Virus record (IMG/VR): IMGVR_UViG_3300035661_000054 | Strand: one strand, 5' to 3' | Source of the DNA: a virus | Length of the DNA: 64,000 nucleotides | In this document: one piece after another, positions 1 to 64,000 of the stretch | Layout of the letters: each line of letters starts with the position of its first letter | How positions within the stretch are numbered: the first letter of the stretch is position 1 | The notes under the pieces: model-generated | Database searches by the model: none | Seen by the model: the letters and a program-made list of their open reading frames with translations, nothing else | Told to the model about the DNA's origin: nothing | Translations under genes and position numbers: made by a program

Positions 1-30
1 ATTATTTTTATTAAAAAAGAATTTATTGGA

Positions 31-747
31 TTGTATGACTATGACAATGTTTTAAAGTTAAGTGAATTTTATTATGTTACTAAAAAAAGCTCGTCTTCTG
101 GTGAAAAAGTTAAAGCAGAAAAGTCTTTTGTGTTTTATGAAGTGGATCGTTATGGTGATTTGCTTAAGTATAGTTCACAAAATTCTGATGAAGAATATAT
201 TTTAAACAACTTTTATTACAGTGAAAGTAAAGAATTAACTCACTTTCAAAAATTAGCTCTAAAAGTTAATGGTAAGAATGTAGTTTTCAATTCAAGAATG
301 AAATATTTAAAAAACATTAATGAAATTGAGATTTCTCAAGAAAGATTTGAAGAAGTTTACGCTTGGTATGCGTTACACGAATGTAGTTTAACTGAAAATT
401 ATTCAAGGAATTTTTTTGAAAAAAGGGTTTTAGGTATTATTGCTTCAAAGTTTGTTGATTTTAAGTTAAGTGAAGAATTTAGTAGCTTAAGAGGCTTAAT
501 AAATAATGTTAGGATTTTACCAAGACTTAAAACTAATTATGTTAGTTATTATGAAAAAAATGCGGAATTTTTTGATTTAATCGATGAAATTTCAAGAAAT
601 TTTTGGTTTTTGGTAAAATTAATTGATGAAAGTAGTTGTGTTAACTTTAGGATTTTTAATAATGAAAAATGTTTAGATGTATTAAGTGTTTTAGTTGACG
701 AAGAGCGTAAAGAGTCGTTTGAAAGGGTTGTTCAGTTCTTTAGTTGA
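31..747 (+). CDS. hypothetical protein
   Basis: 238-aa ORF, coding-like composition, no recognisable motif. Confidence 0.4.
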   Translation: MYDYDNVLKLSEFYYVTKKSSSSGEKVKAEKSFVFYEVDRYGDLLKYSSQNSDEEYILNNFYYSESKELTHFQKLALKVNGKNVVFNSRMKYLKNINEIEISQERFEEVYAWYALHECSLTENYSRNFFEKRVLGIIASKFVDFKLSEEFSSLRGLINNVRILPRLKTNYVSYYEKNAEFFDLIDEISRNFWFLVKLIDESSCVNFRIFNNEKCLDVLSVLVDEERKESFERVVQFFS

Positions 748-793
748 CTTGAGGCTTAATTTGTGTTAAATTGTAAGTATTAATTTTAAAAGG

Positions 794-1924
794 GTGGTTT
801 GTATGTCAAAAGGTTTATATACAATTAAAACTGGTGATAATATCGTTGTCAGTAATGGTCTTAAAACAATTAGTTTTTCGGTTGATTTCCCAAAATTTCC
901 TGAAGCGGTAAGACTTATTAATGATGGTGATTTTGATGGGCTTTCTGCTTTAATTAATAAAGCAGATGAAGTTTCAAATATTTTTGGTGGCAGTGGTTAT
1001 GAAATTGATGGTGTTGCTATCACTGAATATGTTTATAATAAAATTTTAGAATTAAAATCATTAGGTATTGGCTATGAGCCTATTTTGAATTTCATGAAGA
1101 ATTTATCTAAAAATCCAAATAAAAAGGCTGCTTCTCATTTGTTTCAATTTTTAGAAAAAGGGAATATGCCTATTACTCCTGATGGTTATTTTTTAGCTTA
1201 TAAAAAGGTTCGTGGTGATTATAAAGATATTTACACTGGAACTATGGATAACAGTGTTGGTGCTGTTGTAAGCATGGAACGTGCTGAGTGTGATGAAGAT
1301 GAAAACAATACCTGTTCAAAAGGATTGCATTTTTGTTCTAAGGAATATTTATCTATTTATGGAAGCTTGGTTGATGATGCTAAAATTATAGTTGTAAAAG
1401 TCAACCCTAAAGATGTGGTTTCAATTCCGCCTGATTATAATCAAGCTAAAGGTAGAGCTTGTTATTATGTTGTTGTAGATGATATTACGGATGAATATGT
1501 TGAATCAGGTATTGAAAATTCATTTTCTTTCCGTGTTGATTATGTGGTTGAGCCTGAAGATTTTGATTATTGTGATGAAGATTGTGGAGCTTGTAATGAA
1601 GATTGTGATGACAATCAAAATAGTAATAAGTATTTATCTGATTTTGATTACGAAGCACATATCCGTGATTTCATTAAAGGGCAAGTAAAAATTAAAGAAC
1701 ATGAAGGGTTTTATTCAAATGTTTTATATATTTTATATGGTGAAAAACACTTAGATTCTACTCTTGATGAAATTAAAGAAGAATTGTTCTTATTTATGGA
1801 TGATTATGATGTTCCATTTATTCTTAACGCTATTAAGTTAATTGTGAAACATGGATTGGTTAAAGATGATAATTACAGTTATTATTTATCTATTTTATCT
1901 GAGTATATTGATAATTTAGAGTAA
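794..1924 (+). CDS. hypothetical protein with acidic Cys/Asp/Glu-rich segment
   Basis: 376-aa ORF; start at ATG 806 (MSKGLYT) after RBS aaagggtgg more likely than 794; internal DYCDEDCGACNEDCDD acidic Cys-rich stretch; no assignable family. Confidence 0.5.
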   Translation: MVCMSKGLYTIKTGDNIVVSNGLKTISFSVDFPKFPEAVRLINDGDFDGLSALINKADEVSNIFGGSGYEIDGVAITEYVYNKILELKSLGIGYEPILNFMKNLSKNPNKKAASHLFQFLEKGNMPITPDGYFLAYKKVRGDYKDIYTGTMDNSVGAVVSMERAECDEDENNTCSKGLHFCSKEYLSIYGSLVDDAKIIVVKVNPKDVVSIPPDYNQAKGRACYYVVVDDITDEYVESGIENSFSFRVDYVVEPEDFDYCDEDCGACNEDCDDNQNSNKYLSDFDYEAHIRDFIKGQVKIKEHEGFYSNVLYILYGEKHLDSTLDEIKEELFLFMDDYDVPFILNAIKLIVKHGLVKDDNYSYYLSILSEYIDNLE

Positions 1925-1930
1925 GTTTGT

Positions 1931-1959
1931 TTGACAGGTGTTGTGTTTTTTGATATAAT
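1931..1959 (+). promoter_or_regulatory. sigma70-type promoter TTGACA-N17-TGaTATAAT upstream of ssb
   Basis: TTGACA 1931-1936, 17-nt spacer, extended -10 TGATATAAT 1951-1959. Confidence 0.6.
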
Positions 1960-2011
1960 TTACACAAGTCAAGTTGATTGATGTTTTTTAATAATGTAAA
2001 GGAAAGTTAAT

Positions 2012-2572
2012 ATGAGTTCAAAAAATAAAGTGATTTTAATTGGTCGTTTGGGTAAAGATCCAGAAGTTCGTTTTACTCAAAATGGTACAGCTATTTGTAA
2101 TTTAACAGTTGCTACTTCGGAGGAGTGGAAGGATAAGCAAACTGGTGAAAAGCAAGAGAAAACTGAATGGCATCAATGTGTTATGTATGGTAAGCTTGGT
2201 GAGATTGCTGGTCAGTATTTAAAAAAAGGTTCTCAAGTTTATTTAGAAGGTAAATTAACTACAAGTAAATATCAGGATTCTAAAACTGGAGAAGATCGTT
2301 ATTCTACCAAGGTTCAATGTGATGAAATGATTATGCTTGGTGGTAATCAAGGTGGTAATCAAGGTGGTAATCAAGGTGGTAATCAAGGTGGTGGTAATCA
2401 AGGTGGTGGTAATCAAGGTGGTGGTAATCAAGGTGGTGGTTATCAACAACAACAAGCTCCTTCTCAGCCACGTAATGCCCAAAATGCTAATAACGGATAC
2501 CAGCAACAAAATAGTGGTTATCAAGGCGGATATTCTAATATGAATGATTTTGATGATGATATTCCGTTCTAA
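2012..2572 (+). CDS. ssb: single-stranded DNA-binding protein (bacterial OB-fold SSB type) with Gly/Asn/Gln-rich linker
   Basis: N-terminal SSB OB-fold sequence ([26 protein letters not shown]..); (GGNQ)n linker; canonical acidic C-terminal tail DDDIPF. Confidence 0.9.
2338..2450 (+). repeat. tandem 12/15-nt repeats (ggtggtaatcaa) encoding GGNQ repeats inside ssb
   Basis: about 8 direct tandem copies visible in sequence. Confidence 0.8.
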
Positions 2573-2678
2573 AATGTAATGTTGTGGGTGGTTTTAAAAA
2601 ACCACCCTAAATTGTATTAAAAAATTCTTATATTGTAATTGTTTTTTAATGCAATTTAATATAAGGTGAATTTAAAGT

Positions 2679-3425
2679 ATGTCTAATGTTTATTTTTGTT
2701 CTGACACTCATTTTGGTCATAGAAACATTCATAATTTTAGAAAGCAATTTTCTGATTCTTTTGAGCATGATGATTTTGTTTGCAACTCTATTTTGTCTGT
2801 TGTTAAAAAACGTGACACTTTATGGATTTTAGGTGATGTTTGTTTTGATTTATCTGCTTTTAACTATGTCAAGTTAATTGCAAGCAAGGTAAATCAATTA
2901 ATTATAGTTCCAGGTAATCATGATTTTGAAAAAGCTTGTGCGCCAAAAATTGAAGATTATTTATCTATTCCAAATGTTAAAATAAAGCCAATGACTGTTT
3001 ATAAGGGGTTTTGGGTTACTCATGCTCCTATTTATCCTTCAGAATTGCGTGGTAAGAGAAATATTCATGGTCATACACACTTTGACAATATTAATGATAA
3101 TAATTATTATAATGTATCTATGGAGAATATTAACTATAAACCAATATTATTCCAAGATTTGTTAGACAATATCAATGATTTTAAAAGAATAGATGAGCGA
3201 TTTAAGGCAAATTTTAAAGTAAAAATTAATTCTATTTATTTTGATGCTATTGATTTTTCAGCAAACGGTTTATCATTTAAATATAGTCATCATATTTTTA
3301 ATGTTGGTGATGTTGTTGATGTTTTATTGTGTTTTGGTGAGGAAGAATTATCGAAAAAATGTGAAATTATTAGTATTAAAACGAGCTTCGAACATGGTTA
3401 TCGCTATGGGTGTAAATTTGTTTAA
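2679..3425 (+). CDS. calcineurin-like metallophosphoesterase fused to C-terminal PilZ-like (c-di-GMP binding) domain
   Basis: Phosphoesterase motifs D-x-H (CSDTHFGH), GDxxD (GDVCFD), GNHD, GHTH; C-terminal RIDER..(RxxxR) and DFSANGLSF (D-x-S-x-x-G) PilZ-type motifs. Confidence 0.5.
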   Translation: MSNVYFCSDTHFGHRNIHNFRKQFSDSFEHDDFVCNSILSVVKKRDTLWILGDVCFDLSAFNYVKLIASKVNQLIIVPGNHDFEKACAPKIEDYLSIPNVKIKPMTVYKGFWVTHAPIYPSELRGKRNIHGHTHFDNINDNNYYNVSMENINYKPILFQDLLDNINDFKRIDERFKANFKVKINSIYFDAIDFSANGLSFKYSHHIFNVGDVVDVLLCFGEEELSKKCEIISIKTSFEHGYRYGCKFV

Positions 3426-3439
3426 TTAGAGGTTTACTT

Positions 3440-4453
3440 ATGATTAGGAATGATATAATTGCTGCAATAAAATTTATAGAAGATAATGGTTTGTCTTATA
3501 GTGTTGAAGTATTGTCTGTTTGTTGTGCTTTTTTAGAAGAAAATACTAACTTTGAATTAAAAGATAAAATAAATGTTTGTATTAATAATGGCACTCGATT
3601 GAATGATAATTTCATGAAAATACTTTTTTATAAAACATTTGTTGCTCCATCTGTGGATTTAAATGATGTTCAAGAATCTTTAAATGTTATAGATGAAATG
3701 ATTGAATCTGTAAGTGAAATTCATAAAGAAAATAAAAAAATTAATTCTAATATAGAACAAAAATTAAGTGAAGTTGCTTTAGAAAATCCTGTTCTTCACG
3801 TAGCTATAGCTGAAATCAGGGAGTCGGTTGACTCTTTAATGGTTAACTATTCTTCTGAAATAAAAGCTTTTGAAAGCTTTATTAATAAAGCAAAGAGAAT
3901 TAAATTAAAGTTATCTGAAAGTATTCTAAGTAAGAATATTGATTATTTGACGGGTTTAGGTAATATTGAATATCAAAGATTTATTATGAATGAAATTAAA
4001 AAAGAACTTCATTTAGAAAATAAATATTTTGCTTTAATAACATTGAAAAACTATAAAGATTATGAAGGTAATAAAACTCTTTATTTTTCTGTTATACGTG
4101 AGATAAAGAAAATGCTTGAACCTATTACTCATAAATCTTTTATAACGAGAGTAGATCATAATAAGTTTATGATTAATTTTTGTTCAGGTAATTTTTCTTT
4201 AGTGAGTGATTTTATTACTAAATTAGTCTCAGAACTTGAAAAAAAGAATTTAATCTATAAAGGAAACAATGAAAGAATTAGTAATTTAAAACTTAATGTG
4301 GTTTTTTATGAATTAAGGCAAGAAGATGAGTGTGATATTGTTTTGGATGAAATGTTTAAGCATTCTAATGTTGGTCATCGCTTCTTGAAGAAGTTTAAAA
4401 ATGATACTGTTTTTCTAAGTTTGGATAATACAAGAAGTTTTAGGCGGGTTTGA
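3440..4453 (+). CDS. degenerate (probably catalytically inactive) GGDEF-domain protein
   Basis: C-terminal half shows GGDEF-fold landmarks: DYLTGLGN (DxLTGLxNR-like), ALITLKNYKDYEG (D-x-D-x-FK-like), VDHNKF in place of GG(D/E)EF. Confidence 0.4.
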   Translation: MIRNDIIAAIKFIEDNGLSYSVEVLSVCCAFLEENTNFELKDKINVCINNGTRLNDNFMKILFYKTFVAPSVDLNDVQESLNVIDEMIESVSEIHKENKKINSNIEQKLSEVALENPVLHVAIAEIRESVDSLMVNYSSEIKAFESFINKAKRIKLKLSESILSKNIDYLTGLGNIEYQRFIMNEIKKELHLENKYFALITLKNYKDYEGNKTLYFSVIREIKKMLEPITHKSFITRVDHNKFMINFCSGNFSLVSDFITKLVSELEKKNLIYKGNNERISNLKLNVVFYELRQEDECDIVLDEMFKHSNVGHRFLKKFKNDTVFLSLDNTRSFRRV

Positions 4454-4497
4454 CTTATTAGAGATTTTTTGATATACTTGATATTAAGTTAAGTATA

Positions 4498-4526
4498 TTG
4501 AATTATTAGTAATTGTGTTGTATAAT
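4498..4526 (+). promoter_or_regulatory. candidate sigma70 promoter (TTGAAT-N17-TATAAT) for HDOD gene
   Basis: TTGAAT 4498-4503, TATAAT 4521-4526. Confidence 0.4.
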
Positions 4527-4550
4527 CACACATAATAGAGGTTAAACGTT

Positions 4551-5483
4551 ATGAGTAAAGTGCTTGCAAGTCATGCGATGTATGCTAAAAGAACCATCAT
4601 ACCAAGTGAGGGTTCTTTAAATATTAGTTGGAGGACAGAAGAAATTAAAAAGTCTATAGATTGGATGAATAATAAAAAAGATTTTCAATTCCCAGAAATG
4701 CCAGATGTTATGTTAAAAATATCTAATGAAATTCATGCTAAGTATCCTAACATTAACAATATTATTGCTTTAATTGAATCTAACCCAGTTTTATGTGGTG
4801 AGGTTATTGGTATCTTTTTAAGATTAGGGATTGATACAAATACTCAGAAAGTAATTACAATTGAATATATTATTTATTTAATAGGTTTAGAAAGAACTTA
4901 TGATATTGTAATGTCAGCATCTTTTAAACTAATTCCAATAAAAAATGAGTTTTTTGATAAAATATTGGATCACGTTGTTAATGTTTCTATTGCTTGTGCT
5001 AACATAGCTGGATTCATGAATAATGTTGTGATAGAAGAAGCCTATCTTTTTGGTATGTTTAAAGATAGTGGTTTTTTGCTCTTATCGACTCTTGATGATT
5101 TGAGCTTTAGAAAAGAATGGGAGTGTTCTTTATCGTTCCCAGGTTCTTATTCTAAACATAATAATAATAATAATAGTAATCATGAAATATTAAGTGTTAT
5201 TATGTCAAGAAAGTGGGGTATAGGTAAGACATCTTCTGGAGTTGATATATTGATTGCTATACAAGAACATCATAATGTTGAAGCAATTAATCAAATAAAA
5301 AATGATAAAGTAAGGACACTTATTGCCATTGGAATACTTGCTGAAGTTCTGGTTCTTGAAAATTTGAGTAAGTTTTATAAATCTACTGAAATTTTTACAC
5401 TAAAAGAAGAAATGATAAAGATATTAGATTTGAGTGAAAATATTGTTAATTCTGTCATCAGAAAAATAGTTAACGTAAAGTAA
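4551..5483 (+). CDS. HDOD-domain protein (HD-related output domain, c-di-GMP signalling associated)
   Basis: N-terminal FPEMPDVMLKISNEI...IIALIESNPVLCGEVIGIFLRLG pattern and later HVVNVSIACANIAGFM..EEAYLFGMFKDSGFLLL match the HDOD consensus. Confidence 0.5.
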   Translation: MSKVLASHAMYAKRTIIPSEGSLNISWRTEEIKKSIDWMNNKKDFQFPEMPDVMLKISNEIHAKYPNINNIIALIESNPVLCGEVIGIFLRLGIDTNTQKVITIEYIIYLIGLERTYDIVMSASFKLIPIKNEFFDKILDHVVNVSIACANIAGFMNNVVIEEAYLFGMFKDSGFLLLSTLDDLSFRKEWECSLSFPGSYSKHNNNNNSNHEILSVIMSRKWGIGKTSSGVDILIAIQEHHNVEAINQIKNDKVRTLIAIGILAEVLVLENLSKFYKSTEIFTLKEEMIKILDLSENIVNSVIRKIVNVK

Positions 5484-5500
5484 ACCCATTAAATGGGTTT
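5482..5500. terminator. bidirectional stem-loop terminator between convergent genes
   Basis: aaacccatttaaatgggttt perfect hairpin between 4551-5483(+) and 5499-6341(-). Confidence 0.6.
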
Positions 5501-6341
5501 ACTTAAAAACATGAATTAAATTTTCACTATCTTGTACTGTTTCTCCTAAATTATGAACTATTTTATTTCTTCCATTGTCCTTTGCTATATATAGCAAAGA
5601 ATCAGCTATTGAAAAGAATTCATTAAAATCTTTCTTTTCTTTTATCTCAATTAATCCACCACTTACTGTAACAATACCTGAATTGTTTTTAGCATGTTCT
5701 ATTGAGAGTGATTTGATTCTGTCTTGTAGTTTTTTAGAAAGATTGATAGCATCTTCTATCTTGTTTGTTTTAAATATAGAACAGAATTCCTCTCCGCCTA
5801 ATCTAAAAGAATAATCATTCTCTCTTTTAAATACGCCCAAAATTTCTTTGGCAATTTTTTGTAATACATTATCTCCACTTACATGACCATAAGTATCATT
5901 GTAAAGCTTAAAATTATCTACATCTATTAAAAGCATATTAATAAAATAGTTTTTATTTCTTAAACTGCTTAGAATTTCTTTATAAATAATATCTAAAAAT
6001 CTTCTATTATATAAAAGGGTTAAGTTATCTTTATAAGAAATTTCTTCAAGATTTTTTTGATAAGTAACATCATTTACAATAACTAATTTTTCGTTAGTTA
6101 TATAGTCAAAGTTAATAGAAAATTCATAAATTCTATCTTCAATATTTTCCATTAAATTTTCTTTATCTTTATTTAATTTAAAAAAATCATGTATTTCTCT
6201 TGCTAATAACTGATGACTTTTTGTTTTAAATTTCTTTTTCATTAATTCAATAAATTTTTTGCTATAGGTTGTTATTTCATTGTTTTTATTTAAAACACAG
6301 AACGAAATACTGCTTCCTAATATGCAATTTTTTTCAAACAT
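5499..6341 (-). CDS. PAS-like sensor / GGDEF diguanylate cyclase (active-site GGEEF)
   Basis: LTLLYNRRFLD (DxLTxLxNRR), LLIDVDNFKLYNDTYGHVSGD, RLGGEEF catalytic motif. Confidence 0.75.
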   Translation of the reverse strand: MFEKNCILGSSISFCVLNKNNEITTYSKKFIELMKKKFKTKSHQLLAREIHDFFKLNKDKENLMENIEDRIYEFSINFDYITNEKLVIVNDVTYQKNLEEISYKDNLTLLYNRRFLDIIYKEILSSLRNKNYFINMLLIDVDNFKLYNDTYGHVSGDNVLQKIAKEILGVFKRENDYSFRLGGEEFCSIFKTNKIEDAINLSKKLQDRIKSLSIEHAKNNSGIVTVSGGLIEIKEKKDFNEFFSIADSLLYIAKDNGRNKIVHNLGETVQDSENLIHVFK

Positions 6342-6478
6342 AATTTTACCTCCTCATTCCCTGAATGGAACTTTATATAAGATAATATAGTTAATTATGT
6401 TTGTTATAATGTTAAATGATTAAAAATATTGTTTAATAAAATGATTAATGTAAATTATTTTTCTTTATTTAGATTTTT

Positions 6479-6500
6479 AACCCCCTTAAATAAGGGGGTT
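6479..6500 (-). terminator. rho-independent terminator after htpX
   Basis: aacccccttaaataagggggtt hairpin immediately 3' of the minus-strand stop. Confidence 0.6.
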
Positions 6501-6504
6501 AGAA

Positions 6505-7377
6505 TTAGTTAAAAACATCTTCCAAATGTTTAACTCTTTTCTTTATAGGAGGGTGTGTCGAAAATAAAGATGATAAACCACCATTAATACCGAAAGCTTT
6601 TAATCCAGTTGGTAATTGACTTGCTTCATGCTGCATCTCCAAGGAAAGTAAAGCACTTTTCATAGCTTTAGGTGAAGTAAGTCTTGCACCACCTTCATCG
6701 GCTTTATACTCTCTGTATCTTGAGAAAGCAGAAGTTATAATGGCGGCAAGGAAACCAAGAATAAAATCTAATATAAATACAGTTATCGTGTATCCAATTC
6801 CTTGACCATTTTCATTTTTAAATATTACTTTATCTATAAAATAACCAATTACTCTTGATAAAAATATTACAAAAGTATTCATAACACCTTGTAATAAAGT
6901 CATAGTAACCATATCACCGTTATTAATGTGCGTCATCTCATGTCCTATGACAGATTCTATTTCATCCACATTTAAATGATTTAATAGTCCTGTACTAACT
7001 GCAACCAATGAGTTATTTTTAGAATAACCTGTAGCAAAGGCGTTTATATCAGAAGATTCATATATGGCAATTTCAGGTGTTTTAATATTTAAATCTTTAG
7101 CCATTCTCTCTACAGTTGATTTTAGCCATCTTTCCGCTTCACTTCGTGGGTTTTCAATAACTACAGCACCCGTAGTCCATTTGGCTACTTTTTTGGAAAT
7201 AAGTAACGAAAATATTGATCCAGTAAAGCCAAATATTAGCGCAAAAAAGAATAGATTTTTATAATCAAGACCAGACTTAGTTATGTAGTTTCCTATTCCT
7301 AATAAATTTAAAGAAAGCATACCTATAGCAATAACAGCTATATTTGTTAATAAAAACAATGAAATTCTTTTAAACAT
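6505..7377 (-). CDS. htpX: HtpX-like M48 zinc metalloprotease (membrane)
   Basis: N-terminal TM helices, HEMTHINNGD (HExxH) zinc site, overall M48/HtpX architecture with second TM pair. Confidence 0.8.
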   Translation of the reverse strand: MFKRISLFLLTNIAVIAIGMLSLNLLGIGNYITKSGLDYKNLFFFALIFGFTGSIFSLLISKKVAKWTTGAVVIENPRSEAERWLKSTVERMAKDLNIKTPEIAIYESSDINAFATGYSKNNSLVAVSTGLLNHLNVDEIESVIGHEMTHINNGDMVTMTLLQGVMNTFVIFLSRVIGYFIDKVIFKNENGQGIGYTITVFILDFILGFLAAIITSAFSRYREYKADEGGARLTSPKAMKSALLSLEMQHEASQLPTGLKAFGINGGLSSLFSTHPPIKKRVKHLEDVFN

Positions 7378-7642
7378 ATTTTTCTCCTTTTTTAATTTTT
7401 CCTATGATAACATTATTTTTTAAAAATACAATATTAACTATATGTTTTTTTTAATTAATATTTTTAGTATGGGATTTTTTTGGCATTATTTTTGTTTTTT
7501 TGATTTTATGGTGTTGACTTTTTGACACTTTGCATCTATAATTAATTTAAGTTGGTTAAATAAGCAAAAAAATCAACGAATCTCCAAGTTTTTCTTGGAT
7601 TTTTATTAACAATAAGATGGGTAAAAAAGAAGTTGTTATCAA

Positions 7643-8008
7643 TTGATAAGACTCCATCCGATCATTTTTAATGATTTTCTTAGAGGGTTGAAAATGAATA
7701 TAAAAGCATTTGTTGAAGAAGTTTATGCAAAAGATAATCAAGTTGATTATGCATTTTTTGGGGCTTTTGAAGTTATCAAACAATATGGCAAAAACATGGG
7801 TTATGGTAAAGGCAAAGAAATGGCTAACAAGGTTCAGTTTGTAACTGATTATGGTGTTAGAATTAATTTCTTTAGAGTTCAAAGAAAAGATTTTTGGAAG
7901 TTCTCTGGTACTTATGATGAAGTATTTGCTTTGAATGAAATTGGTGAATCTTTGGGTTATTGTAAAGATAACGAAAAAATTCTTTTAGCTTTAAAAAATA
8001 GTATTTGA
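7643..8008 (+). CDS. hypothetical protein
   Basis: 121-aa ORF with RBS aggggttgaaaATG. Confidence 0.4.
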   Translation: MIRLHPIIFNDFLRGLKMNIKAFVEEVYAKDNQVDYAFFGAFEVIKQYGKNMGYGKGKEMANKVQFVTDYGVRINFFRVQRKDFWKFSGTYDEVFALNEIGESLGYCKDNEKILLALKNSI

Positions 8009-8020
8009 GAGGTATAACAG

Positions 8021-8290
8021 ATGGCTAATAAAAATAAAAAACAAGCAGTTGAAACTAAAACTGTTAAAGCAAAAGGCTCAAAACCAGACTATACACCAAG
8101 AATTGGTCAAGTAGCTGGAATGACGGTAGGTGTTGTTATGGGTCGTCAAGAAAAGGTATTGTTAATGTCTATTCGTAACAAACACAAAAGAGCGGTTATT
8201 TCTCAAATTTATATGAAAGCGGCTGTTAAAAATGTTCAAGAAAAGCGTTTTAACAAACGAAACTTAAAAATTTCTGATTTAGAAGATTAA
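8021..8290 (+). CDS. hypothetical small basic protein
   Basis: 89-aa lysine-rich ORF preceded by gagaggtataacagATG. Confidence 0.35.
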   Translation: MANKNKKQAVETKTVKAKGSKPDYTPRIGQVAGMTVGVVMGRQEKVLLMSIRNKHKRAVISQIYMKAAVKNVQEKRFNKRNLKISDLED

Positions 8291-8349
8291 CTAATGGACT
8301 GGAGAAATCCAGTCTTGATTCTATTTTTATATAATTAAAAGGTGTTTTT

Positions 8350-8967
8350 ATGAAAAAAATTTTAAATATTGGTTTTTTGTGTGTTGGATTAATGAGTGCA
8401 GGTCTTGCTCAAGCTGAACAAAAAGATCTAAATTTGTCTGCTGGGGTTGGTTACAATCCAATTAACGGTTTTGAGTTAAAAGGTAGATATGATATTAATA
8501 ATTATTGGTCTGTACAGGGTTCTTATGGGACTGGGTTTTCTTTAAGTGATTCTGGTAGTTCTAATGGCGATCAATATAACTATGAAGTAAACTTAAAACA
8601 ATCTAATATTGGTGTTGCTTTTCACCCGTTTTCTGGTTCTTTCTATGTTAAAGCTGGATATGTAATCGGTGATTCATACCTAAAAGGAAGAACTCAAAAT
8701 ATTCAGGGTAGTGGTATAGGTGCAGATGTTCGAATTAATTTAGAACAAAGCTTCATGGGTACTATCGGTTGGGTTGGTAGAAGTAAAGGGTTATCATATC
8801 AAGCAGAGGTTGGGTTAATTTCTACAACAGCAAAACTTGATAGTTTTAACACAACTGGTTCAGTCGATCAAGCTGTTATTGATAATGCAAAAGCAGACGT
8901 AGTGAAAGGATTGGCTAATATTAGTTATTTGCCAACAGCTTCTTTAGCAGTTACTTATAATTTCTAA
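8350..8967 (+). CDS. putative outer-membrane beta-barrel protein
   Basis: Signal peptide MKKILNIGFLCVGLMSAGLAQA; alternating amphipathic strands rich in G/Y/S/N; C-terminal ...LAVTYNF ending in aromatic residue typical of OMPs. Confidence 0.5.
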   Translation: MKKILNIGFLCVGLMSAGLAQAEQKDLNLSAGVGYNPINGFELKGRYDINNYWSVQGSYGTGFSLSDSGSSNGDQYNYEVNLKQSNIGVAFHPFSGSFYVKAGYVIGDSYLKGRTQNIQGSGIGADVRINLEQSFMGTIGWVGRSKGLSYQAEVGLISTTAKLDSFNTTGSVDQAVIDNAKADVVKGLANISYLPTASLAVTYNF

Positions 8968-8976
8968 AAACAAAAT

Positions 8977-9009
8977 AAAAGCCACTTTAAAAGTGGCTTT
9001 TTATTTTTT
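8977..9009 (+). terminator. rho-independent terminator
   Basis: aaagccactttaaaagtggcttt hairpin followed by ttattttttc. Confidence 0.7.
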
Positions 9010-9430
9010 CTTCATTTTATATCTTCTTAAATTCAATAAACCCACCCTAAAGGGCGAGTCTGTGTTTCTCCGTAGAACGGGTAACACTATTTTTTAAGTT
9101 AAGATTTAGGGGTAAACCTGAATCTTAACAGGACGAAAGAAGCGTCCACTACTCCTTATCTCCGAGATTAGAGAATTAGGTATACATTTACGAAGGATGT
9201 CGATTGCACCATTCGCATCTGCGTTAATCAATTGATTTACTAAGGATTAAAATAATCCACTCTTTTTATATTTACCCAAGTAAGCACTTTATTTACAAAG
9301 CGCATTACACTTTATTAAAATGTAATTATAATTAACCTTAATCAGATTGTCAACATTTTTAACAATCTTTTATGTACCACTCATCCCCCTCCTAAAAGGA
9401 AGGGGTTTGTGGCGGGATATGGATAAAATT

Positions 9431-10498
9431 TTATTTCCCACTTATCAAATTTCCAAATTGAGAAAAAATATCACTACCCATTTGAATTATCGATTGAGTC
9501 GTTGTTTGAGGAGCTTGTTCTTTCGATTGATCTATCACTTGAGGAACTTGTTCTACAGTTTGAGCTACAGTTTGAGCTATTGTTTGAGGAACTTGTTCTT
9601 TCGATTGATTTATCACTTGAGGAACTTGTTCTACAGTTTGAGCTACAGTTTGAGCTATTGTTTGAGGAACTTGTTCTTTTGATTGAACTATCGCTTGAGG
9701 AACTTGTTCTACAGTTTTAGCCACAGTTTGAGCTATTGTTTGAGGAACTTGTTCTTTCGCTTGAGATACTTGATCTTTAGCTTGAGCTACCACTTGAGAT
9801 GCTTGGTCTTTCATTTTAGCACCAGCTTGAGCTACTTGGTCTTTAATTTTAGCACCAGTTTGAGCTATTTGGTTTTTCAAAGATGTTACATCACTCATTA
9901 CTTCATTCAATTTTTCACCAAACTCTGATTTAATTTTTTCAGGAATTTGCGAAGCAGTTGAAGCATATTTATCTTTTTCAGCTTTCAATTTATCTGAAAT
10001 ATTTTTTTCTTTTTTAATTTCTTCAGAAAGTAGTGTTTTTTGTTCTTCTATTTGAGTTAAAGTTTCTTTAATCTCTGTTTTTCCTTCCTGACTTTTTCTG
10101 TAAACAGCATCTTTTGCACCAAGCTCTTTAAGTTTGTCTTCTAACTCAGATATTTTAGGTTGATATTTTGCAGTAATATCAGCAATTCCTTGTTTCATAT
10201 CAGTTGTTACTTTTAAAATAGCATCTTTATATTTTTTATTTTCTTCATCAGAAAGTGTTTTTTGAGCTTGTTTTACTTCTTGGTTTAATGTCATAAATTC
10301 TTTATATTTTGAAGAATATTCTTTATTTAGGTCATTTAATTTTTGTTTTAAAATTGAAGAAGTTTCAGTTGTTGAATCAACAGATGAAGCTGCACCTGGG
10401 GTGATTGAATTTGTTTTATAGGTATCTGTATTAGCAGATGCTATATTTAAACCAAACAATGCGGTGACGATTGATAATGATAATAATTTTTTTTTCAT
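9431..10498 (-). CDS. secreted coiled-coil protein with 26-aa tandem repeats (EQVPQTIAQTVAQTV...)
   Basis: Signal peptide MKKKLLSLSIVTALFGLNIASA; long K/E/Q-rich heptad-like sequence; three near-identical C-terminal repeats. Confidence 0.6.
   Translation of the reverse strand: MKKKLLSLSIVTALFGLNIASANTDTYKTNSITPGAASSVDSTTETSSILKQKLNDLNKEYSSKYKEFMTLNQEVKQAQKTLSDEENKKYKDAILKVTTDMKQGIADITAKYQPKISELEDKLKELGAKDAVYRKSQEGKTEIKETLTQIEEQKTLLSEEIKKEKNISDKLKAEKDKYASTASQIPEKIKSEFGEKLNEVMSDVTSLKNQIAQTGAKIKDQVAQAGAKMKDQASQVVAQAKDQVSQAKEQVPQTIAQTVAKTVEQVPQAIVQSKEQVPQTIAQTVAQTVEQVPQVINQSKEQVPQTIAQTVAQTVEQVPQVIDQSKEQAPQTTTQSIIQMGSDIFSQFGNLISGK
9506..9760. repeat. 78-bp direct tandem repeats (3 copies plus degenerate) inside CDS 9431-10498
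   Basis: tgaggaacttgttctttcgattgat.tatcacttgaggaacttgttctacagtttgagctacagtttgagctattgtt repeated at 9506, 9584, 9662. Confidence 0.85.
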
Positions 10499-10703
10499 GA
10501 TTTTTCTCCTTTTATGTTATGAATATGTCATTTAACTTTTAATAAATATTATCAGTTAATATTGTTTTTTTAATATTAAATATAAATAAAAATAGAAAAC
10601 AATGTTTTAATTCTTTGTTTTTAGATTATTTAATATTTGTTTTTTATATTTTTTAATGTATATTGATATTTTTAACCCACATTAGTGGATTTTTTTAATC
10701 TCT

Positions 10704-11447
10704 TTGGAGAGCTTTATTATGCAAAACAATTTTATTGCAGCTGTTTTTGACACAGAAACCACCGACATTAATGGTGAAATTATTCAAACTGGTTTTTTAG
10801 GTTTAAGTGGTAATTTTATTTACGACAACCAACAACCTTTAGTTTGGGGTCAAAATTATAAACCAGAAGGAAAAATTACTTTTGGTGCTATGGCAACTCA
10901 TCATATTCTTCCTGAAGAATTAGAGAATTGCCCTCCTTCAAGTTCTTTTTCTTTTCCAAAAGAAATTATTTACATGATTGGTCATAATGTTGATTACGAT
11001 TACGAAGTATCTGGAAAACCAGAGCATGTAAAACGTATTGATACTCTGGCTATGTCTCGTAAATTATATCCAGAAGATTCACACACTTTATCAGCAATGG
11101 TTTATCGTTTACAAACAGATAAAAAGGTTGCAAGAGAAATGGTGAAGATTGCTCATGATGCTCAAGGTGATGTTCGTATGACTTATTGGCTTTTATGTCA
11201 ATTAATTGAAGAAGCTAATAAGCGATTGAATGAGACTTCAAGTTCTTTCCGTCTTGTTGACTGGGAAAGTTTGTATCAGTTCTCTGAGCATTCTCGTATC
11301 CCTGATGTTATGCCTTTTGGTAAGCATAAAGGTGTTGCAATTAAAGAAGTTCCTGAAGATTATGTAAACTGGTATCGTCGTCAAGAGTCTCCAGATCCTT
11401 ACATTATTAAGGCTTTTGCTAAAGTGTTTCCAATAAAATCTGTTTAA
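10704..11447 (+). CDS. DnaQ/DexA-like 3'-5' exonuclease (DEDDh) with C-terminal DUF3820-like domain
   Basis: Exo I FDTETTD, Exo II HNVDYDYE, Exo III HDAQGDV; C-terminal FGKHKGVAIKEVPEDYVNWY resembles DUF3820 signature. Confidence 0.65.
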   Translation: MESFIMQNNFIAAVFDTETTDINGEIIQTGFLGLSGNFIYDNQQPLVWGQNYKPEGKITFGAMATHHILPEELENCPPSSSFSFPKEIIYMIGHNVDYDYEVSGKPEHVKRIDTLAMSRKLYPEDSHTLSAMVYRLQTDKKVAREMVKIAHDAQGDVRMTYWLLCQLIEEANKRLNETSSSFRLVDWESLYQFSEHSRIPDVMPFGKHKGVAIKEVPEDYVNWYRRQESPDPYIIKAFAKVFPIKSV

Positions 11448-11524
11448 AGGAACATTAACCATTTTATGAGCTTGAAATGAAATAAATATTTCAAGCTTTT
11501 AATAAAATAGCACTTGCATTTTGC

Positions 11525-11866
11525 TTGTGCTATTCTTTAAAGGAGTTATTCATGTGTAACGACTGCAATAATTTAGGTGAAGAAGATAAAGAGATTGATA
11601 TTGGAATTATTTTAGAAGAGCTTGATAATTTAACAGATGTTGAACTATCAAATCATCCTAAATTGAATTATTATATCAATACACTGAAAGATTTAATACC
11701 TTATGATTCTTATTGTCAATGTCCTCATGTGATGCCTCCGTGCTATCACTGTGAGAATTTTCAAAGGCAATCTTATGAGTTGGAGCGATTGATTAAAGTG
11801 AAAAAAGGCACTTCTAAATCAGTCATAGAACAAAATATTGAAGATATTTATTTAAATATTTTTTAA
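11525..11866 (+). CDS. small Cys-motif protein (paralogue of next gene)
   Basis: CQCPHVMPPCYHCENF and conserved C-terminus IEDIYLNIF shared with 11878-12228. Confidence 0.45.
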   Translation: MCYSLKELFMCNDCNNLGEEDKEIDIGIILEELDNLTDVELSNHPKLNYYINTLKDLIPYDSYCQCPHVMPPCYHCENFQRQSYELERLIKVKKGTSKSVIEQNIEDIYLNIF

Positions 11867-11877
11867 AAGAGGCTTTT

Positions 11878-12228
11878 ATGGAAGAGTTTAAAAAAGAAAT
11901 CATTTATTTTGGATCTTTTTCAAAAGATGAGTACAAAAAGAAAGCCAGGTTAATTTATAATGAATTAAACAAGCTTTCTGATGAACAAATTATGGAACTT
12001 GAGAATGTCGATATAGTTATAGAGAATTTTTATAACTCTATTTCTTACTTTGGCCCTTGTCGTTGCAAAGATGGAAATTCTTGCCGTTTTCATAAATTTT
12101 TAAACAAACAACTGACTTTAAAAGGAAGGTTGAAAGATATTAAAAAGAAAATTGAACAAAAAGCTACCGATGAATTTATATCAGTAGTTGAAAAAAACAT
12201 AAGAGATATTTCTTTAAATATTTTTTAG
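11878..12228 (+). CDS. small Cys-motif protein (paralogue of previous gene)
   Basis: CRCKDGNSCRFHKF and C-terminus IRDISLNIF. Confidence 0.45.
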   Translation: MEEFKKEIIYFGSFSKDEYKKKARLIYNELNKLSDEQIMELENVDIVIENFYNSISYFGPCRCKDGNSCRFHKFLNKQLTLKGRLKDIKKKIEQKATDEFISVVEKNIRDISLNIF

Positions 12229-12347
12229 TTTTATTTAAGGATTTTTGGGTTTTCCCTTAAGTCCTTGATTTTAATATTATATCTTATTATATCTTTTTAA
12301 AGATATAATAATATATAATTTTATTTAAAAAAAATAACAAAAAGCTA

Positions 12348-12376
12348 TTGACAAAATTAAAATTATGTTTTATTAT
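12348..12376 (+). promoter_or_regulatory. sigma70-type promoter TTGACA-N17-TATTAT at head of tRNA array
   Basis: TTGACA 12348-12353, TATTAT 12371-12376. Confidence 0.5.
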
Positions 12377-12559
12377 ATTTAGATAATTTGTTCTTGAGAT
12401 TTTTCTCAGGTTCGCAACAAAAGGAATTTTAAAAATGAAAAACCAAAAATTAAAATTAAATTCAAATAAATGGGGTGTAAATAATGCCTTATCCCTTTAT
12501 TTGTCTTTTTCTGGGTTTTTCATAAAAGAAATGTAATTTAAATTAATTAGATTTCATGA

Positions 12560-12585
12560 AAAACCCGCCAAAAGCGGGTTTTTTA
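12560..12585 (+). terminator. rho-independent terminator
   Basis: aaaacccgccaaaagcgggtttttt. Confidence 0.7.
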
Positions 12586-12633
12586 GTTTTTGACTTTTAT
12601 TTTTTTTTGTTGTGTTGCAATTTATAAAAATTT

Positions 12634-12718
12634 GGGCTTGTGGTGGAACGGTATACACGTTAGTCTTAGAAACTAATGCCTTTTAGGATTGAGAGTTCAA
12701 GTCTCTCCAGGCCCACCA
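12634..12718 (+). tRNA. tRNA-Leu (anticodon TAG), long variable arm, CCA encoded
   Basis: Acceptor gggcttg/caggccc, anticodon arm ttagt-cttagaa-actaa, T-loop ttcaagt. Confidence 0.8.
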
Positions 12719-12761
12719 AAAAATCTTTTAAGGATTTAATGATTTCCTTTAAGGATTAAAT

Positions 12762-12835
12762 AAGGGGTTGATGTAATGGTAGCATAAGGGATTCCAAATC
12801 CTTTTGTATGGGTTCAAGTCCTATGCCCTTTGCCA
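12762..12835 (+). tRNA. tRNA-Trp (anticodon CCA)
   Basis: Anticodon arm aggga-ttccaaa-tcctt; T arm atggg-ttcaagt-cctat; 3' gcca. Confidence 0.75.
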
Positions 12836-12904
12836 AATTAAAGTGTTTGACAATGCTAAATGGTTTTGTTATAATACTTAAAAATCCTTAGAAATAAGGT
12901 AAAT

Positions 12905-12988
12905 GTCAGGGTGGTGGAACGGTATACACATCAGACTTAAAATCTGACGCTTTCGAGATTGAGGGTTCAAGTCCCTCCTCTGATACCA
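12905..12988 (+). tRNA. tRNA-Leu (anticodon TAA), long variable arm
   Basis: Anticodon arm tcaga-cttaaaa-tctga; D arm identical to Leu(TAG) copy; 3' acca. Confidence 0.75.
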
Positions 12989-13226
12989 AATTTGACACAG
13001 TTTTGTAAGTGTGTTATAATAAATGTCATGTAATAGGCCGTTATGTTGACAAAAAATAGCGAACCTCACTACCGTAGGGTGGGTGTTTAAGAATACAGGT
13101 AAAATATACTGAACTACGGACTAATTTCATACCAACCTTTGAAACTTTCGGTGCTAAAAGGATTGTGTAAAGTTAAAGAAATGTTAGGAATTGAGTACTA
13201 TTGATTTTCTTTAAAACCGTAAAATG

Positions 13227-13309
13227 TAGGGGTGGCAGAGTGGTTGAATGCACCTGACTGTAAATCAGGCTCTTAGGACACGTAGGTTCAAATCCTACCC
13301 CTTACACCA
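13227..13309 (+). tRNA. tRNA-Tyr (anticodon GTA), long variable arm
   Basis: Acceptor gtagggg/cccttac, anticodon arm cctga-ctgtaaa-tcagg, T arm gtagg-ttcaaat-cctac. Confidence 0.8.
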
Positions 13310-13400
13310 GAATTGTGGTTCAGTTACTTTGAGAGAAATTTTATTTTTACTGAACCCAGAATGCTCCTCAAAATCCTCCTTATTTGGGTTGAGCTTCTGA

Positions 13401-13474
13401 CCTTGATAAATAACAGCCTTTACGTGGCTTCAAGGATAAGTAGGATTTAAAAATCTGAAACCAATGTTATTAAG
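13401..13474 (+). repeat. inter-tRNA repeat element copy 1 (ccttgataaataacagcctttacgtggcttcaagg + ggatttaaaaatc hairpin)
   Basis: One of 8 related copies between tRNA genes. Confidence 0.8.
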
Positions 13475-13496
13475 AATGTATGGTATATGATTAAAG

Positions 13497-13570
13497 TGGT
13501 GTTGGTGTAATGCAGTAGACTTTTAATCTGTTGATTGATGGTTCGAGTTCATTTTATTCCGCCAGATTTG
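13497..13570 (+). pseudogene. tRNA-Lys(TTT)-like pseudogene (D-arm deletion, poor acceptor/T stems)
   Basis: Shares gtaatgcag.agacttttaatctgttgattgatggttcga with intact tRNA-Lys at 14300 but lacks about 6 nt of D arm and CCA-proximal pairing. Confidence 0.4.
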
Positions 13571-13737
13571 ATCTTTAAAATTGTAAGGAACTTGGCTATA
13601 GTTTTTAAGTATGTTGTAGTAAGGTATTGGGGGTATTTGCTTTAAATGTTTGTTTAATGCGCTTACATTGTTGTTCATTATATGCCTTATAAAATAGGAA
13701 TAATAACACTTGGTAAAAATAATTAAAGTATTAGGAG

Positions 13738-14031
13738 ATGTCATTAATGAATGCGCAACGAAAATATAACAAACTAAAGAAAAGACTTGGTATTGCTAAA
13801 GAATCTATCATTCATCAAATGATTTTGTTATATGGTGATACTAACTTAGCGTATGGTAAAGCGTATACTATTCTAAAGAAATTAACTACTAAAGTCTTAA
13901 AGGAAGTTAAACCTGAAATACTTGATGATGAATACGAGTTTAATAAACATTATTGTAAGAATCAAGTTTATGTTAATTTGAAGCATAGAGGTTTTTCTAA
14001 AATTAAATCAAAATACTTTAGAATTAGATGA
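13738..14031 (+). CDS. hypothetical small basic protein embedded in tRNA array
   Basis: 97-aa ORF with aggag RBS; start may be second ATG at 13747. Confidence 0.3.
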   Translation: MSLMNAQRKYNKLKKRLGIAKESIIHQMILLYGDTNLAYGKAYTILKKLTTKVLKEVKPEILDDEYEFNKHYCKNQVYVNLKHRGFSKIKSKYFRIR

Positions 14032-14040
14032 ATAAGAAAT

Positions 14041-14114
14041 GCGGGATTGATGTAGTGGTAACATGCTATCCTTCCAAGTTGGTCTCAACGGTTCGAATCC
14101 GTTATCCCGCTCCA
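14041..14114 (+). tRNA. tRNA-Gly (anticodon TCC)
   Basis: Acceptor gcgggat/atcccgc perfect; loop c-t-TCC-a-a; anticodon stem has U30-U40 mismatch. Confidence 0.65.
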
Positions 14115-14115
14115 A

Positions 14116-14188
14116 CCATAATTAATAACGGCCTTTACGTGGCTTTAGGGATAAGTAGGATTTAAAAATCTGAAACCAATGTTATTAA
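14116..14188 (+). repeat. inter-tRNA repeat element copy 2
   Basis: ccataattaataacggcctttacgtggctttagggataagtaggatttaaaaatctgaaaccaatgttattaag. Confidence 0.8.
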
Positions 14189-14256
14189 GAATGTAGAGTA
14201 TGTGATTAAAGTAATCCTGCGGTAAGGGATAATGTTTTGATTCTTTATGTTCTTTG

Positions 14257-14285
14257 TTGACATTATTATTTCTTTGAAGTATAAT
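14257..14285 (+). promoter_or_regulatory. sigma70-type promoter TTGACA-N17-TATAAT upstream of tRNA-Lys
   Basis: TTGACA 14257-14262, TATAAT 14280-14285. Confidence 0.55.
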
Positions 14286-14299
14286 GTAAATAAATTAAA

Positions 14300-14374
14300 G
14301 GGGTGGTAGCATAATGGTAATGCAGCAGACTTTTAATCTGTTGATTGATGGTTCGACTCCATCTCATCCCACCA
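14300..14374 (+). tRNA. tRNA-Lys (anticodon TTT)
   Basis: Acceptor ggggtgg/tcatccc, anticodon arm gcaga-cttttaa-tctgt, T arm gatgg-ttcgact-ccatc. Confidence 0.8.
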
Positions 14375-14489
14375 AATTAAATGTTATCAAATGGCTTAAC
14401 ATTTGACGTTTCAATTCATAACGAAAGAATTGACTATGATAGGTAAAGAGAATAGAGTTCCGTAGATCCTATCCTAACTACGGTAAATT

Positions 14490-14565
14490 GCGTGATTGAT
14501 GTTTAATGGTAGCATGTTGTCCTTCCAAGTCAATCGTAGCGGTTCGAATCCGCTATCACGCTCCA
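14490..14565 (+). tRNA. tRNA-Gly (anticodon TCC), second copy
   Basis: Acceptor gcgtgat/atcacgc perfect; same cttccaa loop and same U30-U40 mismatch. Confidence 0.65.
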
Positions 14566-14566
14566 A

Positions 14567-14640
14567 CCCTAATTAATAATAGCCTTTACGTGGCTTTAGG
14601 GATAAGTAAGATTGAGAAAATCTGAAACTAATATTATTAA
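14567..14640 (+). repeat. inter-tRNA repeat element copy 3 (compensatory stem ccctaa/ttaggg)
   Basis: ccctaattaataatagcctttacgtggctttagggataagtaagattgagaaaatctgaaactaatattattaa. Confidence 0.8.
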
Positions 14641-14641
14641 T

Positions 14642-14729
14642 GGAATCGTGGCAGAGCGGTTGAATGCAACGGTCTTGAAAACCGTCGAGGGTAATACCTC
14701 CGTGAGTTCGAATCTCACCGATTCCGCCA
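14642..14729 (+). tRNA. tRNA-Ser (anticodon TGA), long variable arm
   Basis: Acceptor ggaatcg/cgattcc, anticodon arm acggt-cttgaaa-accgt, T arm with ttcgaat. Confidence 0.85.
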
Positions 14730-14795
14730 AATAAATTTGACATATTTATTTTTATTTGTTATAATTCACAAATATGATAATTTAGTCAATTAAAT

Positions 14796-14870
14796 TGGTG
14801 TGTGGCGCAGCGGTAGCGCAGCGGACTGTTAATCCGTTGGTCGTAGGTTCGAATCCTACCATACCAGCCA
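14796..14870 (+). tRNA. tRNA-Asn (anticodon GTT)
   Basis: Acceptor tggtgtg/catacca, D arm gcgc-agcggta-gcgc, anticodon arm gcgga-ctgttaa-tccgt. Confidence 0.8.
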
Positions 14871-14871
14871 A

Positions 14872-14916
14872 CTCTCAAAATAGAACTGGCCTTTATGTGG
14901 CTTGAGAGATAAGTAG
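14872..14916 (+). repeat. inter-tRNA repeat element copy 4 (partial; compensatory stem ctctcaa/ttgagag)
   Basis: ctctcaaaatagaactggcctttatgtggcttgagagataagtag. Confidence 0.7.
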
Positions 14917-15221
14917 TTTGCGATTGTCTTTTTGAATGGCAATTCTAACGAAACCAACAGTTTAGAGTGTGGTAAGCTCGATAGGTTAATGTTAAGCCTA
15001 ATAATGGATAAGAAGGATACTCCAATCCAGATAATTAATTAATGTATTAATTTAGTAACAATCAGGGTAATCCAGATGTTTTAGTCTCGCAAAACGATAA
15101 CAGTTACAACTGTCGAGAATAAATTATTGTTTTTTAATTTGATTAATGAATGAGTTAGATTTGATCACTAATGAGTTTATTGTGGAACTATAGTTTAAAA
15201 GCCTTCAATAACATAAATAAT

Positions 15222-15297
15222 TGCAGAGTAGTAGCAGTGGTAGCTCGTCAGCCTCATAAGCTGAAGGTCGGTGGTTCGAATCCATCCTCTGCGTCCA
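15222..15297 (+). tRNA. tRNA with anticodon CAT (Met elongator, initiator or lysidine-modified Ile2)
   Basis: Acceptor tgcagag/ctctgcg, anticodon arm tcagc-ctcataa-gctga perfect, T arm ggtgg-ttcgaat-ccatc. Confidence 0.8.
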
Positions 15298-15355
15298 AAA
15301 TATTTAGTTAGCTACAGTGATTCAATAATTATTGTAAAAATAATTATAAAAACTA

Positions 15356-15384
15356 TTGACAAATAGAAAAATATGTTTTATAAT
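15356..15384 (+). promoter_or_regulatory. sigma70-type promoter TTGACA-N17-TATAAT
   Basis: TTGACA 15356-15361, TATAAT 15379-15384. Confidence 0.55.
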
Positions 15385-15436
15385 TATTTTATGTTTTTGC
15401 TTAAGTTTTTAAGCGTTATTTTAAAGGAAGAAGAAA

Positions 15437-15562
15437 ATGAACAAAGCTCATATTAATTTTATTAGTGTTGATTTTACAGCTCAAGCTGTAAGCTTTGTTA
15501 CGCCTATGGAATTTGCTATGCCTCAAGCGCAGACTGAGATTAGCGAAAAAGGGACGGGTTGA
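15437..15562 (+). CDS. small ORF (41 aa, MNKAHINFISVDFTAQAVSFVTPMEFAMPQAQTEISEKGTG) with own promoter and terminator inside tRNA array
   Basis: RBS aaggaag 7 nt upstream of ATG; promoter 15356-15384; terminator 15590-15617; not in ORF track because <60 aa. Confidence 0.3.
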   Translation: MNKAHINFISVDFTAQAVSFVTPMEFAMPQAQTEISEKGTG

Positions 15563-15589
15563 TAATACTTCTTTAATTAGATTTTATTT

Positions 15590-15617
15590 AAAACCCGCCA
15601 TTAAAGCGGGTTTTTTT
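15590..15617 (+). terminator. rho-independent terminator
   Basis: aaaacccgccattaaagcgggttttttt. Confidence 0.7.
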
Positions 15618-15620
15618 ATA

Positions 15621-15690
15621 CCTTGATAAATAACAGCCTTTACGTGGCTTCAAGGATAAGTAGGATTAAAATCCGAAACTAATGTTATTA
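15621..15690 (+). repeat. inter-tRNA repeat element copy 5
   Basis: ccttgataaataacagcctttacgtggcttcaaggataagtaggattaaaatccgaaactaatgttattaaa. Confidence 0.8.
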
Positions 15691-15696
15691 AATCGT

Positions 15697-15772
15697 GGGG
15701 TTATGGTATAAATGGCTAACACAGTACCCTTGCAAGGTACAGTTCTGAGTTCGATGCTCAGTGGCTCCACCA
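15697..15772 (+). tRNA. tRNA-Ala (anticodon TGC) with G3-U70
   Basis: Acceptor ggggtta/tggctcc gives G3:U70 wobble; anticodon arm gtacc-cttgcaa-ggtac perfect; T arm ctgag-ttcgatg-ctcag. Confidence 0.8.
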
Positions 15773-15778
15773 AAAAAT

Positions 15779-15854
15779 TGTTTCTTAGCTCAGTTGGTAG
15801 AGCATTCGGCTGATAACCGAAAGGTCACTGGTTCAAATCCAGTAGAAACAACCA
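15779..15854 (+). tRNA. tRNA-Ile (anticodon GAT)
   Basis: Acceptor tgtttct/agaaaca, D arm gctc-agttggtag-agc, anticodon arm ttcgg-ctgataa-ccgaa. Confidence 0.85.
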
Positions 15855-15855
15855 T

Positions 15856-15931
15856 CAGTATGTAGGGAAGTTGGTATCCCACTTGATTTGGATTCAAGAG
15901 ATCGTAGGTTCGAGTCCTACCATACTGACCA
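15856..15931 (+). tRNA. tRNA-Pro (anticodon TGG)
   Basis: Acceptor cagtatg/catactg perfect, anticodon arm cttga-tttggat-tcaag, T arm gtagg-ttcgagt-cctac. Confidence 0.85.
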
Positions 15932-15938
15932 AAAATTT

Positions 15939-16015
15939 GTCTCCTTCGACTATGTTGGTTAGGTCATTACTCTCTCAGGGTGAAAAGATGGGATCGTCGC
16001 CCATAGGAGACTCCA
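15939..16015 (+). tRNA. tRNA-Glu variant (anticodon CTC)
   Basis: Acceptor gtctcct/aggagac perfect; anticodon arm ttact-ctctcag-ggtga; paralogue of Glu(TTC) at 16259; unusual T loop atcgtcg. Confidence 0.6.
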
Positions 16016-16022
16016 AATAAAT

Positions 16023-16099
16023 GGTTAATTAGCTCAGTTGGTTAGAGCGTTTCACTCATAACGAAAAGGTCGGTGGTTCAATTCCACCATTAACCACCA
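16023..16099 (+). tRNA. tRNA with anticodon CAT (second copy; Met or Ile2)
   Basis: Acceptor ggttaat/attaacc perfect; loop c-t-CAT-a-a; A31-C39 mismatch at base of anticodon stem. Confidence 0.75.
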
Positions 16100-16101
16100 A
16101 A

Positions 16102-16173
16102 CCTTGATGAATAACAGCCTTTACGTGGCTTCAAGGATAAGTAGGATTAAAATCCGAAACTAATGTTGTTAAA
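16102..16173 (+). repeat. inter-tRNA repeat element copy 6
   Basis: near-identical to copy 5. Confidence 0.8.
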
Positions 16174-16177
16174 TCGT

Positions 16178-16253
16178 GGGGTTATGGTATAAATGGCTAA
16201 CACAGTACCCTTGCAAGGTACAGTTCTGAGTTCGATGCTCAGTGGCTCCACCA
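16178..16253 (+). tRNA. tRNA-Ala (anticodon TGC), duplicate
   Basis: Identical to 15697-15772. Confidence 0.8.
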
Positions 16254-16258
16254 AAAAA

Positions 16259-16335
16259 GTCTCCTTCGACTATGTTGGTTAGGTCATCACCCTTTCAAGG
16301 TGAAGAGATGGGATCGTCACCCATAGGAGACGCCA
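16259..16335 (+). tRNA. tRNA-Glu (anticodon TTC)
   Basis: Acceptor gtctcct/aggagac; anticodon arm tcacc-ctttcaa-ggtga perfect. Confidence 0.75.
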
Positions 16336-16342
16336 AATAAAT

Positions 16343-16419
16343 GGTTAATTGGCTAAGTTGGTTAGAGTGTTTCACTCATAACGAAAAGGTCGGTGGTTCA
16401 ATTCCACTATTAACAACCA
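16343..16419 (+). tRNA. tRNA with anticodon CAT (third copy; diverged, G1-A72 mismatch)
   Basis: Same anticodon arm as 16023 copy; D arm changed (ggctaagttggttagagtg); 3' acceptor attaaca leaves position 1-72 unpaired. Confidence 0.6.
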
Positions 16420-16421
16420 AA

Positions 16422-16490
16422 CCTTGATGAATAACAGCCTTTACGTGGCTTCAAGGATAAGTAGGATTAAAATCCGAAACTAATGTTATT
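16422..16490 (+). repeat. inter-tRNA repeat element copy 7
   Basis: ccttgatgaataacagcctttacgtggcttcaaggataagtaggattaaaatccgaaactaatgttatt. Confidence 0.8.
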
Positions 16491-16493
16491 GAA

Positions 16494-16581
16494 GGAAGAT
16501 TGTCAGAGTGGTCTATTGTGCTTCTTTGCTAAAGAAGTGGGTTTAATCGCCCCACAGGTTCGAATCCTGTATCTTCCGCCA
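16494..16581 (+). tRNA. tRNA-Ser (anticodon GCT), long variable arm
   Basis: Acceptor ggaagat/atcttcc, anticodon arm cttct-ttgctaa-agaag, variable arm tgggtttaatcgcccca. Confidence 0.85.
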
Positions 16582-16583
16582 AT

Positions 16584-16657
16584 TCAGGGATCGTCTAATG
16601 GTAGGACACGAGACTTTGATTCTCGGTATTGTGGTTCGACTCCATGTCCCTGAGCCA
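16584..16657 (+). tRNA. tRNA-Gln (anticodon TTG)
   Basis: Acceptor tcaggga/tccctga perfect, anticodon arm cgaga-ctttgat-tctcg perfect. Confidence 0.8.
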
Positions 16658-16658
16658 T

Positions 16659-16733
16659 GTTTATTTAGCTTAATGGTAGAGCATTTCGTTTACACCGAAA
16701 GGGTTGGGGGTTCGAATCCCTCAAGAAACACCA
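16659..16733 (+). tRNA. tRNA-Val (anticodon TAC)
   Basis: Anticodon arm tttcg-tttacac-cgaaa, D arm gctt-aatggta-gagc, T arm ggggg-ttcgaat-ccctc. Confidence 0.75.
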
Positions 16734-16737
16734 ACTT

Positions 16738-16811
16738 GCCGCTTTAGTATAATGGCATTACAGTTGACTTGTAATCATCTGATCGCAGTTCGATTCTGTG
16801 AAGCGGCACCA
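16738..16811 (+). tRNA. tRNA-Thr (anticodon TGT)
   Basis: Acceptor gccgctt/aagcggc perfect; loop c-t-TGT-a-a; one U-U mismatch in anticodon stem. Confidence 0.7.
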
Positions 16812-16813
16812 AA

Positions 16814-16884
16814 CCTTGATGAATAACAGCCTTTATGTGGCTTCAAGGATAAGTAGGGTTAAAATCCGAAACTAATGTTATTAA
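16814..16884 (+). repeat. inter-tRNA repeat element copy 8
   Basis: ccttgatgaataacagcctttatgtggcttcaaggataagtagggttaaaatccgaaactaatgttattaatg. Confidence 0.8.
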
Positions 16885-16964
16885 TGGTGAAGTTATTGTA
16901 AAGATAGTATATTGTCTTTGAATAATCTGTTTAGATTTATAATTCCTAACTTCACCCTCAAATT

Positions 16965-17040
16965 GGTCTTGTAGTGTTAGCGGTAAGCACGTAAGCCTGT
17001 CACGCTTATAGGGTGGGTTCGAATCCCATCAAGATCGCCA
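16965..17040 (+). tRNA. tRNA-Asp (anticodon GTC)
   Basis: Acceptor ggtcttg/caagatc, anticodon arm taagc-ctgtcac-gctta perfect, T arm gtggg-ttcgaat-cccat. Confidence 0.8.
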
Positions 17041-17061
17041 GAATTTTAAAAAGGAAAAATT

Positions 17062-17205
17062 ATGGATAATTTAAATACAAATAACCCTTATAATAATCTA
17101 ACTCATGATGAGTTATTGGTTTTAGCGTCTTACTATGTTGATAAATTAGAGAAAACAATTAATAATATAGTTAACACTATTAAAAAAAATAACAATAAAT
17201 CATAA
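17062..17205 (+). CDS. small ORF (47 aa, MDNLNTNNPYNNLTHDELLVLASYYVDKLEKTINNIVNTIKKNNNKS)
   Basis: RBS aaaaaggaaaaattATG directly after tRNA-Asp. Confidence 0.3.
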   Translation: MDNLNTNNPYNNLTHDELLVLASYYVDKLEKTINNIVNTIKKNNNKS

Positions 17206-17370
17206 AATATTTTAATTAACTTTTTAGAAGTTAATGTAATGTTTTTTAGTTTGAACGTTGATTTTGGTTAAGTTAATGTTTTTAGGTATTGTGTTATTTG
17301 AAATTAATTCTCTAATATGGTATAATTAAGGAAAGGTAGATATTTTGCCTTTCCTTTTTTTGGGGGGATT

Positions 17371-18201
17371 ATGGAAGATTATATTAAAAGTTATAAAAAA
17401 AATAAATTAGGTAAAGATTATATTTGTGGTGATATTCATGGCAATAAAGACGAGTTAATGCTTTGTCTTAAAGAAATTAATTTTGATTTTAAAGCGGATA
17501 GATTGTTTTGTTGTGGTGATATAACTGATCGTGGAAGTGATGATTTTGGTTCTATGAGTCTTGTTTATGAGCCTTGGTTTTATTTTGTTTTGGGTAATCA
17601 CGAAAACATAATTGCTTCTCGTTTTTTTCGAAATGCTGAAGCTAATGGAACACTCTGGGCTTTAATGATTTCAGAAAATCCAGATTTATATCCAGAAGAA
17701 TATAAAGCTTTATCATCTTATATTGATTTTATTAGAAAAGCTCCACTTTGTATCGAATTGGAAACGGATAATGGTTTAATTGGTATTTCTCATTCTTACA
17801 CTGATGATTCTTGGTATAAAGTATTAAAACAATCTAAACTTGATTATGAATTAATTAATAAAAATGGTTATAAATTTTTTGAATGCTTAATGTTTTGGGA
17901 TAGAAGAATTAAAATTCCAAAATATCAAGATTATTTGAAAAAAAATCCTATTGATGGTGTTGATTATATTTTTCATGGTCATACTATTATGTATAGCGGA
18001 AATAAAACAATACCAAAAGCTTTTGCTAATCATGTTTATATTGATACTGGATTTTTTTTAGGAAATTGGAAAAGTTCTTTATTTAGAGGAAATTTTACTA
18101 TTTACGATGTAAGTGATGAATTATTTAATTTATTTACAGTTGATTTCAGAATGAAAAAAGTTTATAATAATATTTTAAATTTTTATGATATTTTGCAGTG
18201 A
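17371..18201 (+). CDS. PPP-family serine/threonine protein phosphatase (lambda-phosphatase/ApaH-like)
   Basis: GDIHGN (GDxHG), GDITDRGSD (GDxxDRG), GNHE motifs in canonical order and spacing. Confidence 0.7.
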   Translation: MEDYIKSYKKNKLGKDYICGDIHGNKDELMLCLKEINFDFKADRLFCCGDITDRGSDDFGSMSLVYEPWFYFVLGNHENIIASRFFRNAEANGTLWALMISENPDLYPEEYKALSSYIDFIRKAPLCIELETDNGLIGISHSYTDDSWYKVLKQSKLDYELINKNGYKFFECLMFWDRRIKIPKYQDYLKKNPIDGVDYIFHGHTIMYSGNKTIPKAFANHVYIDTGFFLGNWKSSLFRGNFTIYDVSDELFNLFTVDFRMKKVYNNILNFYDILQ

Positions 18202-18211
18202 GGTGTTTCTT

Positions 18212-18988
18212 ATGTTTAAGTCTTTTTTATTTTTATTGTCATTTTTATTTGTCCAAATCTCTTATGCTGGTTATGAAGAACTATATTCAAAAGAGCAATT
18301 AAGTAATAATTTAAAATCGTGTTCTGGTTTGTTTTTTAATTCTAAATCTGAAGAATTAAAAAATAAAATAAATTCAAAAAATATATTTGGGTATTGTTCT
18401 GATGAGTTTGGTGTTATTTATAGTGGTGAAACAAAAACCCCATTAGTTGTTTTTGAAAAGCTTAACAAACAAAAACTAAAAGAAGGTGGCGAGGAAAGAA
18501 CGGATAATTTTTATTCAGATCCAAGAATTAAGAGTAATTTTTCAGCAAATTTAAGTGATTACAAGAATTCTGGTTATGATCGTGGTCACATGTTTCCAGC
18601 AGCTGACTCAAGTACACCTAATGCTATGGCGCAAAGCTTTTCTTTAAGTAATGTTGTTCCTCAAAACCCACAAAATAATAGAAAAATATGGAGTAAAGTT
18701 GAATCAGATGTTAGAAAATTTGTATCACGCTCTAATGGTGATTTTTATATTGTAACTGGTGTGCTTTTTAAAGATAAGAATCAAAAAGTAATTGGAGATA
18801 ATGTTTATGTTCCAAGTCATTTATATAAAATTGTATATAATGATCAAACAAAAAGATCAATGGTTTTTTTAACTGAAAACTCTGAGAAAGGTAATCCCTT
18901 TCCGCCAATTTCTCTCGATGAGTTTGATAAAATGTTGACAGATGATAAATTTCATAGTAATATTAAATATAGTTTAATTTTTAAATAA
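18212..18988 (+). CDS. secreted DNA/RNA non-specific endonuclease (EndoG/Serratia NucA family)
   Basis: Signal peptide MFKSFLFLLSFLFVQISYA; active-site DRGHMFP (DRGH motif) and downstream N..P motif; ATG at 18212 with RBS tgaggtg preferred over track start 18185. Confidence 0.7.
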   Translation: MFKSFLFLLSFLFVQISYAGYEELYSKEQLSNNLKSCSGLFFNSKSEELKNKINSKNIFGYCSDEFGVIYSGETKTPLVVFEKLNKQKLKEGGEERTDNFYSDPRIKSNFSANLSDYKNSGYDRGHMFPAADSSTPNAMAQSFSLSNVVPQNPQNNRKIWSKVESDVRKFVSRSNGDFYIVTGVLFKDKNQKVIGDNVYVPSHLYKIVYNDQTKRSMVFLTENSEKGNPFPPISLDEFDKMLTDDKFHSNIKYSLIFK

Positions 18989-18999
18989 GGAGTTTTAAA

Positions 19000-19194
19000 A
19001 TGAGTGGAGTAAGGCGTGTATCAACACCAGAGCCAACAAAAGAAGAAATTTTAGAAGCTATTTCTATTATTGAAAAAACAATAAAAGAAGAAGAAGCTAT
19101 TTTAAATGATAAAGCCATTCTTGACTTGATTGATAAAAGCAAAACAGAAAGAAAATTTAGTTTATTAAAGTGGAGAGATTCTTCTAATGATTAA
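19000..19194 (+). CDS. hypothetical protein
   Basis: 64-aa ORF with RBS aaggagttttaaaATG. Confidence 0.35.
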   Translation: MSGVRRVSTPEPTKEEILEAISIIEKTIKEEEAILNDKAILDLIDKSKTERKFSLLKWRDSSND

Positions 19195-19558
19195 AATTAT
19201 TTCTTTTCTTTTTTTATTTAGTTTTTTAGGATTAGCTCAAGCAAGTAGTTATAGTGAAATAATTAAAGCAACTTTTTCTGTTGGTGGCTTATGTTATCAA
19301 GTAACTGACAGAACCTCTCAATCTTTTAAAGACGCAGACTTGAACAGGGTTAAATCTTGTTTCTTTTTAAAAGATATGGATAGAAGGGGATGTGATAATA
19401 AATCTTGTGGTGATTTAGAGAGTTGGTCTAAAGATAAAACTTGGTTTACAAAAGAATCTTACGCTGATTGGGATGCTATGGCTGAAGAAAAATTATTCAA
19501 TTCTCGTTCTAAGGGTAGAGAATTACTTCAGGAGCAAATCAATAAGGTTGGTAAATAA
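19187..19558 (+). CDS. secreted Cys-containing protein
   Basis: Signal peptide MIKIISFLFLFSFLGLAQA; 6 Cys; overlapping start/stop with neighbours (operon). Confidence 0.45.
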   Translation: MIKIISFLFLFSFLGLAQASSYSEIIKATFSVGGLCYQVTDRTSQSFKDADLNRVKSCFFLKDMDRRGCDNKSCGDLESWSKDKTWFTKESYADWDAMAEEKLFNSRSKGRELLQEQINKVGK

Positions 19559-20007
19559 TGTATCAAAATCTTGCAAATGAATACAAGCTAAAAGTTATTT
19601 CTTTTATTTTATTTTTTAGAAATTATTTTTTAACCTCTCTTCTTTTTATTTGCGCAATTCCTTTTTTGATAATTTTGTTGGATTCAAGTATTAAATCTAA
19701 TCAAAATACTTACTTTTTTATCTGTTTTTATGCTTTCTTTTTGATTGTTTTTTATTTTATGTCAACTTGGAGTTTTTGGAATTATTTATTGAAAAATTAT
19801 AATCATTTTAACAAATATAATTATGATGAGTTTTTTAAAAAAAGGATGAAAGAAGAGTATTTAAGAAATAAAGTATTTGTAAATATTCCAGTGTTAATGC
19901 ATTTTGTAGCAATGGAAAAAGCTTATATTGAATCAGAAAAAGAAAAAGCATTTGAAAGAAATCTTAAAAATTTAGAAGAAAAAGAATTACCAGAATTTTT
20001 AAGGTAG
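19558..20007 (+). CDS. membrane protein (2-3 TM)
   Basis: Hydrophobic N-terminal half, ATGA overlap with upstream gene. Confidence 0.4.
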   Translation: MYQNLANEYKLKVISFILFFRNYFLTSLLFICAIPFLIILLDSSIKSNQNTYFFICFYAFFLIVFYFMSTWSFWNYLLKNYNHFNKYNYDEFFKKRMKEEYLRNKVFVNIPVLMHFVAMEKAYIESEKEKAFERNLKNLEEKELPEFLR

Positions 20008-20231
20008 AAGCAAGGATACTGAATAACAAAATATCTCACCGTCAAAATAGAAATGTTTTGTTTAGCTTGTCGATATGTTGTTTTTGATTTTTTAAATAAA
20101 AGAAATATGTTTTACATATATTGACTTTATGGTGTTAATGGTGTTAATATCTGATTGCGTAACAATCAAGTACAAAGAAAACAGAAAAATAAATTCTTTC
20201 TGTTATTTTAAATTTAAGAGGTGTTTTTAAA

Positions 20232-20963
20232 ATGCATAAAAAAGATAATAAAAGCTGTGATTTTTGTGAATTAATTGTTGAAGCAAAATGTCCATGTAGA
20301 AATTATTTGTTTTCTATTTCTTTAATGAATTATATTAAAAATAAATTAAATATTAATTATATAAAATTTGGAACTTTAGAAGATTTTGATAATTATGAAT
20401 CATGGTTAAAGGAAAAACATCCTTACGTTTATCGTCTTGGATTAATTATGGATAAATTTCAAGATTTATTTTGCTTTATTCCAGAAAAAATAAGAAACAT
20501 AAGAAGTTATATAAATAATAGATTTATTAACAAAACGCATTACTTAGATACAAGACTTGAAAAAGGTCAATGGTTTGATTTTGATGCAAGAGTTTTTCAT
20601 GGATTAATGAATGAGTTTCAAAAATATGTCGAAAACGAAGTAGCTGAAATGAATAAAGCTTTAAGTGATAGGTCTTTATTAAAAGAAAGAAAAGATTGGA
20701 CTAAACGGGATTGGGCTTTGAATTATTTTGATTGGGAGATAAATGAAACGTCTGAACATCAATCTGAGTCAGCAAAAATTAAAAAAGAAATTTATTTATG
20801 GTGGCTTGATGTTTATCCTAAAAGAATAGATCCTTATAAATTATCAAGCGAAAGAAATATAGAATCATATCACAAAACATGGAATGAAATTGAAAGACAA
20901 ACATCTGAAGATACTGAAATGTTAATTAAATTAATTAAAGTTAGAGGCTCTTGCTGGACTTAA
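20232..20963 (+). CDS. hypothetical protein
   Basis: 243-aa ORF, RBS aagaggtgtttttaaaATG. Confidence 0.45.
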   Translation: MHKKDNKSCDFCELIVEAKCPCRNYLFSISLMNYIKNKLNINYIKFGTLEDFDNYESWLKEKHPYVYRLGLIMDKFQDLFCFIPEKIRNIRSYINNRFINKTHYLDTRLEKGQWFDFDARVFHGLMNEFQKYVENEVAEMNKALSDRSLLKERKDWTKRDWALNYFDWEINETSEHQSESAKIKKEIYLWWLDVYPKRIDPYKLSSERNIESYHKTWNEIERQTSEDTEMLIKLIKVRGSCWT

Positions 20964-21320
20964 ACTTTATTTGATTTGCTTCTTTCTTAATACAAAACAA
21001 TGTATTAAGAAAGAAACAATCCTAAGATTGTTTCTAAGTCAACCATAGTTGGACGCCTTAATTTATTGAATTTCGGATTGCCACTTATGGTTTGGATGTG
21101 ATTACTCATCATCTTTCCAGTCTAAGTTACTGGATTACTCATGTCTTCGTCATCAAATGACACATATTCTAAAAAAGAACATGCGCTACATTTGATCGGA
21201 CCCACTCATCTTGCAATGTTGGAGGTGCTTCGTAATTGATTTAAGGTTTCCATTCCTTAAGCTTGCACTAAGCTTGACTTTTTCGTGAAGTCTACCGTTA
21301 TTGCAGTTGCCTACTATCGA

Positions 21321-21632
21321 TTACTCAATAGTAACAAGTAACCACTGGATGGTGGCACCAGCAGGAAGCGTGATTGAACCTTCTTCAAGGCGAGGACCAC
21401 GATACTGACCAACTAACGCGCTTTCGCCTTTATTCAAGACTACAGTAACACGATTCATTGGAACATTACAACCTAAAACACTACCAAACACATTAGCTGT
21501 GTCAGCATGTCCTACAGCGCTTTCACACTGAGGGGCTAAAGTTTTAGCTTCTTCCAGAGACAACTCCTTCACTTGAAAAGATGCAGGAAAATCTGCAATC
21601 ATATTCAAAGAAAAAGCGTTAAGGATTTTCAT
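21321..21632 (-). CDS. conserved hypothetical protein in GC-rich islet (likely horizontally acquired)
   Basis: Clearly higher GC than surroundings; RBS ggagattagg before ATG (MKILNAF...); no family assignable from sequence alone. Confidence 0.5.
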   Translation of the reverse strand: MKILNAFSLNMIADFPASFQVKELSLEEAKTLAPQCESAVGHADTANVFGSVLGCNVPMNRVTVVLNKGESALVGQYRGPRLEEGSITLPAGATIQWLLVTIE

Positions 21633-21950
21633 CCTAATCTCCAAACCAGTCCTTATAGAACAAATTTCCATTTAGAATTACCTAAACTTTATATTGAATT
21701 TTCGGACAAAGGTTTACCCTTATACAGCAGGGTTTTGTAAATTAACTCCTGTATGAGTATAAAATTTCACCTGAAAGGTGAATTCAAAAAAAACAAAAAA
21801 TAGAAAATATATCCTAAGTATTAAAAATTATTTTTATTTTAATATAATTTTAAATTATTGTATATTTAATTACTGGTTTTTTTCTAAAATTTGACTTTTT
21901 TTCATGTTTTTGCTAAACTTAAAAAATTATAATTTTTAAGTGAGGTTTTT

Positions 21951-22973
21951 ATGGGTGGTAATGCGATAAAAAAAGTTGGTGTTGAACCTGTTAGAATTGG
22001 TAAAAACACATATAACGAAGTCGTTAGTTCTGTTTTAAGTTTTTTAAATAGTTTAGAAGAAAATGATGTAAAGCCATGCAAAGCAAAGGAGACAAAAACT
22101 TTTGACTCTAAAGATGATTTTGGTGATCTTGATGTTTTATTGTCTTTTGATGGTGGTTTTTTGAGGGATAAGTTTGAAGTTGTTTTTAATGAATTTTGTA
22201 ATGGTTCAAAATTTAAGTATGTTAATAATGGTCCTGTAACATCTTTTGTTTTTTTATTAAAAAACGAAGAGAGTTTTCAGATAGATATTAACTATGTTCC
22301 TAAAAGTGAATTTGAGATAGCTTATAATTATCATGGCAATGGCGATCTTGGTAATTTTTTAGGTAGAATTTTTCACGGAATTGGCTTAAAATTTGGTCAT
22401 GATGGTCTTTGGTATATTCATAAAAATGACACTTATGTTGTTGGAGAAATTTTATTGTCAAATGATTTCTCAGAAATACTAAAAGTTATTGGTTTAGATT
22501 TTAAAGATGTAAAATTCAATAACAATAATGAAGTTTATGATTTTGTTATGAGTTCACCATTTTTTCATCCTAATTATTTTAGTTTTGAATTTAGAAACCA
22601 TGAGGCAAGAGTGCGTGATAGAAAGAGACCAAGTTATACTGCTTTCTTAAATTACATGGACAAATTTAAATTTAGAGAAAAACCTTTAGCTGGCAAAGAT
22701 TATGCTATTGTTGTTGTTAATTACTTTGATAAGATGAAAGATTATATTGATTTAATTCAAAAAGAGGCTGGTAGGCTTGCTGTTAAGGCTGTATTGGATG
22801 CAACAAATGTAAGTAATATTTCAGGTTTCAAAGATGTTGAGTTAGGTAATTTAATGAAGCAATTAAAGTCTCTTGAAAGTTTTAATGCTGAAAGAGTTCT
22901 TCATAGTGGTTTTGATAAAAGCTTTAAAAATTTAAAAGAATTACTAAAACCTGTTGGTGTAAATGGTTCTTAA
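21951..22973 (+). CDS. hypothetical protein
   Basis: 340-aa ORF, RBS tgaggtttttATG, promoter-like TTGACT-N17-TAAACT upstream. Confidence 0.45.
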   Translation: MGGNAIKKVGVEPVRIGKNTYNEVVSSVLSFLNSLEENDVKPCKAKETKTFDSKDDFGDLDVLLSFDGGFLRDKFEVVFNEFCNGSKFKYVNNGPVTSFVFLLKNEESFQIDINYVPKSEFEIAYNYHGNGDLGNFLGRIFHGIGLKFGHDGLWYIHKNDTYVVGEILLSNDFSEILKVIGLDFKDVKFNNNNEVYDFVMSSPFFHPNYFSFEFRNHEARVRDRKRPSYTAFLNYMDKFKFREKPLAGKDYAIVVVNYFDKMKDYIDLIQKEAGRLAVKAVLDATNVSNISGFKDVELGNLMKQLKSLESFNAERVLHSGFDKSFKNLKELLKPVGVNGS

Positions 22974-23096
22974 TTTGTTAAGTGATTAATTTTAGAAATA
23001 TTAAAAACAAAGAAAAGGTGGATTAATTCTACCTTTTTTGACTTTTAAGTGTTTTTTTGTTAAAATATAGGTTATTAGATGTTTTAGGATTTAATT

Positions 23097-23372
23097 ATGT
23101 GTAAAAAATTATTTTTTGTAAAAGTTAAGAAAGAAGATAAAGATATTATTTTATGTTCTTTTTCTAAAGAAGATCCATTTAAGTTTAATGTGAGTATTGA
23201 GGATGGTTTTGACTTTTTTGATTCAAGCTTAGGGTTGGGTGTTAAAGGTAGTTTTGCATCATTAAGTTGTACTGAGTTTAATTTATTTTTTGGTGATAGA
23301 TTAAAAAGATATTTGGGTAACTGGGCAGATATTAAAAATTTTGATTATAATTTTACTTATTTTTTGCGGTAA
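23097..23372 (+). CDS. hypothetical protein
   Basis: 91-aa ORF. Confidence 0.3.
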   Translation: MCKKLFFVKVKKEDKDIILCSFSKEDPFKFNVSIEDGFDFFDSSLGLGVKGSFASLSCTEFNLFFGDRLKRYLGNWADIKNFDYNFTYFLR

Positions 23373-23377
23373 TTTTA

Positions 23378-24127
23378 ATGGAATTAATTTACGGTTCTAC
23401 AGCCATAAAACACTGGTATCCTGATTTTAATAGATTGCCAAAAGATGTTGATATATTAACCGATATTGAAAAAGAAAACTCTAATGGGGTTGAGTTTTAT
23501 CATCATTCTATTATTTCAAAAATAATGATTTTAAATGAAGATGAGCAATATTTAGATTCTAACTTGATTTATACTTTTAAAATATCACATTTATCTTACC
23601 CTATTAACTGGGATAAACACATGAAAGATGCTATTTTTTTACAAGAAAAAGGTTGTGTTTTAAATTATGATGTTTATCTTATGCTTATGGAGCTTTGGGA
23701 GGAGATTCATAGTAAAAAATATGGTTCTAAAAGTAAAATCAACCTAAACACAAATAATCAAAGTTTTTTTAATGGTAATGTAAAAAGAAAATATGATCAT
23801 GATTGGTTGCATGAACAATTTGCTTTTTATGATAGACCATTACATGAATCAATAAGAAGGGATATGAACAATCCTTTTCCTGTTAAAGAAAAGTGGGATG
23901 CTTTAAGTCATGAAGATAAAATAAAATGTGCATTAGAAGAGTGTTATGTTATTGCATTTGAACGTTTTTCTGATTTACCTTATAGAATTGCTTTAATAAA
24001 ATCAATTAAAAAATTAATTACAACAATGACTAAAGGTTGGTTTAATTTATTTTTGAAAGAAAATTTCAAAGATTTGATTAATTTTAACGATGAGCACTAT
24101 AAAAAAGTATTTAGTTCTTTAGTTTGA
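23378..24127 (+). CDS. possible nucleotidyltransferase-fold protein
   Basis: N-terminal YGSTAIKHWYPDFNRLPKDVDIL resembles GS-x(n)-DxD Pol-beta-like NTase signature, spacer longer than usual. Confidence 0.35.
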   Translation: MELIYGSTAIKHWYPDFNRLPKDVDILTDIEKENSNGVEFYHHSIISKIMILNEDEQYLDSNLIYTFKISHLSYPINWDKHMKDAIFLQEKGCVLNYDVYLMLMELWEEIHSKKYGSKSKINLNTNNQSFFNGNVKRKYDHDWLHEQFAFYDRPLHESIRRDMNNPFPVKEKWDALSHEDKIKCALEECYVIAFERFSDLPYRIALIKSIKKLITTMTKGWFNLFLKENFKDLINFNDEHYKKVFSSLV

Positions 24128-24181
24128 TTTTTTTGGTTTTTGTGTTAATATTATCCAATGTTTTCATTTAAAGGGGTTTTT

Positions 24182-25399
24182 ATGAAATTGGTTACAGGTC
24201 TTGAAGAAAGAGAAAATAAAAAAGAGCGTCATGAAGAAATAGGTTTTATTTATTCTGATATTGAAGGTATGTATTGGAATGAAACTATGGCTGTTCAATT
24301 TACAGAAAGTGAAATAGATACTTTGGAAGAGGCTGGGACTTATTGTCATAATTTAGCTATGAAAGCTGTTGAATTAATTATAGAAAGTGAAGATGATATT
24401 CAATTATTACAGATAGGTATTCCTAAAGATTTAATTCCATTGGTTCGTTCATCTTGGGCGGAAAGAGATAAAAATCCAAGCCTATATGGAAGGTTTGATT
24501 TTGCACTTACATTTAATGAAAAAGGTGAATTAGTGCCACGTTGTTATGAATACAATGCGGATACGCCTACTTCTTTATTTGAAGCTTCTATTGTTCAATG
24601 GCAGTGGCTTGAAGATTCTGGATTAAATGATCAGTTTAATTTTATTCATGAAAGTCTTGTTATGGCTTGGGATAAGGTAAAAGAAAAACTTGGAGAAAAT
24701 TCTCGATATTATTTAACTGCACTGCCAACAAGAGAAGATTGGTCTACTGTTGTTTATTTACAAGATACTGCATTAGAATCAGGTATCAATTATTGTGACA
24801 CTATTGATATTATTGATATTTCATTAAATCATGAAAAAGGTTTATTTGTTGATAATCGTAATCATTCTCATCAAGAAAAGCATATTGACGTTTTGTTCAA
24901 GCTTTACCCTTGGGAGTATTTGGTTAATGATGAGTTCTTTCCGTATATTGCGGGTTCAAAAACAACATTTATTGAACCAGCATGGAAATTAGTGCTTTCA
25001 TCAAAAGGCTTGTTGGCTAAAATGTATGAATTAGAACCAGAATGTCCTTATTTAATACCTACAAGGCTTGCTGATGAAGATGATTTAACTGTTTTATCTA
25101 ACTTAAGGAATGATAAATATTTTGTTAATTCATCTGAAAGTTATGTTATTAAGCCTTGTCTGTCAAGAGAAGGTTCAGGAGTTTTAATTGTAAAAGATGG
25201 AAAAATAACTAAAACTGAGTCAGATTTGAGAAACTCAAAACAACATATTATTCAGGATTATGTTCCTTCTTATAAAACAGAAAAAGGAACGATTATGGCT
25301 GGTGTTTGGGTTATTAACGATGTTTCTTGTGGAATGGGTATTCGTTTGGATGGCGATATTACAGGAAATAATGCTCAATTTATTCCTCATTTTTTCTAA
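24182..25399 (+). CDS. glutathionylspermidine synthase-like (pre-ATP-grasp / GspS family) protein
   Basis: YGRFDFALTF..RCYEYNADTPTSLFEASIVQWQW matches GSP_synth family core (RFD...E.NaDTP); start at ATG 24182 after aaagggg RBS. Confidence 0.55.
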   Translation: MKLVTGLEERENKKERHEEIGFIYSDIEGMYWNETMAVQFTESEIDTLEEAGTYCHNLAMKAVELIIESEDDIQLLQIGIPKDLIPLVRSSWAERDKNPSLYGRFDFALTFNEKGELVPRCYEYNADTPTSLFEASIVQWQWLEDSGLNDQFNFIHESLVMAWDKVKEKLGENSRYYLTALPTREDWSTVVYLQDTALESGINYCDTIDIIDISLNHEKGLFVDNRNHSHQEKHIDVLFKLYPWEYLVNDEFFPYIAGSKTTFIEPAWKLVLSSKGLLAKMYELEPECPYLIPTRLADEDDLTVLSNLRNDKYFVNSSESYVIKPCLSREGSGVLIVKDGKITKTESDLRNSKQHIIQDYVPSYKTEKGTIMAGVWVINDVSCGMGIRLDGDITGNNAQFIPHFF

Positions 25400-25451
25400 A
25401 TGGTATTTTGTTGATTATCAAAAAAAGAAGTTATTAAATTGATTTTTAGTA

Positions 25452-25479
25452 TTGACAGATTTTTTAAATGTGGTATAAT
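25452..25479 (+). promoter_or_regulatory. sigma70-type promoter TTGACA-N16-TGgTATAAT upstream of pspA homologue
   Basis: TTGACA 25452-25457, TGGTATAAT 25471-25479. Confidence 0.55.
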
Positions 25480-25539
25480 TGTATAAATATTTAGCGTTAA
25501 TCGTTTTATATTTTTTTATTAATTAAAGGAGAAAATATT

Positions 25540-26196
25540 ATGGCAAAAGGTTTTTGGCAAACAGCTTGGACAATGATTGTGGGAACGGCAAATGATGCTT
25601 TGGATAAAGCAGTTGATCCAGCAGTTGTGATGCGTCAAGGTATTCGTGAGTTGGAAAATCAAATTTCAAGCTTTCAACATTCTTTAACAGATGTTATTGC
25701 TCAGAAAAATATGGTTAAGGCTCAATTTAAACAACAACAAGAAGATGCTAATGAATGGAAGGAATTGGCTTCCGTTGCTAAAGCTAAAGGTGATATGGAA
25801 AGCGCACGTAACGCAGCGTCTCGTTCTATTGATTCGCAAGCCACAGCAGACTCTTTAGCTTCTACGCTTGAAACTATTGAGAAAAATATTGTTCAGTTAA
25901 AACAACAATTAGAGCAATTGAAGAACAAAAAAGATCAAGCTGAAATTGAAGTAAAATCTATCGAAGCTCGTACAAAAGCAGCTGATGCTTCTATCGCTGT
26001 TCGGTCAATTGATATTGGTGGAACTGATATGGGTGATATGATTGATTTGGCTCGTAAAAAAGCATCTGAAAAAGAAGCTAAAGCTCAAGCCATGAGTGAA
26101 GTTGCTGATACTGGTAAAGACTTGAAAACTCAAATTCTTTCTGGTGGAAACTCATCATCATCTCAAAAGGTTGATGATTTTTTAGCTAAACTTTAA
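25540..26196 (+). CDS. pspA: PspA/IM30/Vipp1-family protein (phage-shock protein A homologue)
   Basis: N-terminus ANDALDKAVDPAVVMRQGIRELENQI aligns to PspA [25 protein letters not shown]; coiled-coil throughout; about 218 aa. Confidence 0.7.
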   Translation: MAKGFWQTAWTMIVGTANDALDKAVDPAVVMRQGIRELENQISSFQHSLTDVIAQKNMVKAQFKQQQEDANEWKELASVAKAKGDMESARNAASRSIDSQATADSLASTLETIEKNIVQLKQQLEQLKNKKDQAEIEVKSIEARTKAADASIAVRSIDIGGTDMGDMIDLARKKASEKEAKAQAMSEVADTGKDLKTQILSGGNSSSSQKVDDFLAKL

Positions 26197-26207
26197 TTTT
26201 TTATTTT

Positions 26208-26226
26208 AACCCCCTTTACGGGGGTT
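26208..26226 (+). terminator. stem-loop (aaccccctttacgggggtt) after pspA-like gene
   Basis: perfect GC-rich hairpin; weak T tract. Confidence 0.45.
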
Positions 26227-26262
26227 AATTTCTTATCTTCTAATAAATAAAAAGTTTGATTC

Positions 26263-26553
26263 ATGGATAATTACATAGATAAAATTTCTTGCATTAAAAA
26301 ATTAGATGAATATATATGTGGATTGCTTTTTTCAAGTAGAGAGGCTGAAATTCTATTTTTTGCTAAATTTTTATGCAATGGGTGTGAGGTTTGTGCAAAA
26401 AAGTACGAGTTAATTGATTGTAGTTTTAATTCTGAATCTTTTAAGTATGTTGCTATGGATTTAAACGGAAATCATTTAGCTAATTCGAATTCATTATTAG
26501 AAGTTTTAGAGTTTTGCGGTAAACATGATTATTTGAGGTTTATGGATGCGTAA
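26263..26553 (+). CDS. hypothetical Cys-containing protein
   Basis: 96-aa ORF. Confidence 0.4.
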   Translation: MDNYIDKISCIKKLDEYICGLLFSSREAEILFFAKFLCNGCEVCAKKYELIDCSFNSESFKYVAMDLNGNHLANSNSLLEVLEFCGKHDYLRFMDA

Positions 26554-27067
26554 TAAAAAAAATAAAAAGTTTCCTTCATTACTTATGATGTCTGTTCTTG
26601 TTTCTTTGCAAGCTCAAGCTGCAATAACAAATCCAGATCAAGAAGAGTTTTTATGGAGAGATATTAAACAATCTCCAATTAAAGAAGGTGGAGCTGAAAG
26701 TAGTTCTTCTGGTTCTTCTGGTTCTTCTGGTTCTTCTGGTTCGTCATCAAGTTCTTCATCTGGCTCAAATCAAATGTTGTGGTACTTTTTAGGGCAAATG
26801 AGTTCTTCTTTAAATAATGGTTCTAATTATAATAATGGTTCTAATTATAATAATGGTTCTAATTATAATAATAATGCTTATGAAAATAAAAAGTTTGATA
26901 ATCAAGGAAGTTCTTTGAATAGTAATAAAACTTATAATAGTTATTTAAGTAATAGTAATAGTTCAGGTTCATTATTAAGTGATTCTAAAGTCTCCTCTGG
27001 TGGATTTGGTTCTACAGGTGGACGCTCGTCATCTGGTGGCGGTAGTTCAAGCAGTGTAGGTGGTTAA
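26546..27067 (+). CDS. secreted low-complexity Ser/Gly/Asn-rich protein
   Basis: Signal peptide; (GSS)n and (NGSNYN)3 repeats from tandem 9- and 18-nt DNA repeats. Confidence 0.4.
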   Translation: MRNKKNKKFPSLLMMSVLVSLQAQAAITNPDQEEFLWRDIKQSPIKEGGAESSSSGSSGSSGSSGSSSSSSSGSNQMLWYFLGQMSSSLNNGSNYNNGSNYNNGSNYNNNAYENKKFDNQGSSLNSNKTYNSYLSNSNSSGSLLSDSKVSSGGFGSTGGRSSSGGGSSSSVGG

Positions 27068-27467
27068 AATGCAAGATATTAATGTTGTGCTTATTGATGC
27101 AGATGAGATAGATGACTTTCTAAAAGAATATGCACGAGAATATTCTGCTATCAACCCAGAATGTAAAAAACGCGACGATTTTTTTCGCATGTTTCGTAAT
27201 GTCGAACAGTCGCAAGGTATATTTACCAAGGTATACATTGTAAAAGGTATCGATCTTATTGAAGGTAATTTACATGTCTGTGAAAGCAAAGAAGAAGCAG
27301 ATGAATTGTGTGCTTCTTGTAATGAATATCAGAGAAAAGCAAAACGCAATTGGTTTTCTGGTGATTTAGACCCTCTTCATCCATTGGGTGTTTATTCTGA
27401 AAATGGATATTATGTTGTTGAAGCGAATTTTCAGTTCGCAAAGGAAGGTAGAAATGCAAAGCAATAA
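27060..27467 (+). CDS. hypothetical protein
   Basis: 135-aa ORF, somewhat higher GC. Confidence 0.4.
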   Translation: MVKMQDINVVLIDADEIDDFLKEYAREYSAINPECKKRDDFFRMFRNVEQSQGIFTKVYIVKGIDLIEGNLHVCESKEEADELCASCNEYQRKAKRNWFSGDLDPLHPLGVYSENGYYVVEANFQFAKEGRNAKQ

Positions 27468-27662
27468 CGGTGGTTATAACATATCCATAGTAGGTAATTC
27501 TGTAACTGGAATGACTTTTGTTCATAAGTTAGATCTTAGTCGCCAGTTGGTTATGATTGATCCAGGATTAGACACTGGTATGTGCTACGATAAGTTAATG
27601 GAGAGACTCAAGCTTGCCGAGCGCATCAAAAATCGCATTAACAAAAAAATAGGATTAATCTA

Positions 27663-27818
27663 ATGTTCAAAAAAATCATTCCTTGGCTCGGTGGTGGTAT
27701 TATCGTTTTCGCTCTTTCTTGGTACTTAGCAATCAAGTTTGCTATTGTCTTAATTGCTACTGTTATTGGTTTTTTTGCTGGCTTTTCTTATGGGCGTTAC
27801 AAAAATGGCAAGAAATAA
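27663..27818 (+). CDS. small membrane protein (51 aa, MFKKIIPWLGGGIIVFALSWYLAIKFAIVLIATVIGFFAGFSYGRYKNGKK)
   Basis: Two TM helices; preferred over overlapping track ORF 27683-27889 in another frame. Confidence 0.35.
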   Translation: MFKKIIPWLGGGIIVFALSWYLAIKFAIVLIATVIGFFAGFSYGRYKNGKK

Positions 27819-27925
27819 CATTAAGAGGTTTTGATATGTTAAATATTGTTTTTTTTATTGCTTTTTGTTTTAATGTTCTTTATAATTAAAAATATAGTTT
27901 TAGGTGTAATAGTTAAGGAGTTTTT

Positions 27926-28309
27926 ATGTTAGATTTTGTTATGTATTTTTCTTTTTCTATCTTTTCTTTGATTGTTTTTTCTTTTTTATATATTAAGACA
28001 ACTCCTTATAATGAAATTGAATTAATATTTACTGAGGGAAATAAGGCAGCGTCTTACGCATTTATAGGAGCATTAATCGGTTTTACCTTTCCGATTGCAA
28101 GCGTTGCGATTCATTCTCTAAGTTTTGAAGACTTTGCAAAATGGACGATGATTTCAGTGGCTATTCAATTGGTTTTTGCTATTGTTTTAACCAGAGGCTT
28201 TAAGGTTATTGCTAATCAGATTAAATCTGGACTTGATTCAGCGGGTATCTTTTTAGGTGGAAGTCATTTATCTTTAGGGATTATTAACGCTGCTTGTGTT
28301 TCATATTAA
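27926..28309 (+). CDS. membrane protein (3 TM)
   Basis: RBS aaggagtttttATG; hydrophobic segments. Confidence 0.4.
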   Translation: MLDFVMYFSFSIFSLIVFSFLYIKTTPYNEIELIFTEGNKAASYAFIGALIGFTFPIASVAIHSLSFEDFAKWTMISVAIQLVFAIVLTRGFKVIANQIKSGLDSAGIFLGGSHLSLGIINAACVSY

Positions 28310-28322
28310 TTGGGTGTTTTAA

Positions 28323-29195
28323 ATGATTAAATATTTATTAATTTTTATATTGTTTTTTAGTTTTTCTAAACAATCATTTTCAGATACACAAGAAAATGAA
28401 GCAAAACAAGAAGTAAGTGCTAATTCTGAAGTTAAAAAAGAAGATGAAACAAAACAAGAAGTAGGTGTTAATCCTGAAATTAAAAAAGAAAATATAAATA
28501 ATTCTGTTCAATATTATCAAAATTTGATTAATAATAAAGAATGTGGAAGAGCTTTAATTGAGTTGCAAAAACTTAGTTCTTTAAATTCTGGTAAAAGTTC
28601 ATATATATTTGACGCTTTATTTGTAGAGGCAGCTTATTGTGATGGACGATTTACTTATGAAAATAAAAAAGACGCTTTAAAAATTTTAGACTCTATTAAA
28701 AAAGAACAGCCTTTATTGGTTGGTCTTAATAAAGCTGAATTTGAAAGGATTTATAAAGATATTGAAGGTTTAGAGTGTAAAGACTGTACAAGTGGAGGTG
28801 ATATGTTAATAGGATTAATTTCTTTAATTGCATTTTTAGGAGCATTGTATTTATTATTTATTTTGTTTGAAAATAAATTTAAAAAAATAAGCAATGCAAT
28901 TAACTCAAAAAAAGAGTTAGAAAAGATTAAAGTTGAGTTCGATATTATAGAAAATGAAACTTCAATGTTGCTTGATGAAACTATTTTAAAATTTGAAAAT
29001 ATGGTTCAAAAAGCAGAAATTGAAGATAAAAATGGGAAATATGTTGAATTAAATAAATTATTTGATTCTTTGTTTAATATTAAAAAAGAATTTGATTCAA
29101 TTAAAAATGAAGTTAGTTTAATTAACTTGAATAAATTAAAATTTCTAAAGAAAAGAATTAAAAATATTGAGGTTATTTCAAGAGCTTCTTTTTAG
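28323..29195 (+). CDS. signal-peptide protein with short tandem peptide repeats and central TM
   Basis: EAKQEVSANSEVKKEDE / ETKQEVGVNPEIKKENI repeats; TM LIGLISLIAFLGALYLLFILF. Confidence 0.45.
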   Translation: MIKYLLIFILFFSFSKQSFSDTQENEAKQEVSANSEVKKEDETKQEVGVNPEIKKENINNSVQYYQNLINNKECGRALIELQKLSSLNSGKSSYIFDALFVEAAYCDGRFTYENKKDALKILDSIKKEQPLLVGLNKAEFERIYKDIEGLECKDCTSGGDMLIGLISLIAFLGALYLLFILFENKFKKISNAINSKKELEKIKVEFDIIENETSMLLDETILKFENMVQKAEIEDKNGKYVELNKLFDSLFNIKKEFDSIKNEVSLINLNKLKFLKKRIKNIEVISRASF

Positions 29196-29216
29196 GATTA
29201 AGAGAAACCCTGTTTT

Positions 29217-29258
29217 TAAACCCCGATAGGAATTAATCCTGTTGGGGTTTTTCTTTTT
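29217..29258 (+). terminator. rho-independent terminator
   Basis: aaaccccgataggaattaatcctgttggggtttttcttttt. Confidence 0.6.
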
Positions 29259-29394
29259 AAAAGATGATTTTGAGTGGTTCGAATCACTCTTAAAATCATC
29301 TTATTGGGCTAACGCCAGTGAAACAAATTTAAATGTTTTAAAAATTATTTCGATAAAATATAAAATCATTTTTAAAATCATTTAAAATAATGTT

Positions 29395-30222
29395 ATGAAT
29401 ATCAAAACACTTTTAACCCTAAGCCTATTAGCTGCTTCATTTAATGCACAATCAGCGGTTACTGCTTGCCCTTCAGGGTGGACTAAATCGGCTGACGGGT
29501 TAACTTGTGTTTTAGAAACGAAAACCACACAGACACCTAACCAAACATCTAATACTGCTAAACCTGTTTGCATCTCAGGTTTTACCTATTCATCTACTTC
29601 AATGAAATGTGAACAAAATACGATTGCTCCTCAATTTACGGCTAATAAAGCTTACGGATTTACTGGCGGTTTAAAGTTTGGTAATAACCCAGTAGAGCAA
29701 TGTCCTTTAGGAGGTTATTACAGCAATGACTATTGTTTTCTTGATACAAGTGCTGTAACTTATAACAAAGGATATAATTCCCCTCTTCCTTTACAGGGTT
29801 CTGCCACTAAGATATATGATGGTTATGCGCCACCAGATGGAACTGTTTGGACTGATGGTTCAGCGTACATTTTTGGAGATACATTATATTTTAATGTAAA
29901 CGACCCTTTTTCTACTATTAACTCTATAGTATTGTCAGCAGACAATAACGATATTTACAGAATTGACTTTAGTTTAGATGGTTATAATTGGTGGACGGTT
30001 GCAGATATTGATCCTGGTTGTTGTTGGGGTATATTTAGCACACAGGTTAATATTAGTCCTACAAAAACAAGATTTGTTAGAGCATATCCAATATCAGGAG
30101 ATGGAATGTATTCTATCGCTGAATTAAAATTAATGTCTTATGAAACTTCTTATTGTACAAACAAGGGTACTTTGAGTTACAATGGTTGCTCTAAATATTC
30201 TTATTTAGCGACAAAGCCGTGA
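29395..30222 (+). CDS. secreted protein (signal peptide), function unknown
   Basis: MNIKTLLTLSLLAASFNAQSA signal; Cys pairs, G/Y/T-rich. Confidence 0.5.
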   Translation: MNIKTLLTLSLLAASFNAQSAVTACPSGWTKSADGLTCVLETKTTQTPNQTSNTAKPVCISGFTYSSTSMKCEQNTIAPQFTANKAYGFTGGLKFGNNPVEQCPLGGYYSNDYCFLDTSAVTYNKGYNSPLPLQGSATKIYDGYAPPDGTVWTDGSAYIFGDTLYFNVNDPFSTINSIVLSADNNDIYRIDFSLDGYNWWTVADIDPGCCWGIFSTQVNISPTKTRFVRAYPISGDGMYSIAELKLMSYETSYCTNKGTLSYNGCSKYSYLATKP

Positions 30223-30238
30223 ATTCATGATAACCTTT

Positions 30239-30262
30239 AAACCCATCGAATTCGATGGGTTT
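30239..30262. terminator. bidirectional terminator hairpin between convergent genes
   Basis: aaacccatcgaattcgatgggttt. Confidence 0.6.
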
Positions 30263-30276
30263 AAAATAATAAAAAG

Positions 30277-31689
30277 TTAAGAATTACTTAATCTTTGTTC
30301 TGCTTGTTCTGCCAAAGGCGATCTAACAGTATCATTTAATATCAAAGAACCTGAACCACTCCAACCTTGCATTCTTTTAACTACGTGAGTTAACCCAGAA
30401 GTGTTTTCAGTCATGTAAGGCGTATCTATTTGAGCTAAGTTGCCCATACAAATAATTTTAGTTCCTTCGCCCGCTCTGGTTAATAGCATTCTCATTTCTT
30501 TAGGAGATAGATTTTGAGCTTCATCAATAATAATGAATCTATGTTGGAATGAACGACCACGCATAAAGCCAATAGATTTAACTTCAATTTTATCCAATAT
30601 AAATTGCATTGAATCCTTTTTAGCGGATAAAGCTCCGTGTGTTTTCTTTTCTGCTTCTTTGTCAAAATTCATTAAGGATTCAAGGTTATCATACATGTTA
30701 CCCATCCAGGCAGCCATTTTTTCTTCTTCAGTGCCTGGTAGGAAACCTATTTCTTCACCAACAGTAACCGTTGCTCTTGTTATCAATATTTTTGAGTAAA
30801 TATTTTCATCCAACACTTGTTCCAATCCAGCGGCAAGAGTTAAAAGTGTTTTACCAGTTCCAGCAGGTCCTAACAATGTAACAAAAGAAACAGATGGATC
30901 TAATAAAAGATTTAATGCTAAATTTTGCTCAAGATTTTTAGATTTTATACCCCAAACCTTTGACTTGTTTGTGTAATCCATTACTTTTTTAGCTTTAACT
31001 AATTTCCCTTCTTCTGTTTCTTCCAAGTAAACAACTTGATAAAACATATCCTCATCCTCATCTATACAAATAAAGTTATTGTAATTGATTTCTATTTTTG
31101 CTTCTTTATCTAAACAAAATGTAATAAAATCTTTATTTTTTTCATGTTCAGCAATTAAATCTCCACAAAGATCTTCGCAATCTAAATAAACAATTCCTGT
31201 TGATAGTAGCTCATTATCTTTAATAGCGTAATCGTTTTCATAGTCTTCAGTAGTCATTCCAAGAGAGCTGCCTTTAATTCTGACATTAATATCTTTTGAA
31301 ACAAGAATTACGTCTAAATATTTTTTGTTTTTTGATTTATTTGATAATTCAAGTTGAATTAAAGCTTGAGAAATAATAATATTATCGTTTACATTTGAAC
31401 CACTTTTTTCCAAATCTTCTTTACTTAATTTTGAAAAAAACAATCTTCCTAAATTTTCACCCAATTCAAAACCATTATTTAAATCTTCATTGTTAATTAC
31501 TGATTCAATCATTCTTGATGCTTGTCTTGCATTTCTTGATATTTCAGTTTGTCCTTTTTTATGTTTATCTAATTCTTCTAAGACGGTAAAAGGTATAAAT
31601 ACATCATGTTCTTGAAATTTAAAAATAGAACTTGGGTCACTAATTAAAACATTAGTATCTAATACAAATAACTTTTTATTTTTTCTCAT
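30277..31689 (-). CDS. phoH: PIN-domain / PhoH-like ATPase (YlaK-type)
   Basis: N-terminal PIN (FVLDTNVLISDP), C-terminal PhoH core with Walker A LLGPAGTGKT and Walker B IIIDEAQN. Confidence 0.85.
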   Translation of the reverse strand: MRKNKKLFVLDTNVLISDPSSIFKFQEHDVFIPFTVLEELDKHKKGQTEISRNARQASRMIESVINNEDLNNGFELGENLGRLFFSKLSKEDLEKSGSNVNDNIIISQALIQLELSNKSKNKKYLDVILVSKDINVRIKGSSLGMTTEDYENDYAIKDNELLSTGIVYLDCEDLCGDLIAEHEKNKDFITFCLDKEAKIEINYNNFICIDEDEDMFYQVVYLEETEEGKLVKAKKVMDYTNKSKVWGIKSKNLEQNLALNLLLDPSVSFVTLLGPAGTGKTLLTLAAGLEQVLDENIYSKILITRATVTVGEEIGFLPGTEEEKMAAWMGNMYDNLESLMNFDKEAEKKTHGALSAKKDSMQFILDKIEVKSIGFMRGRSFQHRFIIIDEAQNLSPKEMRMLLTRAGEGTKIICMGNLAQIDTPYMTENTSGLTHVVKRMQGWSGSGSLILNDTVRSPLAEQAEQRLSNS

Positions 31690-31835
31690 AAACTTCTCCT
31701 TGAGGGTTGTAAAACCTGGGATGACTCGCTTTCGCCCTTTCTCAAATAAATGTCATCTAACTTTATAAATATTAGCATGGTTAAATATTTTGTTTTACAT
31801 TAAGTGTTGTTTTTTTGGGTTCATTATTTAATTAA

Positions 31836-31864
31836 TTGACATCTGTTGTTTTTTTTGTTAATAT
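31836..31864 (+). promoter_or_regulatory. sigma70-type promoter TTGACA-N17-TGtTAATAT
   Basis: TTGACA 31836-31841; TAATAT 31859-31864. Confidence 0.5.
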
Positions 31865-31872
31865 ATGTTTAA

Positions 31873-32778
31873 TTGGTGCAAAAAGGGGTTTTTATGAAAG
31901 ATAATAGATATGAAGAATTTAATGAAATTGTTAGTCTTTATAAAAATATTGATTTAATAAGTCATGAAGAAGAAAAAGAGCTTTTTAAAGAATATTTGAA
32001 AACTAAAAGTAAAACAGCGAGAGAAAAAATTATACTAAGTTGTATTCCTTATGTTGTTAAAGAAGTTTCAGGAAGAAAAAATGGTTTTCAGAACTTAGAT
32101 TTTGTTGATATGTTTCATGCTGGAGTTTCTGGTATTGTTGAGGCTTTTAATAATTTTTCTTTTGATTTTTCAAATAGGTTTTTTACTTATGCTTACTTTT
32201 ATATTAATAAAGAGATTAAAGGATATATAGAAAAAAACTTTTTTCACAGCTCGGCTTTAACAACAGCTGATAAAAAGAAAGTTTTTTGGTTTCTTTTAAA
32301 AGATAGTAGCAAGGATTACAGAAAATGTGATCAATTTGAGTTAAAAACAATTGTTGATGAGCTTGGTGTTACAATTGGAGATTTTAATTTTGTTATGAAT
32401 GCTTTTTATGGAAATAATTCCGTTTCTTTTAATGAATCATTTGATGAAGATGTTAATTTAAATGAAGAATTTTTAATTGAAAGTGTTAGTTCCGATGTTG
32501 AGGATGAGTTTTTTCTTTCTGTTTATGATGATGTAGAAGGAGAAGACATGGATAACTATTTAAAAGAAGAAATTAAAAAATCTTGTGCTATGCTTAAAGA
32601 TAATGAAAGAGAGATTATTAATTATAGATTTTTAAGCCCAGAAAGTAAGACATTAAAAGAAATTGCTGAAATTATGGGTTTAAGTATGCAGCGTGTGTCC
32701 GTTATTGAAAAAAATGCTAAAGCAAATTTATTTAAAATTATGAGTGATAATGGTTTTGGAGTGGAGTATTTTTATTGA
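31873..32778 (+). CDS. sigma-70 family RNA polymerase sigma factor
   Basis: Region 2-like FSNRFFTYAYFYINKEIKGYI and region 4 HTH TLKEIAEIMGLSMQRVSVIEKNAKANL; real start probably ATG 31894. Confidence 0.65.
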   Translation: MVQKGVFMKDNRYEEFNEIVSLYKNIDLISHEEEKELFKEYLKTKSKTAREKIILSCIPYVVKEVSGRKNGFQNLDFVDMFHAGVSGIVEAFNNFSFDFSNRFFTYAYFYINKEIKGYIEKNFFHSSALTTADKKKVFWFLLKDSSKDYRKCDQFELKTIVDELGVTIGDFNFVMNAFYGNNSVSFNESFDEDVNLNEEFLIESVSSDVEDEFFLSVYDDVEGEDMDNYLKEEIKKSCAMLKDNEREIINYRFLSPESKTLKEIAEIMGLSMQRVSVIEKNAKANLFKIMSDNGFGVEYFY

Positions 32779-33446
32779 TCTTGTTTTTAAAGAGTTTTGT
32801 TTTTGTTGTTTTTGTTGTTCTTATTTTTTACCAGGTTTTTAATAAAGACTTTAATTATTCTTTATTACAAGTAGAAAATTCAGAAAAATTAGATTGGCAT
32901 GATTCTTTTGATATTAATAAAGCTATTGTAGAAATTAACAGCTTGGAAGAAAATGAAAAAATAAAATCAGAGAGTATATCAAGAAAAGATAGAAAAATAT
33001 TAATTGATGGTGAATACTTTATTAATGATAATGATTTAAACTGCATGACAACTGCTATTTATTTTGAATCTAAATCTGAAGATTTTTCAGGCAAGTTAGC
33101 GGTTGCTGATGTAATTAAGTTAAGAATGGAGAGGACTGGTCTTTCCGCTTGCGATGTAATTTTTAAACATGAGACAAAATATAGAAAACACGAATTTATT
33201 AAATCAAAATGTGCTTTTTCTTGGTATTGTAATGGTAAAACAGAAGTATTAAATGATGATGAAATATTTTTATTTGAAGATGCTCGAAAAGCAGCTATTT
33301 ATTCATTGGGCGCTCCGATTAAATTAAAGGCTGATTTTTTTCATTCTATTGATCAGCCATATCCTTATTGGGCTTATCATAAAGATTTTAAATTTGTGAA
33401 ACAAGTTGGAAAACACAGATTTTACCTATCTAAGAACCAATATTGA
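32775..33446 (+). CDS. SleB-like cell-wall hydrolase (Hydrolase_2 family) with N-terminal TM anchor
   Basis: MTTAIYFESKSEDFSGKLAVADVIKLRMERTG...CDVIF matches SleB/CwlJ catalytic domain pattern; candidate endolysin. Confidence 0.65.
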   Translation: MILFLKSFVFVVFVVLIFYQVFNKDFNYSLLQVENSEKLDWHDSFDINKAIVEINSLEENEKIKSESISRKDRKILIDGEYFINDNDLNCMTTAIYFESKSEDFSGKLAVADVIKLRMERTGLSACDVIFKHETKYRKHEFIKSKCAFSWYCNGKTEVLNDDEIFLFEDARKAAIYSLGAPIKLKADFFHSIDQPYPYWAYHKDFKFVKQVGKHRFYLSKNQY

Positions 33447-33514
33447 TTTGATTCTTGTTTTGCTTTTTATAACCAACTAATTACTTACCTATCAATTTAA
33501 AAAAGGGGAAAAAT

Positions 33515-34633
33515 ATGAATATCAATGACATGAAGTTAGCTTTAGAGCGTGAAGAAATTCGAGTTCGTAATGAAACTGTGGATGGTGTTAATTTATCTAT
33601 TGTTTCTTATATGGTAGCAACTCCTGATTTATGGGATGTTGAAAATGCATTGGAGGCTCGTGGCATTACTTTTGACGAAAATGGTAATTGTGTTGCTCGT
33701 ACTATGGAAAAATTCTTTAATGTTGGTGAAAATAAATACACTCAACTTTCTGAATCTGATTTTTTAGGTTCTTATGTTTTTGATAAGCTTGATGGTTCTA
33801 TGATTTCCGTTGTTATGATTAATGGAAAATTATTTGCTAAAAGTAAGAAGTCTTTTTATTCCGATGTTGCTTTAATGGCTCAAAAATTTATTGATATTAA
33901 TCAGAATTATCAAGAATTTTGTAGAAGAATTATTGGTTCTGGTTATACTCCTACATTTGAGTTTGAATCTCCTGATGCTCAAATTGTAGTAGAACAAAAA
34001 GAAGAAAAAATGACTTTGCTTTTGGTTAGGGATATTGAAAGTGGAAAATATCTTGAATTTGATTGTTTAGTAAATTTGGCTAAAGAGTACAATATTCCTG
34101 TTGTAAGTGGCATGTGTTTTGATGATTTTTATAATCGTTTTTTGGTTTCTCAAGATGAAAACTTTTTAGATTTTTTACGAAAAAATGTAAAAGATGTTGA
34201 AGGTTGGGTTTTCTTGTTATCAACTGGACAACGTGTTAAATTAAAAACTGATTGGTATTTGTTGCGTCATCGTTTAACTTCTTATCATGAGAGAAATATT
34301 TTTGATTTAATTATTAATGAAGAGATTGATGATATTATGCCTTTGATTGAGAAAAAAGATGGTGCTGTTGATATTGTTAATCAAATTGGTCATCGTATTG
34401 CTCATTTTTATAAAGTTACTATGGATGAAACTATTGGTTTAGTTAATTTATGGAAAGAACAAGGTTTATCTTTATCTGAGATTGGTAAAAATTACTCAAA
34501 TAATATTTATTTTGGTTTAGCGATCAAATTATTCAAAGAACAAGAGCCAGATTATAAAAAATTTATTGTCAATACTTACCGTAAGGATTTCCACACTAAA
34601 TCTGTTTTTTGGGGTTTTGATACTGATTCCTAA
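33515..34633 (+). CDS. rnlA: RNA ligase 1 (T4 RnlA-like)
   Basis: CVARTMEKFFNVGEN vs T4 IASRPMEKFFNLNEN; LDGSMISVV vs EDGSLVSTY; PTFEFESPDAQIVV...KMTLLLVRDIESGKYLEFD vs T4 ANFEFVAPTNRIVL...KIILLNVRENETGEYISYD. Confidence 0.8.
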   Translation: MNINDMKLALEREEIRVRNETVDGVNLSIVSYMVATPDLWDVENALEARGITFDENGNCVARTMEKFFNVGENKYTQLSESDFLGSYVFDKLDGSMISVVMINGKLFAKSKKSFYSDVALMAQKFIDINQNYQEFCRRIIGSGYTPTFEFESPDAQIVVEQKEEKMTLLLVRDIESGKYLEFDCLVNLAKEYNIPVVSGMCFDDFYNRFLVSQDENFLDFLRKNVKDVEGWVFLLSTGQRVKLKTDWYLLRHRLTSYHERNIFDLIINEEIDDIMPLIEKKDGAVDIVNQIGHRIAHFYKVTMDETIGLVNLWKEQGLSLSEIGKNYSNNIYFGLAIKLFKEQEPDYKKFIVNTYRKDFHTKSVFWGFDTDS

Positions 34634-34644
34634 AGTTTTCTGAA

Positions 34645-34672
34645 GAAACCGCTTAAATTGGGTTTCTTTTTT
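34645..34672 (+). terminator. rho-independent terminator
   Basis: gaaaccgcttaaattgggtttctttttt. Confidence 0.7.
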
Positions 34673-34674
34673 GT

Positions 34675-34703
34675 TTGACTTAATTTGTTGTTTTTGATAT
34701 AAT
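34675..34703 (+). promoter_or_regulatory. sigma70-type promoter TTGACT-N17-TGaTATAAT
   Basis: TTGACT 34675-34680, TGATATAAT 34695-34703. Confidence 0.6.
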
Positions 34704-34730
34704 AAGTAAAAGTTAAATAAGGGAATTTTT

Positions 34731-35102
34731 ATGAGATTTTTATTTTTAATGTTTTTCTCAATATCTGCTTTTGCTGATATGGTTGTGCCAGAAAAAGATA
34801 TTGTTATTGAAAATTACGTTCCTCAATATAAAGATTATCCAGAGTTTATTTGTCAAAAAAATCAAGAAGAAATGTTAGGTAAAAATGAATACCTTGTTAG
34901 TTCTAATGGTTATTTTGCTGATGAATCAACGGCAAGAATTTTCACAGAGAAGTCTGTTCTTAATCTTTATCGTTCTAAAAAAGGAGTTTTAAGCACTTCT
35001 GGCGTTTTAGATTTTTTAACCAATAAGCAATGTATGGAGGTTGCTTTAAAAGATGGTAATCCTTATTATAAAGTTTATCATTTTGTCAGTTTTAAAGATT
35101 GA
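34731..35102 (+). CDS. secreted hypothetical protein
   Basis: Signal peptide MRFLFLMFFSISAFA. Confidence 0.4.
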   Translation: MRFLFLMFFSISAFADMVVPEKDIVIENYVPQYKDYPEFICQKNQEEMLGKNEYLVSSNGYFADESTARIFTEKSVLNLYRSKKGVLSTSGVLDFLTNKQCMEVALKDGNPYYKVYHFVSFKD

Positions 35103-35193
35103 TTTTTAAATCAGTTAATATTTTAATGGTTGATTTTTAAAGCAAATCTTGATATAATATAATTTTCCAATCAATAATTAAGAGGTTCTTATT

Positions 35194-36072
35194 ATGCCTA
35201 ATCATGTCGCAAATATTATCAAGTTTAATAACGTTTCTGATGATGTTCCATCTGAAGTGAAAATTTTTGATGAATCAGTTGTTGCTTTTAAGCTATCTTT
35301 GCTTATTTTAAATGAGCCAAATAATTCTGAATATATTGGTTATCTTGATCATTCAATTTCTGATAAAGATATTGTATTAAAAATTATTAATGATTTTGAT
35401 TTAAAAATTTCTGATGAGTTTATGGTGGGTGTTTTAATGAAATACTCTAAAGATTTGCCTGAAGTTTTCCGATTTAGCGATTTTTATGGAAATAATTATT
35501 TTAATGAAGATGGTACAATTAACCTTGAAAAGCTAAAAGAAAAAATAAAGGATTCTTCATGGGATCATTTAAAGTCTGTAGGGTTTTTTTATACTGATGC
35601 TTGGCGTCCTATGAAGTTGCTTTATGCGGTTGCTGGATTTAATAACACTTTTATTAGATCAGGTATTGTGAAAGATTTTAATTTATATGGTTTAAGTTTT
35701 TTAAGTGGTTATGATGCCAGTGTTAATTATTATGGTACTAAGTGGGGTATTTATAATACCAGTTACGAAAATGGTGTTTTATATTATGAAACCGCCTGGA
35801 GTCCTTTGAATGATGAATCTTTAATTGCTCTGGTTAATTATGTTAAAGAAAAAACTGGAATGATTGCTTACGAACATATTTACGCAGAACAAGGTATTGG
35901 TTTTTGTGGTAATAATATTTTCTTAGTAGAGAATGGTTCTCTTGAGTTTAATATTCGTCGAGAGGATGAATTTTCTTTATTTTATAGTGATGGGGATTGT
36001 TATTTCAATATTGAGAATTCGGAAATGCCTGAATATTTGCGTGAAATGGAAAATTATAGTTTTGGTGGTTAA
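35194..36072 (+). CDS. hypothetical protein
   Basis: 292-aa ORF, promoter TTGATT-N17-TGaTATAAT upstream (35131-35160). Confidence 0.45.
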   Translation: MPNHVANIIKFNNVSDDVPSEVKIFDESVVAFKLSLLILNEPNNSEYIGYLDHSISDKDIVLKIINDFDLKISDEFMVGVLMKYSKDLPEVFRFSDFYGNNYFNEDGTINLEKLKEKIKDSSWDHLKSVGFFYTDAWRPMKLLYAVAGFNNTFIRSGIVKDFNLYGLSFLSGYDASVNYYGTKWGIYNTSYENGVLYYETAWSPLNDESLIALVNYVKEKTGMIAYEHIYAEQGIGFCGNNIFLVENGSLEFNIRREDEFSLFYSDGDCYFNIENSEMPEYLREMENYSFGG

Positions 36073-36073
36073 T

Positions 36074-36102
36074 TTGACTTAGTTGTTTATTTTTGATATA
36101 AT
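36074..36102 (+). promoter_or_regulatory. sigma70-type promoter TTGACT-N17-TGaTATAAT
   Basis: TTGACT 36074-36079, TGATATAAT 36094-36102. Confidence 0.6.
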
Positions 36103-36237
36103 AATCAACAAGAAAGAGAAAAATGGTTAAAATTTTGATGCTGATAAACATTTCCACAAAAGCTCTTTAGATATAATTATAACTTTTGTCAAAACCTTCA
36201 GCTTCTCTTATTTTTTTAATTTTTTGGAGTAATAAAC

Positions 36238-36900
36238 ATGGGATATACAACTGAGTTTCGTGGTAATATGGTGTTAAAAGATTTTGCTGAATCTGGAAAA
36301 ATGCAAGAAATTAAGGATTGTCTCAATCGTCTTGATGTTTTTGAAGACTATACCTTTGATGATTATTATGCTTTGTTAAATGGTGATTTTTTTATCAATC
36401 CAGTTGATGTTGAAGCAACTGCTTTACTTAGAAGTAAGTCGAAGGATGGTGAAGATTTAATTCCAGTTATGCAAAACTCTACAGGCTCTATTTTAACTGA
36501 TTTAACACCAGTTGGTGTAATTACATTGTTCAATTTAATGGCTAATTCTCGTCGTATGAAGCGTGATACATCTGTTATCGATTATCGTGTTGGTTATTAC
36601 GGTGTAGATGGTGTTTATTTTGTAAGTAAAAAATCTTTATGTAACTTTGGTCAGAATCATGATGAAAGTATTATTGATTATAATGTCGCTCCTCTTGATT
36701 TATCTCTTTGGCTGCAATGGAATTTTTCAATTTACGATGAAGAAATTGTTATTGAATGGGATGGTGGAGAGAAGTTTTATGATTATAAGGAATGGTTAGA
36801 TTTTATTCATAATTCACTGTTGTCTATTGGTCTTTCTTTTTCTGGAAAAATTGAATATCGTGGTGAAGATTGGGATGATAGGGGTGATATTATCTATTAA
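36238..36900 (+). CDS. hypothetical protein
   Basis: 220-aa ORF with RBS ttggagtaataaacATG. Confidence 0.45.
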   Translation: MGYTTEFRGNMVLKDFAESGKMQEIKDCLNRLDVFEDYTFDDYYALLNGDFFINPVDVEATALLRSKSKDGEDLIPVMQNSTGSILTDLTPVGVITLFNLMANSRRMKRDTSVIDYRVGYYGVDGVYFVSKKSLCNFGQNHDESIIDYNVAPLDLSLWLQWNFSIYDEEIVIEWDGGEKFYDYKEWLDFIHNSLLSIGLSFSGKIEYRGEDWDDRGDIIY

Positions 36901-36920
36901 CTATTTACTAATTTTAAAAG

Positions 36921-36956
36921 GCTTGCTATAATGATATTGTTGTAGCAAGCTTTTTT
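36921..36956 (+). terminator. rho-independent terminator
   Basis: gcttgctataatgatattgttgtagcaagc + tttttt. Confidence 0.65.
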
Positions 36957-37012
36957 GTTGCAAGGTTTAAAATTTTTAAAAGTGTGGCCAAAATGCACAC
37001 AAAAGGAAAAAA

Positions 37013-38707
37013 ATGCAAAAATTAAATTCACAGATTTTAATGTCTGCGGACAGTTACAAATTAACACATGTCGATCAAATTATTGAGGGGACTACTCATA
37101 TTTATGAGACTTTTACTCCTCGAAGTCTAAAACATTTACCAAAAGAAGTTAAAGAACTTACAAATAATAAAATTATTTGGTTTGGTTTTCAGTCAACTAT
37201 CAAAATGATTCATGATAAATTTCAAGAAGAATTTTTTTCTAAAAATTATGATGAAGCTGTGCATTACTTTCTAAGTCAAGTAGGATTTTTTACTGGTGGT
37301 TCTTACGATGATTCTCATATTTATGAATTACACAAGCTTGGGTATTTACCGATTAAAGTAAAATCTCTTGAAGAAGGTAGTTTGGTTAATGTAAAAATCC
37401 CATGTATGACCATTATTAATACTGTTCCAGGCTATGCTTGGTTGGTTGGCTATCTTGAAACTATTTTATCGAATGAAACATGGAAATCTACCACTAATGC
37501 AACCATTGCTTTTGCTTATCGTAAATTGTTTACAAAGGCAGCTATGGAAACAGTTGGTAATGATGAGTTCGTTAAATGGCAAGGTCATGATTTTTCAGCC
37601 CGTGGTATGTCTGGATCGGCTGATGCTTCAAAACAAGGAATGAGCCATTTGACCTCGTTTTTTGGTTCTGACGCTTTTGGAAGTATGTTACCTATTAGTT
37701 ACTATTATAATGAAAGTATTAATAATTTCATTGCTGGTTCTATTAGAGCTTCTGAACACATGACAGAAACATTAGCTATTCAGGTTTTAGCAAAAAAACA
37801 CAATGTTGATTTAGATGAAGCTGAATATATGCAAATGAAGCGATTGATAACTGAGGTTTACCCTACAGGTATTGTTGCTCGTGTTTGTGATTCTTATGAT
37901 TATTGGAATGTTGTAACAAATATTATTCCGAGATTAAAAGAAGATATTATGAATCGTGGACAAGATTCTAAGGGTTTTTCAAAAGTTGTAATTCGACCAG
38001 ATTCAGGTGAACCTGTAGATATTATTTGCGGTACTGCTATTCCTGTTTTTACATTAACAGATGTTGAGCGTTGGTTTAAAGAAAACAAACATAAAGAATC
38101 TCAAATCTTTGTAAAAATTGATGGTAATAATGTGGCTCATTATATGAATTGTGAAGTAACTGAAAATGGTATTGTTACTAATGAAATTCCTTCTAATAAA
38201 GTTACAGCAGAAATGAAAGGTACTGTTTCTTGTTTATGGGAAATTTTTGGTGGTACAATAACTGAAAAAGGTTATAAACTACTTGATAATCATATTGGTA
38301 TGATTTATGGTGATTCAATCACTATTAAAAGAGCTGAAGAGATTGTTTTTCGTTTAAAAATGAAAGGCTTTGCTTCTATTAATACTTTGCTTGGTATCGG
38401 TTCTTATACATACCAAATGGTTAGTAGGGATACGCTTGGTATGGCTTTAAAGGCGACCTTTGCTATTGTTGATGGTCAAGAAATTGATTTAAATAAAAAC
38501 CCAAAAACAGATGATGGAACAAAAAAATCTGCAAAAGGAAGAGTAAGGGTTGAAAAAAATAATTCAGAATATGTTTTATTTGATCAGCAAAGTGAACAAG
38601 AAGAAGCTGGTGGATTATTAAGAATTGTTTATTGTGATGGTAAATTCTTAAATCAACAAACTTTTTCTGATATTAGAACAATTATTGATTCTAATGTTTT
38701 GTTGTAA
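37013..38707 (+). CDS. nadV: nicotinamide phosphoribosyltransferase family protein (NadV/NAMPT-like; alternatively NARP1 Namat-like)
   Basis: NAMPT family hallmark VIRPDSGEPVDII and overall type II phosphoribosyltransferase organisation; 564 aa is longer than canonical NAMPT. Confidence 0.8.
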   Translation: MQKLNSQILMSADSYKLTHVDQIIEGTTHIYETFTPRSLKHLPKEVKELTNNKIIWFGFQSTIKMIHDKFQEEFFSKNYDEAVHYFLSQVGFFTGGSYDDSHIYELHKLGYLPIKVKSLEEGSLVNVKIPCMTIINTVPGYAWLVGYLETILSNETWKSTTNATIAFAYRKLFTKAAMETVGNDEFVKWQGHDFSARGMSGSADASKQGMSHLTSFFGSDAFGSMLPISYYYNESINNFIAGSIRASEHMTETLAIQVLAKKHNVDLDEAEYMQMKRLITEVYPTGIVARVCDSYDYWNVVTNIIPRLKEDIMNRGQDSKGFSKVVIRPDSGEPVDIICGTAIPVFTLTDVERWFKENKHKESQIFVKIDGNNVAHYMNCEVTENGIVTNEIPSNKVTAEMKGTVSCLWEIFGGTITEKGYKLLDNHIGMIYGDSITIKRAEEIVFRLKMKGFASINTLLGIGSYTYQMVSRDTLGMALKATFAIVDGQEIDLNKNPKTDDGTKKSAKGRVRVEKNNSEYVLFDQQSEQEEAGGLLRIVYCDGKFLNQQTFSDIRTIIDSNVLL

Positions 38708-38747
38708 ATAGGGTGGATTATTCCATCCTTTCTAAAAGGAAATAAAT

Positions 38748-39608
38748 GTGTTAAAAATTATTACAGAAAGTGGAAAAGAAATTAACTTCAAAGAAATTAA
38801 TTATCCAAGTGGTGAATTTGATTTTAATATTGTTTTTAATCATGAAATAATGTCTTTAGTTAAACATGAATATGTTGTAATTAAAAATAATTTTTCAAAT
38901 ATTAACAATGTTTTTAAAATTCCTTTCTTAGTTAATGCTCTAATTCAATCAGGTTTTAAGGAAATTAAAATTCAGTTTGATTACTTGCCGTTTAGTAGAC
39001 AGGACAGGTCTTTTATTGCAAACTCTTCTTTTGGCTTAGAATCGTTCATTAAAATTTTATCTGGTTCTGGTGTTAATGAGATTATTGTTGATGATCCGCA
39101 TAATGAAGATGTTTTAAGTTTGCTTTGTAGTAAATACGGATTAAAAATTACTGTTAATACACAAAGCTTTTTAATTAAAAGTAAATTAAATCAACATTTT
39201 TCACTTGATGAAAAAACAGCTTTGGTTTGTCCTGATAAAGGTGCTTTAAAAAAGATTATACCTTTATCTGACGAATTAGGTTTAACGGTTGTTTTGGCTG
39301 AAAAAACTCGTTCCTTAGCTGACGGAAAGATTGTTGACACTAAAATTGTTGGTTATCAACAAAATGGAGAAACAACTTTATTTTTAAATGATGTTGATTT
39401 TTTAAATAATTTTGATAAATTAATTATTGTAGATGATATTTGTGATGGTGGTGCTACTTTTATTGCTTTAGCAAATGTTATTAGAAGTCTTGACTACAAA
39501 GGTGAAATGATTTTGATTGTAACTCATGGGTTTTTCTCAAAAGGACTTGAACCTTTGTTAGCTAAATTTGATTCAGTTTTAAGTATTCATTATTACTCTA
39601 AAATTTGA
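38748..39608 (+). CDS. ribose-phosphate pyrophosphokinase-like protein (Prs homologue; alternatively NARP1 Adps-like)
   Basis: GTG start after RBS aaggaaataaat; PRPP-binding-type motif LIIVDDICDGGATF; immediately downstream of nadV-like gene. Confidence 0.6.
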   Translation: MLKIITESGKEINFKEINYPSGEFDFNIVFNHEIMSLVKHEYVVIKNNFSNINNVFKIPFLVNALIQSGFKEIKIQFDYLPFSRQDRSFIANSSFGLESFIKILSGSGVNEIIVDDPHNEDVLSLLCSKYGLKITVNTQSFLIKSKLNQHFSLDEKTALVCPDKGALKKIIPLSDELGLTVVLAEKTRSLADGKIVDTKIVGYQQNGETTLFLNDVDFLNNFDKLIIVDDICDGGATFIALANVIRSLDYKGEMILIVTHGFFSKGLEPLLAKFDSVLSIHYYSKI

Positions 39609-39612
39609 TTTT

Positions 39613-39641
39613 TGACTTCCTTGGTGTTTTGTTGTATAATA
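39613..39641 (+). promoter_or_regulatory. sigma70-type promoter TTGACT-N17-TATAAT
   Basis: TTGACT 39613-39618, TATAAT 39636-39641. Confidence 0.55.
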
Positions 39642-39690
39642 ATTAAACATTAAGGAAGTTTCCTTTATTTAATTTTGGAGTTCTTGTTTT

Positions 39691-40695
39691 ATGAAGGCAT
39701 ATATCACTATTGGAGTTTCAGCTTCAGGTAAAACAACCTGGACTAATCAATTTTTAAAAAACCATGAAATGCTTTTAAAATCAGGAAAATCTTCTGGTGT
39801 TTATTGTAATATTAATTTTGATGAAATCAGGGCTTTGGTTTTGGTTGAAATGGGTATTATAAAATCTATTGAGGATTTTTCTTGGGATTTATGGAATCTA
39901 AAATACGAAAAAGCCATGTCTAAAAAAGCAAAATATATTTTTGATAATGCTGTCGCACAGGGTTGTTTTATTATTTTGTCTAATACAAACCTAAATAAAG
40001 ATAATCTTATTGCCAAAACAAAAGAGCTTGAATCTTTAGGTTATTCTGTTGAGTGGGTTTATTTTGATATTTCTTATGATGAAGCTTTGAAACGTGATGC
40101 TGGTCGTAAAAATGGTGTTGGTGCTTATGTTATTCGTAAACAATGGAAAAGCTATCTTGAGTTGAAGAGTAAAAGTTTTGTAGTTGAAAATGCTAAATAT
40201 ATATCTTCACTTTGCTCAGTTCAGGCTATTGAACCTTATGTTTTTTCTGATGAAAAAACAGAAGCTTTGATGTTTGACATTGATGGTACTATTGCCAATA
40301 TGGTTGACAGAAGAGCTTATGATTGGGATAAAGTTGGTCAAGATAAGCCAGATTTTGTTATGCAAATTTTAATTGACGGTTGGCTTTCTTTGGGTAAAAA
40401 AATCGTTTTCCTTAGTGGTCGTGATGGTCAATGTTATAAAGAAACTAAAGAATGGATTTTAAAGTATTTTTCAAAAGTTGATTTTGATAAAGAAAAAGGA
40501 AATTCAGTTCTTTTCATGCGTGAACATCAAGATATGAGAAAAGATTATATTGTAAAAAAAGAAATTTTTGATAATAAAGTTAGAAATTCTTATAATATTA
40601 TTGCTGTTTTTGATGATCGTCCTCAAGTGGTTAGGATGTGGCATGATTTAGGTTTAAAAGTTTGGTCTACTGGCGATCAGTTAATTGATTTTTAG
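39691..40695 (+). CDS. pseT: polynucleotide 5'-kinase / 3'-phosphatase (T4 Pnk-like)
   Basis: N-terminal P-loop GVSASGKTTW kinase domain; C-terminal HAD-type phosphatase with FDIDGT (DxDGT) motif. Confidence 0.8.
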   Translation: MKAYITIGVSASGKTTWTNQFLKNHEMLLKSGKSSGVYCNINFDEIRALVLVEMGIIKSIEDFSWDLWNLKYEKAMSKKAKYIFDNAVAQGCFIILSNTNLNKDNLIAKTKELESLGYSVEWVYFDISYDEALKRDAGRKNGVGAYVIRKQWKSYLELKSKSFVVENAKYISSLCSVQAIEPYVFSDEKTEALMFDIDGTIANMVDRRAYDWDKVGQDKPDFVMQILIDGWLSLGKKIVFLSGRDGQCYKETKEWILKYFSKVDFDKEKGNSVLFMREHQDMRKDYIVKKEIFDNKVRNSYNIIAVFDDRPQVVRMWHDLGLKVWSTGDQLIDF

Positions 40696-40765
40696 GTGAT
40701 TATTAAGCTATTTATTTTTATTTTTTTTGATATAATTGAGATTTGTTAATTTCTAAGGAGTTTTT

Positions 40766-41812
40766 ATGAGTTGGTTTGTTAAAGATTTTAAATGGTCTTT
40801 TTTCTTTACTCTGGTGGCTGTTTTTTTAGCTTATCAATGGGCTGGTTTGATAGGTTCTTTTACAGTTTTAATATTGATTGCTTTAGAAATCAGTATTTCT
40901 TTTGATAATGCTGTTGTTAATGCAAAAATACTAAATGGAATGGATAAAATTTGGCAAGATAGGTTTTTAACCTGGGGTGTATTTATCGCTGTTTTTGGGA
41001 TGCGAGTGATTTTCCCGATTTTAATTGTTGCCTTATCTGCAAGTCTTCCTTTTACTCAAGTTGTTGATATGGCTTTAAATGATCAAAAGCTGTATGAGCA
41101 ACATGTTATGGCTTCCAGTTATGTTATTAGTGCTTTCGGTGGTATTTTCTTATTAATGGTTTTTCTTGAATTTTTATTTGATTATGAGCGTGAATTATTG
41201 TGGATTTCTTTTATTGAAAAACAATTTTCAAAATTGGGTAAAATTGAATCATTAAGTATTGCAATTGGGTTATTTGTTTTAACTTTGGTTACTTATCAAG
41301 TTCCAGAGAAAGAAAAATTAAGTGTAATGATTTCTGGTGTTAGTGCTATGTTTTTATTTATCATTCTTAGTTCTTTATCATCTTATATGAAAAAATTAAA
41401 AGAAGATATTGATTTGGGAAAAACATCTAAAAAAAGTATTGTTTCAGCAGGTTTTATGACTTTCGCGTATTTAGAAGTTTTAGACGCTTCTTTCTCTCTT
41501 GATGGTGTTATTGGTGCTTTTGCAGTTACCAAGGATATTATCGTTATCATGCTTGGTTTAGGTGCTGGTGCTTTATTTGTTCGTTCTATAACTATTTCAT
41601 TAGTTAGACGTGGAGTATTAAATAATTATGTTTATTTAGAGCACAGTGCTCATTATGCTATTGGTGCTTTGGCTATGATTATGTTCTTACACATGTTTAT
41701 GGACATCACAGAGGTTGTTACTGGCGGTATTGGAATTGCTTTCATTTTAGCTGGTATTTATAGTAGTAGTATTCGTCGCAATCAAAAAAAAGAGGTTAAA
41801 AAATGTTGTTAA
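40766..41812 (+). CDS. integral membrane protein, DUF475/TerC-related family (tentative)
   Basis: 8-9 TM helices; paired motifs EISISFDNAV and SFSLDGVIGAF. Confidence 0.45.
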   Translation: MSWFVKDFKWSFFFTLVAVFLAYQWAGLIGSFTVLILIALEISISFDNAVVNAKILNGMDKIWQDRFLTWGVFIAVFGMRVIFPILIVALSASLPFTQVVDMALNDQKLYEQHVMASSYVISAFGGIFLLMVFLEFLFDYERELLWISFIEKQFSKLGKIESLSIAIGLFVLTLVTYQVPEKEKLSVMISGVSAMFLFIILSSLSSYMKKLKEDIDLGKTSKKSIVSAGFMTFAYLEVLDASFSLDGVIGAFAVTKDIIVIMLGLGAGALFVRSITISLVRRGVLNNYVYLEHSAHYAIGALAMIMFLHMFMDITEVVTGGIGIAFILAGIYSSSIRRNQKKEVKKCC

Positions 41813-42252
41813 TTGAAAAATACGAAGAAAGAGTTTTAAGACTTGAGCAAGATTTAGCAGAAGCTTATCAAGTAATTGGTTGTTTTTTACGTTCTGGTAC
41901 ATCTGTTAAGGATTCTGAAATAGAAAAAGCTTTAGATAATATTATAAGTGCTATTGATGATGAGCCAAGAGAGCATGAAGATTTACTTCCTTTTCCTAAA
42001 GAAAGTAAATTAAATATTAAAGAATTATTAAAAGAATTGAGTATAATTTCTAATAATGCTGAAAATGAATCTTTGCCAGATTCTATGAAAAGCTCTCATT
42101 TAAAATATATGATTGATCAAATGAAAGATCCTATGATGGAATGGGATAAATTTAATCGTTGGCTTGGGTGGATTCAAGCTTCTTTGGTTGCTAACGGTGT
42201 TAGTAGCTTAGAAGAACAAAAAGAAATTATTAGAAAAAATCTTTCTAAATAG
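41803..42252 (+). CDS. hypothetical protein
   Basis: 149-aa ORF overlapping upstream stop (operon). Confidence 0.4.
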   Translation: MLLIEKYEERVLRLEQDLAEAYQVIGCFLRSGTSVKDSEIEKALDNIISAIDDEPREHEDLLPFPKESKLNIKELLKELSIISNNAENESLPDSMKSSHLKYMIDQMKDPMMEWDKFNRWLGWIQASLVANGVSSLEEQKEIIRKNLSK

Positions 42253-42290
42253 TTTTTTTGTGTTATAATTGTTTTTTTAATTAATGAGGG

Positions 42291-43118
42291 TTGCTTATTA
42301 TGTTTAAAATGTTATCTGTTGTATTGCTTTCTTTTTTCGTTCTTAGTGGTTGCGTAAAACCTATTACTACTGAACCATCTCATGAAACTGTTTTAGTGGA
42401 TAAACCTTATATTTTTGGTCATGGTGGAGTTCGTAGTGAAACACAAAAACCTGGTTTAGGTTGGTTTTTCTGGTCAACAAGTGGGATTCAAGTTCCAGTT
42501 TACGAATTTAAAATTGATGAGCCTTTTGATGATTTGCCAACTAAAATGCAATCTTTGATTGATTTTCATAGTTATTTAAAATTAGAAATTACTAATCCAG
42601 TTTTACTTGTTGAGAAGTTTAGATATGTAGATGATGGTAAGGATGTTTGGTATAGTTCTGCACTTAAAGAACAATATAGAACTATTGTTAGAAATGTTGC
42701 ACGAAATTATACGATGGAATCTATGTTGACTGATTCAACTACAGTAAATACAATGGAATCTGAAATTAGAGCGGAAATGGATAAATATATTAAATCAATT
42801 GGGATTCCTGTCGTGTTAAAAGATTTAAGTTTGGGTGCTATTAGACCTAATCAGGCTGTAATGGCAGAAATTGATAATACAGCTTCACAACAACAAAGAA
42901 TCAAAACTGAGATTGCAAGAAATGAAGCAGAAATGTCTCGTAAAGACGCTGAAAAATCAAGAGCTACTGCTGATAAAGCATATCAAGAAGAGCTTGGTTT
43001 AAGTTCTAATGAAATTGTTTCTTTGCAGATTGCTAAGGTTTACGCTGACGCATGTGCTAAATCTGCAACTTGTGTTATTAACAATTCTCCTACAGGTGTA
43101 GCAGTTTCTGTTAAATAA
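42291..43118 (+). CDS. lipoprotein, possibly SPFH/band-7-like
   Basis: Lipobox LSGC; C-terminal Ala/Glu-rich region reminiscent of SPFH tails; weak. Confidence 0.35.
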   Translation: MLIMFKMLSVVLLSFFVLSGCVKPITTEPSHETVLVDKPYIFGHGGVRSETQKPGLGWFFWSTSGIQVPVYEFKIDEPFDDLPTKMQSLIDFHSYLKLEITNPVLLVEKFRYVDDGKDVWYSSALKEQYRTIVRNVARNYTMESMLTDSTTVNTMESEIRAEMDKYIKSIGIPVVLKDLSLGAIRPNQAVMAEIDNTASQQQRIKTEIARNEAEMSRKDAEKSRATADKAYQEELGLSSNEIVSLQIAKVYADACAKSATCVINNSPTGVAVSVK

Positions 43119-43210
43119 TTATACTTGGCTACTATTAATTTAGTAGCCAAATTGATATAATCGTTTACTTGGGGTTTAAAGCCTCGTTATTTAAAATAAG
43201 GAAATTATAT

Positions 43211-43717
43211 ATGAGTGAAAAAATTATTGATAAATCAACTAATGTTAATGTAGTTAAAGCTGGTGCTGAATTTGAATTTGAAGAAGGTGTAATTATTTTA
43301 TCTTTCACCAAAGAAGCAACCACTATTTTTGTAGAAGAAAGTATTATTAAGCTTGCCGCTGAGGATAAGTTTGACCGTCATTATGCTTTAGCATTGTCTA
43401 TTTTTATGAAAGTTCATGATGAATCTGAGTTTGTTAAAAAAACAATTAAATTTATTTTTGAACAAGAAGCTAAAAAAGATTTTTCTGTTAATGAAGTTAA
43501 AGTTGGTGATAAGTTAAAAGTTGAAAAAGATCAAGTATTAATTGTTTTCACTAAAAAAGGTTTAGCTTTGTTTGCAGAAGAATCACTTTCTGAACGTGGT
43601 CAACAAAATTCTTACGATAGTCATTATGCATTAGCTTTAGCTATTCATTCTAACATTGTTCATAATCCAGATTTTTTCGATGAAGTTACATCTGGATATT
43701 TTGGTGTAAAATCCTAA
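43211..43717 (+). CDS. hypothetical protein with internal two-fold repeat
   Basis: ILSFTKEATTIFVEESIIKLAAEDKFDRHYALALSIF vs LIVFTKKGLALFAEESLSERGQQNSYDSHYALALAIH; ATG 43211 with RBS aaggaa. Confidence 0.45.
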   Translation: MSEKIIDKSTNVNVVKAGAEFEFEEGVIILSFTKEATTIFVEESIIKLAAEDKFDRHYALALSIFMKVHDESEFVKKTIKFIFEQEAKKDFSVNEVKVGDKLKVEKDQVLIVFTKKGLALFAEESLSERGQQNSYDSHYALALAIHSNIVHNPDFFDEVTSGYFGVKS

Positions 43718-43831
43718 AATAAAAATAAATAATAATAATAAACCCAATAATTAAGCCACTTTTTAGTGGCTTGTTTTTTATTCACTTTTTTGGTATAATG
43801 TCTTTAGTTTAAAAGATTTAAGGGTTTTGAT

Positions 43832-46105
43832 GTGGAAAAAGTAACTGTAACTGGTTTTGTAGAAAAGATTAATTTTGAGAAAGGTAATTTTTCTATTTTT
43901 TCTATTACTGAAAGTCGTCATTATTCTCGTATGAGTGCTAAAGGTTTTGTTATTAAAAACCCTGCTGATTATGTTGGTCACAATGTTGTTTTTACTGGTG
44001 AAATTGAAGAAAATAAATTTGGTAAAACAATTTCATTTACATCTGCTGTTATTCAAGAAAGTCCTATTTATTTTTGGGAAAGCGTTGCTAAACTACAAAA
44101 AAACGTATTAAAAGAAGTTATTACTATGTTTGGTTCTGATCCAAGTTGGTTACTTGGTGCTCATGATGAAGTAAAAAAGAAATTAACTTCTATTGCTGGT
44201 ATTAATGACAAGAAAGCGTTAATAATAATTAAGTCTTATAAAGAATATAAACTTATTAAAGAGTTTATGGAGGCTGTTTCTGTTTATGCAATTTCCGAGG
44301 CTATGGCTGTTAGAATTGTTAATCATTTTGAAGAAAAGGCAACATACATTGTATTAAATGACCCTTATCGATTGGTTGAAGTTAATGGTTTTGGTTTTAA
44401 AAAAGCGGATGAAATTGCATTAAAGGTTGGTGTTAGTGAGAAAGACCCTAAAAGAATTATCGCAGCGTTTAATTATGTAATGAGCTTGGTTATTCAAGAT
44501 GGTTCAACATTAATTAATGATTATAAATTTATGTCTGAATTGAATGAAGTTTTGATTTTGAAAAATGGAGAAAAAATATTTAAAACTATTTCTCAAATGC
44601 GTGAATTTATTCAAAAAAGCAAAGATTTTCATGATATTGTTTATTTATCAGAAAACCTATTAACTCAGAAAAAATTTATTATCATGGAAGGTTATTTGCT
44701 TGATAAAATAAAATCAAGTGTAGAATATAATACCTTTAAGATTAGTCGAGATGAAGCTTTGGCTTTCTGCGAAGAACGGAAAGATTATGAATTGCTTGGT
44801 GATGAACAAAAACAAGCTGTTATTGATGTCTTAACTTCTGGATCTGTTTCTGTCGTTAAAGGTTTTGCTGGAACAGGTAAAACCACAACAACAAAAACTT
44901 TATTAAATATTTTTTCTGATTATTTTGGTCTTGATAGAAGCGATATTATTGGTTGTGCTTTGTCTGGTGTTGCGGCAAACAGAATTAAAAATCAATCTGG
45001 TTATAATTCTGGAACAATTCATTCTGTATTAGGTTTTCTTGAAGAAGGTGGTTTTTTATATAATGAATCTAATCCTTTAGATAAAAATCTTGTTGTTTTA
45101 GATGAATCTGGAATGGTTGATGTTTTTTTATTTTATTCTTTACTTAAAGCGATTGATTTAGATAAAACAAAATTAATTATTCTTGGTGATACAGCGCAAT
45201 TGTCTCCTGTTGGTGCTGGTCAACCTATGCTTGATATTGTTAATTCTGGTGTTTGTTCTACTTCATCTTTAACTAAAATCTACAGAACATCAGAAGATAA
45301 AGTTATTTCATTAGTGGCTTCTTATGTTAGAAATGGCGAACGTCCGCCTATTCTTAAAAGTTATGATGATGTTTTTTCATACCGTATTGATGGACAAAAT
45401 TTAGATGAAGCTAATTTTAATACAGAAAATCAGATTCTTAATATTGCTGAGAAATACAAATTAAAAGCCCCTGATTTAAATAATTCAGAAGAGGTTATTA
45501 ATTATTTGTATCATTTTCAAGTTATTACCCCAAGAAGAACAGGTGTATTAAGTCAAGATGAATTATCAAAAAAAATAAGAAGTATTTTATTACCTGGATT
45601 TGGTAGTGGTGATGTTATTTGTAAAGAATCTAACCCTATTGGTTTATATGATAAAGTAATTCATTTAAAAAATGAAAAAATGACAACTATAGGTGGTGAA
45701 GAAGTTAAAATTTATAACGGCATGGTTGGTATTGTTTGTGATGTTCAATCTTATGATGATTGTGTTATTGTTTATTATCCTTTTGAGGATATTAAGGTTA
45801 AATATACAGAATCAATGTTTAAGAAAAAATGGATTGGTTATGCTTGGTCTTTAACTGTTCATAAAACACAGGGTTCTGAATATAATAATATTGTTATTCC
45901 TTTTACAAGTAGTCATTGGAGAATGCTTGATAACCAGTTGACCTATACTGCTATTACTCGTGCAAAAGAAAGTTGTCACTTAGTTGGTACTGTTAAAGCT
46001 TTTCATCAAGCTTGCACAAATACAGATACAATTAAAAGAGATACTGTTTATCAGTATTTATTTAATAATAATTTAACATCTTTGGATGTTTTGTATCCAA
46101 ATTGA
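43832..46105 (+). CDS. recD: RecD-like (SF1B, RecD2/Dda-type) ATP-dependent DNA helicase
   Basis: Walker A GFAGTGKTTT, Walker B VVLDESGMVD, motif LGDTAQLSPVGAG, C-terminal TVHKTQGSEY (motif VI); N-terminal OB/HhH-like region. Confidence 0.85.
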   Translation: MEKVTVTGFVEKINFEKGNFSIFSITESRHYSRMSAKGFVIKNPADYVGHNVVFTGEIEENKFGKTISFTSAVIQESPIYFWESVAKLQKNVLKEVITMFGSDPSWLLGAHDEVKKKLTSIAGINDKKALIIIKSYKEYKLIKEFMEAVSVYAISEAMAVRIVNHFEEKATYIVLNDPYRLVEVNGFGFKKADEIALKVGVSEKDPKRIIAAFNYVMSLVIQDGSTLINDYKFMSELNEVLILKNGEKIFKTISQMREFIQKSKDFHDIVYLSENLLTQKKFIIMEGYLLDKIKSSVEYNTFKISRDEALAFCEERKDYELLGDEQKQAVIDVLTSGSVSVVKGFAGTGKTTTTKTLLNIFSDYFGLDRSDIIGCALSGVAANRIKNQSGYNSGTIHSVLGFLEEGGFLYNESNPLDKNLVVLDESGMVDVFLFYSLLKAIDLDKTKLIILGDTAQLSPVGAGQPMLDIVNSGVCSTSSLTKIYRTSEDKVISLVASYVRNGERPPILKSYDDVFSYRIDGQNLDEANFNTENQILNIAEKYKLKAPDLNNSEEVINYLYHFQVITPRRTGVLSQDELSKKIRSILLPGFGSGDVICKESNPIGLYDKVIHLKNEKMTTIGGEEVKIYNGMVGIVCDVQSYDDCVIVYYPFEDIKVKYTESMFKKKWIGYAWSLTVHKTQGSEYNNIVIPFTSSHWRMLDNQLTYTAITRAKESCHLVGTVKAFHQACTNTDTIKRDTVYQYLFNNNLTSLDVLYPN

Positions 46106-46162
46106 CTTAAAAAGTCTTTTGGGTTAAAATACAACAAAGAAACTAATGAAAGGTGATGTATA

Positions 46163-46888
46163 TTGAAAACAATTATTTTTGCTGATGGTGATAATTTTTC
46201 ATATAAAAGATTGGGCGATGTTATTCAATGTATTGGTAAAACAACAAAATTGAGTATTAAGTTATTTGCCAATCATATAGGTTTGATTGATTGCTGGAAA
46301 AAAGAAATTATTAAATATGGTTTTGAATCTGTTAATATCTTTCAAAGTAAATTTGGTAAAAAGAATTCGAGTGACATTGTTTTAAGTGTTGAGGCATTAA
46401 AGTCTCTTTACGAAGAAGATTGGGATAGATTTGTTTTTATTAGTGGTGATGGTGATTTTGCTTATTTATTTAAAACAATTAAAAACAATAAAAAAATTGT
46501 AAGTATTTTTAGTGGTGAACATTCTTCTTGTGCGTCAAGATTAGAATGTACTGATTATCATATTTTATATGAAAAATCAATGGTTAATGTTGAGAGAAAT
46601 GACACTGGTTATTCTTTTTATACTAAATATTTTAATAAAAGCATTGCGCATAAAAAGTTAATGGTTGTAAAAAGAATTAATGATTTGATAAATTTAGCTG
46701 GAAATGATGGTTGTGTTGAAATTCCTGGTTCTCTGTTAAGAGAGATGTCTGCGAAAGAAGGTATTATAGTAAGTAAAAGAAATACTAAAAAACACATAGA
46801 ACATCTTGGTTTTTCTCTTGTTGCTAAAGACAAAAGGGTTTATGTTTGCAAAGGCGAACATACAGATTATTTACTAAGTTTGATTTAA
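46163..46888 (+). CDS. NYN/LabA-like domain protein (putative RNase)
   Basis: TTG start after RBS aaaggtgatg; IIFADGDNF ... FISGDGDF match NYN core. Confidence 0.55.
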   Translation: MKTIIFADGDNFSYKRLGDVIQCIGKTTKLSIKLFANHIGLIDCWKKEIIKYGFESVNIFQSKFGKKNSSDIVLSVEALKSLYEEDWDRFVFISGDGDFAYLFKTIKNNKKIVSIFSGEHSSCASRLECTDYHILYEKSMVNVERNDTGYSFYTKYFNKSIAHKKLMVVKRINDLINLAGNDGCVEIPGSLLREMSAKEGIIVSKRNTKKHIEHLGFSLVAKDKRVYVCKGEHTDYLLSLI

Positions 46889-46904
46889 TTTTTGGGTAAA
46901 ATAT

Positions 46905-48116
46905 ATGTTAATTAATAATAATTATTTTAGAATGAATATTTTTTGTATTGATTCACAAAACATTCAAGTTATTATGCATAAAAAAAGAGATGGTGAGGAA
47001 GGTTACATATCTCAAAATTATGACCCTTTAGAGTTTAATAAAAGTTTCAGACCAAAATTTGATTATCTTGAAATTAAACTTCCTGATAATTTAAAAAAAT
47101 ATCTTATTGTTCGTTTTTCACCAAGAAAAAAATACAATGAAGATGTGAAAATTTCTTTTACAATAAATGATTTGATATTTTTAGATGAAAAAAGTTATGT
47201 TGAATTTGCTATTTCTTTGAGTTCTCACACAACAAATAATCATTTAAACAGTATTATAAGAAATTTTAATGGTTTTTTTGCCGATAATGGTTTGGCTGAT
47301 TTTAAAACAGCTAACTTAATAATTAAAGATAATGGAAAATCTTTGGTTGATCGTTATGATTTTACTAATTTTTATTACGATAGAATTTCTATTAATTTTT
47401 ATAAACAATTCAGCATAGAATATATTGTTTTTGGCATTGTTAATCAAGTTGAAGGTTGTGATATTTCTTTGCTTACATCACCAAATATGCCTTTTAAATT
47501 AAGTAATTTTAAAGAAGGTTTTTCTGGTCTTATGTTTAGAAATATTTTTATTAATTCAGTTATTGCCGAAGAAATAACGAATAGTTTCTTTGATTTACAT
47601 ATTTCACATAAATACATATTTAATTTCTTTGATCAAAAATCTGAAAGATTGGTTTTATGTAATCAATCGGATATAGATTCTGAAAACAAAGAAATTATAG
47701 TTGAGTTGAATTTTAATGGTTGCAATATTGATTTTTTAAATATTAGATTAAATGAATTATCTAATATTGATATTTTTAGTCTTGAACACTCTAACATTAA
47801 AGAGTTAATTATATCTAAAAATGAATATGGAAGAAAAACCCATTTAAAATTAAATGAATCAATTATTAACAATATGATTTCAGATAACCAATTTCTTGTT
47901 GGTTATTGTAGGAAATCTTTATTAACTATTGGTGGTTTGAATTTGGATAATTTTTCTTTAGCTTTTGAAAAAAAACTTCCAGTATGGCCTATTGAATTAG
48001 AGGATAATTTGTTTTTAGTGCTTAAAAGAAGTATTAAAGATAAAAAGAAGAATCTTATTAAAAGTGTTAAAGAAAATATAAAAATGATTTCTAATGAATA
48101 CGCAAACTTTTTTTAA
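46905..48116 (+). CDS. hypothetical protein
   Basis: 403-aa ORF. Confidence 0.45.
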   Translation: MLINNNYFRMNIFCIDSQNIQVIMHKKRDGEEGYISQNYDPLEFNKSFRPKFDYLEIKLPDNLKKYLIVRFSPRKKYNEDVKISFTINDLIFLDEKSYVEFAISLSSHTTNNHLNSIIRNFNGFFADNGLADFKTANLIIKDNGKSLVDRYDFTNFYYDRISINFYKQFSIEYIVFGIVNQVEGCDISLLTSPNMPFKLSNFKEGFSGLMFRNIFINSVIAEEITNSFFDLHISHKYIFNFFDQKSERLVLCNQSDIDSENKEIIVELNFNGCNIDFLNIRLNELSNIDIFSLEHSNIKELIISKNEYGRKTHLKLNESIINNMISDNQFLVGYCRKSLLTIGGLNLDNFSLAFEKKLPVWPIELEDNLFLVLKRSIKDKKKNLIKSVKENIKMISNEYANFF

Positions 48117-48125
48117 AAATAAAAA

Positions 48126-48154
48126 AACCCAAATAGACAAGTCTGATTTGGGTT
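48126..48154. terminator. bidirectional terminator between convergent gene blocks
   Basis: aacccaaatagacaagtctgatttgggtt. Confidence 0.6.
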
Positions 48155-48161
48155 AAATGTA

Positions 48162-48407
48162 TTAACCATGAATATATTCTTTTTTCATGGTTGAAAAAAT
48201 TTGTTCTAATTCTTCATTAGAAACAAAATTTATTCGTTTTTGTTTTAGAACTTTTCCATTGCGGACAATGGAAATGACAAAAAAGGAGCCATTTCTGGCT
48301 ACCTCAACAGATGAGTTACGCATCTGGAAAGCCCTATAAAGGCTTAGAAAAAAATTGTTCATGATAATATATCCTAAAATTAAAGATAAAAATATAAAAT
48401 AGCACAA
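48162..48407 (-). CDS. hypothetical protein
   Basis: 81-aa ORF, first gene of minus-strand block. Confidence 0.3.
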   Translation of the reverse strand: MCYFIFLSLILGYIIMNNFFLSLYRAFQMRNSSVEVARNGSFFVISIVRNGKVLKQKRINFVSNEELEQIFSTMKKEYIHG

Positions 48408-48446
48408 AAAAATAATTGTTTTATTTTTAAGTGCTATATTTTTAAA

Positions 48447-48782
48447 TTAATCAACTAAAGTTAGTAGGTGAAAAGAAATAGAACCATGATATTCTAAAGT
48501 AGAACCATCATTATCTATGACATTAGTATCTGATTTTAACAAATCAGTATTTAAGTCAGAGATATTGACAGAAAAAACAATAATATCTTCAGTCCATTCT
48601 TCTTCAACTTCAGTGCATTCAGCATAACTTAAAGCAACATCATAGGATGTCGCTAAATAAGTTACACCTTCAACAGAGTCGTTAAAGTTTTTCTCTCCTA
48701 AACCATTTAAACCGTATTTTTGAATACTATCTAAATGTTTTCTGAAAGTTGCATGAAAAAGTTTCATTTTACTGTAATCCAT
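48447..48782 (-). CDS. hypothetical protein
   Basis: 111-aa ORF. Confidence 0.4.
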   Translation of the reverse strand: MDYSKMKLFHATFRKHLDSIQKYGLNGLGEKNFNDSVEGVTYLATSYDVALSYAECTEVEEEWTEDIIVFSVNISDLNTDLLKSDTNVIDNDGSTLEYHGSISFHLLTLVD

Positions 48783-48832
48783 ATTTCAACCAATTTCAGT
48801 TCTTAAATATCCATAACAATTTAAAAAATCCT

Positions 48833-49024
48833 TTAAATTGAAACGATTCCAAGAACGTAACCTTTGAAAACAACATGAAACTTATCAAAATTATCTGAAA
48901 CATTTAACAGAAAAATATTTTCTGATAATTGTTCTTTATTTTTGTTTAAAGCCTTCATGTCACGGCAAGATTTTAAAATAATATCTTTCATTTTATTCAC
49001 CTTGTTCTGAATAGTCGTTAGCAT
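48833..49024 (-). CDS. hypothetical protein
   Basis: 63-aa ORF. Confidence 0.3.
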   Translation of the reverse strand: MLTTIQNKVNKMKDIILKSCRDMKALNKNKEQLSENIFLLNVSDNFDKFHVVFKGYVLGIVSI

Positions 49025-49202
49025 ATTTAAAGGCTTGTTTTAAGCCTTCTTCATTTAAATTAACTAAACCGTCATTGCATCCATCTGGAGTTCTTAATTC
49101 AATATAAGAATCAGCAGGAATACCAAAGAATGAATAACCATTTGATAAGGAAATGCTTCCACCTTGTTTTAGAATTTCTAAAACGCTATTTGTAAATTCC
49201 AT
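48993..49202 (-). CDS. hypothetical protein
   Basis: 69-aa ORF. Confidence 0.35.
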   Translation of the reverse strand: MEFTNSVLEILKQGGSISLSNGYSFFGIPADSYIELRTPDGCNDGLVNLNEEGLKQAFKYANDYSEQGE

Positions 49203-49221
49203 AGGGGTTTCTCCTAAAAAT

Positions 49222-49578
49222 TTAATTTAAACGATTTGTTTTAATTTTGAAAGTAACCCCTTCATTAGGGATTAACTCAAAATCACGACTCTTTTGAACA
49301 ATTGATTTAAAATAACCAGATCCTAAATCAAAGTCGTAAGATTCTCCAAACCACATTTTTCTGTGTTTCCAGCAAATGAAAACACGAATTTTATTGTTGG
49401 TATTGAAAAAACAAAATCCTTTATAATTTATTTTTTTCGCAGCTCCAACTGTATAAATACGATTGGAAGCTATTTGACGAATCAAACCTTCCTTGGTTTT
49501 GCTTTTATATTCATTACTTGGTGTAATAAGCAAGTGAGTTTTTATTTCAATCATTTTTTCAATCCTTTTGACGAACAA
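49222..49578 (-). CDS. hypothetical protein
   Basis: 118-aa ORF. Confidence 0.4.
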   Translation of the reverse strand: MFVKRIEKMIEIKTHLLITPSNEYKSKTKEGLIRQIASNRIYTVGAAKKINYKGFCFFNTNNKIRVFICWKHRKMWFGESYDFDLGSGYFKSIVQKSRDFELIPNEGVTFKIKTNRLN

Positions 49579-49702
49579 ATACTCGGAATTTTCATACTAA
49601 TCGTATCGCTGTTTAAAAATAAACTCGATAAACTTTAGCTTCTTTTTCCTTGTAATTTAAAACATTTTTACGAAGTGTAGAAGGTTTATTAATCCACGCT
49701 AT

Positions 49703-49894
49703 TCAATTCTCTTTAGAGAAATGTTTTTGTAAAAACGAAATATCATACCAATCCATTGTTCTTGAACCGAAATCAATAAGAACTTTATCTTTATCAACTT
49801 GAGTTACTTGAACTTTAGCACCTTTTGAAAGTGAAAAGGATTCGTATCCCGCAATGAAACGCTGTTCATGTTTTAAAACATAAATACCTTTCAT
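49703..49894 (-). CDS. hypothetical protein
   Basis: 63-aa ORF. Confidence 0.35.
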   Translation of the reverse strand: MKGIYVLKHEQRFIAGYESFSLSKGAKVQVTQVDKDKVLIDFGSRTMDWYDISFLQKHFSKEN

Positions 49895-49905
49895 TATAAT
49901 CTCCT

Positions 49906-50562
49906 TTAAAGCATTTTATCCATTTCTGCCATGATTCTCATAGCTGGAGTTGATTTAATCATTTCTTCAAAATATTGACGACAAATACTGTGAGTTTTAT
50001 CATCCATTTTAAAGCCTTTTGAAATTGAAAAACGATACGCTCTCATAATTCTGAGTTTGTCTTCATTTATTCTGTCTTTAGCTTTTCCTACAAATCTGAG
50101 CTTTTTAGATTTAATATCTTCCAAACCCAAACCAGTAGGATCAATTATTTTATCATTTACTATATCGTAATACAAAGCATTAACTGTAAAGTCTCTGCGA
50201 TTAGCATCATCAAATATAGTGCCTATTGAAGTTGAATCAGGTCTCCTACCATCGGTATAAGTACCATCTTTTCGATATAAAGCAATTTCAAACTGTTGTT
50301 CGTTCTTACTTACAATCATAACAAGAAAGTTTTTTCCTGCTTCATTTACTTGCCAGTTGTTTGAGGCGAAAGCCTCTTTAATATCATCAAGATTTCCATT
50401 GCAAACAATGTCAAAATCTTTAATTTTATGACTTTCTTTATGATAAAGATTGGTTAAATAATCTCTAACACAACCACCAACCAACATAACCTCTGATGAA
50501 CAACTTTTTAAAATTAAAAAAAGTTGTAAAAGAGTGTTATTTTTTTCGATTGTTTCTATCAT
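49906..50562 (-). CDS. cca: tRNA nucleotidyltransferase (CCA-adding enzyme) head domain protein
   Basis: GGCVRD, DFDIV (DxD), RRDFTVNALYYD signatures of class II Pol-beta CCA-adding/poly(A) polymerase head; only 218 aa. Confidence 0.75.
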   Translation of the reverse strand: MIETIEKNNTLLQLFLILKSCSSEVMLVGGCVRDYLTNLYHKESHKIKDFDIVCNGNLDDIKEAFASNNWQVNEAGKNFLVMIVSKNEQQFEIALYRKDGTYTDGRRPDSTSIGTIFDDANRRDFTVNALYYDIVNDKIIDPTGLGLEDIKSKKLRFVGKAKDRINEDKLRIMRAYRFSISKGFKMDDKTHSICRQYFEEMIKSTPAMRIMAEMDKML

Positions 50563-50573
50563 AGAAACCTCTT

Positions 50574-50822
50574 TTAAAAAACAAGCTTTGATTCAAAAAA
50601 GCAAAGTTCTTTATTTAGATTATACTTATCTAAAGGATCAGTCATTAAAACAATATAGCGTCTTTCACTATATTGTTGAGTAGGTGAATCAATTACTTCC
50701 TCACCAACGATAACGCCTGAACCAACACCTGGAGCTGTACACTTAAAACCGTTTAGTTTTGAACCAACGATTTTTGTGTCATTTACTGGTTTTTTCATAT
50801 TTTTCTCCTTAGAAAAATTCAC
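50574..50822 (-). CDS. possible GroES/Cpn10-like co-chaperonin
   Basis: KPVNDTKIVG...GVGSGVIVG pattern resembles GroES; weak. Confidence 0.3.
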   Translation of the reverse strand: MNFSKEKNMKKPVNDTKIVGSKLNGFKCTAPGVGSGVIVGEEVIDSPTQQYSERRYIVLMTDPLDKYNLNKELCFFESKLVF

Positions 50823-51216
50823 TTTTAGAAATTAGACAGGTAAACTCAATATTTTTCTCACTTAATAGCGAACAAAAATAATTAATTTTAGCCAAGGATT
50901 TCTCGCTAACTACTTCAGATTTTAAACAAACTAAAGAAGGTTTTTGAGATTCAATAAATTCAGCAAGCTTTAATATTAATTTATTCATAGAACCAAGACC
51001 TCTAAAGTCTGTTTTAGTATAAATAAAGTCAATATTTAATTCAAGTATGCCAAAATTATCAATTAAAGAAAAGACAAGAAATGAATGTTTGTTTTCTAAA
51101 AGAAAAGCATTTTCATTTCCCATTAACATGTAAGAAGGTATAATATCACCGATCTCTGAAAGATCAATTTTATCATCCAACTTATCAATTAAGAAAGCGT
51201 TAAGCTTAATAGGCAT
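50809..51216 (-). CDS. possible GNAT-family acetyltransferase
   Basis: TKTDFRGLGSMNKLILKLAEF resembles GNAT motif A (R/Q-x-x-G-x-G/A). Confidence 0.35.
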   Translation of the reverse strand: MPIKLNAFLIDKLDDKIDLSEIGDIIPSYMLMGNENAFLLENKHSFLVFSLIDNFGILELNIDFIYTKTDFRGLGSMNKLILKLAEFIESQKPSLVCLKSEVVSEKSLAKINYFCSLLSEKNIEFTCLISKSEFF

Positions 51217-51362
51217 ATAGCCTCCTAAAAAACTGATTAACAGTTATAAATTTAAAAATTTAATTATATATTTAAATTGTTTTAGCATAAATATTAAATC
51301 GATTTTTTTTTAATTAATTAAGTTTTTAATATTGATTTTTTTTGTGATATAAATTAAACTTA

Positions 51363-51391
51363 TTGACTTTTAAAAAAACTTATGATATAAT
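51363..51391 (+). promoter_or_regulatory. sigma70-type promoter TTGACT-N17-TGaTATAAT
   Basis: TTGACT 51363-51368, TGATATAAT 51383-51391. Confidence 0.6.
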
Positions 51392-51421
51392 AAGATATTA
51401 TTTTTAAAGGAGGTTTTTTTA

Positions 51422-51691
51422 ATGTTGTTTTTTAATTGGGTATTGTTTGGGGTTTCAATACTTATTGCTCTTTCTGTTTTTGTTTCTGGTTCTTATTACG
51501 TAGTAACTCATAATGGAGTTTTACTTTTTGCTTTCATGGTTCCAATATTTTTACTTATTTCTTTTATTACTTTTATCTCAATGGTGCTTTTTAGTAACGC
51601 AGTTTTTTCTATTTTCTCTAAAAGAAAATTAAATCCTAATCTAATGTTGTATTGTTTAGATAGAACAATTTCTGTTATTCGTTCAAAATAA
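51422..51691 (+). CDS. small membrane protein (3 TM)
   Basis: 89-aa hydrophobic ORF behind strong promoter; RBS aaggaggtttttttaATG. Confidence 0.4.
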   Translation: MLFFNWVLFGVSILIALSVFVSGSYYVVTHNGVLLFAFMVPIFLLISFITFISMVLFSNAVFSIFSKRKLNPNLMLYCLDRTISVIRSK

Positions 51692-51744
51692 CTATTGACA
51701 AACATTATTTGGTTTGTTATACTTATATCAAATGGTTGTGGTCT

Positions 51745-52037
51745 TAAGACATAGTTAAATATTTTTAAGCATCTGGAAGGCGGTTCGATTCCGCCCATCT
51801 CCACCAAAAAATATATTGTTTAGTATGTTTTTTAATGGGGATGACCAGGTTTCGACAGGTGTGTTAAGGGTATTGATGACAACTTCGCAAGGTGGAAGCG
51901 ATCTCTCTATGAGAAAAGAAACAAAAAAATAAATGCAAACGACGAAAACTTTGCTATTGCAGCTTGATACTGCTTGGGTTTGAGATACCTCTAAACAGAA
52001 CATCTCAATCGAACCTTACCTAACGGTAAGGTTTTTT
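51745..52037 (+). ncRNA. ssrA: tmRNA (ssrA), apparently circularly permuted two-piece form
   Basis: Acceptor piece ends 51806 with T arm ggcgg-ttcgatt-ccgcc, 3' acceptor catctcc, A, CCA. Coding piece starts 51837 with ggggatgaccaggtttcgacagg (GGGGnUGA..GGnUUCGACGGG tmRNA 5' consensus), pairs with G3-U70. Tag ORF 51935-51967 is gcaaacgacgaaaactttgctattgcagcttga (ANDENFAIAA-stop). Terminator 52011-52037. 5' boundary of acceptor piece uncertain. Confidence 0.6.
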
Positions 52038-52042
52038 AATTA

Positions 52043-52119
52043 GCACAGGTGTCAGAGTGGTCTATTGAGGTGGATTGCAAATCCATTGTTCAGCGGTTCG
52101 AATCCGCTCTTGTGCTCCA
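52043..52119 (+). tRNA. tRNA-Cys (anticodon GCA)
   Basis: Acceptor gcacagg/cttgtgc, anticodon arm gtgga-ttgcaaa-tccat, T arm agcgg-ttcgaat-ccgct, 3' tcca. Confidence 0.75.
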
Positions 52120-52193
52120 AATTTTCTAAGTCTTTGACTTTTCTTCCTTATTTTGTTAAAATATACTCATTGATTGATTGAGGTATAATTAAA

Positions 52194-53228
52194 GTGTCTA
52201 ATGTTTTTATGATGATTTCTGGTGGAATTGATTCTATGGTTTTAGCTCAATATTATGTTAATAATGGTATTGAATTTAAAGCTATTTTTATTGATGATTC
52301 AGAATATTCTAAAGGTGTTTGTTCTAAAAATGTTGTGGAATTATTTTGTCAAAAAAACAATATTAAATTGTATCAAAAAAAATATGTTAAAAATAAAAAC
52401 GGAAACAATAACCTTGAAGCGAATATGAGAGATTTTAGATATAATTTTGCTTTTGAAGTTATGGCTGGTTTTGAAAATCCTATCTTAATTACAGCTCATC
52501 ATTTAAATGATCGTGTTGAAACAATGCTAATGAATTTTGTTAGAGGTTCTGGTGTTTTAGGATTGAGTAATATGAATGAAATTGAATCTAAAAACAAAGG
52601 TTTTAATTATCAGCATCATCGTCCTTTTATTAATAAATCAAAAAATGAAATTAAATTAATGGCTAATGAATACGGATTTATTGAAAATATTCATTATGTT
52701 GAGGATTTAACTAATAATGATACTGATATTACAAGAAACTGGTTTCGTCATAATGTTGTTAATAAAATTATGAGTGAATTTTCTCATAAAGGTATTTCTC
52801 GTAGCTTTGAGCTTCTTTCTCAAGAAAGTGTTGATTTAAATAATTTAAAAATTAACTTAGAAGATGGTTATATTTGTAGTGATTTTATTGATATGAATTG
52901 CATTAATAAAAGTCAGGTTTATTATTTGGCTAAAAAGTTTTTTGAAAAATCTGGTATTGCTTTTACAAAAAAAGGTGCGGAGTTGTTTGCATGGCTCATT
53001 TTTAACGGAAAGGAATTTTCTTTAAGAAGTAAAAATGGTGACATTCAATTTGGTTTTACTATTATTTCTAATGAAGAATCAAATGATGATTTTGAATCAA
53101 ATAAGTTTATTAAAGTTTTTGCAATTAATAAAAATGAAAAACAAGAGTGTAAGCAAAAATTTGATCAACATACAAAATATCTGTATGTTTCACCAAAATT
53201 AAGATTTTACAATATTAATATCTATTAA
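52194..53228 (+). CDS. tilS: tRNA(Ile)-lysidine synthetase TilS-like PP-loop ATPase
   Basis: N-terminal PP-loop ISGGIDS (SGGxDS), HHLNDRVETMLMN downstream as in TilS/MesJ N-domain; 344 aa. Confidence 0.65.
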   Translation: MSNVFMMISGGIDSMVLAQYYVNNGIEFKAIFIDDSEYSKGVCSKNVVELFCQKNNIKLYQKKYVKNKNGNNNLEANMRDFRYNFAFEVMAGFENPILITAHHLNDRVETMLMNFVRGSGVLGLSNMNEIESKNKGFNYQHHRPFINKSKNEIKLMANEYGFIENIHYVEDLTNNDTDITRNWFRHNVVNKIMSEFSHKGISRSFELLSQESVDLNNLKINLEDGYICSDFIDMNCINKSQVYYLAKKFFEKSGIAFTKKGAELFAWLIFNGKEFSLRSKNGDIQFGFTIISNEESNDDFESNKFIKVFAINKNEKQECKQKFDQHTKYLYVSPKLRFYNINIY

Positions 53229-53239
53229 GGCGGTATATT

Positions 53240-53848
53240 GTGGTTTTTTCATATTTAGAATTTTTAGGAATGACTTTAGGGGTTATTGGCTCAATCTTAA
53301 TGGCAGCTTCAAGTAAAGAAGAAACCAAGCCTTTGCTTTATGCTTATTATGCTTATGGTTTATCTAATTATGTTCTGCTTTTTGTTGTAGCGAATGCTGG
53401 ACTTGTTTTTGTTTATTCTCAAATGATTATTTTTGGTCTTTTGGGTTTAAGAGGTATTTATACTTTCGGAAATAAAAATACAGTATTTTATTTTGCTTCA
53501 ATTTTATTTTTATCTATTATAAGTTCGTCTTTCTTTTTTAATAAAAATGTATTTGTTTTGGATTTTAAAGAACTTATATTGACAGTCTTTGCGATTGTTG
53601 GAACGGTTTTTTTAGCAAATAAAAACCATATTATTAGGGAATATGCTTTTATCTTATTTATATTGTCTGATATTGGTTTTGTTTACTTGTTTTTTAGTAA
53701 TAATTTAATCTTTATGACAATGCAATATGCTTTTTATTTAATTACTTCAGGTGTTGCATTATATAGAAACGAAGGTTACTTATATAACTTGATGCGTAAT
53801 TCTTTCCGTTCTTATGCTCGTGCTGTTTTGGATTGTTATGTGCATTAA
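53240..53848 (+). CDS. PnuC-like nicotinamide riboside transporter (tentative)
   Basis: 7 predicted TM; N-terminal YLEFLGMTLGVIGSILMA resembles PnuC WIEAVGTIAGLLCIGLAS. Confidence 0.4.
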   Translation: MVFSYLEFLGMTLGVIGSILMAASSKEETKPLLYAYYAYGLSNYVLLFVVANAGLVFVYSQMIIFGLLGLRGIYTFGNKNTVFYFASILFLSIISSSFFFNKNVFVLDFKELILTVFAIVGTVFLANKNHIIREYAFILFILSDIGFVYLFFSNNLIFMTMQYAFYLITSGVALYRNEGYLYNLMRNSFRSYARAVLDCYVH

Positions 53849-53958
53849 TTACTTACAGCTTAGTAGTTATGCTTATATTTGACTTATTATGCTTAGTTTG
53901 TTATACTTATAACAAGTCAGAAAGACTTATTTAATTTTGTTAATTGTTGAGGTGTGTT

Positions 53959-55152
53959 ATGGAATATAGTAATTACGTTGAATTTTGTGAAACTAAAGTT
54001 GAAGCTAATGTTTTAAATCTTTTGTCTACTGGTAAAAAACGTTCCGTTGTTGCTTATGAATTAGATATTAGTAGCCGTACTGTTGATCGCATTATTGCGC
54101 GTGTTAAAAGTCGTGCTTCAATGCAGGGTTTTAGTCCTGAGCATGGTATGACTCACAAAGTTCCACAAGAATACTATGTTAAAGGCACATCTACTCTTTA
54201 TGATGCTGATGGTCAAAAGAAAATGGAATGGGTTAAAACTAACGCAAAAGCAATGTCTATGATTGAAATTGTTCAAGGCGTTGTTGATTCTCTTCAAGAA
54301 TCTGTTCATGCTAAATTTGAGCCTGTTAAATTAAAATCCAATCCAGAAAAACTACATACAGATTATTTAACTGTATTACCTATTGGTGATGCTCATGCTG
54401 GTTTAATGTCTTGGGAGCGTGAAACTGGTGAAAATTATGATTTAAAAATCTGGGAAAAAGATATTATTACAGCCTATGATTACTTAATTGATCGTTCTAT
54501 GAATACTCGTGAATGTGTTTTGGTTAATCTTGGTGATTATTTGCACGTTGATGACTCAACTAATTCAACTCCTCGTTCTGGTAATCAGTTAGATGTTGAT
54601 TCACGTTTTCATAAGATTTTTGATGTAGCAGTTCAATCATTGGTTTATGTTGCTAAACGTGCTTTAGAGAAATTTGAGAAAGTTACTTTAATTAATGTGA
54701 CTGGTAATCATGATTTAATGTCATCTTATGCGTTATCAATGGTTTTAAAAAGTTATTTCCATAATGAACCACGTATTGATGTTCGTGCAGAACCAAAAAC
54801 ATTTCATTATTTTGAATTTGGTAAAGTAATGCTAATGGCTACTCATGGTGATACTTGTAAAATCGACCAAATGACAGGTGTTGCTGCAAATGATGAATGT
54901 GAAATGTGGGGTCGTACCCGTCATCGTTATGCTTTAACTGGTCATATTCACCACACATCTAAAAAAGAGATTAATGGTATGGTGATTGAATCTTTCCGCT
55001 CTTTAGTTGCTAAAGATGCTTGGCATTTTTCATCTGGTTATCGTGCTGGTCGTGATATGAATTTAATTACTTATCACAAAAACTTTGGTGAAGTTGGTCG
55101 TGTTATTGCTAATCTTGATTTAATTAAATCTTTACAAGATGAGCAAGATTGA
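53959..55152 (+). CDS. HTH domain fused to calcineurin-like metallophosphoesterase
   Basis: N-terminal LSTGKKRSVVAYELDISSRTVDRIIARVKSR (sigma70-r4/LuxR-type HTH); MPE motifs GDAHAG, GDYLHVDD, GNHD, THGD, GHIHH; ATG 53959 after gaggtg RBS. Confidence 0.55.
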   Translation: MEYSNYVEFCETKVEANVLNLLSTGKKRSVVAYELDISSRTVDRIIARVKSRASMQGFSPEHGMTHKVPQEYYVKGTSTLYDADGQKKMEWVKTNAKAMSMIEIVQGVVDSLQESVHAKFEPVKLKSNPEKLHTDYLTVLPIGDAHAGLMSWERETGENYDLKIWEKDIITAYDYLIDRSMNTRECVLVNLGDYLHVDDSTNSTPRSGNQLDVDSRFHKIFDVAVQSLVYVAKRALEKFEKVTLINVTGNHDLMSSYALSMVLKSYFHNEPRIDVRAEPKTFHYFEFGKVMLMATHGDTCKIDQMTGVAANDECEMWGRTRHRYALTGHIHHTSKKEINGMVIESFRSLVAKDAWHFSSGYRAGRDMNLITYHKNFGEVGRVIANLDLIKSLQDEQD

Positions 55153-55308
55153 TTAATTTTACTTAATGCTGTATAATAACCCTTGTCTGTTGATAAGGGT
55201 TTATTTTTAAAGAGGTTTTTTGTGATGAAAAAATTGACTTCATGTTGGAAAATTGATTCTAAAACTAAAAAACTTTTTCTTTATTGGTTTTTAAAAGGTT
55301 GATTTAAA

Positions 55309-55758
55309 ATGGAAAATTCTGAATTAAAGTGGCATAAGCGTTTTGCTGAAATGACAAAAATGGTTTCTTCATGGTCTAAAGATCCATCTACTCAAGTTGG
55401 TGCTGTTATTGTAGATGAAGATAATCGCATTATTTCTTGTGGTTATAACGGGTTTCCTAAATCAATTCCTGATGATGAACAGCTTTTAATGGATCGTGAT
55501 TTTAAGTATGATGTCATTATTCATGCTGAAGAAAATGCCATTATGTTTGCAAATACAAGTTTAAAAGGTAAAACTATTTACGTTACGCATCACCCATGCC
55601 CTAAATGCGCTTCTAAAATCGCTCAAACTGGTATTTCTCGTGTTGTGGTAACAACTAAGCCAAGTGCTGATTTTATGGAACGTTGGAAGGTTTCTATGGC
55701 TCGTTCTAAATATATTTTGCAACACGCAGAAGTTGATGTTTTAATTTTAGAGGATTAA
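55309..55758 (+). CDS. cd: dCMP deaminase (deoxycytidylate deaminase)
   Basis: CMP/dCMP deaminase zinc-binding motifs HAEENAI and PCPKCA. Confidence 0.85.
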   Translation: MENSELKWHKRFAEMTKMVSSWSKDPSTQVGAVIVDEDNRIISCGYNGFPKSIPDDEQLLMDRDFKYDVIIHAEENAIMFANTSLKGKTIYVTHHPCPKCASKIAQTGISRVVVTTKPSADFMERWKVSMARSKYILQHAEVDVLILED

Positions 55759-55760
55759 TT

Positions 55761-56336
55761 ATGTTTGATTTAGAGCAAGCTAAAAAATCTTTCTTTAATT
55801 GGATTGAATCTTTTTTAGAACAGAAAATATATGCCATTGTTGCTACTGATGTTAAAGGTGGTATTGGTTTGGAAAATAAATTACTTTTTAAATCAAGAAA
55901 AGATTTAAGTAATTTTAAAAATCTTACAGTTGGCAATATTGTAATCATGGGTAGAAAAACCTTTGATTCTATTTTTGATTATATTGAATCTGCTTTACCT
56001 GATAGGGTTAATATTGTAATTACTTCAAAAAAACAAGAAATGGAAAACAAATTTCGTTTTGATAATTTGTTTTTTGTAGAATCTAAAGAGGAAGCAATTG
56101 CTTTAAGTAAAGAATTTTATTTTAAAGATATTTTTGTAATTGGTGGTGGAAGTGTTTACGAGTTATTTAAAGAAGATTTTGATGGTGTTTTTTTAACTGT
56201 TTGTGATTTTGAGTTTAAAGCTGATACTTTTTTTGATTTAGAATATTGTTTTAGTAATTTTGATGTATTTTTTAATTTTAAGTTTTCTGATAATGGTTTA
56301 AATTTTTCTTTTAAAGAGTTGGTTAGAAAAGAATAA
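55761..56336 (+). CDS. frd: dihydrofolate reductase
   Basis: IYAIVATDVKGGIGLENKLLFKSRKDLSNFKNLTVGNIVIMGRKTFDSI matches DHFR N-terminal consensus (GIG..N.LPW, FK..T, MGRKT). Confidence 0.75.
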   Translation: MFDLEQAKKSFFNWIESFLEQKIYAIVATDVKGGIGLENKLLFKSRKDLSNFKNLTVGNIVIMGRKTFDSIFDYIESALPDRVNIVITSKKQEMENKFRFDNLFFVESKEEAIALSKEFYFKDIFVIGGGSVYELFKEDFDGVFLTVCDFEFKADTFFDLEYCFSNFDVFFNFKFSDNGLNFSFKELVRKE

Positions 56337-56350
56337 TTTTTGGAAGTTTT

Positions 56351-56782
56351 TTGTGGGTTTTGAACATTGGGGAAACTGGCGACTTGACTACGTTAGAAAA
56401 GCTTAATAAAACCATTCCGTTATTAGAAAAATTTAATGGTTGTAAAATTATTGATATTTTAGAGGAACTGAAAAACATCAAAGAAAATGATTTTTGGTGT
56501 TTTGTTGTTCATATAAGCTATAAACCTTTAAATGGCATGATTTCTTTTAATATTGATAATTATTCTCTAACTGATATGCATAACCTTAATGATATTTTTA
56601 ATACAGATATGTTGTATTATCATTTAAATAAAAGAATTAATTCTTTTAGTAACAATTATAAAAGCGAAAACAATTTTACAAGCAAAAAAAATATAAATAA
56701 AAAAACCATAAGTAAAACAAAAAAAGAATCCGATAAAAAGCAAAATAATGAAACAGTTGAATTTCAGCAAAGCTTGTTCTGA
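56351..56782 (+). CDS. hypothetical protein (TTG start)
   Basis: 143-aa ORF. Confidence 0.35.
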   Translation: MWVLNIGETGDLTTLEKLNKTIPLLEKFNGCKIIDILEELKNIKENDFWCFVVHISYKPLNGMISFNIDNYSLTDMHNLNDIFNTDMLYYHLNKRINSFSNNYKSENNFTSKKNINKKTISKTKKESDKKQNNETVEFQQSLF

Positions 56783-56846
56783 TTGACTTAATATGGGTTT
56801 TGTTATATAATAATCGCATGTTCGTTAGTTGATTGGTGGCTTCAAA

Positions 56847-57740
56847 ATGCATAAAAACATTAAACTTATTTCATCTTATGTTAATGGTGATACCTTGGTT
56901 AGTATTTACGAAGATGGAACAAAGGTTAGAAAGGGGATTGGTGAATCTGTTTTTCCTGAATCTATGGATGTTAAAATTACTGACTATTGTGATGCTGGTT
57001 GTAAGTGGTGTCATGAAGATTCTACATCTAAAGGCAAACATGGTGATTTAGAATCTGTTGTTAATATTTACAAACAAATGCCTAAAGGTGTTGAAATTGC
57101 TATTGGTGGTGGCAATCCATTATCTCATCCTCAATTTGATGAATTTGTTCGTGAGCTTTCTTCTTTTGGTGTAATTTGTAATGTAACAGTTAATGAATTT
57201 CATTGGACAAGTGAAACTGTTTCTCGTTTAGAGAAATTAATTTCTGATGGTGCAATTAAGGGTGTTGGTTATTCTTATACTAAAAAGCCTTTGGATTGGG
57301 ATTATGAACATGCTTGCACTCATTTAATTGCTGGAATTAATCACTATGATGAACTTGATGAAATTGTGAAAAACAATTCTAAAAAAGTTTTGTTGCTTGG
57401 TTATAAAGATTTTAGACGTGGTTCGCATTATAAATCAAAACATGATGAAACTGTTATGGAAAACATTTCTATTTGGTATCGTTTTCTATTTACAGCGGCA
57501 AGAAAAGCGCATTTATCTTTTGATAATTTAGCTATTAGCCAGCTTAACCCTAAACGTTTGTTTGTTAATGATTCTGATTATGATAAATTTTTTATGGGTG
57601 AAGATGGTACAAGAACTATGTATATGGATGCAGTTAATCAGGAATATGCTTACAGCTCAACGGGTATTTTTAGAAAAAAATTTGATAAAGATACCAATGT
57701 TTATCAAATGTTTGATTCTGTTAAAAAATTAAAAGCTTGA
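56847..57740 (+). CDS. radical SAM domain protein
   Basis: CDAGCKWC (Cx3Cx2C) cluster motif followed by GGGNPLSHPQF (GGEPLL-like); ATG 56847 with GGTGG RBS. Confidence 0.55.
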   Translation: MHKNIKLISSYVNGDTLVSIYEDGTKVRKGIGESVFPESMDVKITDYCDAGCKWCHEDSTSKGKHGDLESVVNIYKQMPKGVEIAIGGGNPLSHPQFDEFVRELSSFGVICNVTVNEFHWTSETVSRLEKLISDGAIKGVGYSYTKKPLDWDYEHACTHLIAGINHYDELDEIVKNNSKKVLLLGYKDFRRGSHYKSKHDETVMENISIWYRFLFTAARKAHLSFDNLAISQLNPKRLFVNDSDYDKFFMGEDGTRTMYMDAVNQEYAYSSTGIFRKKFDKDTNVYQMFDSVKKLKA

Positions 57741-57794
57741 TTGTTTTTGTTTTTTTTGTTAAAATAGCTTTATTGTTAATTAAGGGAATTTAAA

Positions 57795-58247
57795 ATGGAA
57801 AATAATGTTATAGGTTTTGGTCTTTCAATTCGTCAATCTGTTTTTGAAACAAATTCTTCTTCTATGCACTCTCTTTCAATTAGTGAGAATAACCAGATTT
57901 TAGAACAACCTTTTAAAAAGGAAACAACTTTACGTGGTTGGATTGAAGTTACTGGTGGTGATTTTGGTTGGGGATATGAAGAACTTGATACATCTGAAGA
58001 AAAATTGAATTATATTTTTCAAGAAATGTATCTTAATTCTAATGAAGAGACAATGAATCAATTTGCTCAATATTTTAAAGAAATGACTGGTATTGAGTTG
58101 AAAATTGATTTAGAAATGCTTAAAAGCGGTTATATTGATCATCAATCTTTTGGATTAATTAATGATAATTATCATGGTGACTTTAAGAAAATGTATCAAT
58201 TTGTTGTTTCTAATAGCTCAATTATCATTGACAATGATAATCATTAA
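57795..58247 (+). CDS. hypothetical protein
   Basis: 150-aa ORF behind TGtTAAAAT promoter. Confidence 0.45.
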   Translation: MENNVIGFGLSIRQSVFETNSSSMHSLSISENNQILEQPFKKETTLRGWIEVTGGDFGWGYEELDTSEEKLNYIFQEMYLNSNEETMNQFAQYFKEMTGIELKIDLEMLKSGYIDHQSFGLINDNYHGDFKKMYQFVVSNSSIIIDNDNH

Positions 58248-58261
58248 AAAAGGATTTAGTT

Positions 58262-58678
58262 ATGAAAGTTAAATTTAATTTAAAAGCTTCTGATATTAAA
58301 ACAAGTGAAGATGTTTCTAAGTATGTTTTAGGTATTGTAAAACTTATAAAAAATTATGATGAAGATTTTGACCTTTCTTATTCAGAAGCTGCGGAAATGT
58401 TTGATTCTAATATTTTTACGAATTATGCTCCTTTGCACCATGTTATTCAATATGATATTTTTGGTTTCGAGTTGACTTTAGAAAAAATAGATGCTTCCGA
58501 ATCTAATCATGATGGTGAGCCTATGAATAATATTTACAAAATCACTGATCCAAGTGGCTCTATAGAGTTTATGATTACAAGTGTTTATTCCTCTTGGTCT
58601 GACCCTTATTATCATAATGAATCTATTTCTTTGTTTGATTATTATATTAAACAAGTTAAAGTTTATACTCCAAAATGA
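58262..58678 (+). CDS. hypothetical protein
   Basis: 138-aa ORF, RBS aaaggatttagttATG. Confidence 0.45.
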   Translation: MKVKFNLKASDIKTSEDVSKYVLGIVKLIKNYDEDFDLSYSEAAEMFDSNIFTNYAPLHHVIQYDIFGFELTLEKIDASESNHDGEPMNNIYKITDPSGSIEFMITSVYSSWSDPYYHNESISLFDYYIKQVKVYTPK

Positions 58679-58800
58679 ACTATATGACCGCTAATCATGG
58701 CGGTCACTTTTCTTTCCGTTTTTTGGGTAAAATTTATCCATCTCCCGCCTAAAAAACCTTCCTTTAAGGTTGGTTTTATTTAATTATTTTTTTGTTTCAT

Positions 58801-58829
58801 TTGACTTAACTTGTTATTTTTGCTATAAT
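58801..58829 (+). promoter_or_regulatory. sigma70-type promoter TTGACT-N17-TGcTATAAT
   Basis: TTGACT 58801-58806, TGCTATAAT 58821-58829. Confidence 0.6.
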
Positions 58830-58863
58830 TAACACATGGTAAAACAAGTTGCAGGTGATTAAA

Positions 58864-59307
58864 ATGGAATTCAAAAAAATCTCTATCATCAGAACCCCAG
58901 ATTCTTCTGCTTTATCTTTTTTTGGTTTTGGTTTATCTGATGAAGATAAGGTTTTTATGTTTTTAAATTACAAAAACAACTCTGTGATTTATTGTTACGA
59001 AAGTCTTATTGATGATTATTCTTCTTGTGAAATTGATTTTGATTTTTTTCCTTTTCATATTTCTTCTATTAAAAAATACTTTATTAATGAAAATAATGAT
59101 AATGGTTATTTTTCAAATAAATATGTAAAAATTAAAGCTTTTGATTTTTTCTCTAATAGTAATATTGAAGAAGTTTCTATTTCAGGAAAAAGAATATCTG
59201 AATCTGATTTTTTTAACTGTTTTAATTTAATTGTTAAAGTTGACTTTGATTATACTAATTGTAAAGGTATTGATTTTAAATTTGAACTTCCTTGGTTTAT
59301 GGCTTAA
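58864..59307 (+). CDS. hypothetical protein
   Basis: ATG 58864 after gcaggtga RBS (track start 58849 is TTG). Confidence 0.4.
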   Translation: MEFKKISIIRTPDSSALSFFGFGLSDEDKVFMFLNYKNNSVIYCYESLIDDYSSCEIDFDFFPFHISSIKKYFINENNDNGYFSNKYVKIKAFDFFSNSNIEEVSISGKRISESDFFNCFNLIVKVDFDYTNCKGIDFKFELPWFMA

Positions 59308-59404
59308 TCCAATATCCAGCCACAAAAGATTGTTAAAAGTGTTGACAATCTGATTAAGGTTAATTATAATTACATTTTAATTTTTAGTTAGGGGTGTATT
59401 TAAA

Positions 59405-59992
59405 ATGTCGAAAAAAGCAGAAAATAAAATTAGTGCAAGAAAAGCGTCAATTATTGAGCAAGAGTTAAGTAGAATTGTTGTTGGTTTTTTGAGCAACAAT
59501 AGAAATACTGTTTTAAATGCAGATGCTTTTGAAACAAATATTGAAAAGTTTTACGAAAAACATAAAAATGCGTTTTTTGATGCTTATGTGAATTTTGAAA
59601 CAGCTGTAGCGGCTAAATTTTCTATTCGAGAAAAAATTTCTCAGTTTAATTGTGAACATGGTATTAATACACGTTTAACCAATATTGAGCGTATTAAAAC
59701 AATGATTCGTGGATGTGATCCAATTATTTCAGCGGATGAAATGGATTATAGCGATATTAAAGAACGTTTTGCTGTTTTCTTATCTGATGGTAAATCTGAT
59801 CAGCGCACACGTTTTTCATTTCCAGTTGGAATTATTGATTCAAAATCTAAAAAAATGGTTACTGATGAAGTTAATAGATTGAAAATTGAGATGCGTACAT
59901 TGCAAGACGAAATTGCAGTTATTAACAACTCAATGTATATCGAATTAGGTGGTGAGTTGGTAGAAGATTTAAAAAAATTAGGTCTTTATTGA
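59405..59992 (+). CDS. hypothetical protein
   Basis: 195-aa ORF, RBS ttaggggtgtatttaaaATG. Confidence 0.45.
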   Translation: MSKKAENKISARKASIIEQELSRIVVGFLSNNRNTVLNADAFETNIEKFYEKHKNAFFDAYVNFETAVAAKFSIREKISQFNCEHGINTRLTNIERIKTMIRGCDPIISADEMDYSDIKERFAVFLSDGKSDQRTRFSFPVGIIDSKSKKMVTDEVNRLKIEMRTLQDEIAVINNSMYIELGGELVEDLKKLGLY

Positions 59993-60266
59993 TCTAAGGC
60001 GTATTTAAATAGTTTAAAATAATATGAACGGCTCTGATTTTTAAAAGAATCAGAACTAAATTGGGTCTTGTTTTAGGTTAAGATAAATTTATTTGTTGAT
60101 TGTTTATTGTTACCTTATTTTATACCCTTATGTTGGTTGTTGATTGTTATTTGTTGGTTGTACTATAAACTATTTAAATACTTGATTTACTTAAACTTTC
60201 GGTGTAGAGTAAATTGAAATTAGTTTTGTTTTAGCCAAACAATAAACCGTTCAAAGGAAATTAAAA

Positions 60267-60953
60267 ATGTCTTTAAGTCACGATCAAATATCTGAACTTG
60301 GTGCTAAATGGTTAACCAGTAAAGGATACAAATACGTATTCTCTAACATGCGTTCTTCATTTGCTAATGAAAATCCTGATGCTCTTGGTTTTAAAAATGG
60401 TTTTACTGATGCTTTTGTAATAGAAGTTAAAGTTAGTCGTTCTGATTTTTTAGCTGATTCTAAAAAAGATAGTAGAGAGCTTGGAAAAGGTATTGGGTTG
60501 CATTATGCCTACTTAACACCTAAAGGACTATTAAAACCAGAAGAAATACCCTATGGTTGGTGGTTATTAGAGGTTTCAGATGGTAAAAATCCAAAAATCA
60601 AAATCATAAAAGGTGTTTCAAAAAGTAAAGGTAAAATAATTTATCCTAATACTGATTGCGAAGAAATGCTTTATTTTAGAAATTATTTTTCAGAAAATAA
60701 AGAAAAAGAACTATATAGAAATCAAACTGTAATGGGTTGGATTTGCCGATTCTTTGATAGGTTGCACGAGTCTGATATTAACCTTTCCGATTTAGGTAAT
60801 GGGAATTTTGTCATAAATAGGACGAAATACAAAGACGAAAAAATATCGCTTTTAGAACAAAGAATTAAGCAATTAGAACAACAAAACTTTTTCTTTAATC
60901 AACAAAAAAGAACCCAAGAAAATAATCAAAAATTTCTTAATAATTTGATTTAA
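60267..60953 (+). CDS. possible PD-(D/E)xK nuclease-fold protein with C-terminal coiled coil
   Basis: ENPDALGF...TDAFVIEVKVSRSD gives PD...(D)-x-E-V-K arrangement. Confidence 0.35.
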   Translation: MSLSHDQISELGAKWLTSKGYKYVFSNMRSSFANENPDALGFKNGFTDAFVIEVKVSRSDFLADSKKDSRELGKGIGLHYAYLTPKGLLKPEEIPYGWWLLEVSDGKNPKIKIIKGVSKSKGKIIYPNTDCEEMLYFRNYFSENKEKELYRNQTVMGWICRFFDRLHESDINLSDLGNGNFVINRTKYKDEKISLLEQRIKQLEQQNFFFNQQKRTQENNQKFLNNLI

Positions 60954-61003
60954 TTGTTTGTTTTTGATATAATTAACTTAATTAATTATGGGGGGTTGAT
61001 TTT

Positions 61004-61453
61004 ATGCTTTATGATTACTGTTTTTATTCTAATATTACAAAATCTTTGGAAAACTTTCCTAAAGCTCCTTCACGATTAAGGATTGATGATTCACTTCTTT
61101 TTGATAACTTTAAAATTAGAAAACAAGATTTACATTTCTTGAAAAGTATTGGTGCTGTTCCTGACTTTGATTCTCCTTCTGGTTGGTGTAAACTTTCACA
61201 AGATGTTGATGAACATAAAGACGGTTTTGGTAAGACGCTTCTTTACTGTGATTCAGGTGCTTCTACTTTTAATTATTATAATGGTGTTGATTTTTTTTAT
61301 ATTGCTTTAACCAGAGGTTCTTATTTGGTTTTTAATGACTATAATGAGCATAGTTTAACTATTCATACAAGAACGACTAATCTTATGGTTTGTGGTGTTA
61401 AAGATTTTCTAAAAAAACAGGATAATTGTTTTTTTAAGGGTAATTTTAAATAA
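61004..61453 (+). CDS. hypothetical protein
   Basis: 149-aa ORF behind TGaTATAAT promoter. Confidence 0.4.
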   Translation: MLYDYCFYSNITKSLENFPKAPSRLRIDDSLLFDNFKIRKQDLHFLKSIGAVPDFDSPSGWCKLSQDVDEHKDGFGKTLLYCDSGASTFNYYNGVDFFYIALTRGSYLVFNDYNEHSLTIHTRTTNLMVCGVKDFLKKQDNCFFKGNFK

Positions 61454-61465
61454 AGGGGTTGAAAA

Positions 61466-61933
61466 ATGTTTTTAAATAAAGAAGTTGAAACTGATACGCA
61501 TATTCACGGTTTTTTTGGTAAATATCGTTTTTTAAGTAATTTTCATTTGTGTCCTGTTTTTGTATGGAATGATGGTTTAACTTATCCATCTTCTGAAAAT
61601 GCTTATATGGCTCAAAAAACAAGCTCTAAGCTTGTTAAAGAAATTTTTGCTATGAATTGTGTAACACCAAAACATGCCAGAAATCTTGGTCAACAAATCA
61701 TTGTCGAAGATGATTGGGATGTTTTGAGAGTTGGTATTATGTACTTTTGTGTTAAATTAAAATTTCTTCAGAATCCAGATATTTCTGAACTTTTATTGGC
61801 AACTGGTGATAAAATATTGGAAGAAACTAATGGTTGGAATGATACCTTTTGGGGTGTCTGCAATGGTGTTGGTGAAAATAATCTTGGTAAGATTTTGATG
61901 AGTGTTAGGGAAGAAATTATTAAAGGAATTTAG
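61466..61933 (+). CDS. NADAR (YbiA-like, DUF1768) domain protein
   Basis: GFFGKYRFLSNFH...P...ENAYMAQK and later W..D conserved stretch typical of NADAR family. Confidence 0.6.
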   Translation: MFLNKEVETDTHIHGFFGKYRFLSNFHLCPVFVWNDGLTYPSSENAYMAQKTSSKLVKEIFAMNCVTPKHARNLGQQIIVEDDWDVLRVGIMYFCVKLKFLQNPDISELLLATGDKILEETNGWNDTFWGVCNGVGENNLGKILMSVREEIIKGI

Positions 61934-62091
61934 TATATGTTTATGTTTTTAATTGAAAAGCTAATTCAGTAATTGTAGATAGATGTTTTAATTAATAACG
62001 GTAAATATTGATTAATTTTTAGTTTTAATGTAGTTTCAAGGGGATTTTTATGAAAAAAGTTTTTAAATTTGTTAAATAAGGAGATGCAGTA

Positions 62092-62367
62092 ATGGTAGAA
62101 GTTCCTCTTTTGCTTGTTATTTTTTCAATCGGAATGGTTATTGCATTAGTTCTATATTTGATTGAATATCTTCTTGAAGAATACCAGCATAAAAAGAAAG
62201 ATAAACCGTTAGAACAGATTAAGGAATCTCAAATTGACATTAATGAACTAACTCCAGACGAAATCGAGTTAATTAGGTGCAAACGCACTGCTGAATCAAT
62301 AAATTGCCAAAAAGATGACAAGGAAAAGACAACTAAGAAAATAGTGGTTTTTCTGATTTCGATATAG
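62092..62367 (+). CDS. small membrane-anchored protein
   Basis: N-terminal TM LLLVIFSIGMVIALVLYLIEYLL; 91 aa. Confidence 0.3.
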   Translation: MVEVPLLLVIFSIGMVIALVLYLIEYLLEEYQHKKKDKPLEQIKESQIDINELTPDEIELIRCKRTAESINCQKDDKEKTTKKIVVFLISI

Positions 62368-62598
62368 GTATTAGAATTGTTGATGATATATCTTTAATAT
62401 CTAAAAGAAATATTCTGCCTTTTTAATTTACTTTTATTAAATTAAAGCAAAAAATGCAGGTAGATATTTTAGTTAATGGTATTAAACTTGATTAATTTTT
62501 GGTTTTGATGTATAATTACTATTATGCTAAATAGAAAGGGTTTTACTTTTTTGATTGTTGTAGTATTTTTTGTTTAATGTTGTTTCAAAGGGGTTTTT

Positions 62599-63672
62599 AT
62601 GAAAAAAGTTTTTAAATTTCCATCAATCGAAAGTTTTAGTTCTATTGTTAAAAATGTTCGTGAAAAAGCTAAATTTGTTGGTTTAGATGATGAAGGTAAA
62701 GCAATTTTTGATGAAACCTTACGTGCGCCTGTTTACGAATTTCATGGTACTGTAAAGATTCATGGTACAAATTCTTCTATTTGTTACAATGAAAAGCATG
62801 GTTTATGGGTTCAGTCTCGCACAAACATTATTACGCCTTTAAGTGATAATGCTGGTTTTGCTGGTTACGTAGAGGCTAATAAAGAAGCTTTTATGGAATT
62901 GATTAAAGACTATGTTTCTAAAAATAATCTTGATGTTTCTGAAAATACCATTTGCATTTATGGGGAGTGGTGTGGTGGTTCTATTCAAAAAGGTGTTGCA
63001 GTAAACAAATTAAGTAAAATGTTTGTTATTTTTGGTATTAAATTAATGCAAGAAACGGATGAGATTGATCCAGAAACTGGTGAAGTTTTATTAAAGGGTT
63101 CTTGGTTGAATCATGTTGGTGTTAAGAATGAATCTATTCGATGCTATAATATCGAAGATTTTCCAACATTTAAGGTTGTTGTTGATTTTGAAAACCCTAA
63201 GCTTTCTAAAAATGAAATTGTTGATTTAACGATTCAAGTTGAGGAAAAATGTCCTGTTGGTCTTAAATTTGGTGTTGAAGGTATCGGAGAGGGTATTGTT
63301 TTCTCTTGTACTCTTGATGATGGAAGTGTAATTCGTTTTAAATCAAAAGGTGAAAAACACTCCAAAACTAAAGTAAAAGTATTAAAAGAAGTTGATAATG
63401 AACTTGAGGCTTTAAAACAAGGTTTGGCTTTAGAATTAACTCCAGATTGGCGTGTTGATCAAGCTATTCAAGAAGTATTTAATACTTTAAATAATGGTGT
63501 TGTTGACGTGAAAGGTTTGGGTGATGTTATTAAGTGGGTATTGGCTGATATTGTTAAAGAAGAAATTCATAAATTAGCGGAAGCTAAAATTGAATTAAAG
63601 CAATTATCTTCTTATATTTCTGCTAATGTTAAAAAACGATTCTTTGTTGTTTTGAAAGAAAATTTAGTTTAA
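62599..63672 (+). CDS. rnlB: RNA ligase 2 (T4 Rnl2-like)
   Basis: FKFPSIESF...KIHGTNSSI (motif I KxHGTN) parallels T4 Rnl2 KYSSLENHY...KIHGTNFSL; EWCGGSIQKGV vs EFAGPGIQKNV. Confidence 0.7.
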   Translation: MKKVFKFPSIESFSSIVKNVREKAKFVGLDDEGKAIFDETLRAPVYEFHGTVKIHGTNSSICYNEKHGLWVQSRTNIITPLSDNAGFAGYVEANKEAFMELIKDYVSKNNLDVSENTICIYGEWCGGSIQKGVAVNKLSKMFVIFGIKLMQETDEIDPETGEVLLKGSWLNHVGVKNESIRCYNIEDFPTFKVVVDFENPKLSKNEIVDLTIQVEEKCPVGLKFGVEGIGEGIVFSCTLDDGSVIRFKSKGEKHSKTKVKVLKEVDNELEALKQGLALELTPDWRVDQAIQEVFNTLNNGVVDVKGLGDVIKWVLADIVKEEIHKLAEAKIELKQLSSYISANVKKRFFVVLKENLV

Positions 63673-64000
63673 AAAGGATTAAAAAATGAGTAAAAATGTT
63701 TTAGATGAATTAACAGATATGGAAAAAGATACTGTTATTGCGTTATCAATGGATAATGACCTATTTAATTCTTACATGGATAGTGGGGATGAAAGAATGA
63801 AAGAATTGGCGACATATTCTTTAGATAGTTCTATTATTGGTTCTATTGTTAAATATTTCGGTTTTGATTAAATTTGTTTTGAAAGAAAATTTAGTTTAAA
63901 AAGGATTAAAAAATGAGTAAAAATGTTTTAGATGAATTAACAGATATGGAAAAAGATACTGTTATTGCGTTATCAATGGATAATGACCTATTTAATTCTT
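63654..64000. repeat. tandem direct duplication of about 219 bp containing a small gene
   Basis: 63654-63780 is identical to 63873-64000 over the visible length. Confidence 0.85.
63686..63871 (+). CDS. hypothetical small protein (tandemly duplicated; second copy begins 63913)
   Basis: 61-aa ORF; 219-bp unit 63654-63872 repeated from 63873 to window end. Confidence 0.4.
   Translation: MSKNVLDELTDMEKDTVIALSMDNDLFNSYMDSGDERMKELATYSLDSSIIGSIVKYFGFD

What the first reader, a model, noticed from the sequence alone, without database searches (positions are those of the whole stretch)
2679..7377. Contiguous c-di-GMP signalling module on a phage-like genome
Five adjacent genes read as a c-di-GMP signalling set. 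They are a PilZ-like domain fused to a metallophosphoesterase, a GGDEF-fold protein with a degenerate active site (VDHNKF), an HDOD protein, a PAS-GGDEF cyclase with intact GGEEF and DxLTxLxNRR motifs, and an HtpX-type membrane protease. Second-messenger turnover modules are normally chromosomal. On a phage they would suggest manipulation of host motility or biofilm state, or use of c-di-GMP as a cue for infection decisions. The PilZ-phosphoesterase fusion is not an architecture I recognise.
Basis: partly seen in the sequence, partly recalled or inferred. Interest (0 to 1): 0.8.

Follow-up and report, generated by a model that had tools for sequence, protein, structure and literature searches.

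The report
Phage-borne c-di-GMP writer and reader genes
A large uncultured phage carries side by side an apparently active c-di-GMP synthase, a c-di-GMP-binding PilZ domain fused to a common phage phosphoesterase, an inactive synthase look-alike and an HDOD protein, which suggests, without biochemical proof, that the phage both makes and reads this bacterial second messenger.

Summary
All five ORFs exist at the stated coordinates.

- 2679-3425: intact metallophosphoesterase plus a C-terminal PilZ domain (Pfam above cut-off; RxxxR and DxSxxG invariant).
- 4551-5483: HDOD.
- 5499-6341: GGDEF cyclase with GGEEF and an RxxD I-site. The PAS call is weak.
- 6505-7377: HtpX.

The context is clearly phage (rIIB, SSB, 24 tRNAs, tmRNA, T4-type nucleic-acid enzymes). 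All five genes are under purifying selection. The block recurs in related metagenomic phage contigs in varying composition.

Two points are overstated. "Turnover" is not supported, because no EAL or HD-GYP was found. HtpX and HDOD are linked to c-di-GMP only by neighbourhood or association.

Phage GGDEF genes are already annotated elsewhere. PilZ gave no significant match, and HDOD only one marginal one (E 5e-3), in 50,697 phage records. The PilZ-phosphoesterase fusion is confined to this lineage, and one relative has lost it by deletion.

Best reading: a phage-encoded c-di-GMP writer plus a phage-encoded reader that gates a conserved phage enzyme. This is a new variant of a known kind, and it is untested.

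The parts
2679..3425 (+). Metallophosphoesterase-PilZ fusion (248 aa). The phosphoesterase is roughly residues 1-160 (nt 2679-3158). The PilZ domain is residues 168-247 (nt 3180-3419).
   Evidence: Pfam Metallophos 38.2 bits and PilZ 23.6 bits, above the 22.5 cut-off. PilZ alone scores 27.1 bits. phrog_547 'phosphoesterase' matches residues 1-173 at E 7e-47. The metal-site motifs DTH, GD, GNHD, H115 and GHTH are read in the sequence; most of these residues (D9, H11, G52, D53, G79, N80, H81, H115, G131, H132, H134) are invariant across the family. RxxxR and DxSxxG are invariant in five cluster members. dN/dS against L015 is 0.05 for the phosphoesterase part and 0.16 for the PilZ part.
3440..4453 (+). 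Orphan protein 'p2' (337 aa): a small N-terminal helical domain, a long coiled coil (about residues 74-165), and a catalytically dead GGDEF-fold domain (about residues 166-310; DHNKF in place of GGEEF; no RxxD).
4551..5483 (+). HDOD-domain protein (310 aa). It is divergent: the usual HD dyad reads KD.
   Evidence: Pfam HDOD 37.6 bits, E 2e-9. The L015 ortholog scores 40.1 bits over 185 of 196 model positions. dN/dS 0.23. Only one marginal tblastn match in 50,697 phage records.
5480..5502 (.). Perfect 10-bp inverted repeat (GTAAACCCAT-TAA-ATGGGTTTAC) that spans the stop codons of the convergent HDOD and cyclase genes. Candidate bidirectional terminator.
   Evidence: Read directly in the sequence. 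It was not picked up by the consensus terminator scan, so its function is inferred.
5499..6341 (-). Diguanylate cyclase (280 aa): a PAS-like N-terminal region (about residues 1-95) and a GGDEF domain (residues 103-260) with GGEEF, an RxxD I-site (R173-D176) and an Asp at the guanine-specificity position.
   Evidence: Pfam GGDEF 122.3 bits. TIGR00254 143.9 bits. Alignments to the solved cyclases DosC and WspR keep the catalytic residues. I-site and A-site are conserved in L015 and L013. PAS_9 is only 18.3 bits, below its cut-off, but PAS-GGDEF homologues cover about 90% of the length. dN/dS 0.21.
6505..7377 (-). HtpX-type M48 membrane zinc protease (290 aa). It neighbours the c-di-GMP genes and is probably an independent moron.
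   Evidence: NCBIfam HtpX equivalog 382 bits, cut-off 245. Peptidase_M48 142.6 bits. A hairpin lies at about 6479-6500 and the cyclase has its own ribosome-binding site. HtpX is absent from L013, where the cyclase is present. Best cellular matches are 42-46% identical.

Best explanation
This is an accessory (moron) cluster of a large T4-like phage that gives the phage its own c-di-GMP signalling. The model below separates what is shown from what is inferred.

- Writer (inferred from intact catalytic, specificity and product-inhibition motifs): the PAS-like GGDEF protein at 5499-6341 makes c-di-GMP from GTP in the infected cell.
- Reader (domain and both binding motifs shown; binding itself inferred): the PilZ domain on the C-terminus of a widely conserved phage metallophosphoesterase (2679-3425) binds c-di-GMP.
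- Output (inferred): c-di-GMP binding switches or relocates the phosphoesterase. A routine phage enzyme would thereby become dependent on the c-di-GMP level, whether phage-made or host-made.
- Accessory proteins (weakly inferred): the coiled-coil protein with a dead GGDEF domain (3440-4453) and the HDOD protein (4551-5483) are non-enzymatic. They may partner or poison GGDEF dimers, or act as an adaptor in the way the HDOD protein SadB does.
- Side effect (inferred from general c-di-GMP biology): phage-made c-di-GMP would also push host c-di-GMP outputs such as motility, surface structures and matrix.

HtpX is a neighbouring membrane-maintenance moron, not part of the circuit. There is no recognisable c-di-GMP-degrading enzyme, so this is synthesis plus reception rather than turnover.
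For: Domain evidence:
- Domains and motifs.
- GGDEF fold of p2.
- Phage context.
- All genes are under purifying selection, dN/dS 0.05-0.23.

Enrichment: these c-di-GMP-associated domains are rare in phages. GGDEF occurs in 100 of 50,697 records, many of doubtful phage status. HDOD has one marginal hit. PilZ has none that is significant. Yet here four such proteins are adjacent.

Evolutionary linkage:
- The phosphoesterase with a convergent GGDEF gene next to it is also found in a relative whose phosphoesterase is only 61% identical (L013).
- The full block recurs in L015 with an extra p2 paralogue.
- The phosphoesterase family is widespread in phages without PilZ: 1,374 records, and 81 homologues in 80 metagenomic loci with no extension over 51 residues. 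PilZ is therefore a regulatory add-on.
- In L012 the PilZ coding part was removed by small deletions that took out both binding motifs. The 3' 120 nt remain as non-coding DNA and the phosphoesterase stays intact.
- What is probably the same genotype has a +1 frameshift in the N-terminal region of the cyclase. This pattern is expected if reader and writer work together.
Against: - No biochemistry exists for any of these proteins.
- The spacing between RxxxR and DxSxxG is 17 residues, shorter than the roughly 20-27 I recall for characterised PilZ domains (recalled, not checked here).
- The substrate of the phosphoesterase is unknown.
- p2 lacks both the A-site and the I-site, so it need not touch c-di-GMP at all. 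Its most distant relative (P0019) sits on a contig with no Pfam-annotated neighbours.
- HDOD binding of c-di-GMP is contradicted for P. aeruginosa SadB (PMC12075610).
- The region is a variable insertion hot spot: a type I secretion cassette and a homing-type endonuclease are inserted in relatives. Some of the adjacency could therefore be accidental.
- L012 and L046 are separate contigs, so the co-decay of PilZ and the cyclase in one genome is plausible but not proven. The frameshift lies in a T-run and leaves the GGDEF domain intact.
- The host is unknown, so host c-di-GMP biology cannot be specified.
Confidence: 0.5

Rival explanations
1. Two independent uses of c-di-GMP. The cyclase exists only to reprogramme the host, for example to stop motility, remodel surface receptors for superinfection exclusion, or hold the cell in a matrix. 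The PilZ domain reads the host's pre-existing c-di-GMP level as a cue to the host's lifestyle. The two are not wired to each other.
For: The cyclase occurs without PilZ, p2 or HDOD in L013, so it has a function on its own. The cyclase retains an I-site, which caps its output as in cellular cyclases. The two genes lie on opposite strands in separate transcription units.
Against: The PilZ fusion is found only in genomes that also carry the cyclase next to it. The variant that lost PilZ is probably the one with the frameshifted cyclase.
Confidence: 0.2
2. No module at all. The genes are unrelated morons that accumulated in a hypervariable slot downstream of rIIA-rIIB-SSB, and their shared c-di-GMP flavour reflects what the host offers for capture.
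For: The slot is plastic. Relatives carry an ABC/HlyD/TolC cassette, a second p2 copy, or an RRXRR-type endonuclease here. HtpX, an outer-membrane barrel protein and a secreted repeat protein lie alongside. The window holds many other host-like genes.
Against: Four adjacent proteins with domains that are each rare or absent in phages are hard to get by chance. PilZ is fused in frame to a core phage enzyme rather than captured as a host gene. p2 is not a host gene, since only three clusters exist in 1.84 billion representatives. All genes are under purifying selection. No cellular locus with this order was found.
Confidence: 0.15
3. Counter-defence. The PilZ-phosphoesterase captures and/or hydrolyses a cyclic (oligo)nucleotide used by host immunity or signalling, acting as a substrate-recruiting domain plus a phosphodiesterase. 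The GGDEF proteins perturb nucleotide-based defence signalling.
For: Metallophosphoesterases include cyclic-nucleotide phosphodiesterases (established knowledge). There is a weak similarity to an 'anti-phage phosphoesterase' model, though far below its cut-off (20.5 versus 420 bits). If the fusion degraded c-di-GMP, the set would be a true turnover module.
Against: None of the five proteins has a significant PADLOC match; only HtpX gives two marginal ones (E about 4e-3). The same phosphoesterase family is conserved in over 1,300 phages without PilZ, so its core role does not depend on c-di-GMP. The cyclase has the Asp typical of c-di-GMP makers rather than the Ser of cGAMP-making variants (sequence plus established knowledge). 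A phage that both makes and destroys the same signal from adjacent genes needs extra assumptions.
Confidence: 0.1

Closest known systems
GGDEF diguanylate cyclases annotated in other phage genomes (Bacillus phage G gp350, Bacillus phage SP-15, Escherichia phage vB_EcoS-683R6; PHROG families such as phrog_5594; virus-borne mucR/yhjH in metagenomes, PMC11295528)
   Same: A phage genome carries a GGDEF-domain gene with an apparently intact active site.
   Different: Identity is at most 38%. In this search the known cases appear as single GGDEF genes; I did not inspect their neighbourhoods. Here the cyclase sits with a PilZ receptor, a dead GGDEF paralogue-like protein and an HDOD protein. To my knowledge none of the known cases has been characterised functionally.
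Diguanylate cyclases on other mobile elements (SXT/R391 ICE DgcK and DgcL; plasmid-borne GGDEF/EAL genes; the VSP-2 island phosphodiesterase, PMC12607878)
   Same: A mobile element adds c-di-GMP enzymes to the host network and thereby alters motility or biofilm behaviour. The ICE and plasmid cases rest on my own knowledge; the VSP-2 case is known to me only from that paper's title and abstract.
   Different: Those elements are maintained in living hosts and rely on host receptors. Here the carrier looks like a lytic T4-like phage and it brings its own receptor, fused to a phage enzyme.
PilZ-domain c-di-GMP effectors fused or attached to an output (YcgR, BcsA, Alg44, PlzD)
   Same: A canonical PilZ with RxxxR and D/NxSxxG is joined to an output module that it is expected to regulate allosterically.
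   Different: The output is a calcineurin-type metallophosphoesterase of a phage family (nearest solved relative is Aquifex aq_1665, PDB 1xm7). I know of no described PilZ-metallophosphoesterase, and none appeared among the homologues searched. No global search by domain architecture was possible.
Degenerate GGDEF domains used as non-catalytic modules (FimX, LapD, PelD-type receptors)
   Different: The known degenerate domains usually keep an I-site or work beside an EAL domain. p2 has neither. It is a coiled-coil-GGDEF-only protein of an orphan phage family.
Phage proteins that interfere with host c-di-GMP or PilZ pathways (the YfiN-binding peptide Tip, PMC8085984; PlzR binding PilZ, PMC11461919)
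   Same: Phages target the host's c-di-GMP network to change surface behaviour.
   Different: Those are small binders of host proteins. Here the phage encodes the signalling domains themselves.
HDOD proteins such as SadB
   Same: An HDOD domain is genetically associated with c-di-GMP-controlled surface behaviour. SadB acts as a proteolysis adaptor (PMC12075610).
   Different: The phage protein has no YbaK domain. It is very divergent, with no match to solved structures by sequence, and its HD dyad reads KD.

Membership tests
PilZ domain, c-di-GMP-binding type (PF07238) | Profile match at or above the curated cut-off | tested here: met
   23.6 bits in the full protein and 27.1 bits for the isolated domain, against a cut-off of 22.5. 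The L015 ortholog scores 22.9.
PilZ domain, c-di-GMP-binding type (PF07238) | RxxxR switch and D/NxSxxG motif | tested here: met
   R170-IDE-R174 and D192-F-S194-AN-G197 are invariant in five cluster members. The 17-residue spacing is shorter than I recall for characterised PilZ domains.
PilZ domain, c-di-GMP-binding type (PF07238) | Six-stranded beta-barrel fold | not tested
There is no sequence-level match to solved PilZ structures.
PilZ domain, c-di-GMP-binding type (PF07238) | Binds c-di-GMP | not testable with these tools
   Needs a binding assay.
Calcineurin-like metallophosphoesterase (PF00149) | Profile match and the five metal-site motifs (DxH, GD, GNHD/E, H, GHxH) | tested here: met
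   38.2 bits against a cut-off of 21.5. D9, H11, G52, D53, G79, N80, H81, H115, G131, H132 and H134 are invariant across 14 family members; D82 is nearly invariant.
Active diguanylate cyclase (GGDEF, PF00990 / TIGR00254) | Profile match above the cut-off | tested here: met
   122.3 bits (cut-off 23.8) and 143.9 bits (cut-off 37.4).
Active diguanylate cyclase (GGDEF, PF00990 / TIGR00254) | GG(D/E)EF A-site, metal-binding Asp, guanine-specificity Asn/Asp, and phosphate-binding Lys/Arg | tested here: met
   G182-G-E-E-F186, D140, N148, D157, K254 and R258 were read in the alignments to DosC and WspR. All are invariant in three phage orthologs. The residue roles were assigned from my knowledge of PleD.
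Active diguanylate cyclase (GGDEF, PF00990 / TIGR00254) | RxxD inhibitory site five residues upstream of GGEEF (optional feature) | tested here: met
   R173-E-N-D176. R173 and D176 are invariant in L015 and L013.
Active diguanylate cyclase (GGDEF, PF00990 / TIGR00254) | Makes c-di-GMP from GTP | not testable with these tools
   Needs an enzyme assay.
PAS sensor domain (N-terminus of the cyclase) | Profile match above the cut-off | tested here: not met
   PAS_9 scores 18.3 bits against a cut-off of 27, E 0.003. The support is indirect: PAS-GGDEF proteins align over about 90% of the query. It is best called PAS-like.
GGDEF fold, degenerate (p2, 3440-4453) | GGDEF-domain fold | tested here: met
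GGDEF fold, degenerate (p2, 3440-4453) | Sequence membership of PF00990 | tested here: not met
   No Pfam GGDEF hit for any of four family members, even at E up to 10.
GGDEF fold, degenerate (p2, 3440-4453) | Catalytic signature or I-site | tested here: not met
   DHNKF, SRNSF or D-NRF stand in place of GGEEF. There is no RxxD upstream, and the metal-binding Asp is replaced.
HDOD domain (PF08668) | Profile match above the cut-off | tested here: met
   37.6 bits against a cut-off of 22.9. The L015 ortholog scores 40.1 bits.
HDOD domain (PF08668) | Role in c-di-GMP signalling or binding | not testable with these tools
   The literature is contradictory: binding is reported for P. fluorescens SadB (PMC6543031) and absent for P. 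aeruginosa SadB (PMC12075610).
HtpX protease (NF003965) | Equivalog score above the cut-off, with the HExxH motif | tested here: met
   382 bits against a cut-off of 245. HEMTH is read at residues 146-150.
Complete c-di-GMP turnover module (synthesis plus degradation) | An EAL or HD-GYP phosphodiesterase is present | tested here: not met
   Nearly every window ORF of 180 aa or more was scanned against Pfam, and none has an EAL or HD-GYP hit. Only 64 kb of a larger genome was visible.

The most novel reading that the evidence does not exclude
The phage uses c-di-GMP as its own intracellular second messenger. A phage cyclase, possibly gated by its PAS-like domain and by the dead-GGDEF and HDOD partners, writes the signal. 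A PilZ domain that the phage lineage grafted onto a conserved phage phosphoesterase reads it. This would be the first virus-encoded, self-contained c-di-GMP writer-reader circuit, with a previously undescribed PilZ-metallophosphoesterase effector.
Probability: 0.35. Interest if true: 0.8.

Novelty: new variant of a known kind. Interest (0 to 1): 0.62.

Why it matters
c-di-GMP is the main bacterial switch between motile and attached life. Phages have so far mostly been seen as victims of that switch or as indirect manipulators of it.

A phage that carries both a synthase and a receptor wired to one of its own enzymes would show that viruses can run bacterial second-messenger logic internally. 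That could serve to time a step of infection, to sense whether the host is in a biofilm, or to remodel the host surface.

The finding also gives a concrete, small and testable system: two soluble proteins of 248 and 280 residues. It offers a natural experiment as well, because a relative has deleted exactly the PilZ motifs. Finally, it may be a handle on the unknown function of a phosphoesterase family present in more than a thousand sequenced phages.

Tried and rejected
- Near-identical DNA in 50,697 phage records and 72,556 plasmids: only tRNA matches. The window's lineage is not among deposited phages.
- IMG/VR scans with the cyclase and the fusion: only distant loci, with the phosphoesterase alone.
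- Single-sequence AlphaFold model of p2: pLDDT 45, unusable. It was replaced by a 4-sequence model.
- Profile search of p2 and of the PilZ domain against PDB sequences: nothing. The HDOD protein also found nothing meaningful there.
- First hhalign of p2 against a 3-sequence GGDEF alignment: only 20-46% probability. A 120-sequence profile was needed.
- 'Host-derived island of cellular gene order': rejected. None of 30 cellular HtpX loci has the other genes nearby, identities to cellular homologues are at most 51%, and the block's GC equals that of the rest of the window.
- Defence-system identity: no significant PADLOC hits.
- c-di-GMP riboswitch near the genes or anywhere in the window: none.
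- Promoter scan: fewer sigma-70-like sites than in shuffled sequence (44 versus 52.8), so no operon inference was drawn from it.
- Sample and host identification through accession strings in the literature: nothing found. The host remains unknown. Homologue names point loosely to Arcobacteraceae, Sulfuricurvum and Thiomicrorhabdus, while the tmRNA matches a betaproteobacterial-type permuted model. These hints do not agree.

Full report
**What is in the sequence**

Each is taken in turn.

Gene 1 (2679-3425, 248 aa) is a fusion.
- It matches Pfam Metallophos at residues 4-160 and PilZ at residues 168-247. The PilZ match is just over the curated cut-off, 23.6 against 22.5 bits.
- The C-terminal 90 residues alone score 27.1 bits, E 5.4e-6, and the 92%-identical ortholog on L015 also passes.
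- The two hallmark c-di-GMP-binding motifs are present: R170-IDE-R174 and D192-F-S-A-N-G197. They are invariant in all five members of the 90% cluster, all of which are 248 aa and come from several independent assemblies. The fusion is therefore not an assembly artefact.
- The phosphoesterase half keeps the DxH, GD, GNHD, H and GHxH metal-site residues.

Gene 2 (3440-4453, 337 aa, here called 'p2') has no hit in Pfam, NCBIfam or PHROGs.
- A full HMMER pass over 1.84 billion representative proteins found only three clusters, so it is an orphan family.
- A single-sequence structure prediction failed, with pLDDT 45.
- A 4-sequence alignment made only of family members gave a moderate model, pLDDT 66.5. 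It shows a small helical head, a long coiled coil and an alpha/beta domain.
- hhalign of the family against a profile of 120 GGDEF proteins gave 86% probability, E 5e-6. It aligns DYLTGLGN with DxLTxLxNRR and RVDHNKF with RLGGEEF.
- The signature, the metal-binding Asp and the RxxD site are all lost across the family.

Gene 3 (4551-5483) is a divergent HDOD protein, 37.6 bits.

Gene 4 (5499-6341, minus strand) is a bona fide GGDEF protein, 122 and 144 bits.
- Aligned to the solved cyclases DosC and WspR it keeps the catalytic and substrate residues.
- It has GGEEF and an RxxD I-site five residues upstream, conserved in two orthologs.
- Its N-terminal region is only PAS-like: 18.3 bits, below the cut-off. 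Full-length homologues, however, are PAS-GGDEF proteins.

Gene 5 (6505-7377, minus strand) is an HtpX protease, 382 bits to the equivalog model.

**Context**

The window is phage.
- rIIB and SSB lie directly upstream.
- A 23-gene tRNA array, a further tRNA-Cys and a tmRNA are present.
- PhoH, RnlA, polynucleotide kinase, an ExoV/Dda helicase, a gp47-like exonuclease, NAMPT and other genes follow.
- GC is about 28% throughout, including the block.
- There is no close DNA relative among deposited phages or plasmids.

The exact proteins occur on metagenomic contigs, the longest about 70 kb.

**Transcription layout**

MPE-PilZ, p2 and HDOD run rightward after a hairpin that follows SSB. The cyclase and HtpX run leftward.

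The HDOD and cyclase stop codons sit inside a perfect 10-bp inverted repeat at 5480-5502. A second hairpin, and a separate strong ribosome-binding site for the cyclase, lie between HtpX and the cyclase.

**Relatives**

Four variants of the locus were recovered.
- L015: MPE-PilZ, p2, a 33%-identical p2 paralogue, HDOD, then the convergent cyclase and HtpX. Proteins are 84-94% identical to the window.
- L012: rIIA-rIIB-SSB, then an inserted ABC/HlyD/TolC cassette, then a 172-aa phosphoesterase without PilZ, then p2. A DNA alignment shows that the spacer between the phosphoesterase and p2 still contains the last ~120 nt of the PilZ coding sequence. Small deletions removed the part that encodes RxxxR and DxSxxG. 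PilZ was therefore lost here, not gained elsewhere.
- L046/L047: p2 paralogue, HDOD, cyclase, HtpX, about 94% identical in DNA to the window. One extra T in a T7 run splits the cyclase into 54-aa and 230-aa products. L046 comes from the same sample as L012. The tail of L012 and the end of L046 look like the two ends of an RRXRR-type endonuclease gene (identified by eye), so they are plausibly one genotype. This is not proven.
- L013: a more distant relative, with 61% phosphoesterase identity. It has rIIA-rIIB-SSB-phosphoesterase and then a convergent 244-aa GGDEF gene, 38% identical to the window's and with intact motifs. It has no PilZ, p2, HDOD or HtpX.

The phosphoesterase-cyclase adjacency is thus the oldest layer. 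PilZ, p2 and HDOD were added in a sub-lineage.

All genes are under purifying selection between the window and L015. dN/dS ranges from 0.05 to 0.23, and the PilZ part is 0.16.

**Rarity**

- The phosphoesterase domain occurs in 1,374 phage records, usually annotated as phosphoesterase or Ser/Thr phosphatase.
- The PilZ part has no significant match in any of 50,697 phage records.
- Only one of 15 homologue clusters carries PilZ.
- In 80 metagenomic loci with the phosphoesterase (405 kb in total), none has a C-terminal extension longer than 51 residues, and none has a GGDEF, HDOD, p2 or HtpX relative nearby.
- HDOD has one marginal hit among phage records.
- GGDEF genes occur in about 100 phage records, some of doubtful phage status, at no more than 38% identity. 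Several PHROG families match it. Virus-borne mucR and yhjH have been reported from viromes (PMC11295528). A phage cyclase alone is therefore not new.

**Not a cellular island**

The best cellular HtpX matches are 42-46% identical, and none of those 30 loci has the other genes nearby. The best cellular cyclase matches are 43-51% identical over the GGDEF domain.

**What is missing**

No EAL or HD-GYP domain was found in any window ORF scanned; nearly every ORF of 180 aa or more was covered. There is no second GGDEF or PilZ ORF. There is no c-di-GMP riboswitch. There are no significant defence-system matches.

**Mechanism**

*Shown:*
- An intact-looking cyclase gene.
- A canonical-looking PilZ fused to an intact-looking phage phosphoesterase.
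- A dead GGDEF-fold protein and an HDOD protein between them.
- Conservation, purifying selection and lineage-specific gain and loss of these parts.

*Inferred:*
- The cyclase makes c-di-GMP in infected cells.
- The PilZ domain binds c-di-GMP and gates the phosphoesterase.
- p2 and HDOD modulate the circuit.
- Host c-di-GMP outputs are affected as a by-product or as a second purpose.

The likely co-decay of PilZ and the cyclase's N-terminal region in one variant fits a functional coupling, but the evidence is weak.

HtpX looks like part of a separate theme of membrane-maintenance genes. The window also encodes PspA/IM30 and an SPFH protein.

HDOD's relation to c-di-GMP is unsettled in the literature. 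Binding is reported for P. fluorescens SadB (PMC6543031). For P. aeruginosa SadB no binding was found, and an adaptor role in proteolysis was shown instead (PMC12075610).

**Verdict**

HtpX is probably unrelated, and HDOD is only circumstantially tied to c-di-GMP.

It is a new variant of a known kind. Phage GGDEF genes are known, while the phage-borne PilZ receptor fused to a phage phosphoesterase, and the accompanying orphan dead-GGDEF protein, appear undescribed.

Interest is moderate to high, because the hypothesis is specific and cheap to test. It stays a bioinformatic inference with an unknown host and an unknown phosphoesterase substrate.

Noticed in passing
window 51709-52036 (+), with tRNA-Cys at 52043-52119: The phage carries a tmRNA that matches the permuted (two-piece) models: beta_tmRNA 131 bits and tmRNA_permuted 112 bits. 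ARAGORN reads the tag peptide as ANDENFAIAA. ARAGORN's tmRNA call overlaps the start of a tRNA-Cys. A permuted tmRNA on a phage is unusual, and its type does not obviously agree with the Campylobacterota-like affinities of HtpX and the cyclase.
   Followed up: partly
window 12634-17040 (+): An array of 23 tRNA genes in 4.4 kb. It includes three tRNA-Met(CAT), and two each of Leu, Gly, Ala, Glu and Ser. This points to a large genome with its own translation support.
   Followed up: no
window 6505-7377 (-), 25540-26196 (+), 42291-43118 (+): Three membrane-homeostasis genes lie on one phage fragment: HtpX protease, PspA/IM30 (78 bits) and an SPFH/Band 7 protein (61 bits). This suggests that the phage manages host membrane stress, independently of the c-di-GMP genes.
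   Followed up: partly
L012 5645-9920: A close relative has a complete type I secretion cassette inserted between SSB and the phosphoesterase: an ABC transporter, a HlyD/AprE-type adaptor and a TolC-like OEP. This is exactly where the window has only an intergenic region.
   Followed up: partly
L012 11743-11936 and L046 12609-13226: An arginine-rich protein that looks RRXRR/HNH-like by eye (N-terminus LQSRRAIRRRRRN...) is inserted between p2 and its paralogue in one variant. It resembles a homing-type endonuclease, and it shows that the locus is a mobile-DNA target. Pfam gave no hit for the C-terminal fragment.
   Followed up: partly
L046 about 9850-10014, L047 likewise; corresponds to window about 6190: One extra T in a T7 run frameshifts the N-terminal PAS-like region of the cyclase. 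The 230-aa product was seen on four contigs from different sources. It could be real decay, slippage-prone regulation or a homopolymer error.
   Followed up: partly
L015 1870-2877 and L046 11656-12612: A second copy of the orphan dead-GGDEF protein, 33% identical to p2, lies between p2 and HDOD in relatives but is absent from the window. The family is duplicating and being lost within this lineage. A third, 28%-identical member (P0019, L048) sits on a contig with no Pfam-annotated neighbours.
   Followed up: partly
window 8350-8967 (+) and 9431-10498 (-): An outer-membrane beta-barrel protein with a signal peptide, and a 355-aa secreted or lipoprotein-like protein with tandem repeats (EQVPQTIAQTVAQTV...), follow the block. 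Both are host-envelope-directed morons. The repeat protein differs in length in relatives (455 aa in L046).
   Followed up: no
window 17371-18201 (+) and 18185-18988 (+): A second, NinI-like metallophosphoesterase (phrog_246) overlaps the start of a DNA/RNA non-specific endonuclease (Endonuclease_NS, 147 bits). The phage therefore has two different calcineurin-type phosphoesterases.
   Followed up: no
window 11525-11866 (+) and 11878-12228 (+): Two adjacent paralogous small proteins of 113 and 116 aa have Cys-rich motifs and near-identical C-terminal tails (...NIEDIYLNIF and ...NIRDISLNIF). Neither has a Pfam hit.
   Followed up: partly
window 24158-25399, 37013-39608, 53240-53848: A set of host-like metabolic genes: glutathionylspermidine synthase, NAMPT with an adjacent phosphoribosyltransferase-domain protein, and a weak match to an NMN transporter. 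This looks like an NAD-salvage theme.
   Followed up: no

Follow-up and report, generated by a model that had tools for sequence, protein, structure and literature searches.

We report that a 69–93-nt element, present in eight copies in a viral DNA of 64,000 nucleotides (the whole stretch analysed, here called the window), very probably represents a set of HDV-like self-cleaving ribozymes that would be transcribed within polycistronic tRNA precursors. All eight copies lie on the + strand within a cluster of 23 tRNA genes, and their orientation is that of the tRNAs and of the promoters in the cluster. The fold of the element, as determined from sequence and covariation, is a nested double pseudoknot, as in HDV-like ribozymes. 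By analogy with ribozymes of this kind, each copy most likely cuts itself off just past the tRNA that lies upstream. The gene content of the window suggests that it derives from a phage. Coordinates are collected in Table 1.

Table 1. Candidate ribozyme copies (coordinates run from the start of P1 to the end of P2') and other features of the window
Feature	Coordinates	Strand	Position or description	Candidate catalytic C
tRNA cluster	12634..17040	+	23 tRNA genes, all with encoded CCA; contains the ribozyme copies	
Copy 1	13401..13471	+	91 nt downstream of tRNA-Tyr	13461
Copy 1, P1	13401-13407/13429-13435			
Copy 1, P2	13409-13415/13465-13471			
Copy 1, P3+L3	13416-13428			
Copy 1, J1/4	13436-13442			
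Copy 1, P4	13443-13456			
Copy 2	14116..14186	+	1 nt past tRNA-Gly(UCC) CCA	14176
Copy 3	14567..14638	+	1 nt past CCA of second tRNA-Gly; ends 3 nt before tRNA-Ser(UGA)	14628
Copy 4	14872..14964	+	1 nt past tRNA-Asn CCA	14954
Copy 5	15621..15689	+	7 nt before tRNA-Ala	15679
Copy 6	16102..16170	+	2 nt past tRNA-Met CCA, 7 nt before tRNA-Ala	16160
Copy 7	16422..16490	+	2 nt past tRNA-Met CCA, 3 nt before tRNA-Ser(GCU)	16480
Copy 8	16814..16882	+	2 nt past tRNA-Thr CCA; L3 TTTATGT	16872
Rnl1	33515..34633	+	T4 RnlA-type RNA ligase (context only)	
PNKP	39691..40695	+	Polynucleotide kinase / 3'-phosphatase (AAA_33 kinase + HAD_PNKP)	
CCA-transferase-like gene	49906..50562	-	CCA tRNA nucleotidyltransferase / poly(A) polymerase family head domain, half usual length (context only)	
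PF09414 gene	62599..63672	+	RNA ligase family protein (context only)	

Repeat copies and covariation of their helices

We observed that the core sequence, GCCTTTAYGTGGCTT, occurs exactly eight times in the window, as compared with 0.2 occurrences expected in shuffled sequences even when up to 2 mismatches were allowed. This agrees with an earlier sequence-only reading of the same DNA, in which eight copies of a repeat of ~70 nt were described in the tRNA cluster, all of which we find on one strand. The outer stem was given there as CCTTGA/TCAAGG in five copies, CCCTAA/TTAGGG in the copy at 14567 and CTCTCAA/TTGAGAG in the copy at 14872, and the inner hairpin as conserved; we found the same stems, and an inner hairpin of the form (A/G)GCC-TTTAYGT-GGCT. 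The eighth copy (14116), which had been omitted, carries CCATAA/TTAGGG with an A·G mismatch. The differences at positions 2, 3 and 5 of the outer stem are indeed compensatory, as had been proposed for this stem, and a second covarying helix, missed in that reading, has the sequence AATAACA/TGTTATT, with AATAATA/TATTATT at 14567 and GAACTG/CAGTTT at 14872.

The paired strands follow one another in the order P1-P2-P3-P1'-P4-P2', such that the outer stem, P1 (CCUUGAU/UUCAAGG), is crossed by the long-range helix P2 (AAUAACA/UGUUAUU). Inside P1 lies P3 (GCC/GGC) with its 7-nt loop UUUACGU, and inside P2 lies a short, variable P4 hairpin, which is 12–15 nt long in seven copies; in copy 4 the P4 region is 34 nt. 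Within the window alone, compensatory changes are seen in both helices of copies 3 and 4, the P1 and P2 of copy 4 being wholly different in sequence. That these two copies have kept their pairing in this way argues for continued selection on the fold.

Relatives of the element, 21 further distinct ones from freshwater metagenome and viral contigs, brought the comparison to 29 distinct elements. Among these, P1 and P2 were each seen in 16 different sequences, with complementarity kept and the core conserved; some relatives (L123 type) are without P4. In an anchor-based alignment, 97.2% of cells were paired, as compared with 69.0 ± 1.3% in shuffles (0 of 500 reached the observed value) and with 30–45% in a control in which the partner strand was slid; both sides change in 12 of 16 pairs (144 cells vs 40.5). 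We also carried out 5000 permutations in which the register was searched again for each shuffled pairing. The observed values, 6.62 of 7 pairs for P1 (5.59 ± 0.14 in permutations) and 5.0 of 5 for P2 (3.55 ± 0.16), were each reached in 0 of 5000, with the reservation that complementarity guided the choice of the register of P1 and of the bulge of P2 in the alignment, which leaves a residual bias despite the permutation control.

Resemblance to HDV-like ribozymes

The loop L3 follows the pattern U-NN-NCGY, with 7 nt closed by the 3-bp P3. Of 34 elements, 29 have the core GCC-UUUACGU-GGC, and the loop occurs also as UUUAUGU, UUUACGC and UUUCCGU; L3 is U-UU-ACGU here, as compared with U-CC-ACGY in the theta and minimal drz examples. 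A C heads J4/2, the junction directly before P2', in every one of the 34 elements, within the sequence GAAAC-N-AA, and J4/2 reads CUAA or CCAA, a string identical to that of theta and minimal drz ribozymes. We infer that the junction C is catalytic and that it would serve as the general acid, as in the ribozymes of HDV and CPEB3 and in theta ribozymes.

There are two departures from the HDV canon. P1.1 can contain at most one U-A pair together with a U·U (L3 UU against J1/4 AU), and both sides are invariant, so that this putative helix shows no covariation. At the cleavage site, all eight window copies, and 30 of the 34 elements overall, have a C1-G pair; the usual G1·U wobble occurs only in the four L126 elements. 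The nucleotide directly 5' of P1 is almost always A. G1A variants of CPEB3 ribozymes are only very weakly active. Both departures are shared by L1TcRz, an HDV-like ribozyme from the 5' end of the L1Tc retrotransposon of Trypanosoma cruzi; its activity has been shown by experiment, and it is cut before C1 and has a single-base-pair P1.1 (PMC3185411). L1TcRz differs from the window elements in being a processing element for the 5' end of a eukaryotic retrotransposon, with no tRNA context and with an unrelated sequence.

A generic structural descriptor of HDV-like ribozymes detected seven of the eight copies, copy 2 being the one that fails, and every match was on the + strand. No match was obtained when the junction C of the descriptor was swapped for A, G or U, nor in 20 shuffled windows. 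An Rfam search, as had been proposed in the sequence-only reading, gave for a single window copy one sense-strand match at E≤10, to the HDV ribozyme model HDV-F-prausnitzii (RF02682; 15.5 bits, E 0.42), and for a single relative the same model as the sole match (13.4 bits, E 1.3); both scores fall far short of the gathering score of 44 bits. RF02682 matches over its full length, with L3 and J4/2 aligned. The F. prausnitzii (Faecalibacterium prausnitzii) ribozyme, drz-Fprau-1, resembles the window element in L3 (CCUCUACGUGG in the model, CCUUUACGUGG here), in J4/2 (GCUAA and ACUAA, respectively) and in having a Watson-Crick first P1 pair (G1-C in RF02682, C1-G here), and differs from it in the +1 base, which is C here and G in the model, and in the sequences of P4 and J1/4. 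An Rfam scan of 8 kb gave no match to an HDV-type model at E≤1, and a covariance model based on nine theta and minimal drz sequences from the literature did not recognise the copies, yielding partial matches of 5–7 bits only. The copies belong to a sequence family that is recognised neither by the theta examples nor by Rfam.

Alternative explanations

We consider it unlikely that the element is a non-catalytic structured spacer, which would serve nucleases of the host or the phage (RNase E, III or P) as a recognition or insulation element, or would be a stable by-product RNA as in the tRNA cluster of T4. Its location exactly between the 3' and 5' ends of tRNAs would be consistent with such a role, as would the absence of the usual G1·U wobble and of a 2-bp P1.1 and the lack of a significant score with Rfam or the theta-derived model. 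However, a spacer would have to match by chance all the architectural features of HDV-like ribozymes, from the pattern of L3 and the invariant C-N-A-A junction to a pair of covarying helices that cross each other; also, relatives are found far from any called tRNA, and L1TcRz is a known ribozyme that is active with C1 and a P1.1 of 1 bp. Species 1 and 2 of the T4 tRNA cluster are small non-tRNA RNAs that lie among the phage tRNA genes and are released by processing of the same precursors; they are tRNA-like substrates of RNase P and are not known to be ribozymes. In contrast, nothing in the window copies resembles a tRNA, and neither ARAGORN nor Rfam found one there. Of the functions offered in the sequence-only reading, the relation to tRNA processing is retained, whereas a processing signal, a T4-type stable RNA or a protein-binding site fits less well than a ribozyme does. 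Slightly more doubtful still is the explanation that the fold is HDV-like but that the window copies have decayed or are very slow, and act mainly as a recombination substrate or a protective 5' structure. The seventh P1 pair is U·U in six copies, and in copy 2, where the A·G mismatch is additional, P1 (CCATAAT/TTTAGGG) retains 5 of 7 pairs and is no longer formed in the MFE fold; copy 2 may be impaired because of this weakening. Copies also border the duplicated cassettes 15620-15798 / 16101-16279 and 15939-16173 / 16259-16493. Yet, in seven of the eight copies all core positions are retained and the structural descriptor finds a match, and copies 3 and 4 have changed in P1 and P2 without loss of pairing.

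A ligand- or protein-binding RNA, either a riboswitch-like regulator or a decoy, that is pseudoknotted by chance appears highly improbable. J1/4 (AUAAGUA) and GAAAC are strongly conserved, beyond the needs of the HDV consensus, as such an RNA might require; but the conserved positions are those of the HDV catalytic core, no expression platform is present, and the copies lie between tRNAs and not ahead of genes. We give almost no credence to a repeat at the DNA level (a duplication scar, a tRNA trailer, or a recombinase or homing-enzyme site) with no function as RNA. Several copies do sit within larger segmental duplications (families D2, D5, D7 and D8), but this explanation is already contradicted by the covariation, with compensatory changes in two helices of which one is long-range, and the element is confined to one strand and has the same core with unrelated flanks in other viral contigs. 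The argument made earlier from the outer stem, that covariation points to an RNA structure with a function, as opposed to a scar of duplication, is thereby upheld. We also rejected the 3' trailer of a duplicated tRNA as a candidate: the element follows four tRNA species and two non-tRNA sequences in the window, and in most other viral contigs it is not near called tRNAs.

Predicted processing of the tRNA precursors

Five perfect TTGACA-17-TATAAT promoters drive the cluster, with -35 hexamers starting at 12847, 12992, 14257, 14737 and 15356. The earlier description of the copies as lying between tRNAs holds for most of them, six beginning 1–2 nt past an encoded CCA and four ending 3–7 nt before the next tRNA, but not for copy 1, nor for copy 5, which is preceded by a 41-aa ORF and then, directly, by a terminator-like hairpin. 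The predicted cleavage sites of those six copies lie 1, 1, 1, 2, 2 and 2 nt past the CCA, within the ±5 nt of a tRNA 3' end that is used as a criterion for theta ribozymes; 17 of the 23 tRNAs have no ribozyme behind them.

Given its HDV-like anatomy, the element would carry out the cleavage itself. By analogy, the nucleotide that immediately precedes P1 would attack its own phosphate through its 2'-OH, and the chain would break immediately upstream of C1, which would leave a 2',3'-cyclic phosphate on the upstream RNA and a 5'-OH on the ribozyme. Because the cut would fall 1–2 nt past the CCA in six of the eight copies, tRNA-Gly, Gly, Asn, Met, Met and Thr would be released with only an A or AA trailer. 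Cleavage by RNase P at the next tRNA, in the four copies where this is 3–7 nt downstream, would free the ribozyme as an RNA of ~70 nt. Copy 5, the MFE fold of which comprises P1, P3 and P4, would split a small mRNA, ending in the terminator hairpin, from the downstream array of 13 tRNAs.

Since the cut would leave 1–2 extra A residues and a cyclic phosphate, which need removal before aminoacylation, other enzymes would still be needed. The enzyme that first suggests itself is the phage PNKP, which is expected to heal both the 2',3'-cyclic phosphate and the 5'-OH ends; exonucleases would then trim the tRNA, and the CCA-transferase-like protein may act as a backup. The gene context associated with theta ribozymes, that is, tRNA nucleotidyltransferase and RNA ligase genes, is represented in the window by the CCA-transferase head domain, Rnl1, the PF09414 ligase and PNKP. 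Large phages commonly encode PNKP and Rnl1, with or without ribozymes.

Theta ribozymes are minimal HDV-like ribozymes that adjoin tRNAs in gut Caudoviricetes (Kienbeck et al. 2024, PMC10879173). In that study, tRNA-ribozyme pairs cleaved in vitro, and in the ribozyme-bearing phages a tRNA nucleotidyltransferase was enriched 250-fold and an RNA ligase 140-fold (PMC10879173). The window elements resemble theta ribozymes in their HDV-like double pseudoknot, in a cleavage site (predicted here) within a few nt of the 3' end of a phage tRNA, in L3 (U-NN-ACGY), J4/2 (CUAA), P2 (7 bp) and P3 (3 bp), in a single ribozyme sequence being common to several tRNA isotypes, and in the presence of a CCA-transferase-like gene and RNA ligase genes in the phage genome. 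They differ in several respects. The cleavage-site pair is C1-G here, whereas every published theta or drz example compared starts with G; P1.1 is weak (UU/AU), as opposed to CC/GG, UC/GA or GC/GC (NC paired to GN); and a P4 region of 12–34 nt is present, whereas theta ribozymes are P4-less. The window copies are not detected by a model built from theta sequences. Also, the tRNAs here encode CCA, followed by 1–2 A before the predicted cut, whereas among theta-associated tRNAs 4.5% do so; this window has neither a suppressor tRNA nor any sign of recoding; and the relatives come from lake metagenomes, not guts. In our best reading, the repeats would be self-cleaving modules that process tRNA 3' ends, as theta ribozymes do, and the near-identical copies also look like the sites of recombination events that duplicated tRNA cassettes.

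A repeated fold with an invariant core, set among tRNA genes and oriented with their promoters

The tRNA cluster comprises 23 tRNA genes, every one of which encodes CCA, interleaved with eight copies of the element. The invariant core, GCCTTTAYGTGGCTT, occurs exactly eight times, against 0.2 occurrences expected from shuffled sequences with up to 2 mismatches allowed. In 6 of the 8 copies a tRNA CCA is followed after 1-2 nt by the start of the element (tRNAs Gly, Gly, Asn, Met, Met and Thr), and in 4 copies the next tRNA begins 3-7 nt past the element end. Copy 1 lies 91 nt downstream of tRNA-Tyr, and copy 5 is preceded by a 41-aa ORF and a terminator-like hairpin, a region that also gave a weak Rfam Trp_leader match (34.6 bits, against a gathering score of 41). 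All copies share their orientation with five perfect sigma-70-type promoters, which, being situated inside the cluster, divide it into several strongly driven units. Coordinates are collected in the table.

Features of the window and of related contigs
Feature	Coordinates	Strand	Remarks
tRNA cluster	12634-17040	+	23 tRNA genes with 8 element copies
Promoters, 5 perfect (12/12) TTGACA-17-TATAAT	12847-15384; -35 starts 12847, 12992, 14257, 14737, 15356	+	
41-aa ORF and terminator-like hairpin	15437-15619		hairpin AAACCCGCC...GCGGGTTTTTTT abuts ribozyme copy 5
RnlA-type ligase	33515-34633		candidate end-healing gene
T4-type polynucleotide kinase/phosphatase (PNKP)	39691-40695		candidate end-healing gene
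CCA-transferase family protein, head domain	49906-50562	-	candidate end-healing gene
PF09414 ligase	62599-63672		candidate end-healing gene
L125 (also L137, L142, L124, L121), freshwater contigs	L125 1-1100		related ribozymes at 3' end of ~270-nt GC-richer non-coding unit
L126 / L146, IMG/VR name of GVMAG (giant-virus MAG) type	2100-4450	-	four ribozyme copies, canonical G1.U start
L123, L129, L139, L143, L050, L109, ~165-kb contigs			P4-less ("minimal") ribozyme version, 23-28 nt upstream of ~70-78 aa ORF

The sequence-only reading had proposed a repeat with a covarying outer stem between the tRNAs. We found this stem (P1): five copies have CCTTGA/TCAAGG, copy 3 has CCCTAA/TTAGGG, copy 4 has CTCTCAA/TTGAGAG, and three positions change in a compensatory manner. 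The repeat is real and its covariation genuine. Absent from that account were the copy 2 stem, CCATAA/TTAGGG, which contains an A.G mismatch, and a second helix (P2), formed by AATAACA, the 7 nt directly 5' of the inner hairpin, and TGTTATT, the 3'-terminal 7 nt of the element. This helix likewise covaries, appearing as AATAATA/TATTATT in copy 3, as GAACTG/CAGTTT in copy 4 and as G.U variants in copies 2 and 6. Because the second helix crosses the first, the order of strands is P1-P2-P3-P3'-P1'-hairpin-P2', a nested double pseudoknot, which is also the architecture of HDV-like ribozymes. The window consensus reads CCTTGAT-A-AATAACA-GCC-T-TT-ACGT-GGC-TTCAAGG-AT-AAGTA-P4-GAAA-CTAA-TGTTATT. When it was set against published parses of theta ribozymes (minimal HDV-like ribozymes found beside tRNAs in gut phages; PMC10879173) and minimal drz examples, the L3 loop (U-NN-ACGU), the 3-bp P3, the 7-bp P2 and the C-U-A-A junction with its candidate catalytic C were seen to correspond. 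The minimum free energy (MFE) fold of copy 5 consists of P1, P3 and P4.

Pair counts were made on an anchor-based, N-padded alignment, since the variable lengths of J1/2 and P4 render a full-element MAFFT alignment unusable for this purpose. In the anchor-based alignment, where the P1 register and the P2 bulge were picked by complementarity and are biased to that extent, 97.2% of cells were paired, compared with 69.0 ± 1.3 in column shuffles (0 of 500 reached the observed value). Paired cells dropped to 30-45% when partners were slid by 1-3 columns. Two-sided changes were found in 12 of 16 pairs, P3 was invariant, and P2 fitted all elements with an optional single bulged nucleotide after the first pair. 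A permutation test applied the same register search to mismatched 5' and 3' partners, so that the bias of register choice is equal in the controls; here P1 scored 6.62 of 7 pairs against 5.59 ± 0.14, and P2 scored 5.0 of 5 against 3.55 ± 0.16, with 0 of 5000 permutations reaching the observed value in either case. A generic HDV-like descriptor, in which family-specific sequence was limited to the L3 and C-N-A-A patterns, matched seven of the eight, each time on the + strand, and missed copy 2 because P1 pairs at only 5 of 7 positions there. No match was obtained with this descriptor when the C was replaced by A, G or U, nor in 20 shuffled windows. The junction C is kept in 34 of 34 elements examined.

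Two other readings of the element were considered. The 7-bp P2 could be taken as the acceptor of a tRNA-like structure with two hairpins, but neither ARAGORN nor Rfam detected a tRNA, and the linkers are at odds with this reading. A promoter could be seen in the TTGATA within P1, but a -10 element is missing at the required distance, and the actual promoters, all perfect matches to the consensus, lie elsewhere. We rejected both. An HDV-like fold is, in our view, highly probable.

Several other features of the cluster were observed. Copies of the element bound two segmental duplications (15620-15798 / 16101-16279 and 15939-16173 / 16259-16493, 93-94% identity), and the repeated ribozymes were therefore probably points of recombination at the duplication of the Ala-(Ile-Pro)-Glu-Met cassette. 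Downstream of copy 1, at 13504-13561, is a tRNA-Lys gene remnant (Rfam 25.9 bits, below threshold) with 84% identity to part of tRNA-Lys 14317-14385. Between copy 8 and tRNA-Asp, at 16886-16955, is a structure of ~70 nt that is closed by a 10-bp stem, GGUGAAGUUA/UAACUUCACC, and contains two hairpins (MFE -18.3 kcal/mol, z -3.3), which neither ARAGORN nor Rfam called as a tRNA. Two stretches inside the tRNA transcription units, 13021-13225 and 14965-15221 (~200-260 nt each), contain neither a long ORF nor any assigned feature and may code for additional small RNAs; one has a perfect promoter upstream and tRNA-Tyr downstream, and the other lies between copy 4 and tRNA-Met.

Departures from known HDV-like ribozymes

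The cleavage-site pair of the family is C1-G instead of G1.U, the latter being limited to the four L126 elements, and the potential for P1.1 is at most one U-A pair plus U.U. CPEB3 ribozymes have very poor activity in G1A variants, which is a real caveat. The experimentally active HDV-like ribozyme L1TcRz (PMC3185411) yields a product starting at C1 and has a single-pair P1.1; activity is therefore not precluded by either. C1-G is conserved among P1 sequences that are otherwise unrelated, which speaks for selection on this pair.

In database comparisons, Rfam reported nothing at the copies when the 8-kb region was searched at E<=1. With one copy alone, RF02682 (the F. prausnitzii HDV ribozyme) was the sole sense-strand match at E<=10; this match was full length (1-74), with L3 and J4/2 aligned, and scored 15.5 bits (E 0.42), the gathering score being 44. 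RF02682 was again the sole match, at 13.4 bits, for the P4-less relative on L123. From nine published sequences of theta and minimal drz ribozymes we built a covariance model of P1 and P3. It gave no significant match on the copies with filters on or off, which places them outside the close sequence kin of the theta set, although, the model being small, its miss is not strong evidence against the fold. Strings of the family were not found in the covered part of the theta supplement text, in which phrases across vertical-bar separators may be missed. The resemblance to the theta set is one of architecture and catalytic-core motifs.

Relatives on other contigs

We searched with a 21-base pattern consisting of the core plus J1/4, and obtained 25 metagenome loci, of which many bear lake-metagenome identifiers and some lie on ~165-kb contigs, as well as 8 IMG/VR loci. 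Bacterial and archaeal genomes (185,579 species) gave 0 matches to this pattern, and so no clue to the host. An earlier 15-mer core scan of IMG/VR was too unspecific (120+ single matches, mostly chance), three of its contigs carrying true family members; a stricter pattern requiring GGCTT...G was too strict and found nothing. Megablast of the cluster against GenBank phages yielded tRNA-Ser matches only, and no relative.

The relatives retain GCCTTTACGTGGC, ATAAGTA and GAAAC-N-AA. In P1 and P2 they are unrelated in sequence to the window elements and to each other, with complementarity kept: the 21 classes comprise 16 distinct strands each for P1 and for P2. A called tRNA usually does not adjoin the element, which lies in ORF-free stretches or ~25-30 nt upstream of an ORF; for the P4-less version the context is a 5'-UTR and not a tRNA. 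The ~270-nt unit of the L125 group, which recurs three times, at least in part, matched nothing in Rfam and does not occur in the window; it has the appearance of a structured RNA that would be freed by the ribozyme. On L126/L146, J1/4 is ATTGTAG in 3 of the 4 copies, each copy lies ~13 nt past a conserved GGTTTCTCTCACCAAAAAA, for which an upstream AAAAGAGAG is a possible pairing partner, and a tRNA-Glu is enclosed by one such stem.

Predicted role, and relation to theta ribozymes

We infer that the element RNA would cut itself immediately 5' of C1, and that the upstream tRNA would thereby be freed as ...CCA-A(A) bearing a 2',3'-cyclic phosphate. RNase P cleavage at the next tRNA, 3-7 nt downstream, would then free the ribozyme, and at copy 5 cleavage would divide a small mRNA and the long array of tRNAs that follows. 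Self-cleavage of the elements, in the service of tRNA 3' processing in this phage, appears probable to us. The tRNA ends would then require healing and trimming, for which the table lists candidate genes in the window. Such healing and ligase genes are often present in large phages anyway, so that this context is circumstantial. Among ribozyme-bearing phages, tRNA nucleotidyltransferase was reported as 250-fold and RNA ligase as 140-fold enriched (PMC10879173).

The window also contains other genes that may be recorded here. For ORF 10704-11447, assignment as RNase T was dropped, its best match being exodeoxyribonuclease X or another DEDD exonuclease. The 51714-53228 region holds a tmRNA gene (tag ANDENFAIAA) whose sequence overlaps a tRNA-Cys at the latter's start; a TilS-like PP-loop protein comes next. 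At 2679-6341 is a set of genes of cyclic-di-GMP type, cargo that is unusual in a virus; it comprises a Metallophos+PilZ protein, an HDOD protein and a GGDEF diguanylate cyclase, and an M48 peptidase and an outer-membrane beta-barrel protein are encoded close by. NAD salvage-type genes are located at 37013-39608 and 53240-53848 (a NAMPT/NAPRTase family protein, a phosphoribosyltransferase-domain protein and a weak NMN-transporter-like protein).

Theta ribozymes, which cut within ±5 nt of the tRNA 3' end and for which in vitro cleavage was shown with four tRNA-ribozyme pairs (PMC10879173), are the closest system, the common concept being an HDV-like ribozyme that cuts at a tRNA 3' end, as is predicted for the window copies. 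The theta examples inspected all begin with G, and P1.1 of the main set is CC/GG; in contrast, the window family lacks both, and its elements have a C1-G start, a weak P1.1 and a P4 hairpin. The window tRNAs encode CCA, compared with 4.5% of tRNAs in the theta set, and 1-2 A separate the CCA from the predicted cut. The window has no suppressor tRNA and no sign of recoding, and the relatives of its elements are from fresh water and not from the gut. We have not assigned the window elements to the theta sequence group; since their relatives are mostly away from called tRNAs, we class them as a new HDV-like ribozyme member doing a theta-type job in this phage. The structure is that of an already known class of catalytic RNA, in a role described only recently, and not a new principle. 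What is new is a well-populated sequence family, missed by current models and published examples, with an unusual cleavage-site pair and eight uses in one tRNA array.

More tentatively, and at somewhat less than even likelihood, the family might constitute an undescribed HDV-like clade (C1-G, fixed GCCUUUACGUGGC core, AUAAGUA J1/4 and GAAAC-Y-AA), apparently confined to large freshwater viruses including giant-virus-MAG contigs, that escapes Rfam and theta features. It might act as general RNA punctuation, freeing tRNAs here and, in other viruses, freeing a tandemly repeated ~270-nt non-coding RNA and lying in 5' UTRs, with cyclic-phosphate ends making tRNA activation depend on viral PNKP and CCA repair.

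Ribozyme-driven tRNA 3'-end processing has so far been reported as limited to gut phages (>80% of matches, many recoded; PMC10879173). If our reading is true, it would extend to a large AT-rich phage without signs of recoding, with CCA-encoding tRNAs and a module used eight times. That the family has neither a G start nor a CC/GG P1.1, and falls far under Rfam thresholds, suggests that current searches undercount HDV-like ribozymes. The array would offer a compact natural system for the function of a C1-G pair, the healing of cyclic-phosphate tRNA ends and a possible ribozyme-driven shuffling of tRNA cassettes.

Follow-up and report, generated by a model that had tools for sequence, protein, structure and literature searches.

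A divergent type II-like TilS homologue in a large AT-rich phage whose three CAU-anticodon tRNAs appear to be of methionine or initiator type

The 64-kb stretch of DNA analysed here (the window) is part of a sizeable, AT-rich phage genome with a broad toolkit for translation and tRNA maintenance, and it possesses a gene (52194..53228, + strand) whose product, judged by sequence and by structural model, is a genuine homologue of TilS. The reading put first, to which we give about an even chance, is that this short, type II-like enzyme would act on the tRNA-Ile2 of the host or on one encoded outside the window, the three CAT-anticodon tRNAs of the window itself (CAT1 to CAT3) not being its substrate.

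The TilS homologue and its surroundings

The ORF codes for 344 aa from a GTG start codon, and an ATG at the same position in a 95%-identical relative supports this start. A preliminary description of the DNA had recognised a PP-loop protein with the N-terminal signature of TilS (SGGIDS, residues 9-14), and the assignment holds. The protein scores 135.2 bits with TIGR02432, the curated equivalog-domain model of NCBIfam for the TilS N-domain (cut-off 93.6), it matches PF01171 (E = 1e-36), and its three sequence matches in the PDB (1ni5, 1wy5, 3a2k) are all TilS. Membership of another PP-loop family, which that description had asked about, is rejected, with QueC, TtcA, MnmA and ThiI all scoring far under their own cut-offs. 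TilS proteins are also the top Foldseek matches of its AF2 model (~310 aligned columns), the best by target coverage being the type II TilS of A. aeolicus (TM 0.66, ~310 columns). Columns invariant in 25 TilS homologues are kept in the phage protein (S9, G10, G11, D13, S14, R82, H102, D106, E109, T110, P144, D171, N174, R181 and R185), and those from R82 to R185, which represent the motifs HHxxDxxET, RP, EDxSN and RNxxRH, are invariant in the alignment of 26 sequences that includes the query. The nearest cellular TilS shares only 36% identity with it, over the N-domain.

In its predicted domain make-up the protein resembles type II TilS, with an intact PP-loop catalytic domain (~aa 1-200) followed by a region like CTD1 and by an orphan tail, and without the CTD2 that reads the acceptor stem. 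As to the C-terminal tRNA-binding domains, a further question of the preliminary description, CTD2 (TilS_C, PF11734) is absent, giving no match even at E <= 1, and in the alignment the phage protein stops before the point at which this domain would begin. The CTD1-like region is modelled as helices 180-217, 239-253 and 259-271 and a hairpin 274-289, at a pLDDT of only 48-68, and Pfam/family and representatives searches found no sequence-family match for it. The last ~70 residues have a pLDDT < 50 and no counterpart in type II TilS. A search of 1.84 billion representatives with the C-terminal 155 aa gave no more than three matches, these being multi-stretch matches in proteins of 1,200-2,200 aa that do not look like true homologues. 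The gene is under purifying selection, with a dN/dS of 0.16 against the 95%-identical relative (N-terminal domain 0.15, C-terminal part 0.18).

According to ARAGORN the window holds 24 tRNAs, with none for Arg, His or Phe in its 64 kb, and a single tmRNA. An array of 23 tRNA genes (12634..17040, +), mostly with U34 or G34 anticodons, has been built by tandem duplication and is carried likewise by the JGI contigs L028-L030. The CAT tRNAs and tilS are 36 kb apart, and thus not tightly linked. A permuted, two-piece tmRNA (51709..52036, +; tag ANDENFAIAA; RF01850 131 bits, RF04321 112 bits) lies directly upstream of tilS and of the tRNA-Cys(GCA) between them (52043..52119, +; 57.8 bits with Rfam), which is conserved in L025 and L026. 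A sigma-70-like promoter match upstream of tilS (52134..52162, +; TTGACT-17-TAAAAT with TG), a match to the consensus only, is conserved in the relative L026. At 12 nt after tilS there is a gene for a multi-pass membrane protein (53240..53848, +), with a weak match to the PnuC/NMN-transporter family (PF04973, 24 bits, under the cut-off of 27.3), and a membrane-protein gene also follows tilS in L025 and L027. Gene order around tilS is conserved in a diverged relative. The G+C content of tilS is low and its codon usage phage-like, in a window of ~29% G+C that further encodes a CCA-adding enzyme, PNKP, an Rnl1-like ligase and a second RNA ligase.

The CAT-anticodon tRNAs and AUA usage

The three CAT-anticodon tRNAs lie at 15222..15297 (CAT1), 16023..16099 (CAT2) and 16343..16419 (CAT3), all on the + strand. 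ARAGORN places them at exactly the positions first given and the Rfam tRNA model confirms them, with 51.6, 70.8 and 51.8 bits respectively (gathering score 29). CAT1 appears initiator-like, with GAP32_b and E. coli metZ as its closest relatives and phage initiator-like tRNAs as the nearest. Position 1:72 is a U.G wobble and not a C x A mismatch, the discriminator is U73, and the D arm AGCAG..GGUAGCUCG matches that of metZ with one extra U that disturbs the stem. Its acceptor stem carries G5:C68 and C3:G70, and in its anticodon stem (A29:U41, G30:C40, C31:G39) just one pair of the initiator set of three, G29-31:C39-41, has that orientation.

CAT2 is a well-formed tRNA (G1-C72, A73, A5-U68), the ARAGORN cloverleaf being complete apart from A31xC39, and it has U3:A70 and not the usual C3:G70, as does the tRNA-Met of B. 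burgdorferi. CAT3 is its tandem duplicate (a duplication of 235 nt, 94%), with five substitutions, an unchanged anticodon arm and a weakened D stem; the unpaired G1-A72 noticed earlier in this copy is seen both in the sequence and in the ARAGORN cloverleaf (G1xA72), and CAT3 looks like a decaying copy. The anticodon loop CUCAUAA (C32, U33, C34, A35, U36, A37, A38) and A73 of CAT2 and CAT3 agree with the tRNA-Ile2 set, and as they also occur in some tRNA-Met they do not discriminate.

One of these tRNAs had been presumed to be a tRNA-Ile2. ARAGORN labels all of them Met, which is uninformative because it labels every CAT tRNA in this way, known tRNA-Ile2 genes included. Two surrogate classifiers were built from 10 tRNA-Ile2 and 10 elongator tRNA-Met taken from one paper (PMC12514573 supplement), a small and bacterial training set for both. 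The profile log-odds classifier, which separates 20/20 training sequences in leave-one-out, gives -28.6, -29.3 and -30.5 bits for CAT1, CAT2 and CAT3 (negative values being the Met side), and +1.4 to +25.4 bits for phage and prophage Ile2 controls. With paired covariance models, the Ile2 minus Met difference is -20.7, -5.4 and -6.1 bits respectively, CAT2 scoring 87.0 bits with the Met model and 81.6 with the Ile2 model. The same difference is +10.8 for ileX, +7.9 for a prophage Ile2, +7.6 for MIJ3_b, +4.6 for T4 Ile, +2.0 for the CF8 Ile2 and -7.8 for metT; seven known or likely Ile2 controls range from -0.3 to +10.8, on or near the Ile2 side.

In the training set, 5:68 alone is a fully diagnostic pair, every Ile2 having Y:R there and every Met R:Y. 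Y5:R68 is found in all 10 bacterial and 5 phage or prophage Ile2 compared, where position 3 is G3 or A3 and not C3. All three tRNAs of the window have the Met state, A5:U68 in CAT2 and CAT3, both of which carry U3:A70, and G5:C68 in CAT1, and CAT2 and CAT3 share the further Met states G26, G50 and C30:G40. None of the three has a body sequence nearer to Ile2 than to Met, and CAT2 combines the isotype-model preference, R5:Y68, paired 1:72 and regular cloverleaf of an elongator tRNA-Met, the type that it looks like by the surrogate classifiers. The presumed tRNA-Ile2 is thus not borne out, all three falling on the Met/initiator side in both classifiers, and the result comes close to the Met/fMet assignment of all three that would contradict the presumption, as given by these surrogates and not by tRNAscan-SE.

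The sole unambiguous isoleucine tRNA of the window is a tRNA-Ile(GAU) (15779..15854, +; 76.3 bits with Rfam; covariance-model difference +4.7 bits), which reads AUU/AUC. The AUA codon had been expected to be frequent in so AT-rich a genome. It is only moderately used, at 13.9 per 1000 codons and 17% of Ile codons (61 ORFs, 15,669 codons), and bacteria of comparable G+C use it more.

TilS and CAU-anticodon tRNAs elsewhere

Phages carrying TilS were known before. In the Pseudomonas jumbo phages vB_PaeM_MIJ3 / PA5oct (PMC6892783), as here, a TilS homologue occurs in an AT-rich phage with three tRNA(CAT), one initiator-like and the others a related pair. The MIJ3 protein has 203 aa, consists of the N-domain only and is 31% identical, whereas the present TilS adds a C-terminal region of 140 aa; the MIJ3 pair has anticodon arms matching E. 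coli ileX and C5:G68, whereas the pair here scores as Met-type, and one MIJ3 tRNA scores clearly as Ile2 (+21.6 bits in the profile, +7.6 bits in the covariance-model difference). The Ralstonia jumbo phage RsoM2USA has a TilS of similar length (ORF84, 349 aa) and tRNAs that by tRNAscan-SE 2.0 cover every amino acid except Ile (PMC8504454). Like the phage studied here it combines a TilS in which the PP-loop domain alone is detectable with many tRNAs and no recognised tRNA-Ile2. However, the two proteins share 29% identity in the N-domain only, their C-terminal sequences are unrelated, and RsoM2USA is without any tRNA-Ile while the window has tRNA-Ile(GAU).

Among bacteria, the type II TilS of Aquifex aeolicus (1wy5/2e21), M. 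smegmatis and the SAR11-like P0035 have the make-up predicted for the phage protein, an N-domain and a CTD1-like region without CTD2, and for P0035 too Pfam detects PF01171 alone; these proteins are 23-29% identical to the present one, which differs in being phage-borne. T4 is similar in supplying tRNAs for codons used more than by its host. Its tRNA(CAU), an isoleucine tRNA by record annotation, has C5:G68 and falls on the Ile2 side in the classifiers. This T4 tRNA depends on host TilS. T4 has the tRNA without TilS, whereas the window has TilS without a recognisable tRNA-Ile2. No match to TilS was found in tRNA-rich phages with CAT tRNAs very like CAT1 and CAT2 (GAP32, CBB, XbC2, KVP40-like), and so the co-occurrence of TilS and CAT tRNAs is not remarkable on its own.

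The substrate of the phage enzyme and its meaning

The phage TilS would adenylate C34 of a CAU-anticodon tRNA and exchange the 2-oxo group of this base for lysine, and the lysidine-bearing tRNA would then read AUA and be charged by IleRS and no longer by MetRS. The analysis establishes what the enzyme is and how its domains are arranged, that purifying selection acts on it, that the tRNAs exist with the structures described, and the codon usage; we infer the activity, its substrate and, from the surrogate classifiers, the tRNA classes as those most likely. Since CAT1 to CAT3 are not recognisable as Ile2, the substrate is probably the tRNA-Ile2 of the host or one from beyond the window. Of the earlier proposal that the phage supplies both the enzyme and a tRNA-Ile2, the enzyme half is upheld by TIGR02432 and the fold, and the tRNA half finds no support in the surrogate classifiers and 5:68.

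An outside substrate nevertheless has points against it. A TilS without a private tRNA makes little obvious sense when host TilS is already present and essential, the TilS of MIJ3/PA5oct is accompanied by two tRNAs with ileX-matching anticodon arms, and an AUA reader would fit a phage tRNA set with so many U34 tRNAs for codons that end in A. Moreover, the acceptor stem, the site of much of the Met versus Ile2 signal, would go unread by a TilS that lacks CTD2, and by plain identity CAT2 is nearest to some phage tRNA-Ile(GAU) genes (0.81 to Weasels2; mean 0.72, against 0.66 to Met) and has a tRNA-Ile as its best E. coli match. Less probably than the reading put first, CAT2, perhaps with CAT3, is a non-canonical phage tRNA-Ile2: the CTD2-less TilS would ignore its Met-like acceptor stem and lysidinylate C34, and IleRS would charge it through L34-A35-U36, A37, A38 and A73, giving a private AUA decoder that classifiers trained on bacteria call Met. 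This agrees with the presence of a TilS under selection, with the 81% identity just given, with the favouring of A-ending codons by the tRNA set, with C32, A37, A38 and A73 in CAT2 as in 10/10 Ile2, and with its lack of the C3:G70 present in 9/10 Met. It also agrees with the TilS and duplicated Ile2-like tRNAs of MIJ3 and with the short TilS of RsoM2USA, a phage with no recognised tRNA-Ile. Without CTD2, discrimination at the acceptor stem can be expected to be less strict, and B. cenocepacia TilS with CTD2 deleted accepts a C3:G70 variant; however, the deleted enzyme still rejected tRNA-Met (PMC11947777). Both classifiers and the states A5:U68, G26, G50 and C30:G40 place CAT2 and CAT3 with Met, the very similar GAP32_a tRNA (77% identical, A5) comes from a phage without a TilS match, and 36 kb separate these tRNAs from tilS. 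That the CTD2-less TilS and the Met-looking CAT2 and CAT3 form a private pair, in which a Met-type CAU tRNA is turned into an AUA-reading, Ile-accepting one, we consider unlikely.

It is improbable that the protein has drifted to another tRNA or RNA target or to a regulatory role, such as the one reported for TilS-HprT of B. subtilis, or that it is an inert host gene acquired recently. The C-terminal 155 aa without credible homologues, the low pLDDT of the last 70 residues, the distance to cellular TilS and the lack of a recognisable substrate tRNA within the window are in line with such drift. However, all TilS-invariant residues are kept, the score exceeds the curated N-domain cut-off, dN/dS is low with the C-terminal part included, gene order persists in a diverged relative, and a recent capture is made less likely by the low G+C and by codon usage of the phage kind.

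Phage-encoded TilS has been annotated in a few jumbo phages, where its function is predicted, and with the present locus a third lineage joins them, a very divergent one with an identity of <=36%, a C-terminus that is an orphan and CTD2 missing. The locus offers a usable contrast between MIJ3, with TilS and clear Ile2-type tRNAs, and this phage and RsoM2USA, without them. If the enzyme acts on host tRNA-Ile2, as in the reading put first, it would be an ordinary auxiliary gene boosting AUA decoding. If its targets are CAU tRNAs of Met type, the enzyme would reveal how substrates are chosen by type II TilS, an open question (PMC11947777), and that phages can re-assign tRNA identity. A private pair, if true, would be a phage AUA decoder made from a scaffold that standard classifiers assign to Met and that the TilS of the host would not accept, and the same logic might also explain RsoM2USA.

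The TilS-like gene and its product

The ORF at 52194-53228 (+) encodes a PP-loop protein of 344 aa with an SGGIDS motif and has a GTG start, this position being occupied by ATG in a 95%-identical relative. NCBIfam, Pfam, PDB and Foldseek comparisons, together with the invariant residues, confirm the preliminary description of this gene as tilS. The product scores 135.2 bits against the NCBIfam TilS N-terminal domain (cut-off 93.6) and possesses PF01171 (Pfam, E = 1e-36), all invariant TilS columns are retained in an alignment with 25 homologues, and its only PDB sequence matches are three TilS structures. Readings of the ORF as QueC or TtcA, or as ThiI, MnmA, NcsA or GMP synthase (the last four by NCBIfam), were all far under the cut-offs. 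The AlphaFold model has a mean pLDDT of 69.5, with a confident N-domain, values of 59-68 for residues 230-272 and values below 50 for residues 273-344. The top Foldseek matches, aligned over 300-330 columns, are the TilS proteins of E. coli, A. aeolicus and G. kaustophilus, among which the type II enzyme of A. aeolicus has the highest target coverage (TM 0.66).

The C-terminal domains had also been singled out for comparison with TilS. Neither Pfam nor the TilS alignment detects TilS_C/CTD2 in the phage protein, which is therefore type II-like. A HMMER search of 1.84 billion representative proteins, with the C-terminal 155 residues as query, returned no credible homologue; three matches, spread over multiple stretches of proteins of 1,200-2,200 aa, were not taken as such. 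A CTD1 silent to Pfam would not be unusual, as P0035, a bona fide cellular short TilS in a tol-pal/ftsH neighbourhood, likewise shows PF01171 alone. The dN/dS of tilS against the 95%-identical relative is 0.16 (N-domain 0.15, C-terminal part 0.18), and gene order is conserved (permuted tmRNA, tRNA-Cys, tilS, membrane protein). By these comparisons of sequence, tilS is under constraint and is predicted to be functional.

The CAT-anticodon tRNAs and AUA usage

The three tRNAs with anticodon CAT, all on the + strand, were recovered by ARAGORN with exactly the coordinates first described. CAT1 (15222-15297; 51.6 bits with the Rfam tRNA model) resembles an initiator, having a D arm AGCAG..GGUAGCUCG like that of E. 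coli metZ, and is most closely related to initiator-like tRNAs from phages of the GAP32 and KVP40 types. Its irregular features are U1.G72, U73, a D stem with an additional U, and the presence of only one canonical G:C pair out of three. CAT2 (16023-16099) forms a clean cloverleaf with G1-C72, A73 and a single mismatch, A31xC39. CAT3 (16343-16419) lies within a 235-nt tandem duplication (94% identity) and differs from CAT2 at five positions; these substitutions weaken the D stem and create the unpaired G1xA72 noticed earlier, a mismatch which is real, and the Rfam score falls from 70.8 bits in CAT2 to 51.8.

The isotype labels of ARAGORN were rejected as evidence, because any tRNA with a CAT anticodon receives the label "Met" from it, among them ileX and ileY of E. 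coli, T4 tRNA-Ile and the tRNAscan-annotated CF8 Ile2. Two classifiers were instead trained on a set, small and bacterial, of 10 tRNA-Ile2 and 10 elongator tRNA-Met from ten phylogenetically diverse bacteria (PMC12514573 supplement). The first, a position-specific log-odds profile, separated 20/20 in leave-one-out (Ile2 +1 to +39 bits, Met -7 to -43 bits) and gave positive scores to the independent Ile2 controls, namely E. coli prophage Ile2 (+25.4), MIJ3_b (+21.6), CF8 Ile2 (+15.9), T4 Ile (+4.0) and MIJ3_a (+1.4 bits). CAT1, CAT2 and CAT3 scored -28.6, -29.3 and -30.5 bits. The second, a pair of covariance models (R1 for Ile2, R2 for Met) compared as Ile2 minus Met, gave +10.8 bits for ileX, +10.6 for ileY, +7.9 for E. 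coli prophage Ile2, +7.6 for MIJ3_b, +4.7 for the tRNA-Ile(GAU) of the window, +4.6 for T4 Ile, +2.0 for CF8 Ile2 and -0.3 for MIJ3_a, followed by CAT2 (-5.4), CAT3 (-6.1), metT (-7.8), the E. coli initiators (about -10 to -15) and CAT1 (-20.7 bits).

The sole perfectly diagnostic feature in the labelled set is the acceptor-stem pair 5:68, which is purine:pyrimidine in every Met and pyrimidine:purine in every Ile2, as it also is in 5/5 phage and prophage controls; it is A5:U68 in CAT2 and CAT3 and G5:C68 in CAT1. In agreement with this, the acceptor pairs singled out by Silva et al. (PMC1635315) are 3:70, 4:69 and 5:68. A Silva-type difference ratio points in the same direction by a small margin, being 1.05 for CAT2 with leave-one-out ranges of 1.01-1.39 for Met and 0.62-0.92 for Ile2. 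By plain identity, CAT2 comes closest to certain tRNA-Ile(GAU) genes of phages (0.81 to Weasels2), its mean identities being 0.72 to Ile(GAU), a small and mostly phage-derived reference set, 0.66 to Met and 0.63 to Ile2, and its best match in E. coli is a tRNA-Ile. Such identity and BLAST neighbours are mixed (tRNA-Ile(GAU), tRNA-Met, even Thr and Cys annotations) and were judged less reliable than the trained classifiers. The contigs L028-L030, which span the array and represent either this strain or one 98.6% identical to it, have identical CAT tRNAs. CAT2 is probably an elongator tRNA-Met in function. A phage tRNA-Ile2 had been presumed among the three, all of which fall on the Met/initiator side by both classifiers and by 5:68.

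AUA had likewise been expected to be frequent in a genome this AT-rich (window G+C about 29%). It occurs at 13.9 per 1000 codons and makes up 17% of Ile codons, AUU making up 76% (61 ORFs, 15,669 codons). The AUA frequency is roughly threefold that of E. coli (4.9) and well below those of bacteria of similar G+C such as B. burgdorferi (39.0) and M. penetrans (20.9; Table S4, PMC12514573), and the AUA share is no higher than that of A-ending codons in the four-codon families Val, Gly, Ala, Thr and Pro (19-38%). The demand for AUA decoding is real, not exceptional.

The tRNA array, tmRNA and accompanying genes

ARAGORN identified 24 tRNAs and one tmRNA in the window. A decayed tRNA-Lys-like remnant (13504-13561, +; 25.9 bits) is also present in the array, so gene birth and decay are ongoing there; tRNA content differs between close relatives, the 98.6%-identical strain having a callable tRNA-Lys at this place (L028 2753-2824). 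Two tRNA-Glu calls (CTC, 15939-16015; TTC, 16259-16335; both +), directly upstream of CAT2 and CAT3 within the duplicated unit, are not reported by the Rfam tRNA model even at E <= 1 and have a T loop (GGGAUCGUCGCCC) without the canonical UUCRANY motif; the calls are either false or represent atypical tRNAs. An element of about 80 nt occurs in seven copies between the tRNA genes (13395-13474, 14110-14189, 14561-14640, 15615-15694, 16096-16175, 16416-16495 and 16808-16887, all +), with two predicted hairpins, the first two-tier (CCUUGA..AGCC-loop-GGCU..UCAAGG) and the second small, three base pairs being preserved through changes on both sides. It has no match in Rfam or in a scan of JGI metagenomes, and may act as a processing signal, represent a small stable RNA comparable to T4 rnaC/rnaD, or be the unit by which the array duplicates. 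A 41-codon ORF (15437-15562, +), identical in three JGI metagenome contigs, lies between CAT1 and the repeat that follows, with a good ribosome-binding site and a terminator-like hairpin after it; a sub-threshold Rfam Trp_leader match just downstream (15554-15619) probably reflects this hairpin.

The tmRNA (51709-52036, +) is circularly permuted, its acceptor piece ending ...CCGCCCAUCUCCACCA at 51807 and its coding piece beginning GGGGAUGACCAGGUUUCGAC at 51837. The tmRNA gene has a strong sigma-70-like promoter to itself (51695-51723), and the terminal hairpin of the RNA shows compensatory changes in a relative, in which the tag is ANDKNFAIAA. Of 185,579 species genomes, only 3 were found to encode the tag ANDENFAIAA, namely two MAGs of Legionella and one gammaproteobacterial MAG, in ordinary one-piece tmRNAs otherwise without sequence similarity. 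The tag may hint at the host, as a lead only.

The other genes are auxiliary ones typical of phages, including PhoH/PIN, a RecD2-like helicase, glutathionylspermidine synthase, dCMP deaminase and DHFR. NAD salvage is represented by nicotinamide phosphoribosyltransferase (NAMPT; 37013-38707, +) and a PnuC-like NMN transporter (53240-53848, +), the latter a weak match (24 bits, under cut-off) located 12 nt after tilS, an adjacency kept in relatives. A T4-style set for tRNA repair and maintenance is complete, comprising a T4-type polynucleotide kinase-phosphatase (AAA_33 + HAD_PNKP; 39691-40695, +), two RNA ligases, one of them Rnl1-like and the other with PF09414 (33515-34633 and 62599-63672, both +), and the head domain of a CCA-adding enzyme (49906-50562, -). 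This set suggests that the phage expects tRNA-cleaving defences in its host.

Proposed substrates of the phage TilS

The proposal that the phage supplies both TilS and a tRNA-Ile2 to sustain AUA decoding is thus supported for the enzyme and unsupported for a tRNA-Ile2 among the CAT tRNAs, and AUA is not frequent. Most likely, with confidence about evenly balanced, the protein would be an active type II-like lysidine synthetase within a translation-maintenance toolkit, and would act on a tRNA-Ile2 of the host or one encoded beyond the window. The window also lacks tRNAs for Arg, His and Phe. In a relative, tRNA-His is located at the array edge: in L033 (34-106), from a relative that is more distant and whose flanking phosphoesterase is 86% identical, it lies beside tRNA-Asp, and the contigs of a relative of about 90% identity, reached via that phosphoesterase, break at the array edge and show only tRNA-His and tRNA-Asp.

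The main rival, which we consider rather unlikely, is that CAT2 and CAT3 are unconventional substrates of the phage enzyme. Lacking CTD2, it should not read their Met-like acceptor stem, and B. cenocepacia TilS loses acceptor-stem discrimination when CTD2 is deleted; the same deletion enzyme, however, still rejects tRNA-Met. Functional drift or inertness of the protein is improbable, given that the catalytic residues are conserved and dN/dS is low.

Of the other phages with TilS, MIJ3/PA5oct has one of 203 aa consisting of the N-domain only, with three tRNA(CAT) genes 7-10 kb upstream (PMC6892783). One of these is initiator-like, and the remaining two combine C5:G68 with the anticodon arm of ileX. 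In an uncultured phage of 642 kb, a TilS-like match has tRNA-Ile(UAU) and tRNA-Ile(GAU) within 20 kb. Phage TilS therefore exists both with and without a clear Ile2. No TilS match was found in the phages with CAT tRNAs most like CAT1 and CAT2 (GAP32, CBB, XbC2, Erwinia and KVP40-like phages), so such tRNAs evidently need no TilS from the phage. No close relative of the window was found among GenBank phages or in IMG/VR, the latter searched by TilS peptide patterns, the adjoining exonuclease, a CAT2 35-mer and the 80-nt repeat. TilS has already been described in phages, and the present gene is a new and very divergent case, the interest of which would rise if the enzyme re-assigned a Met-type tRNA.
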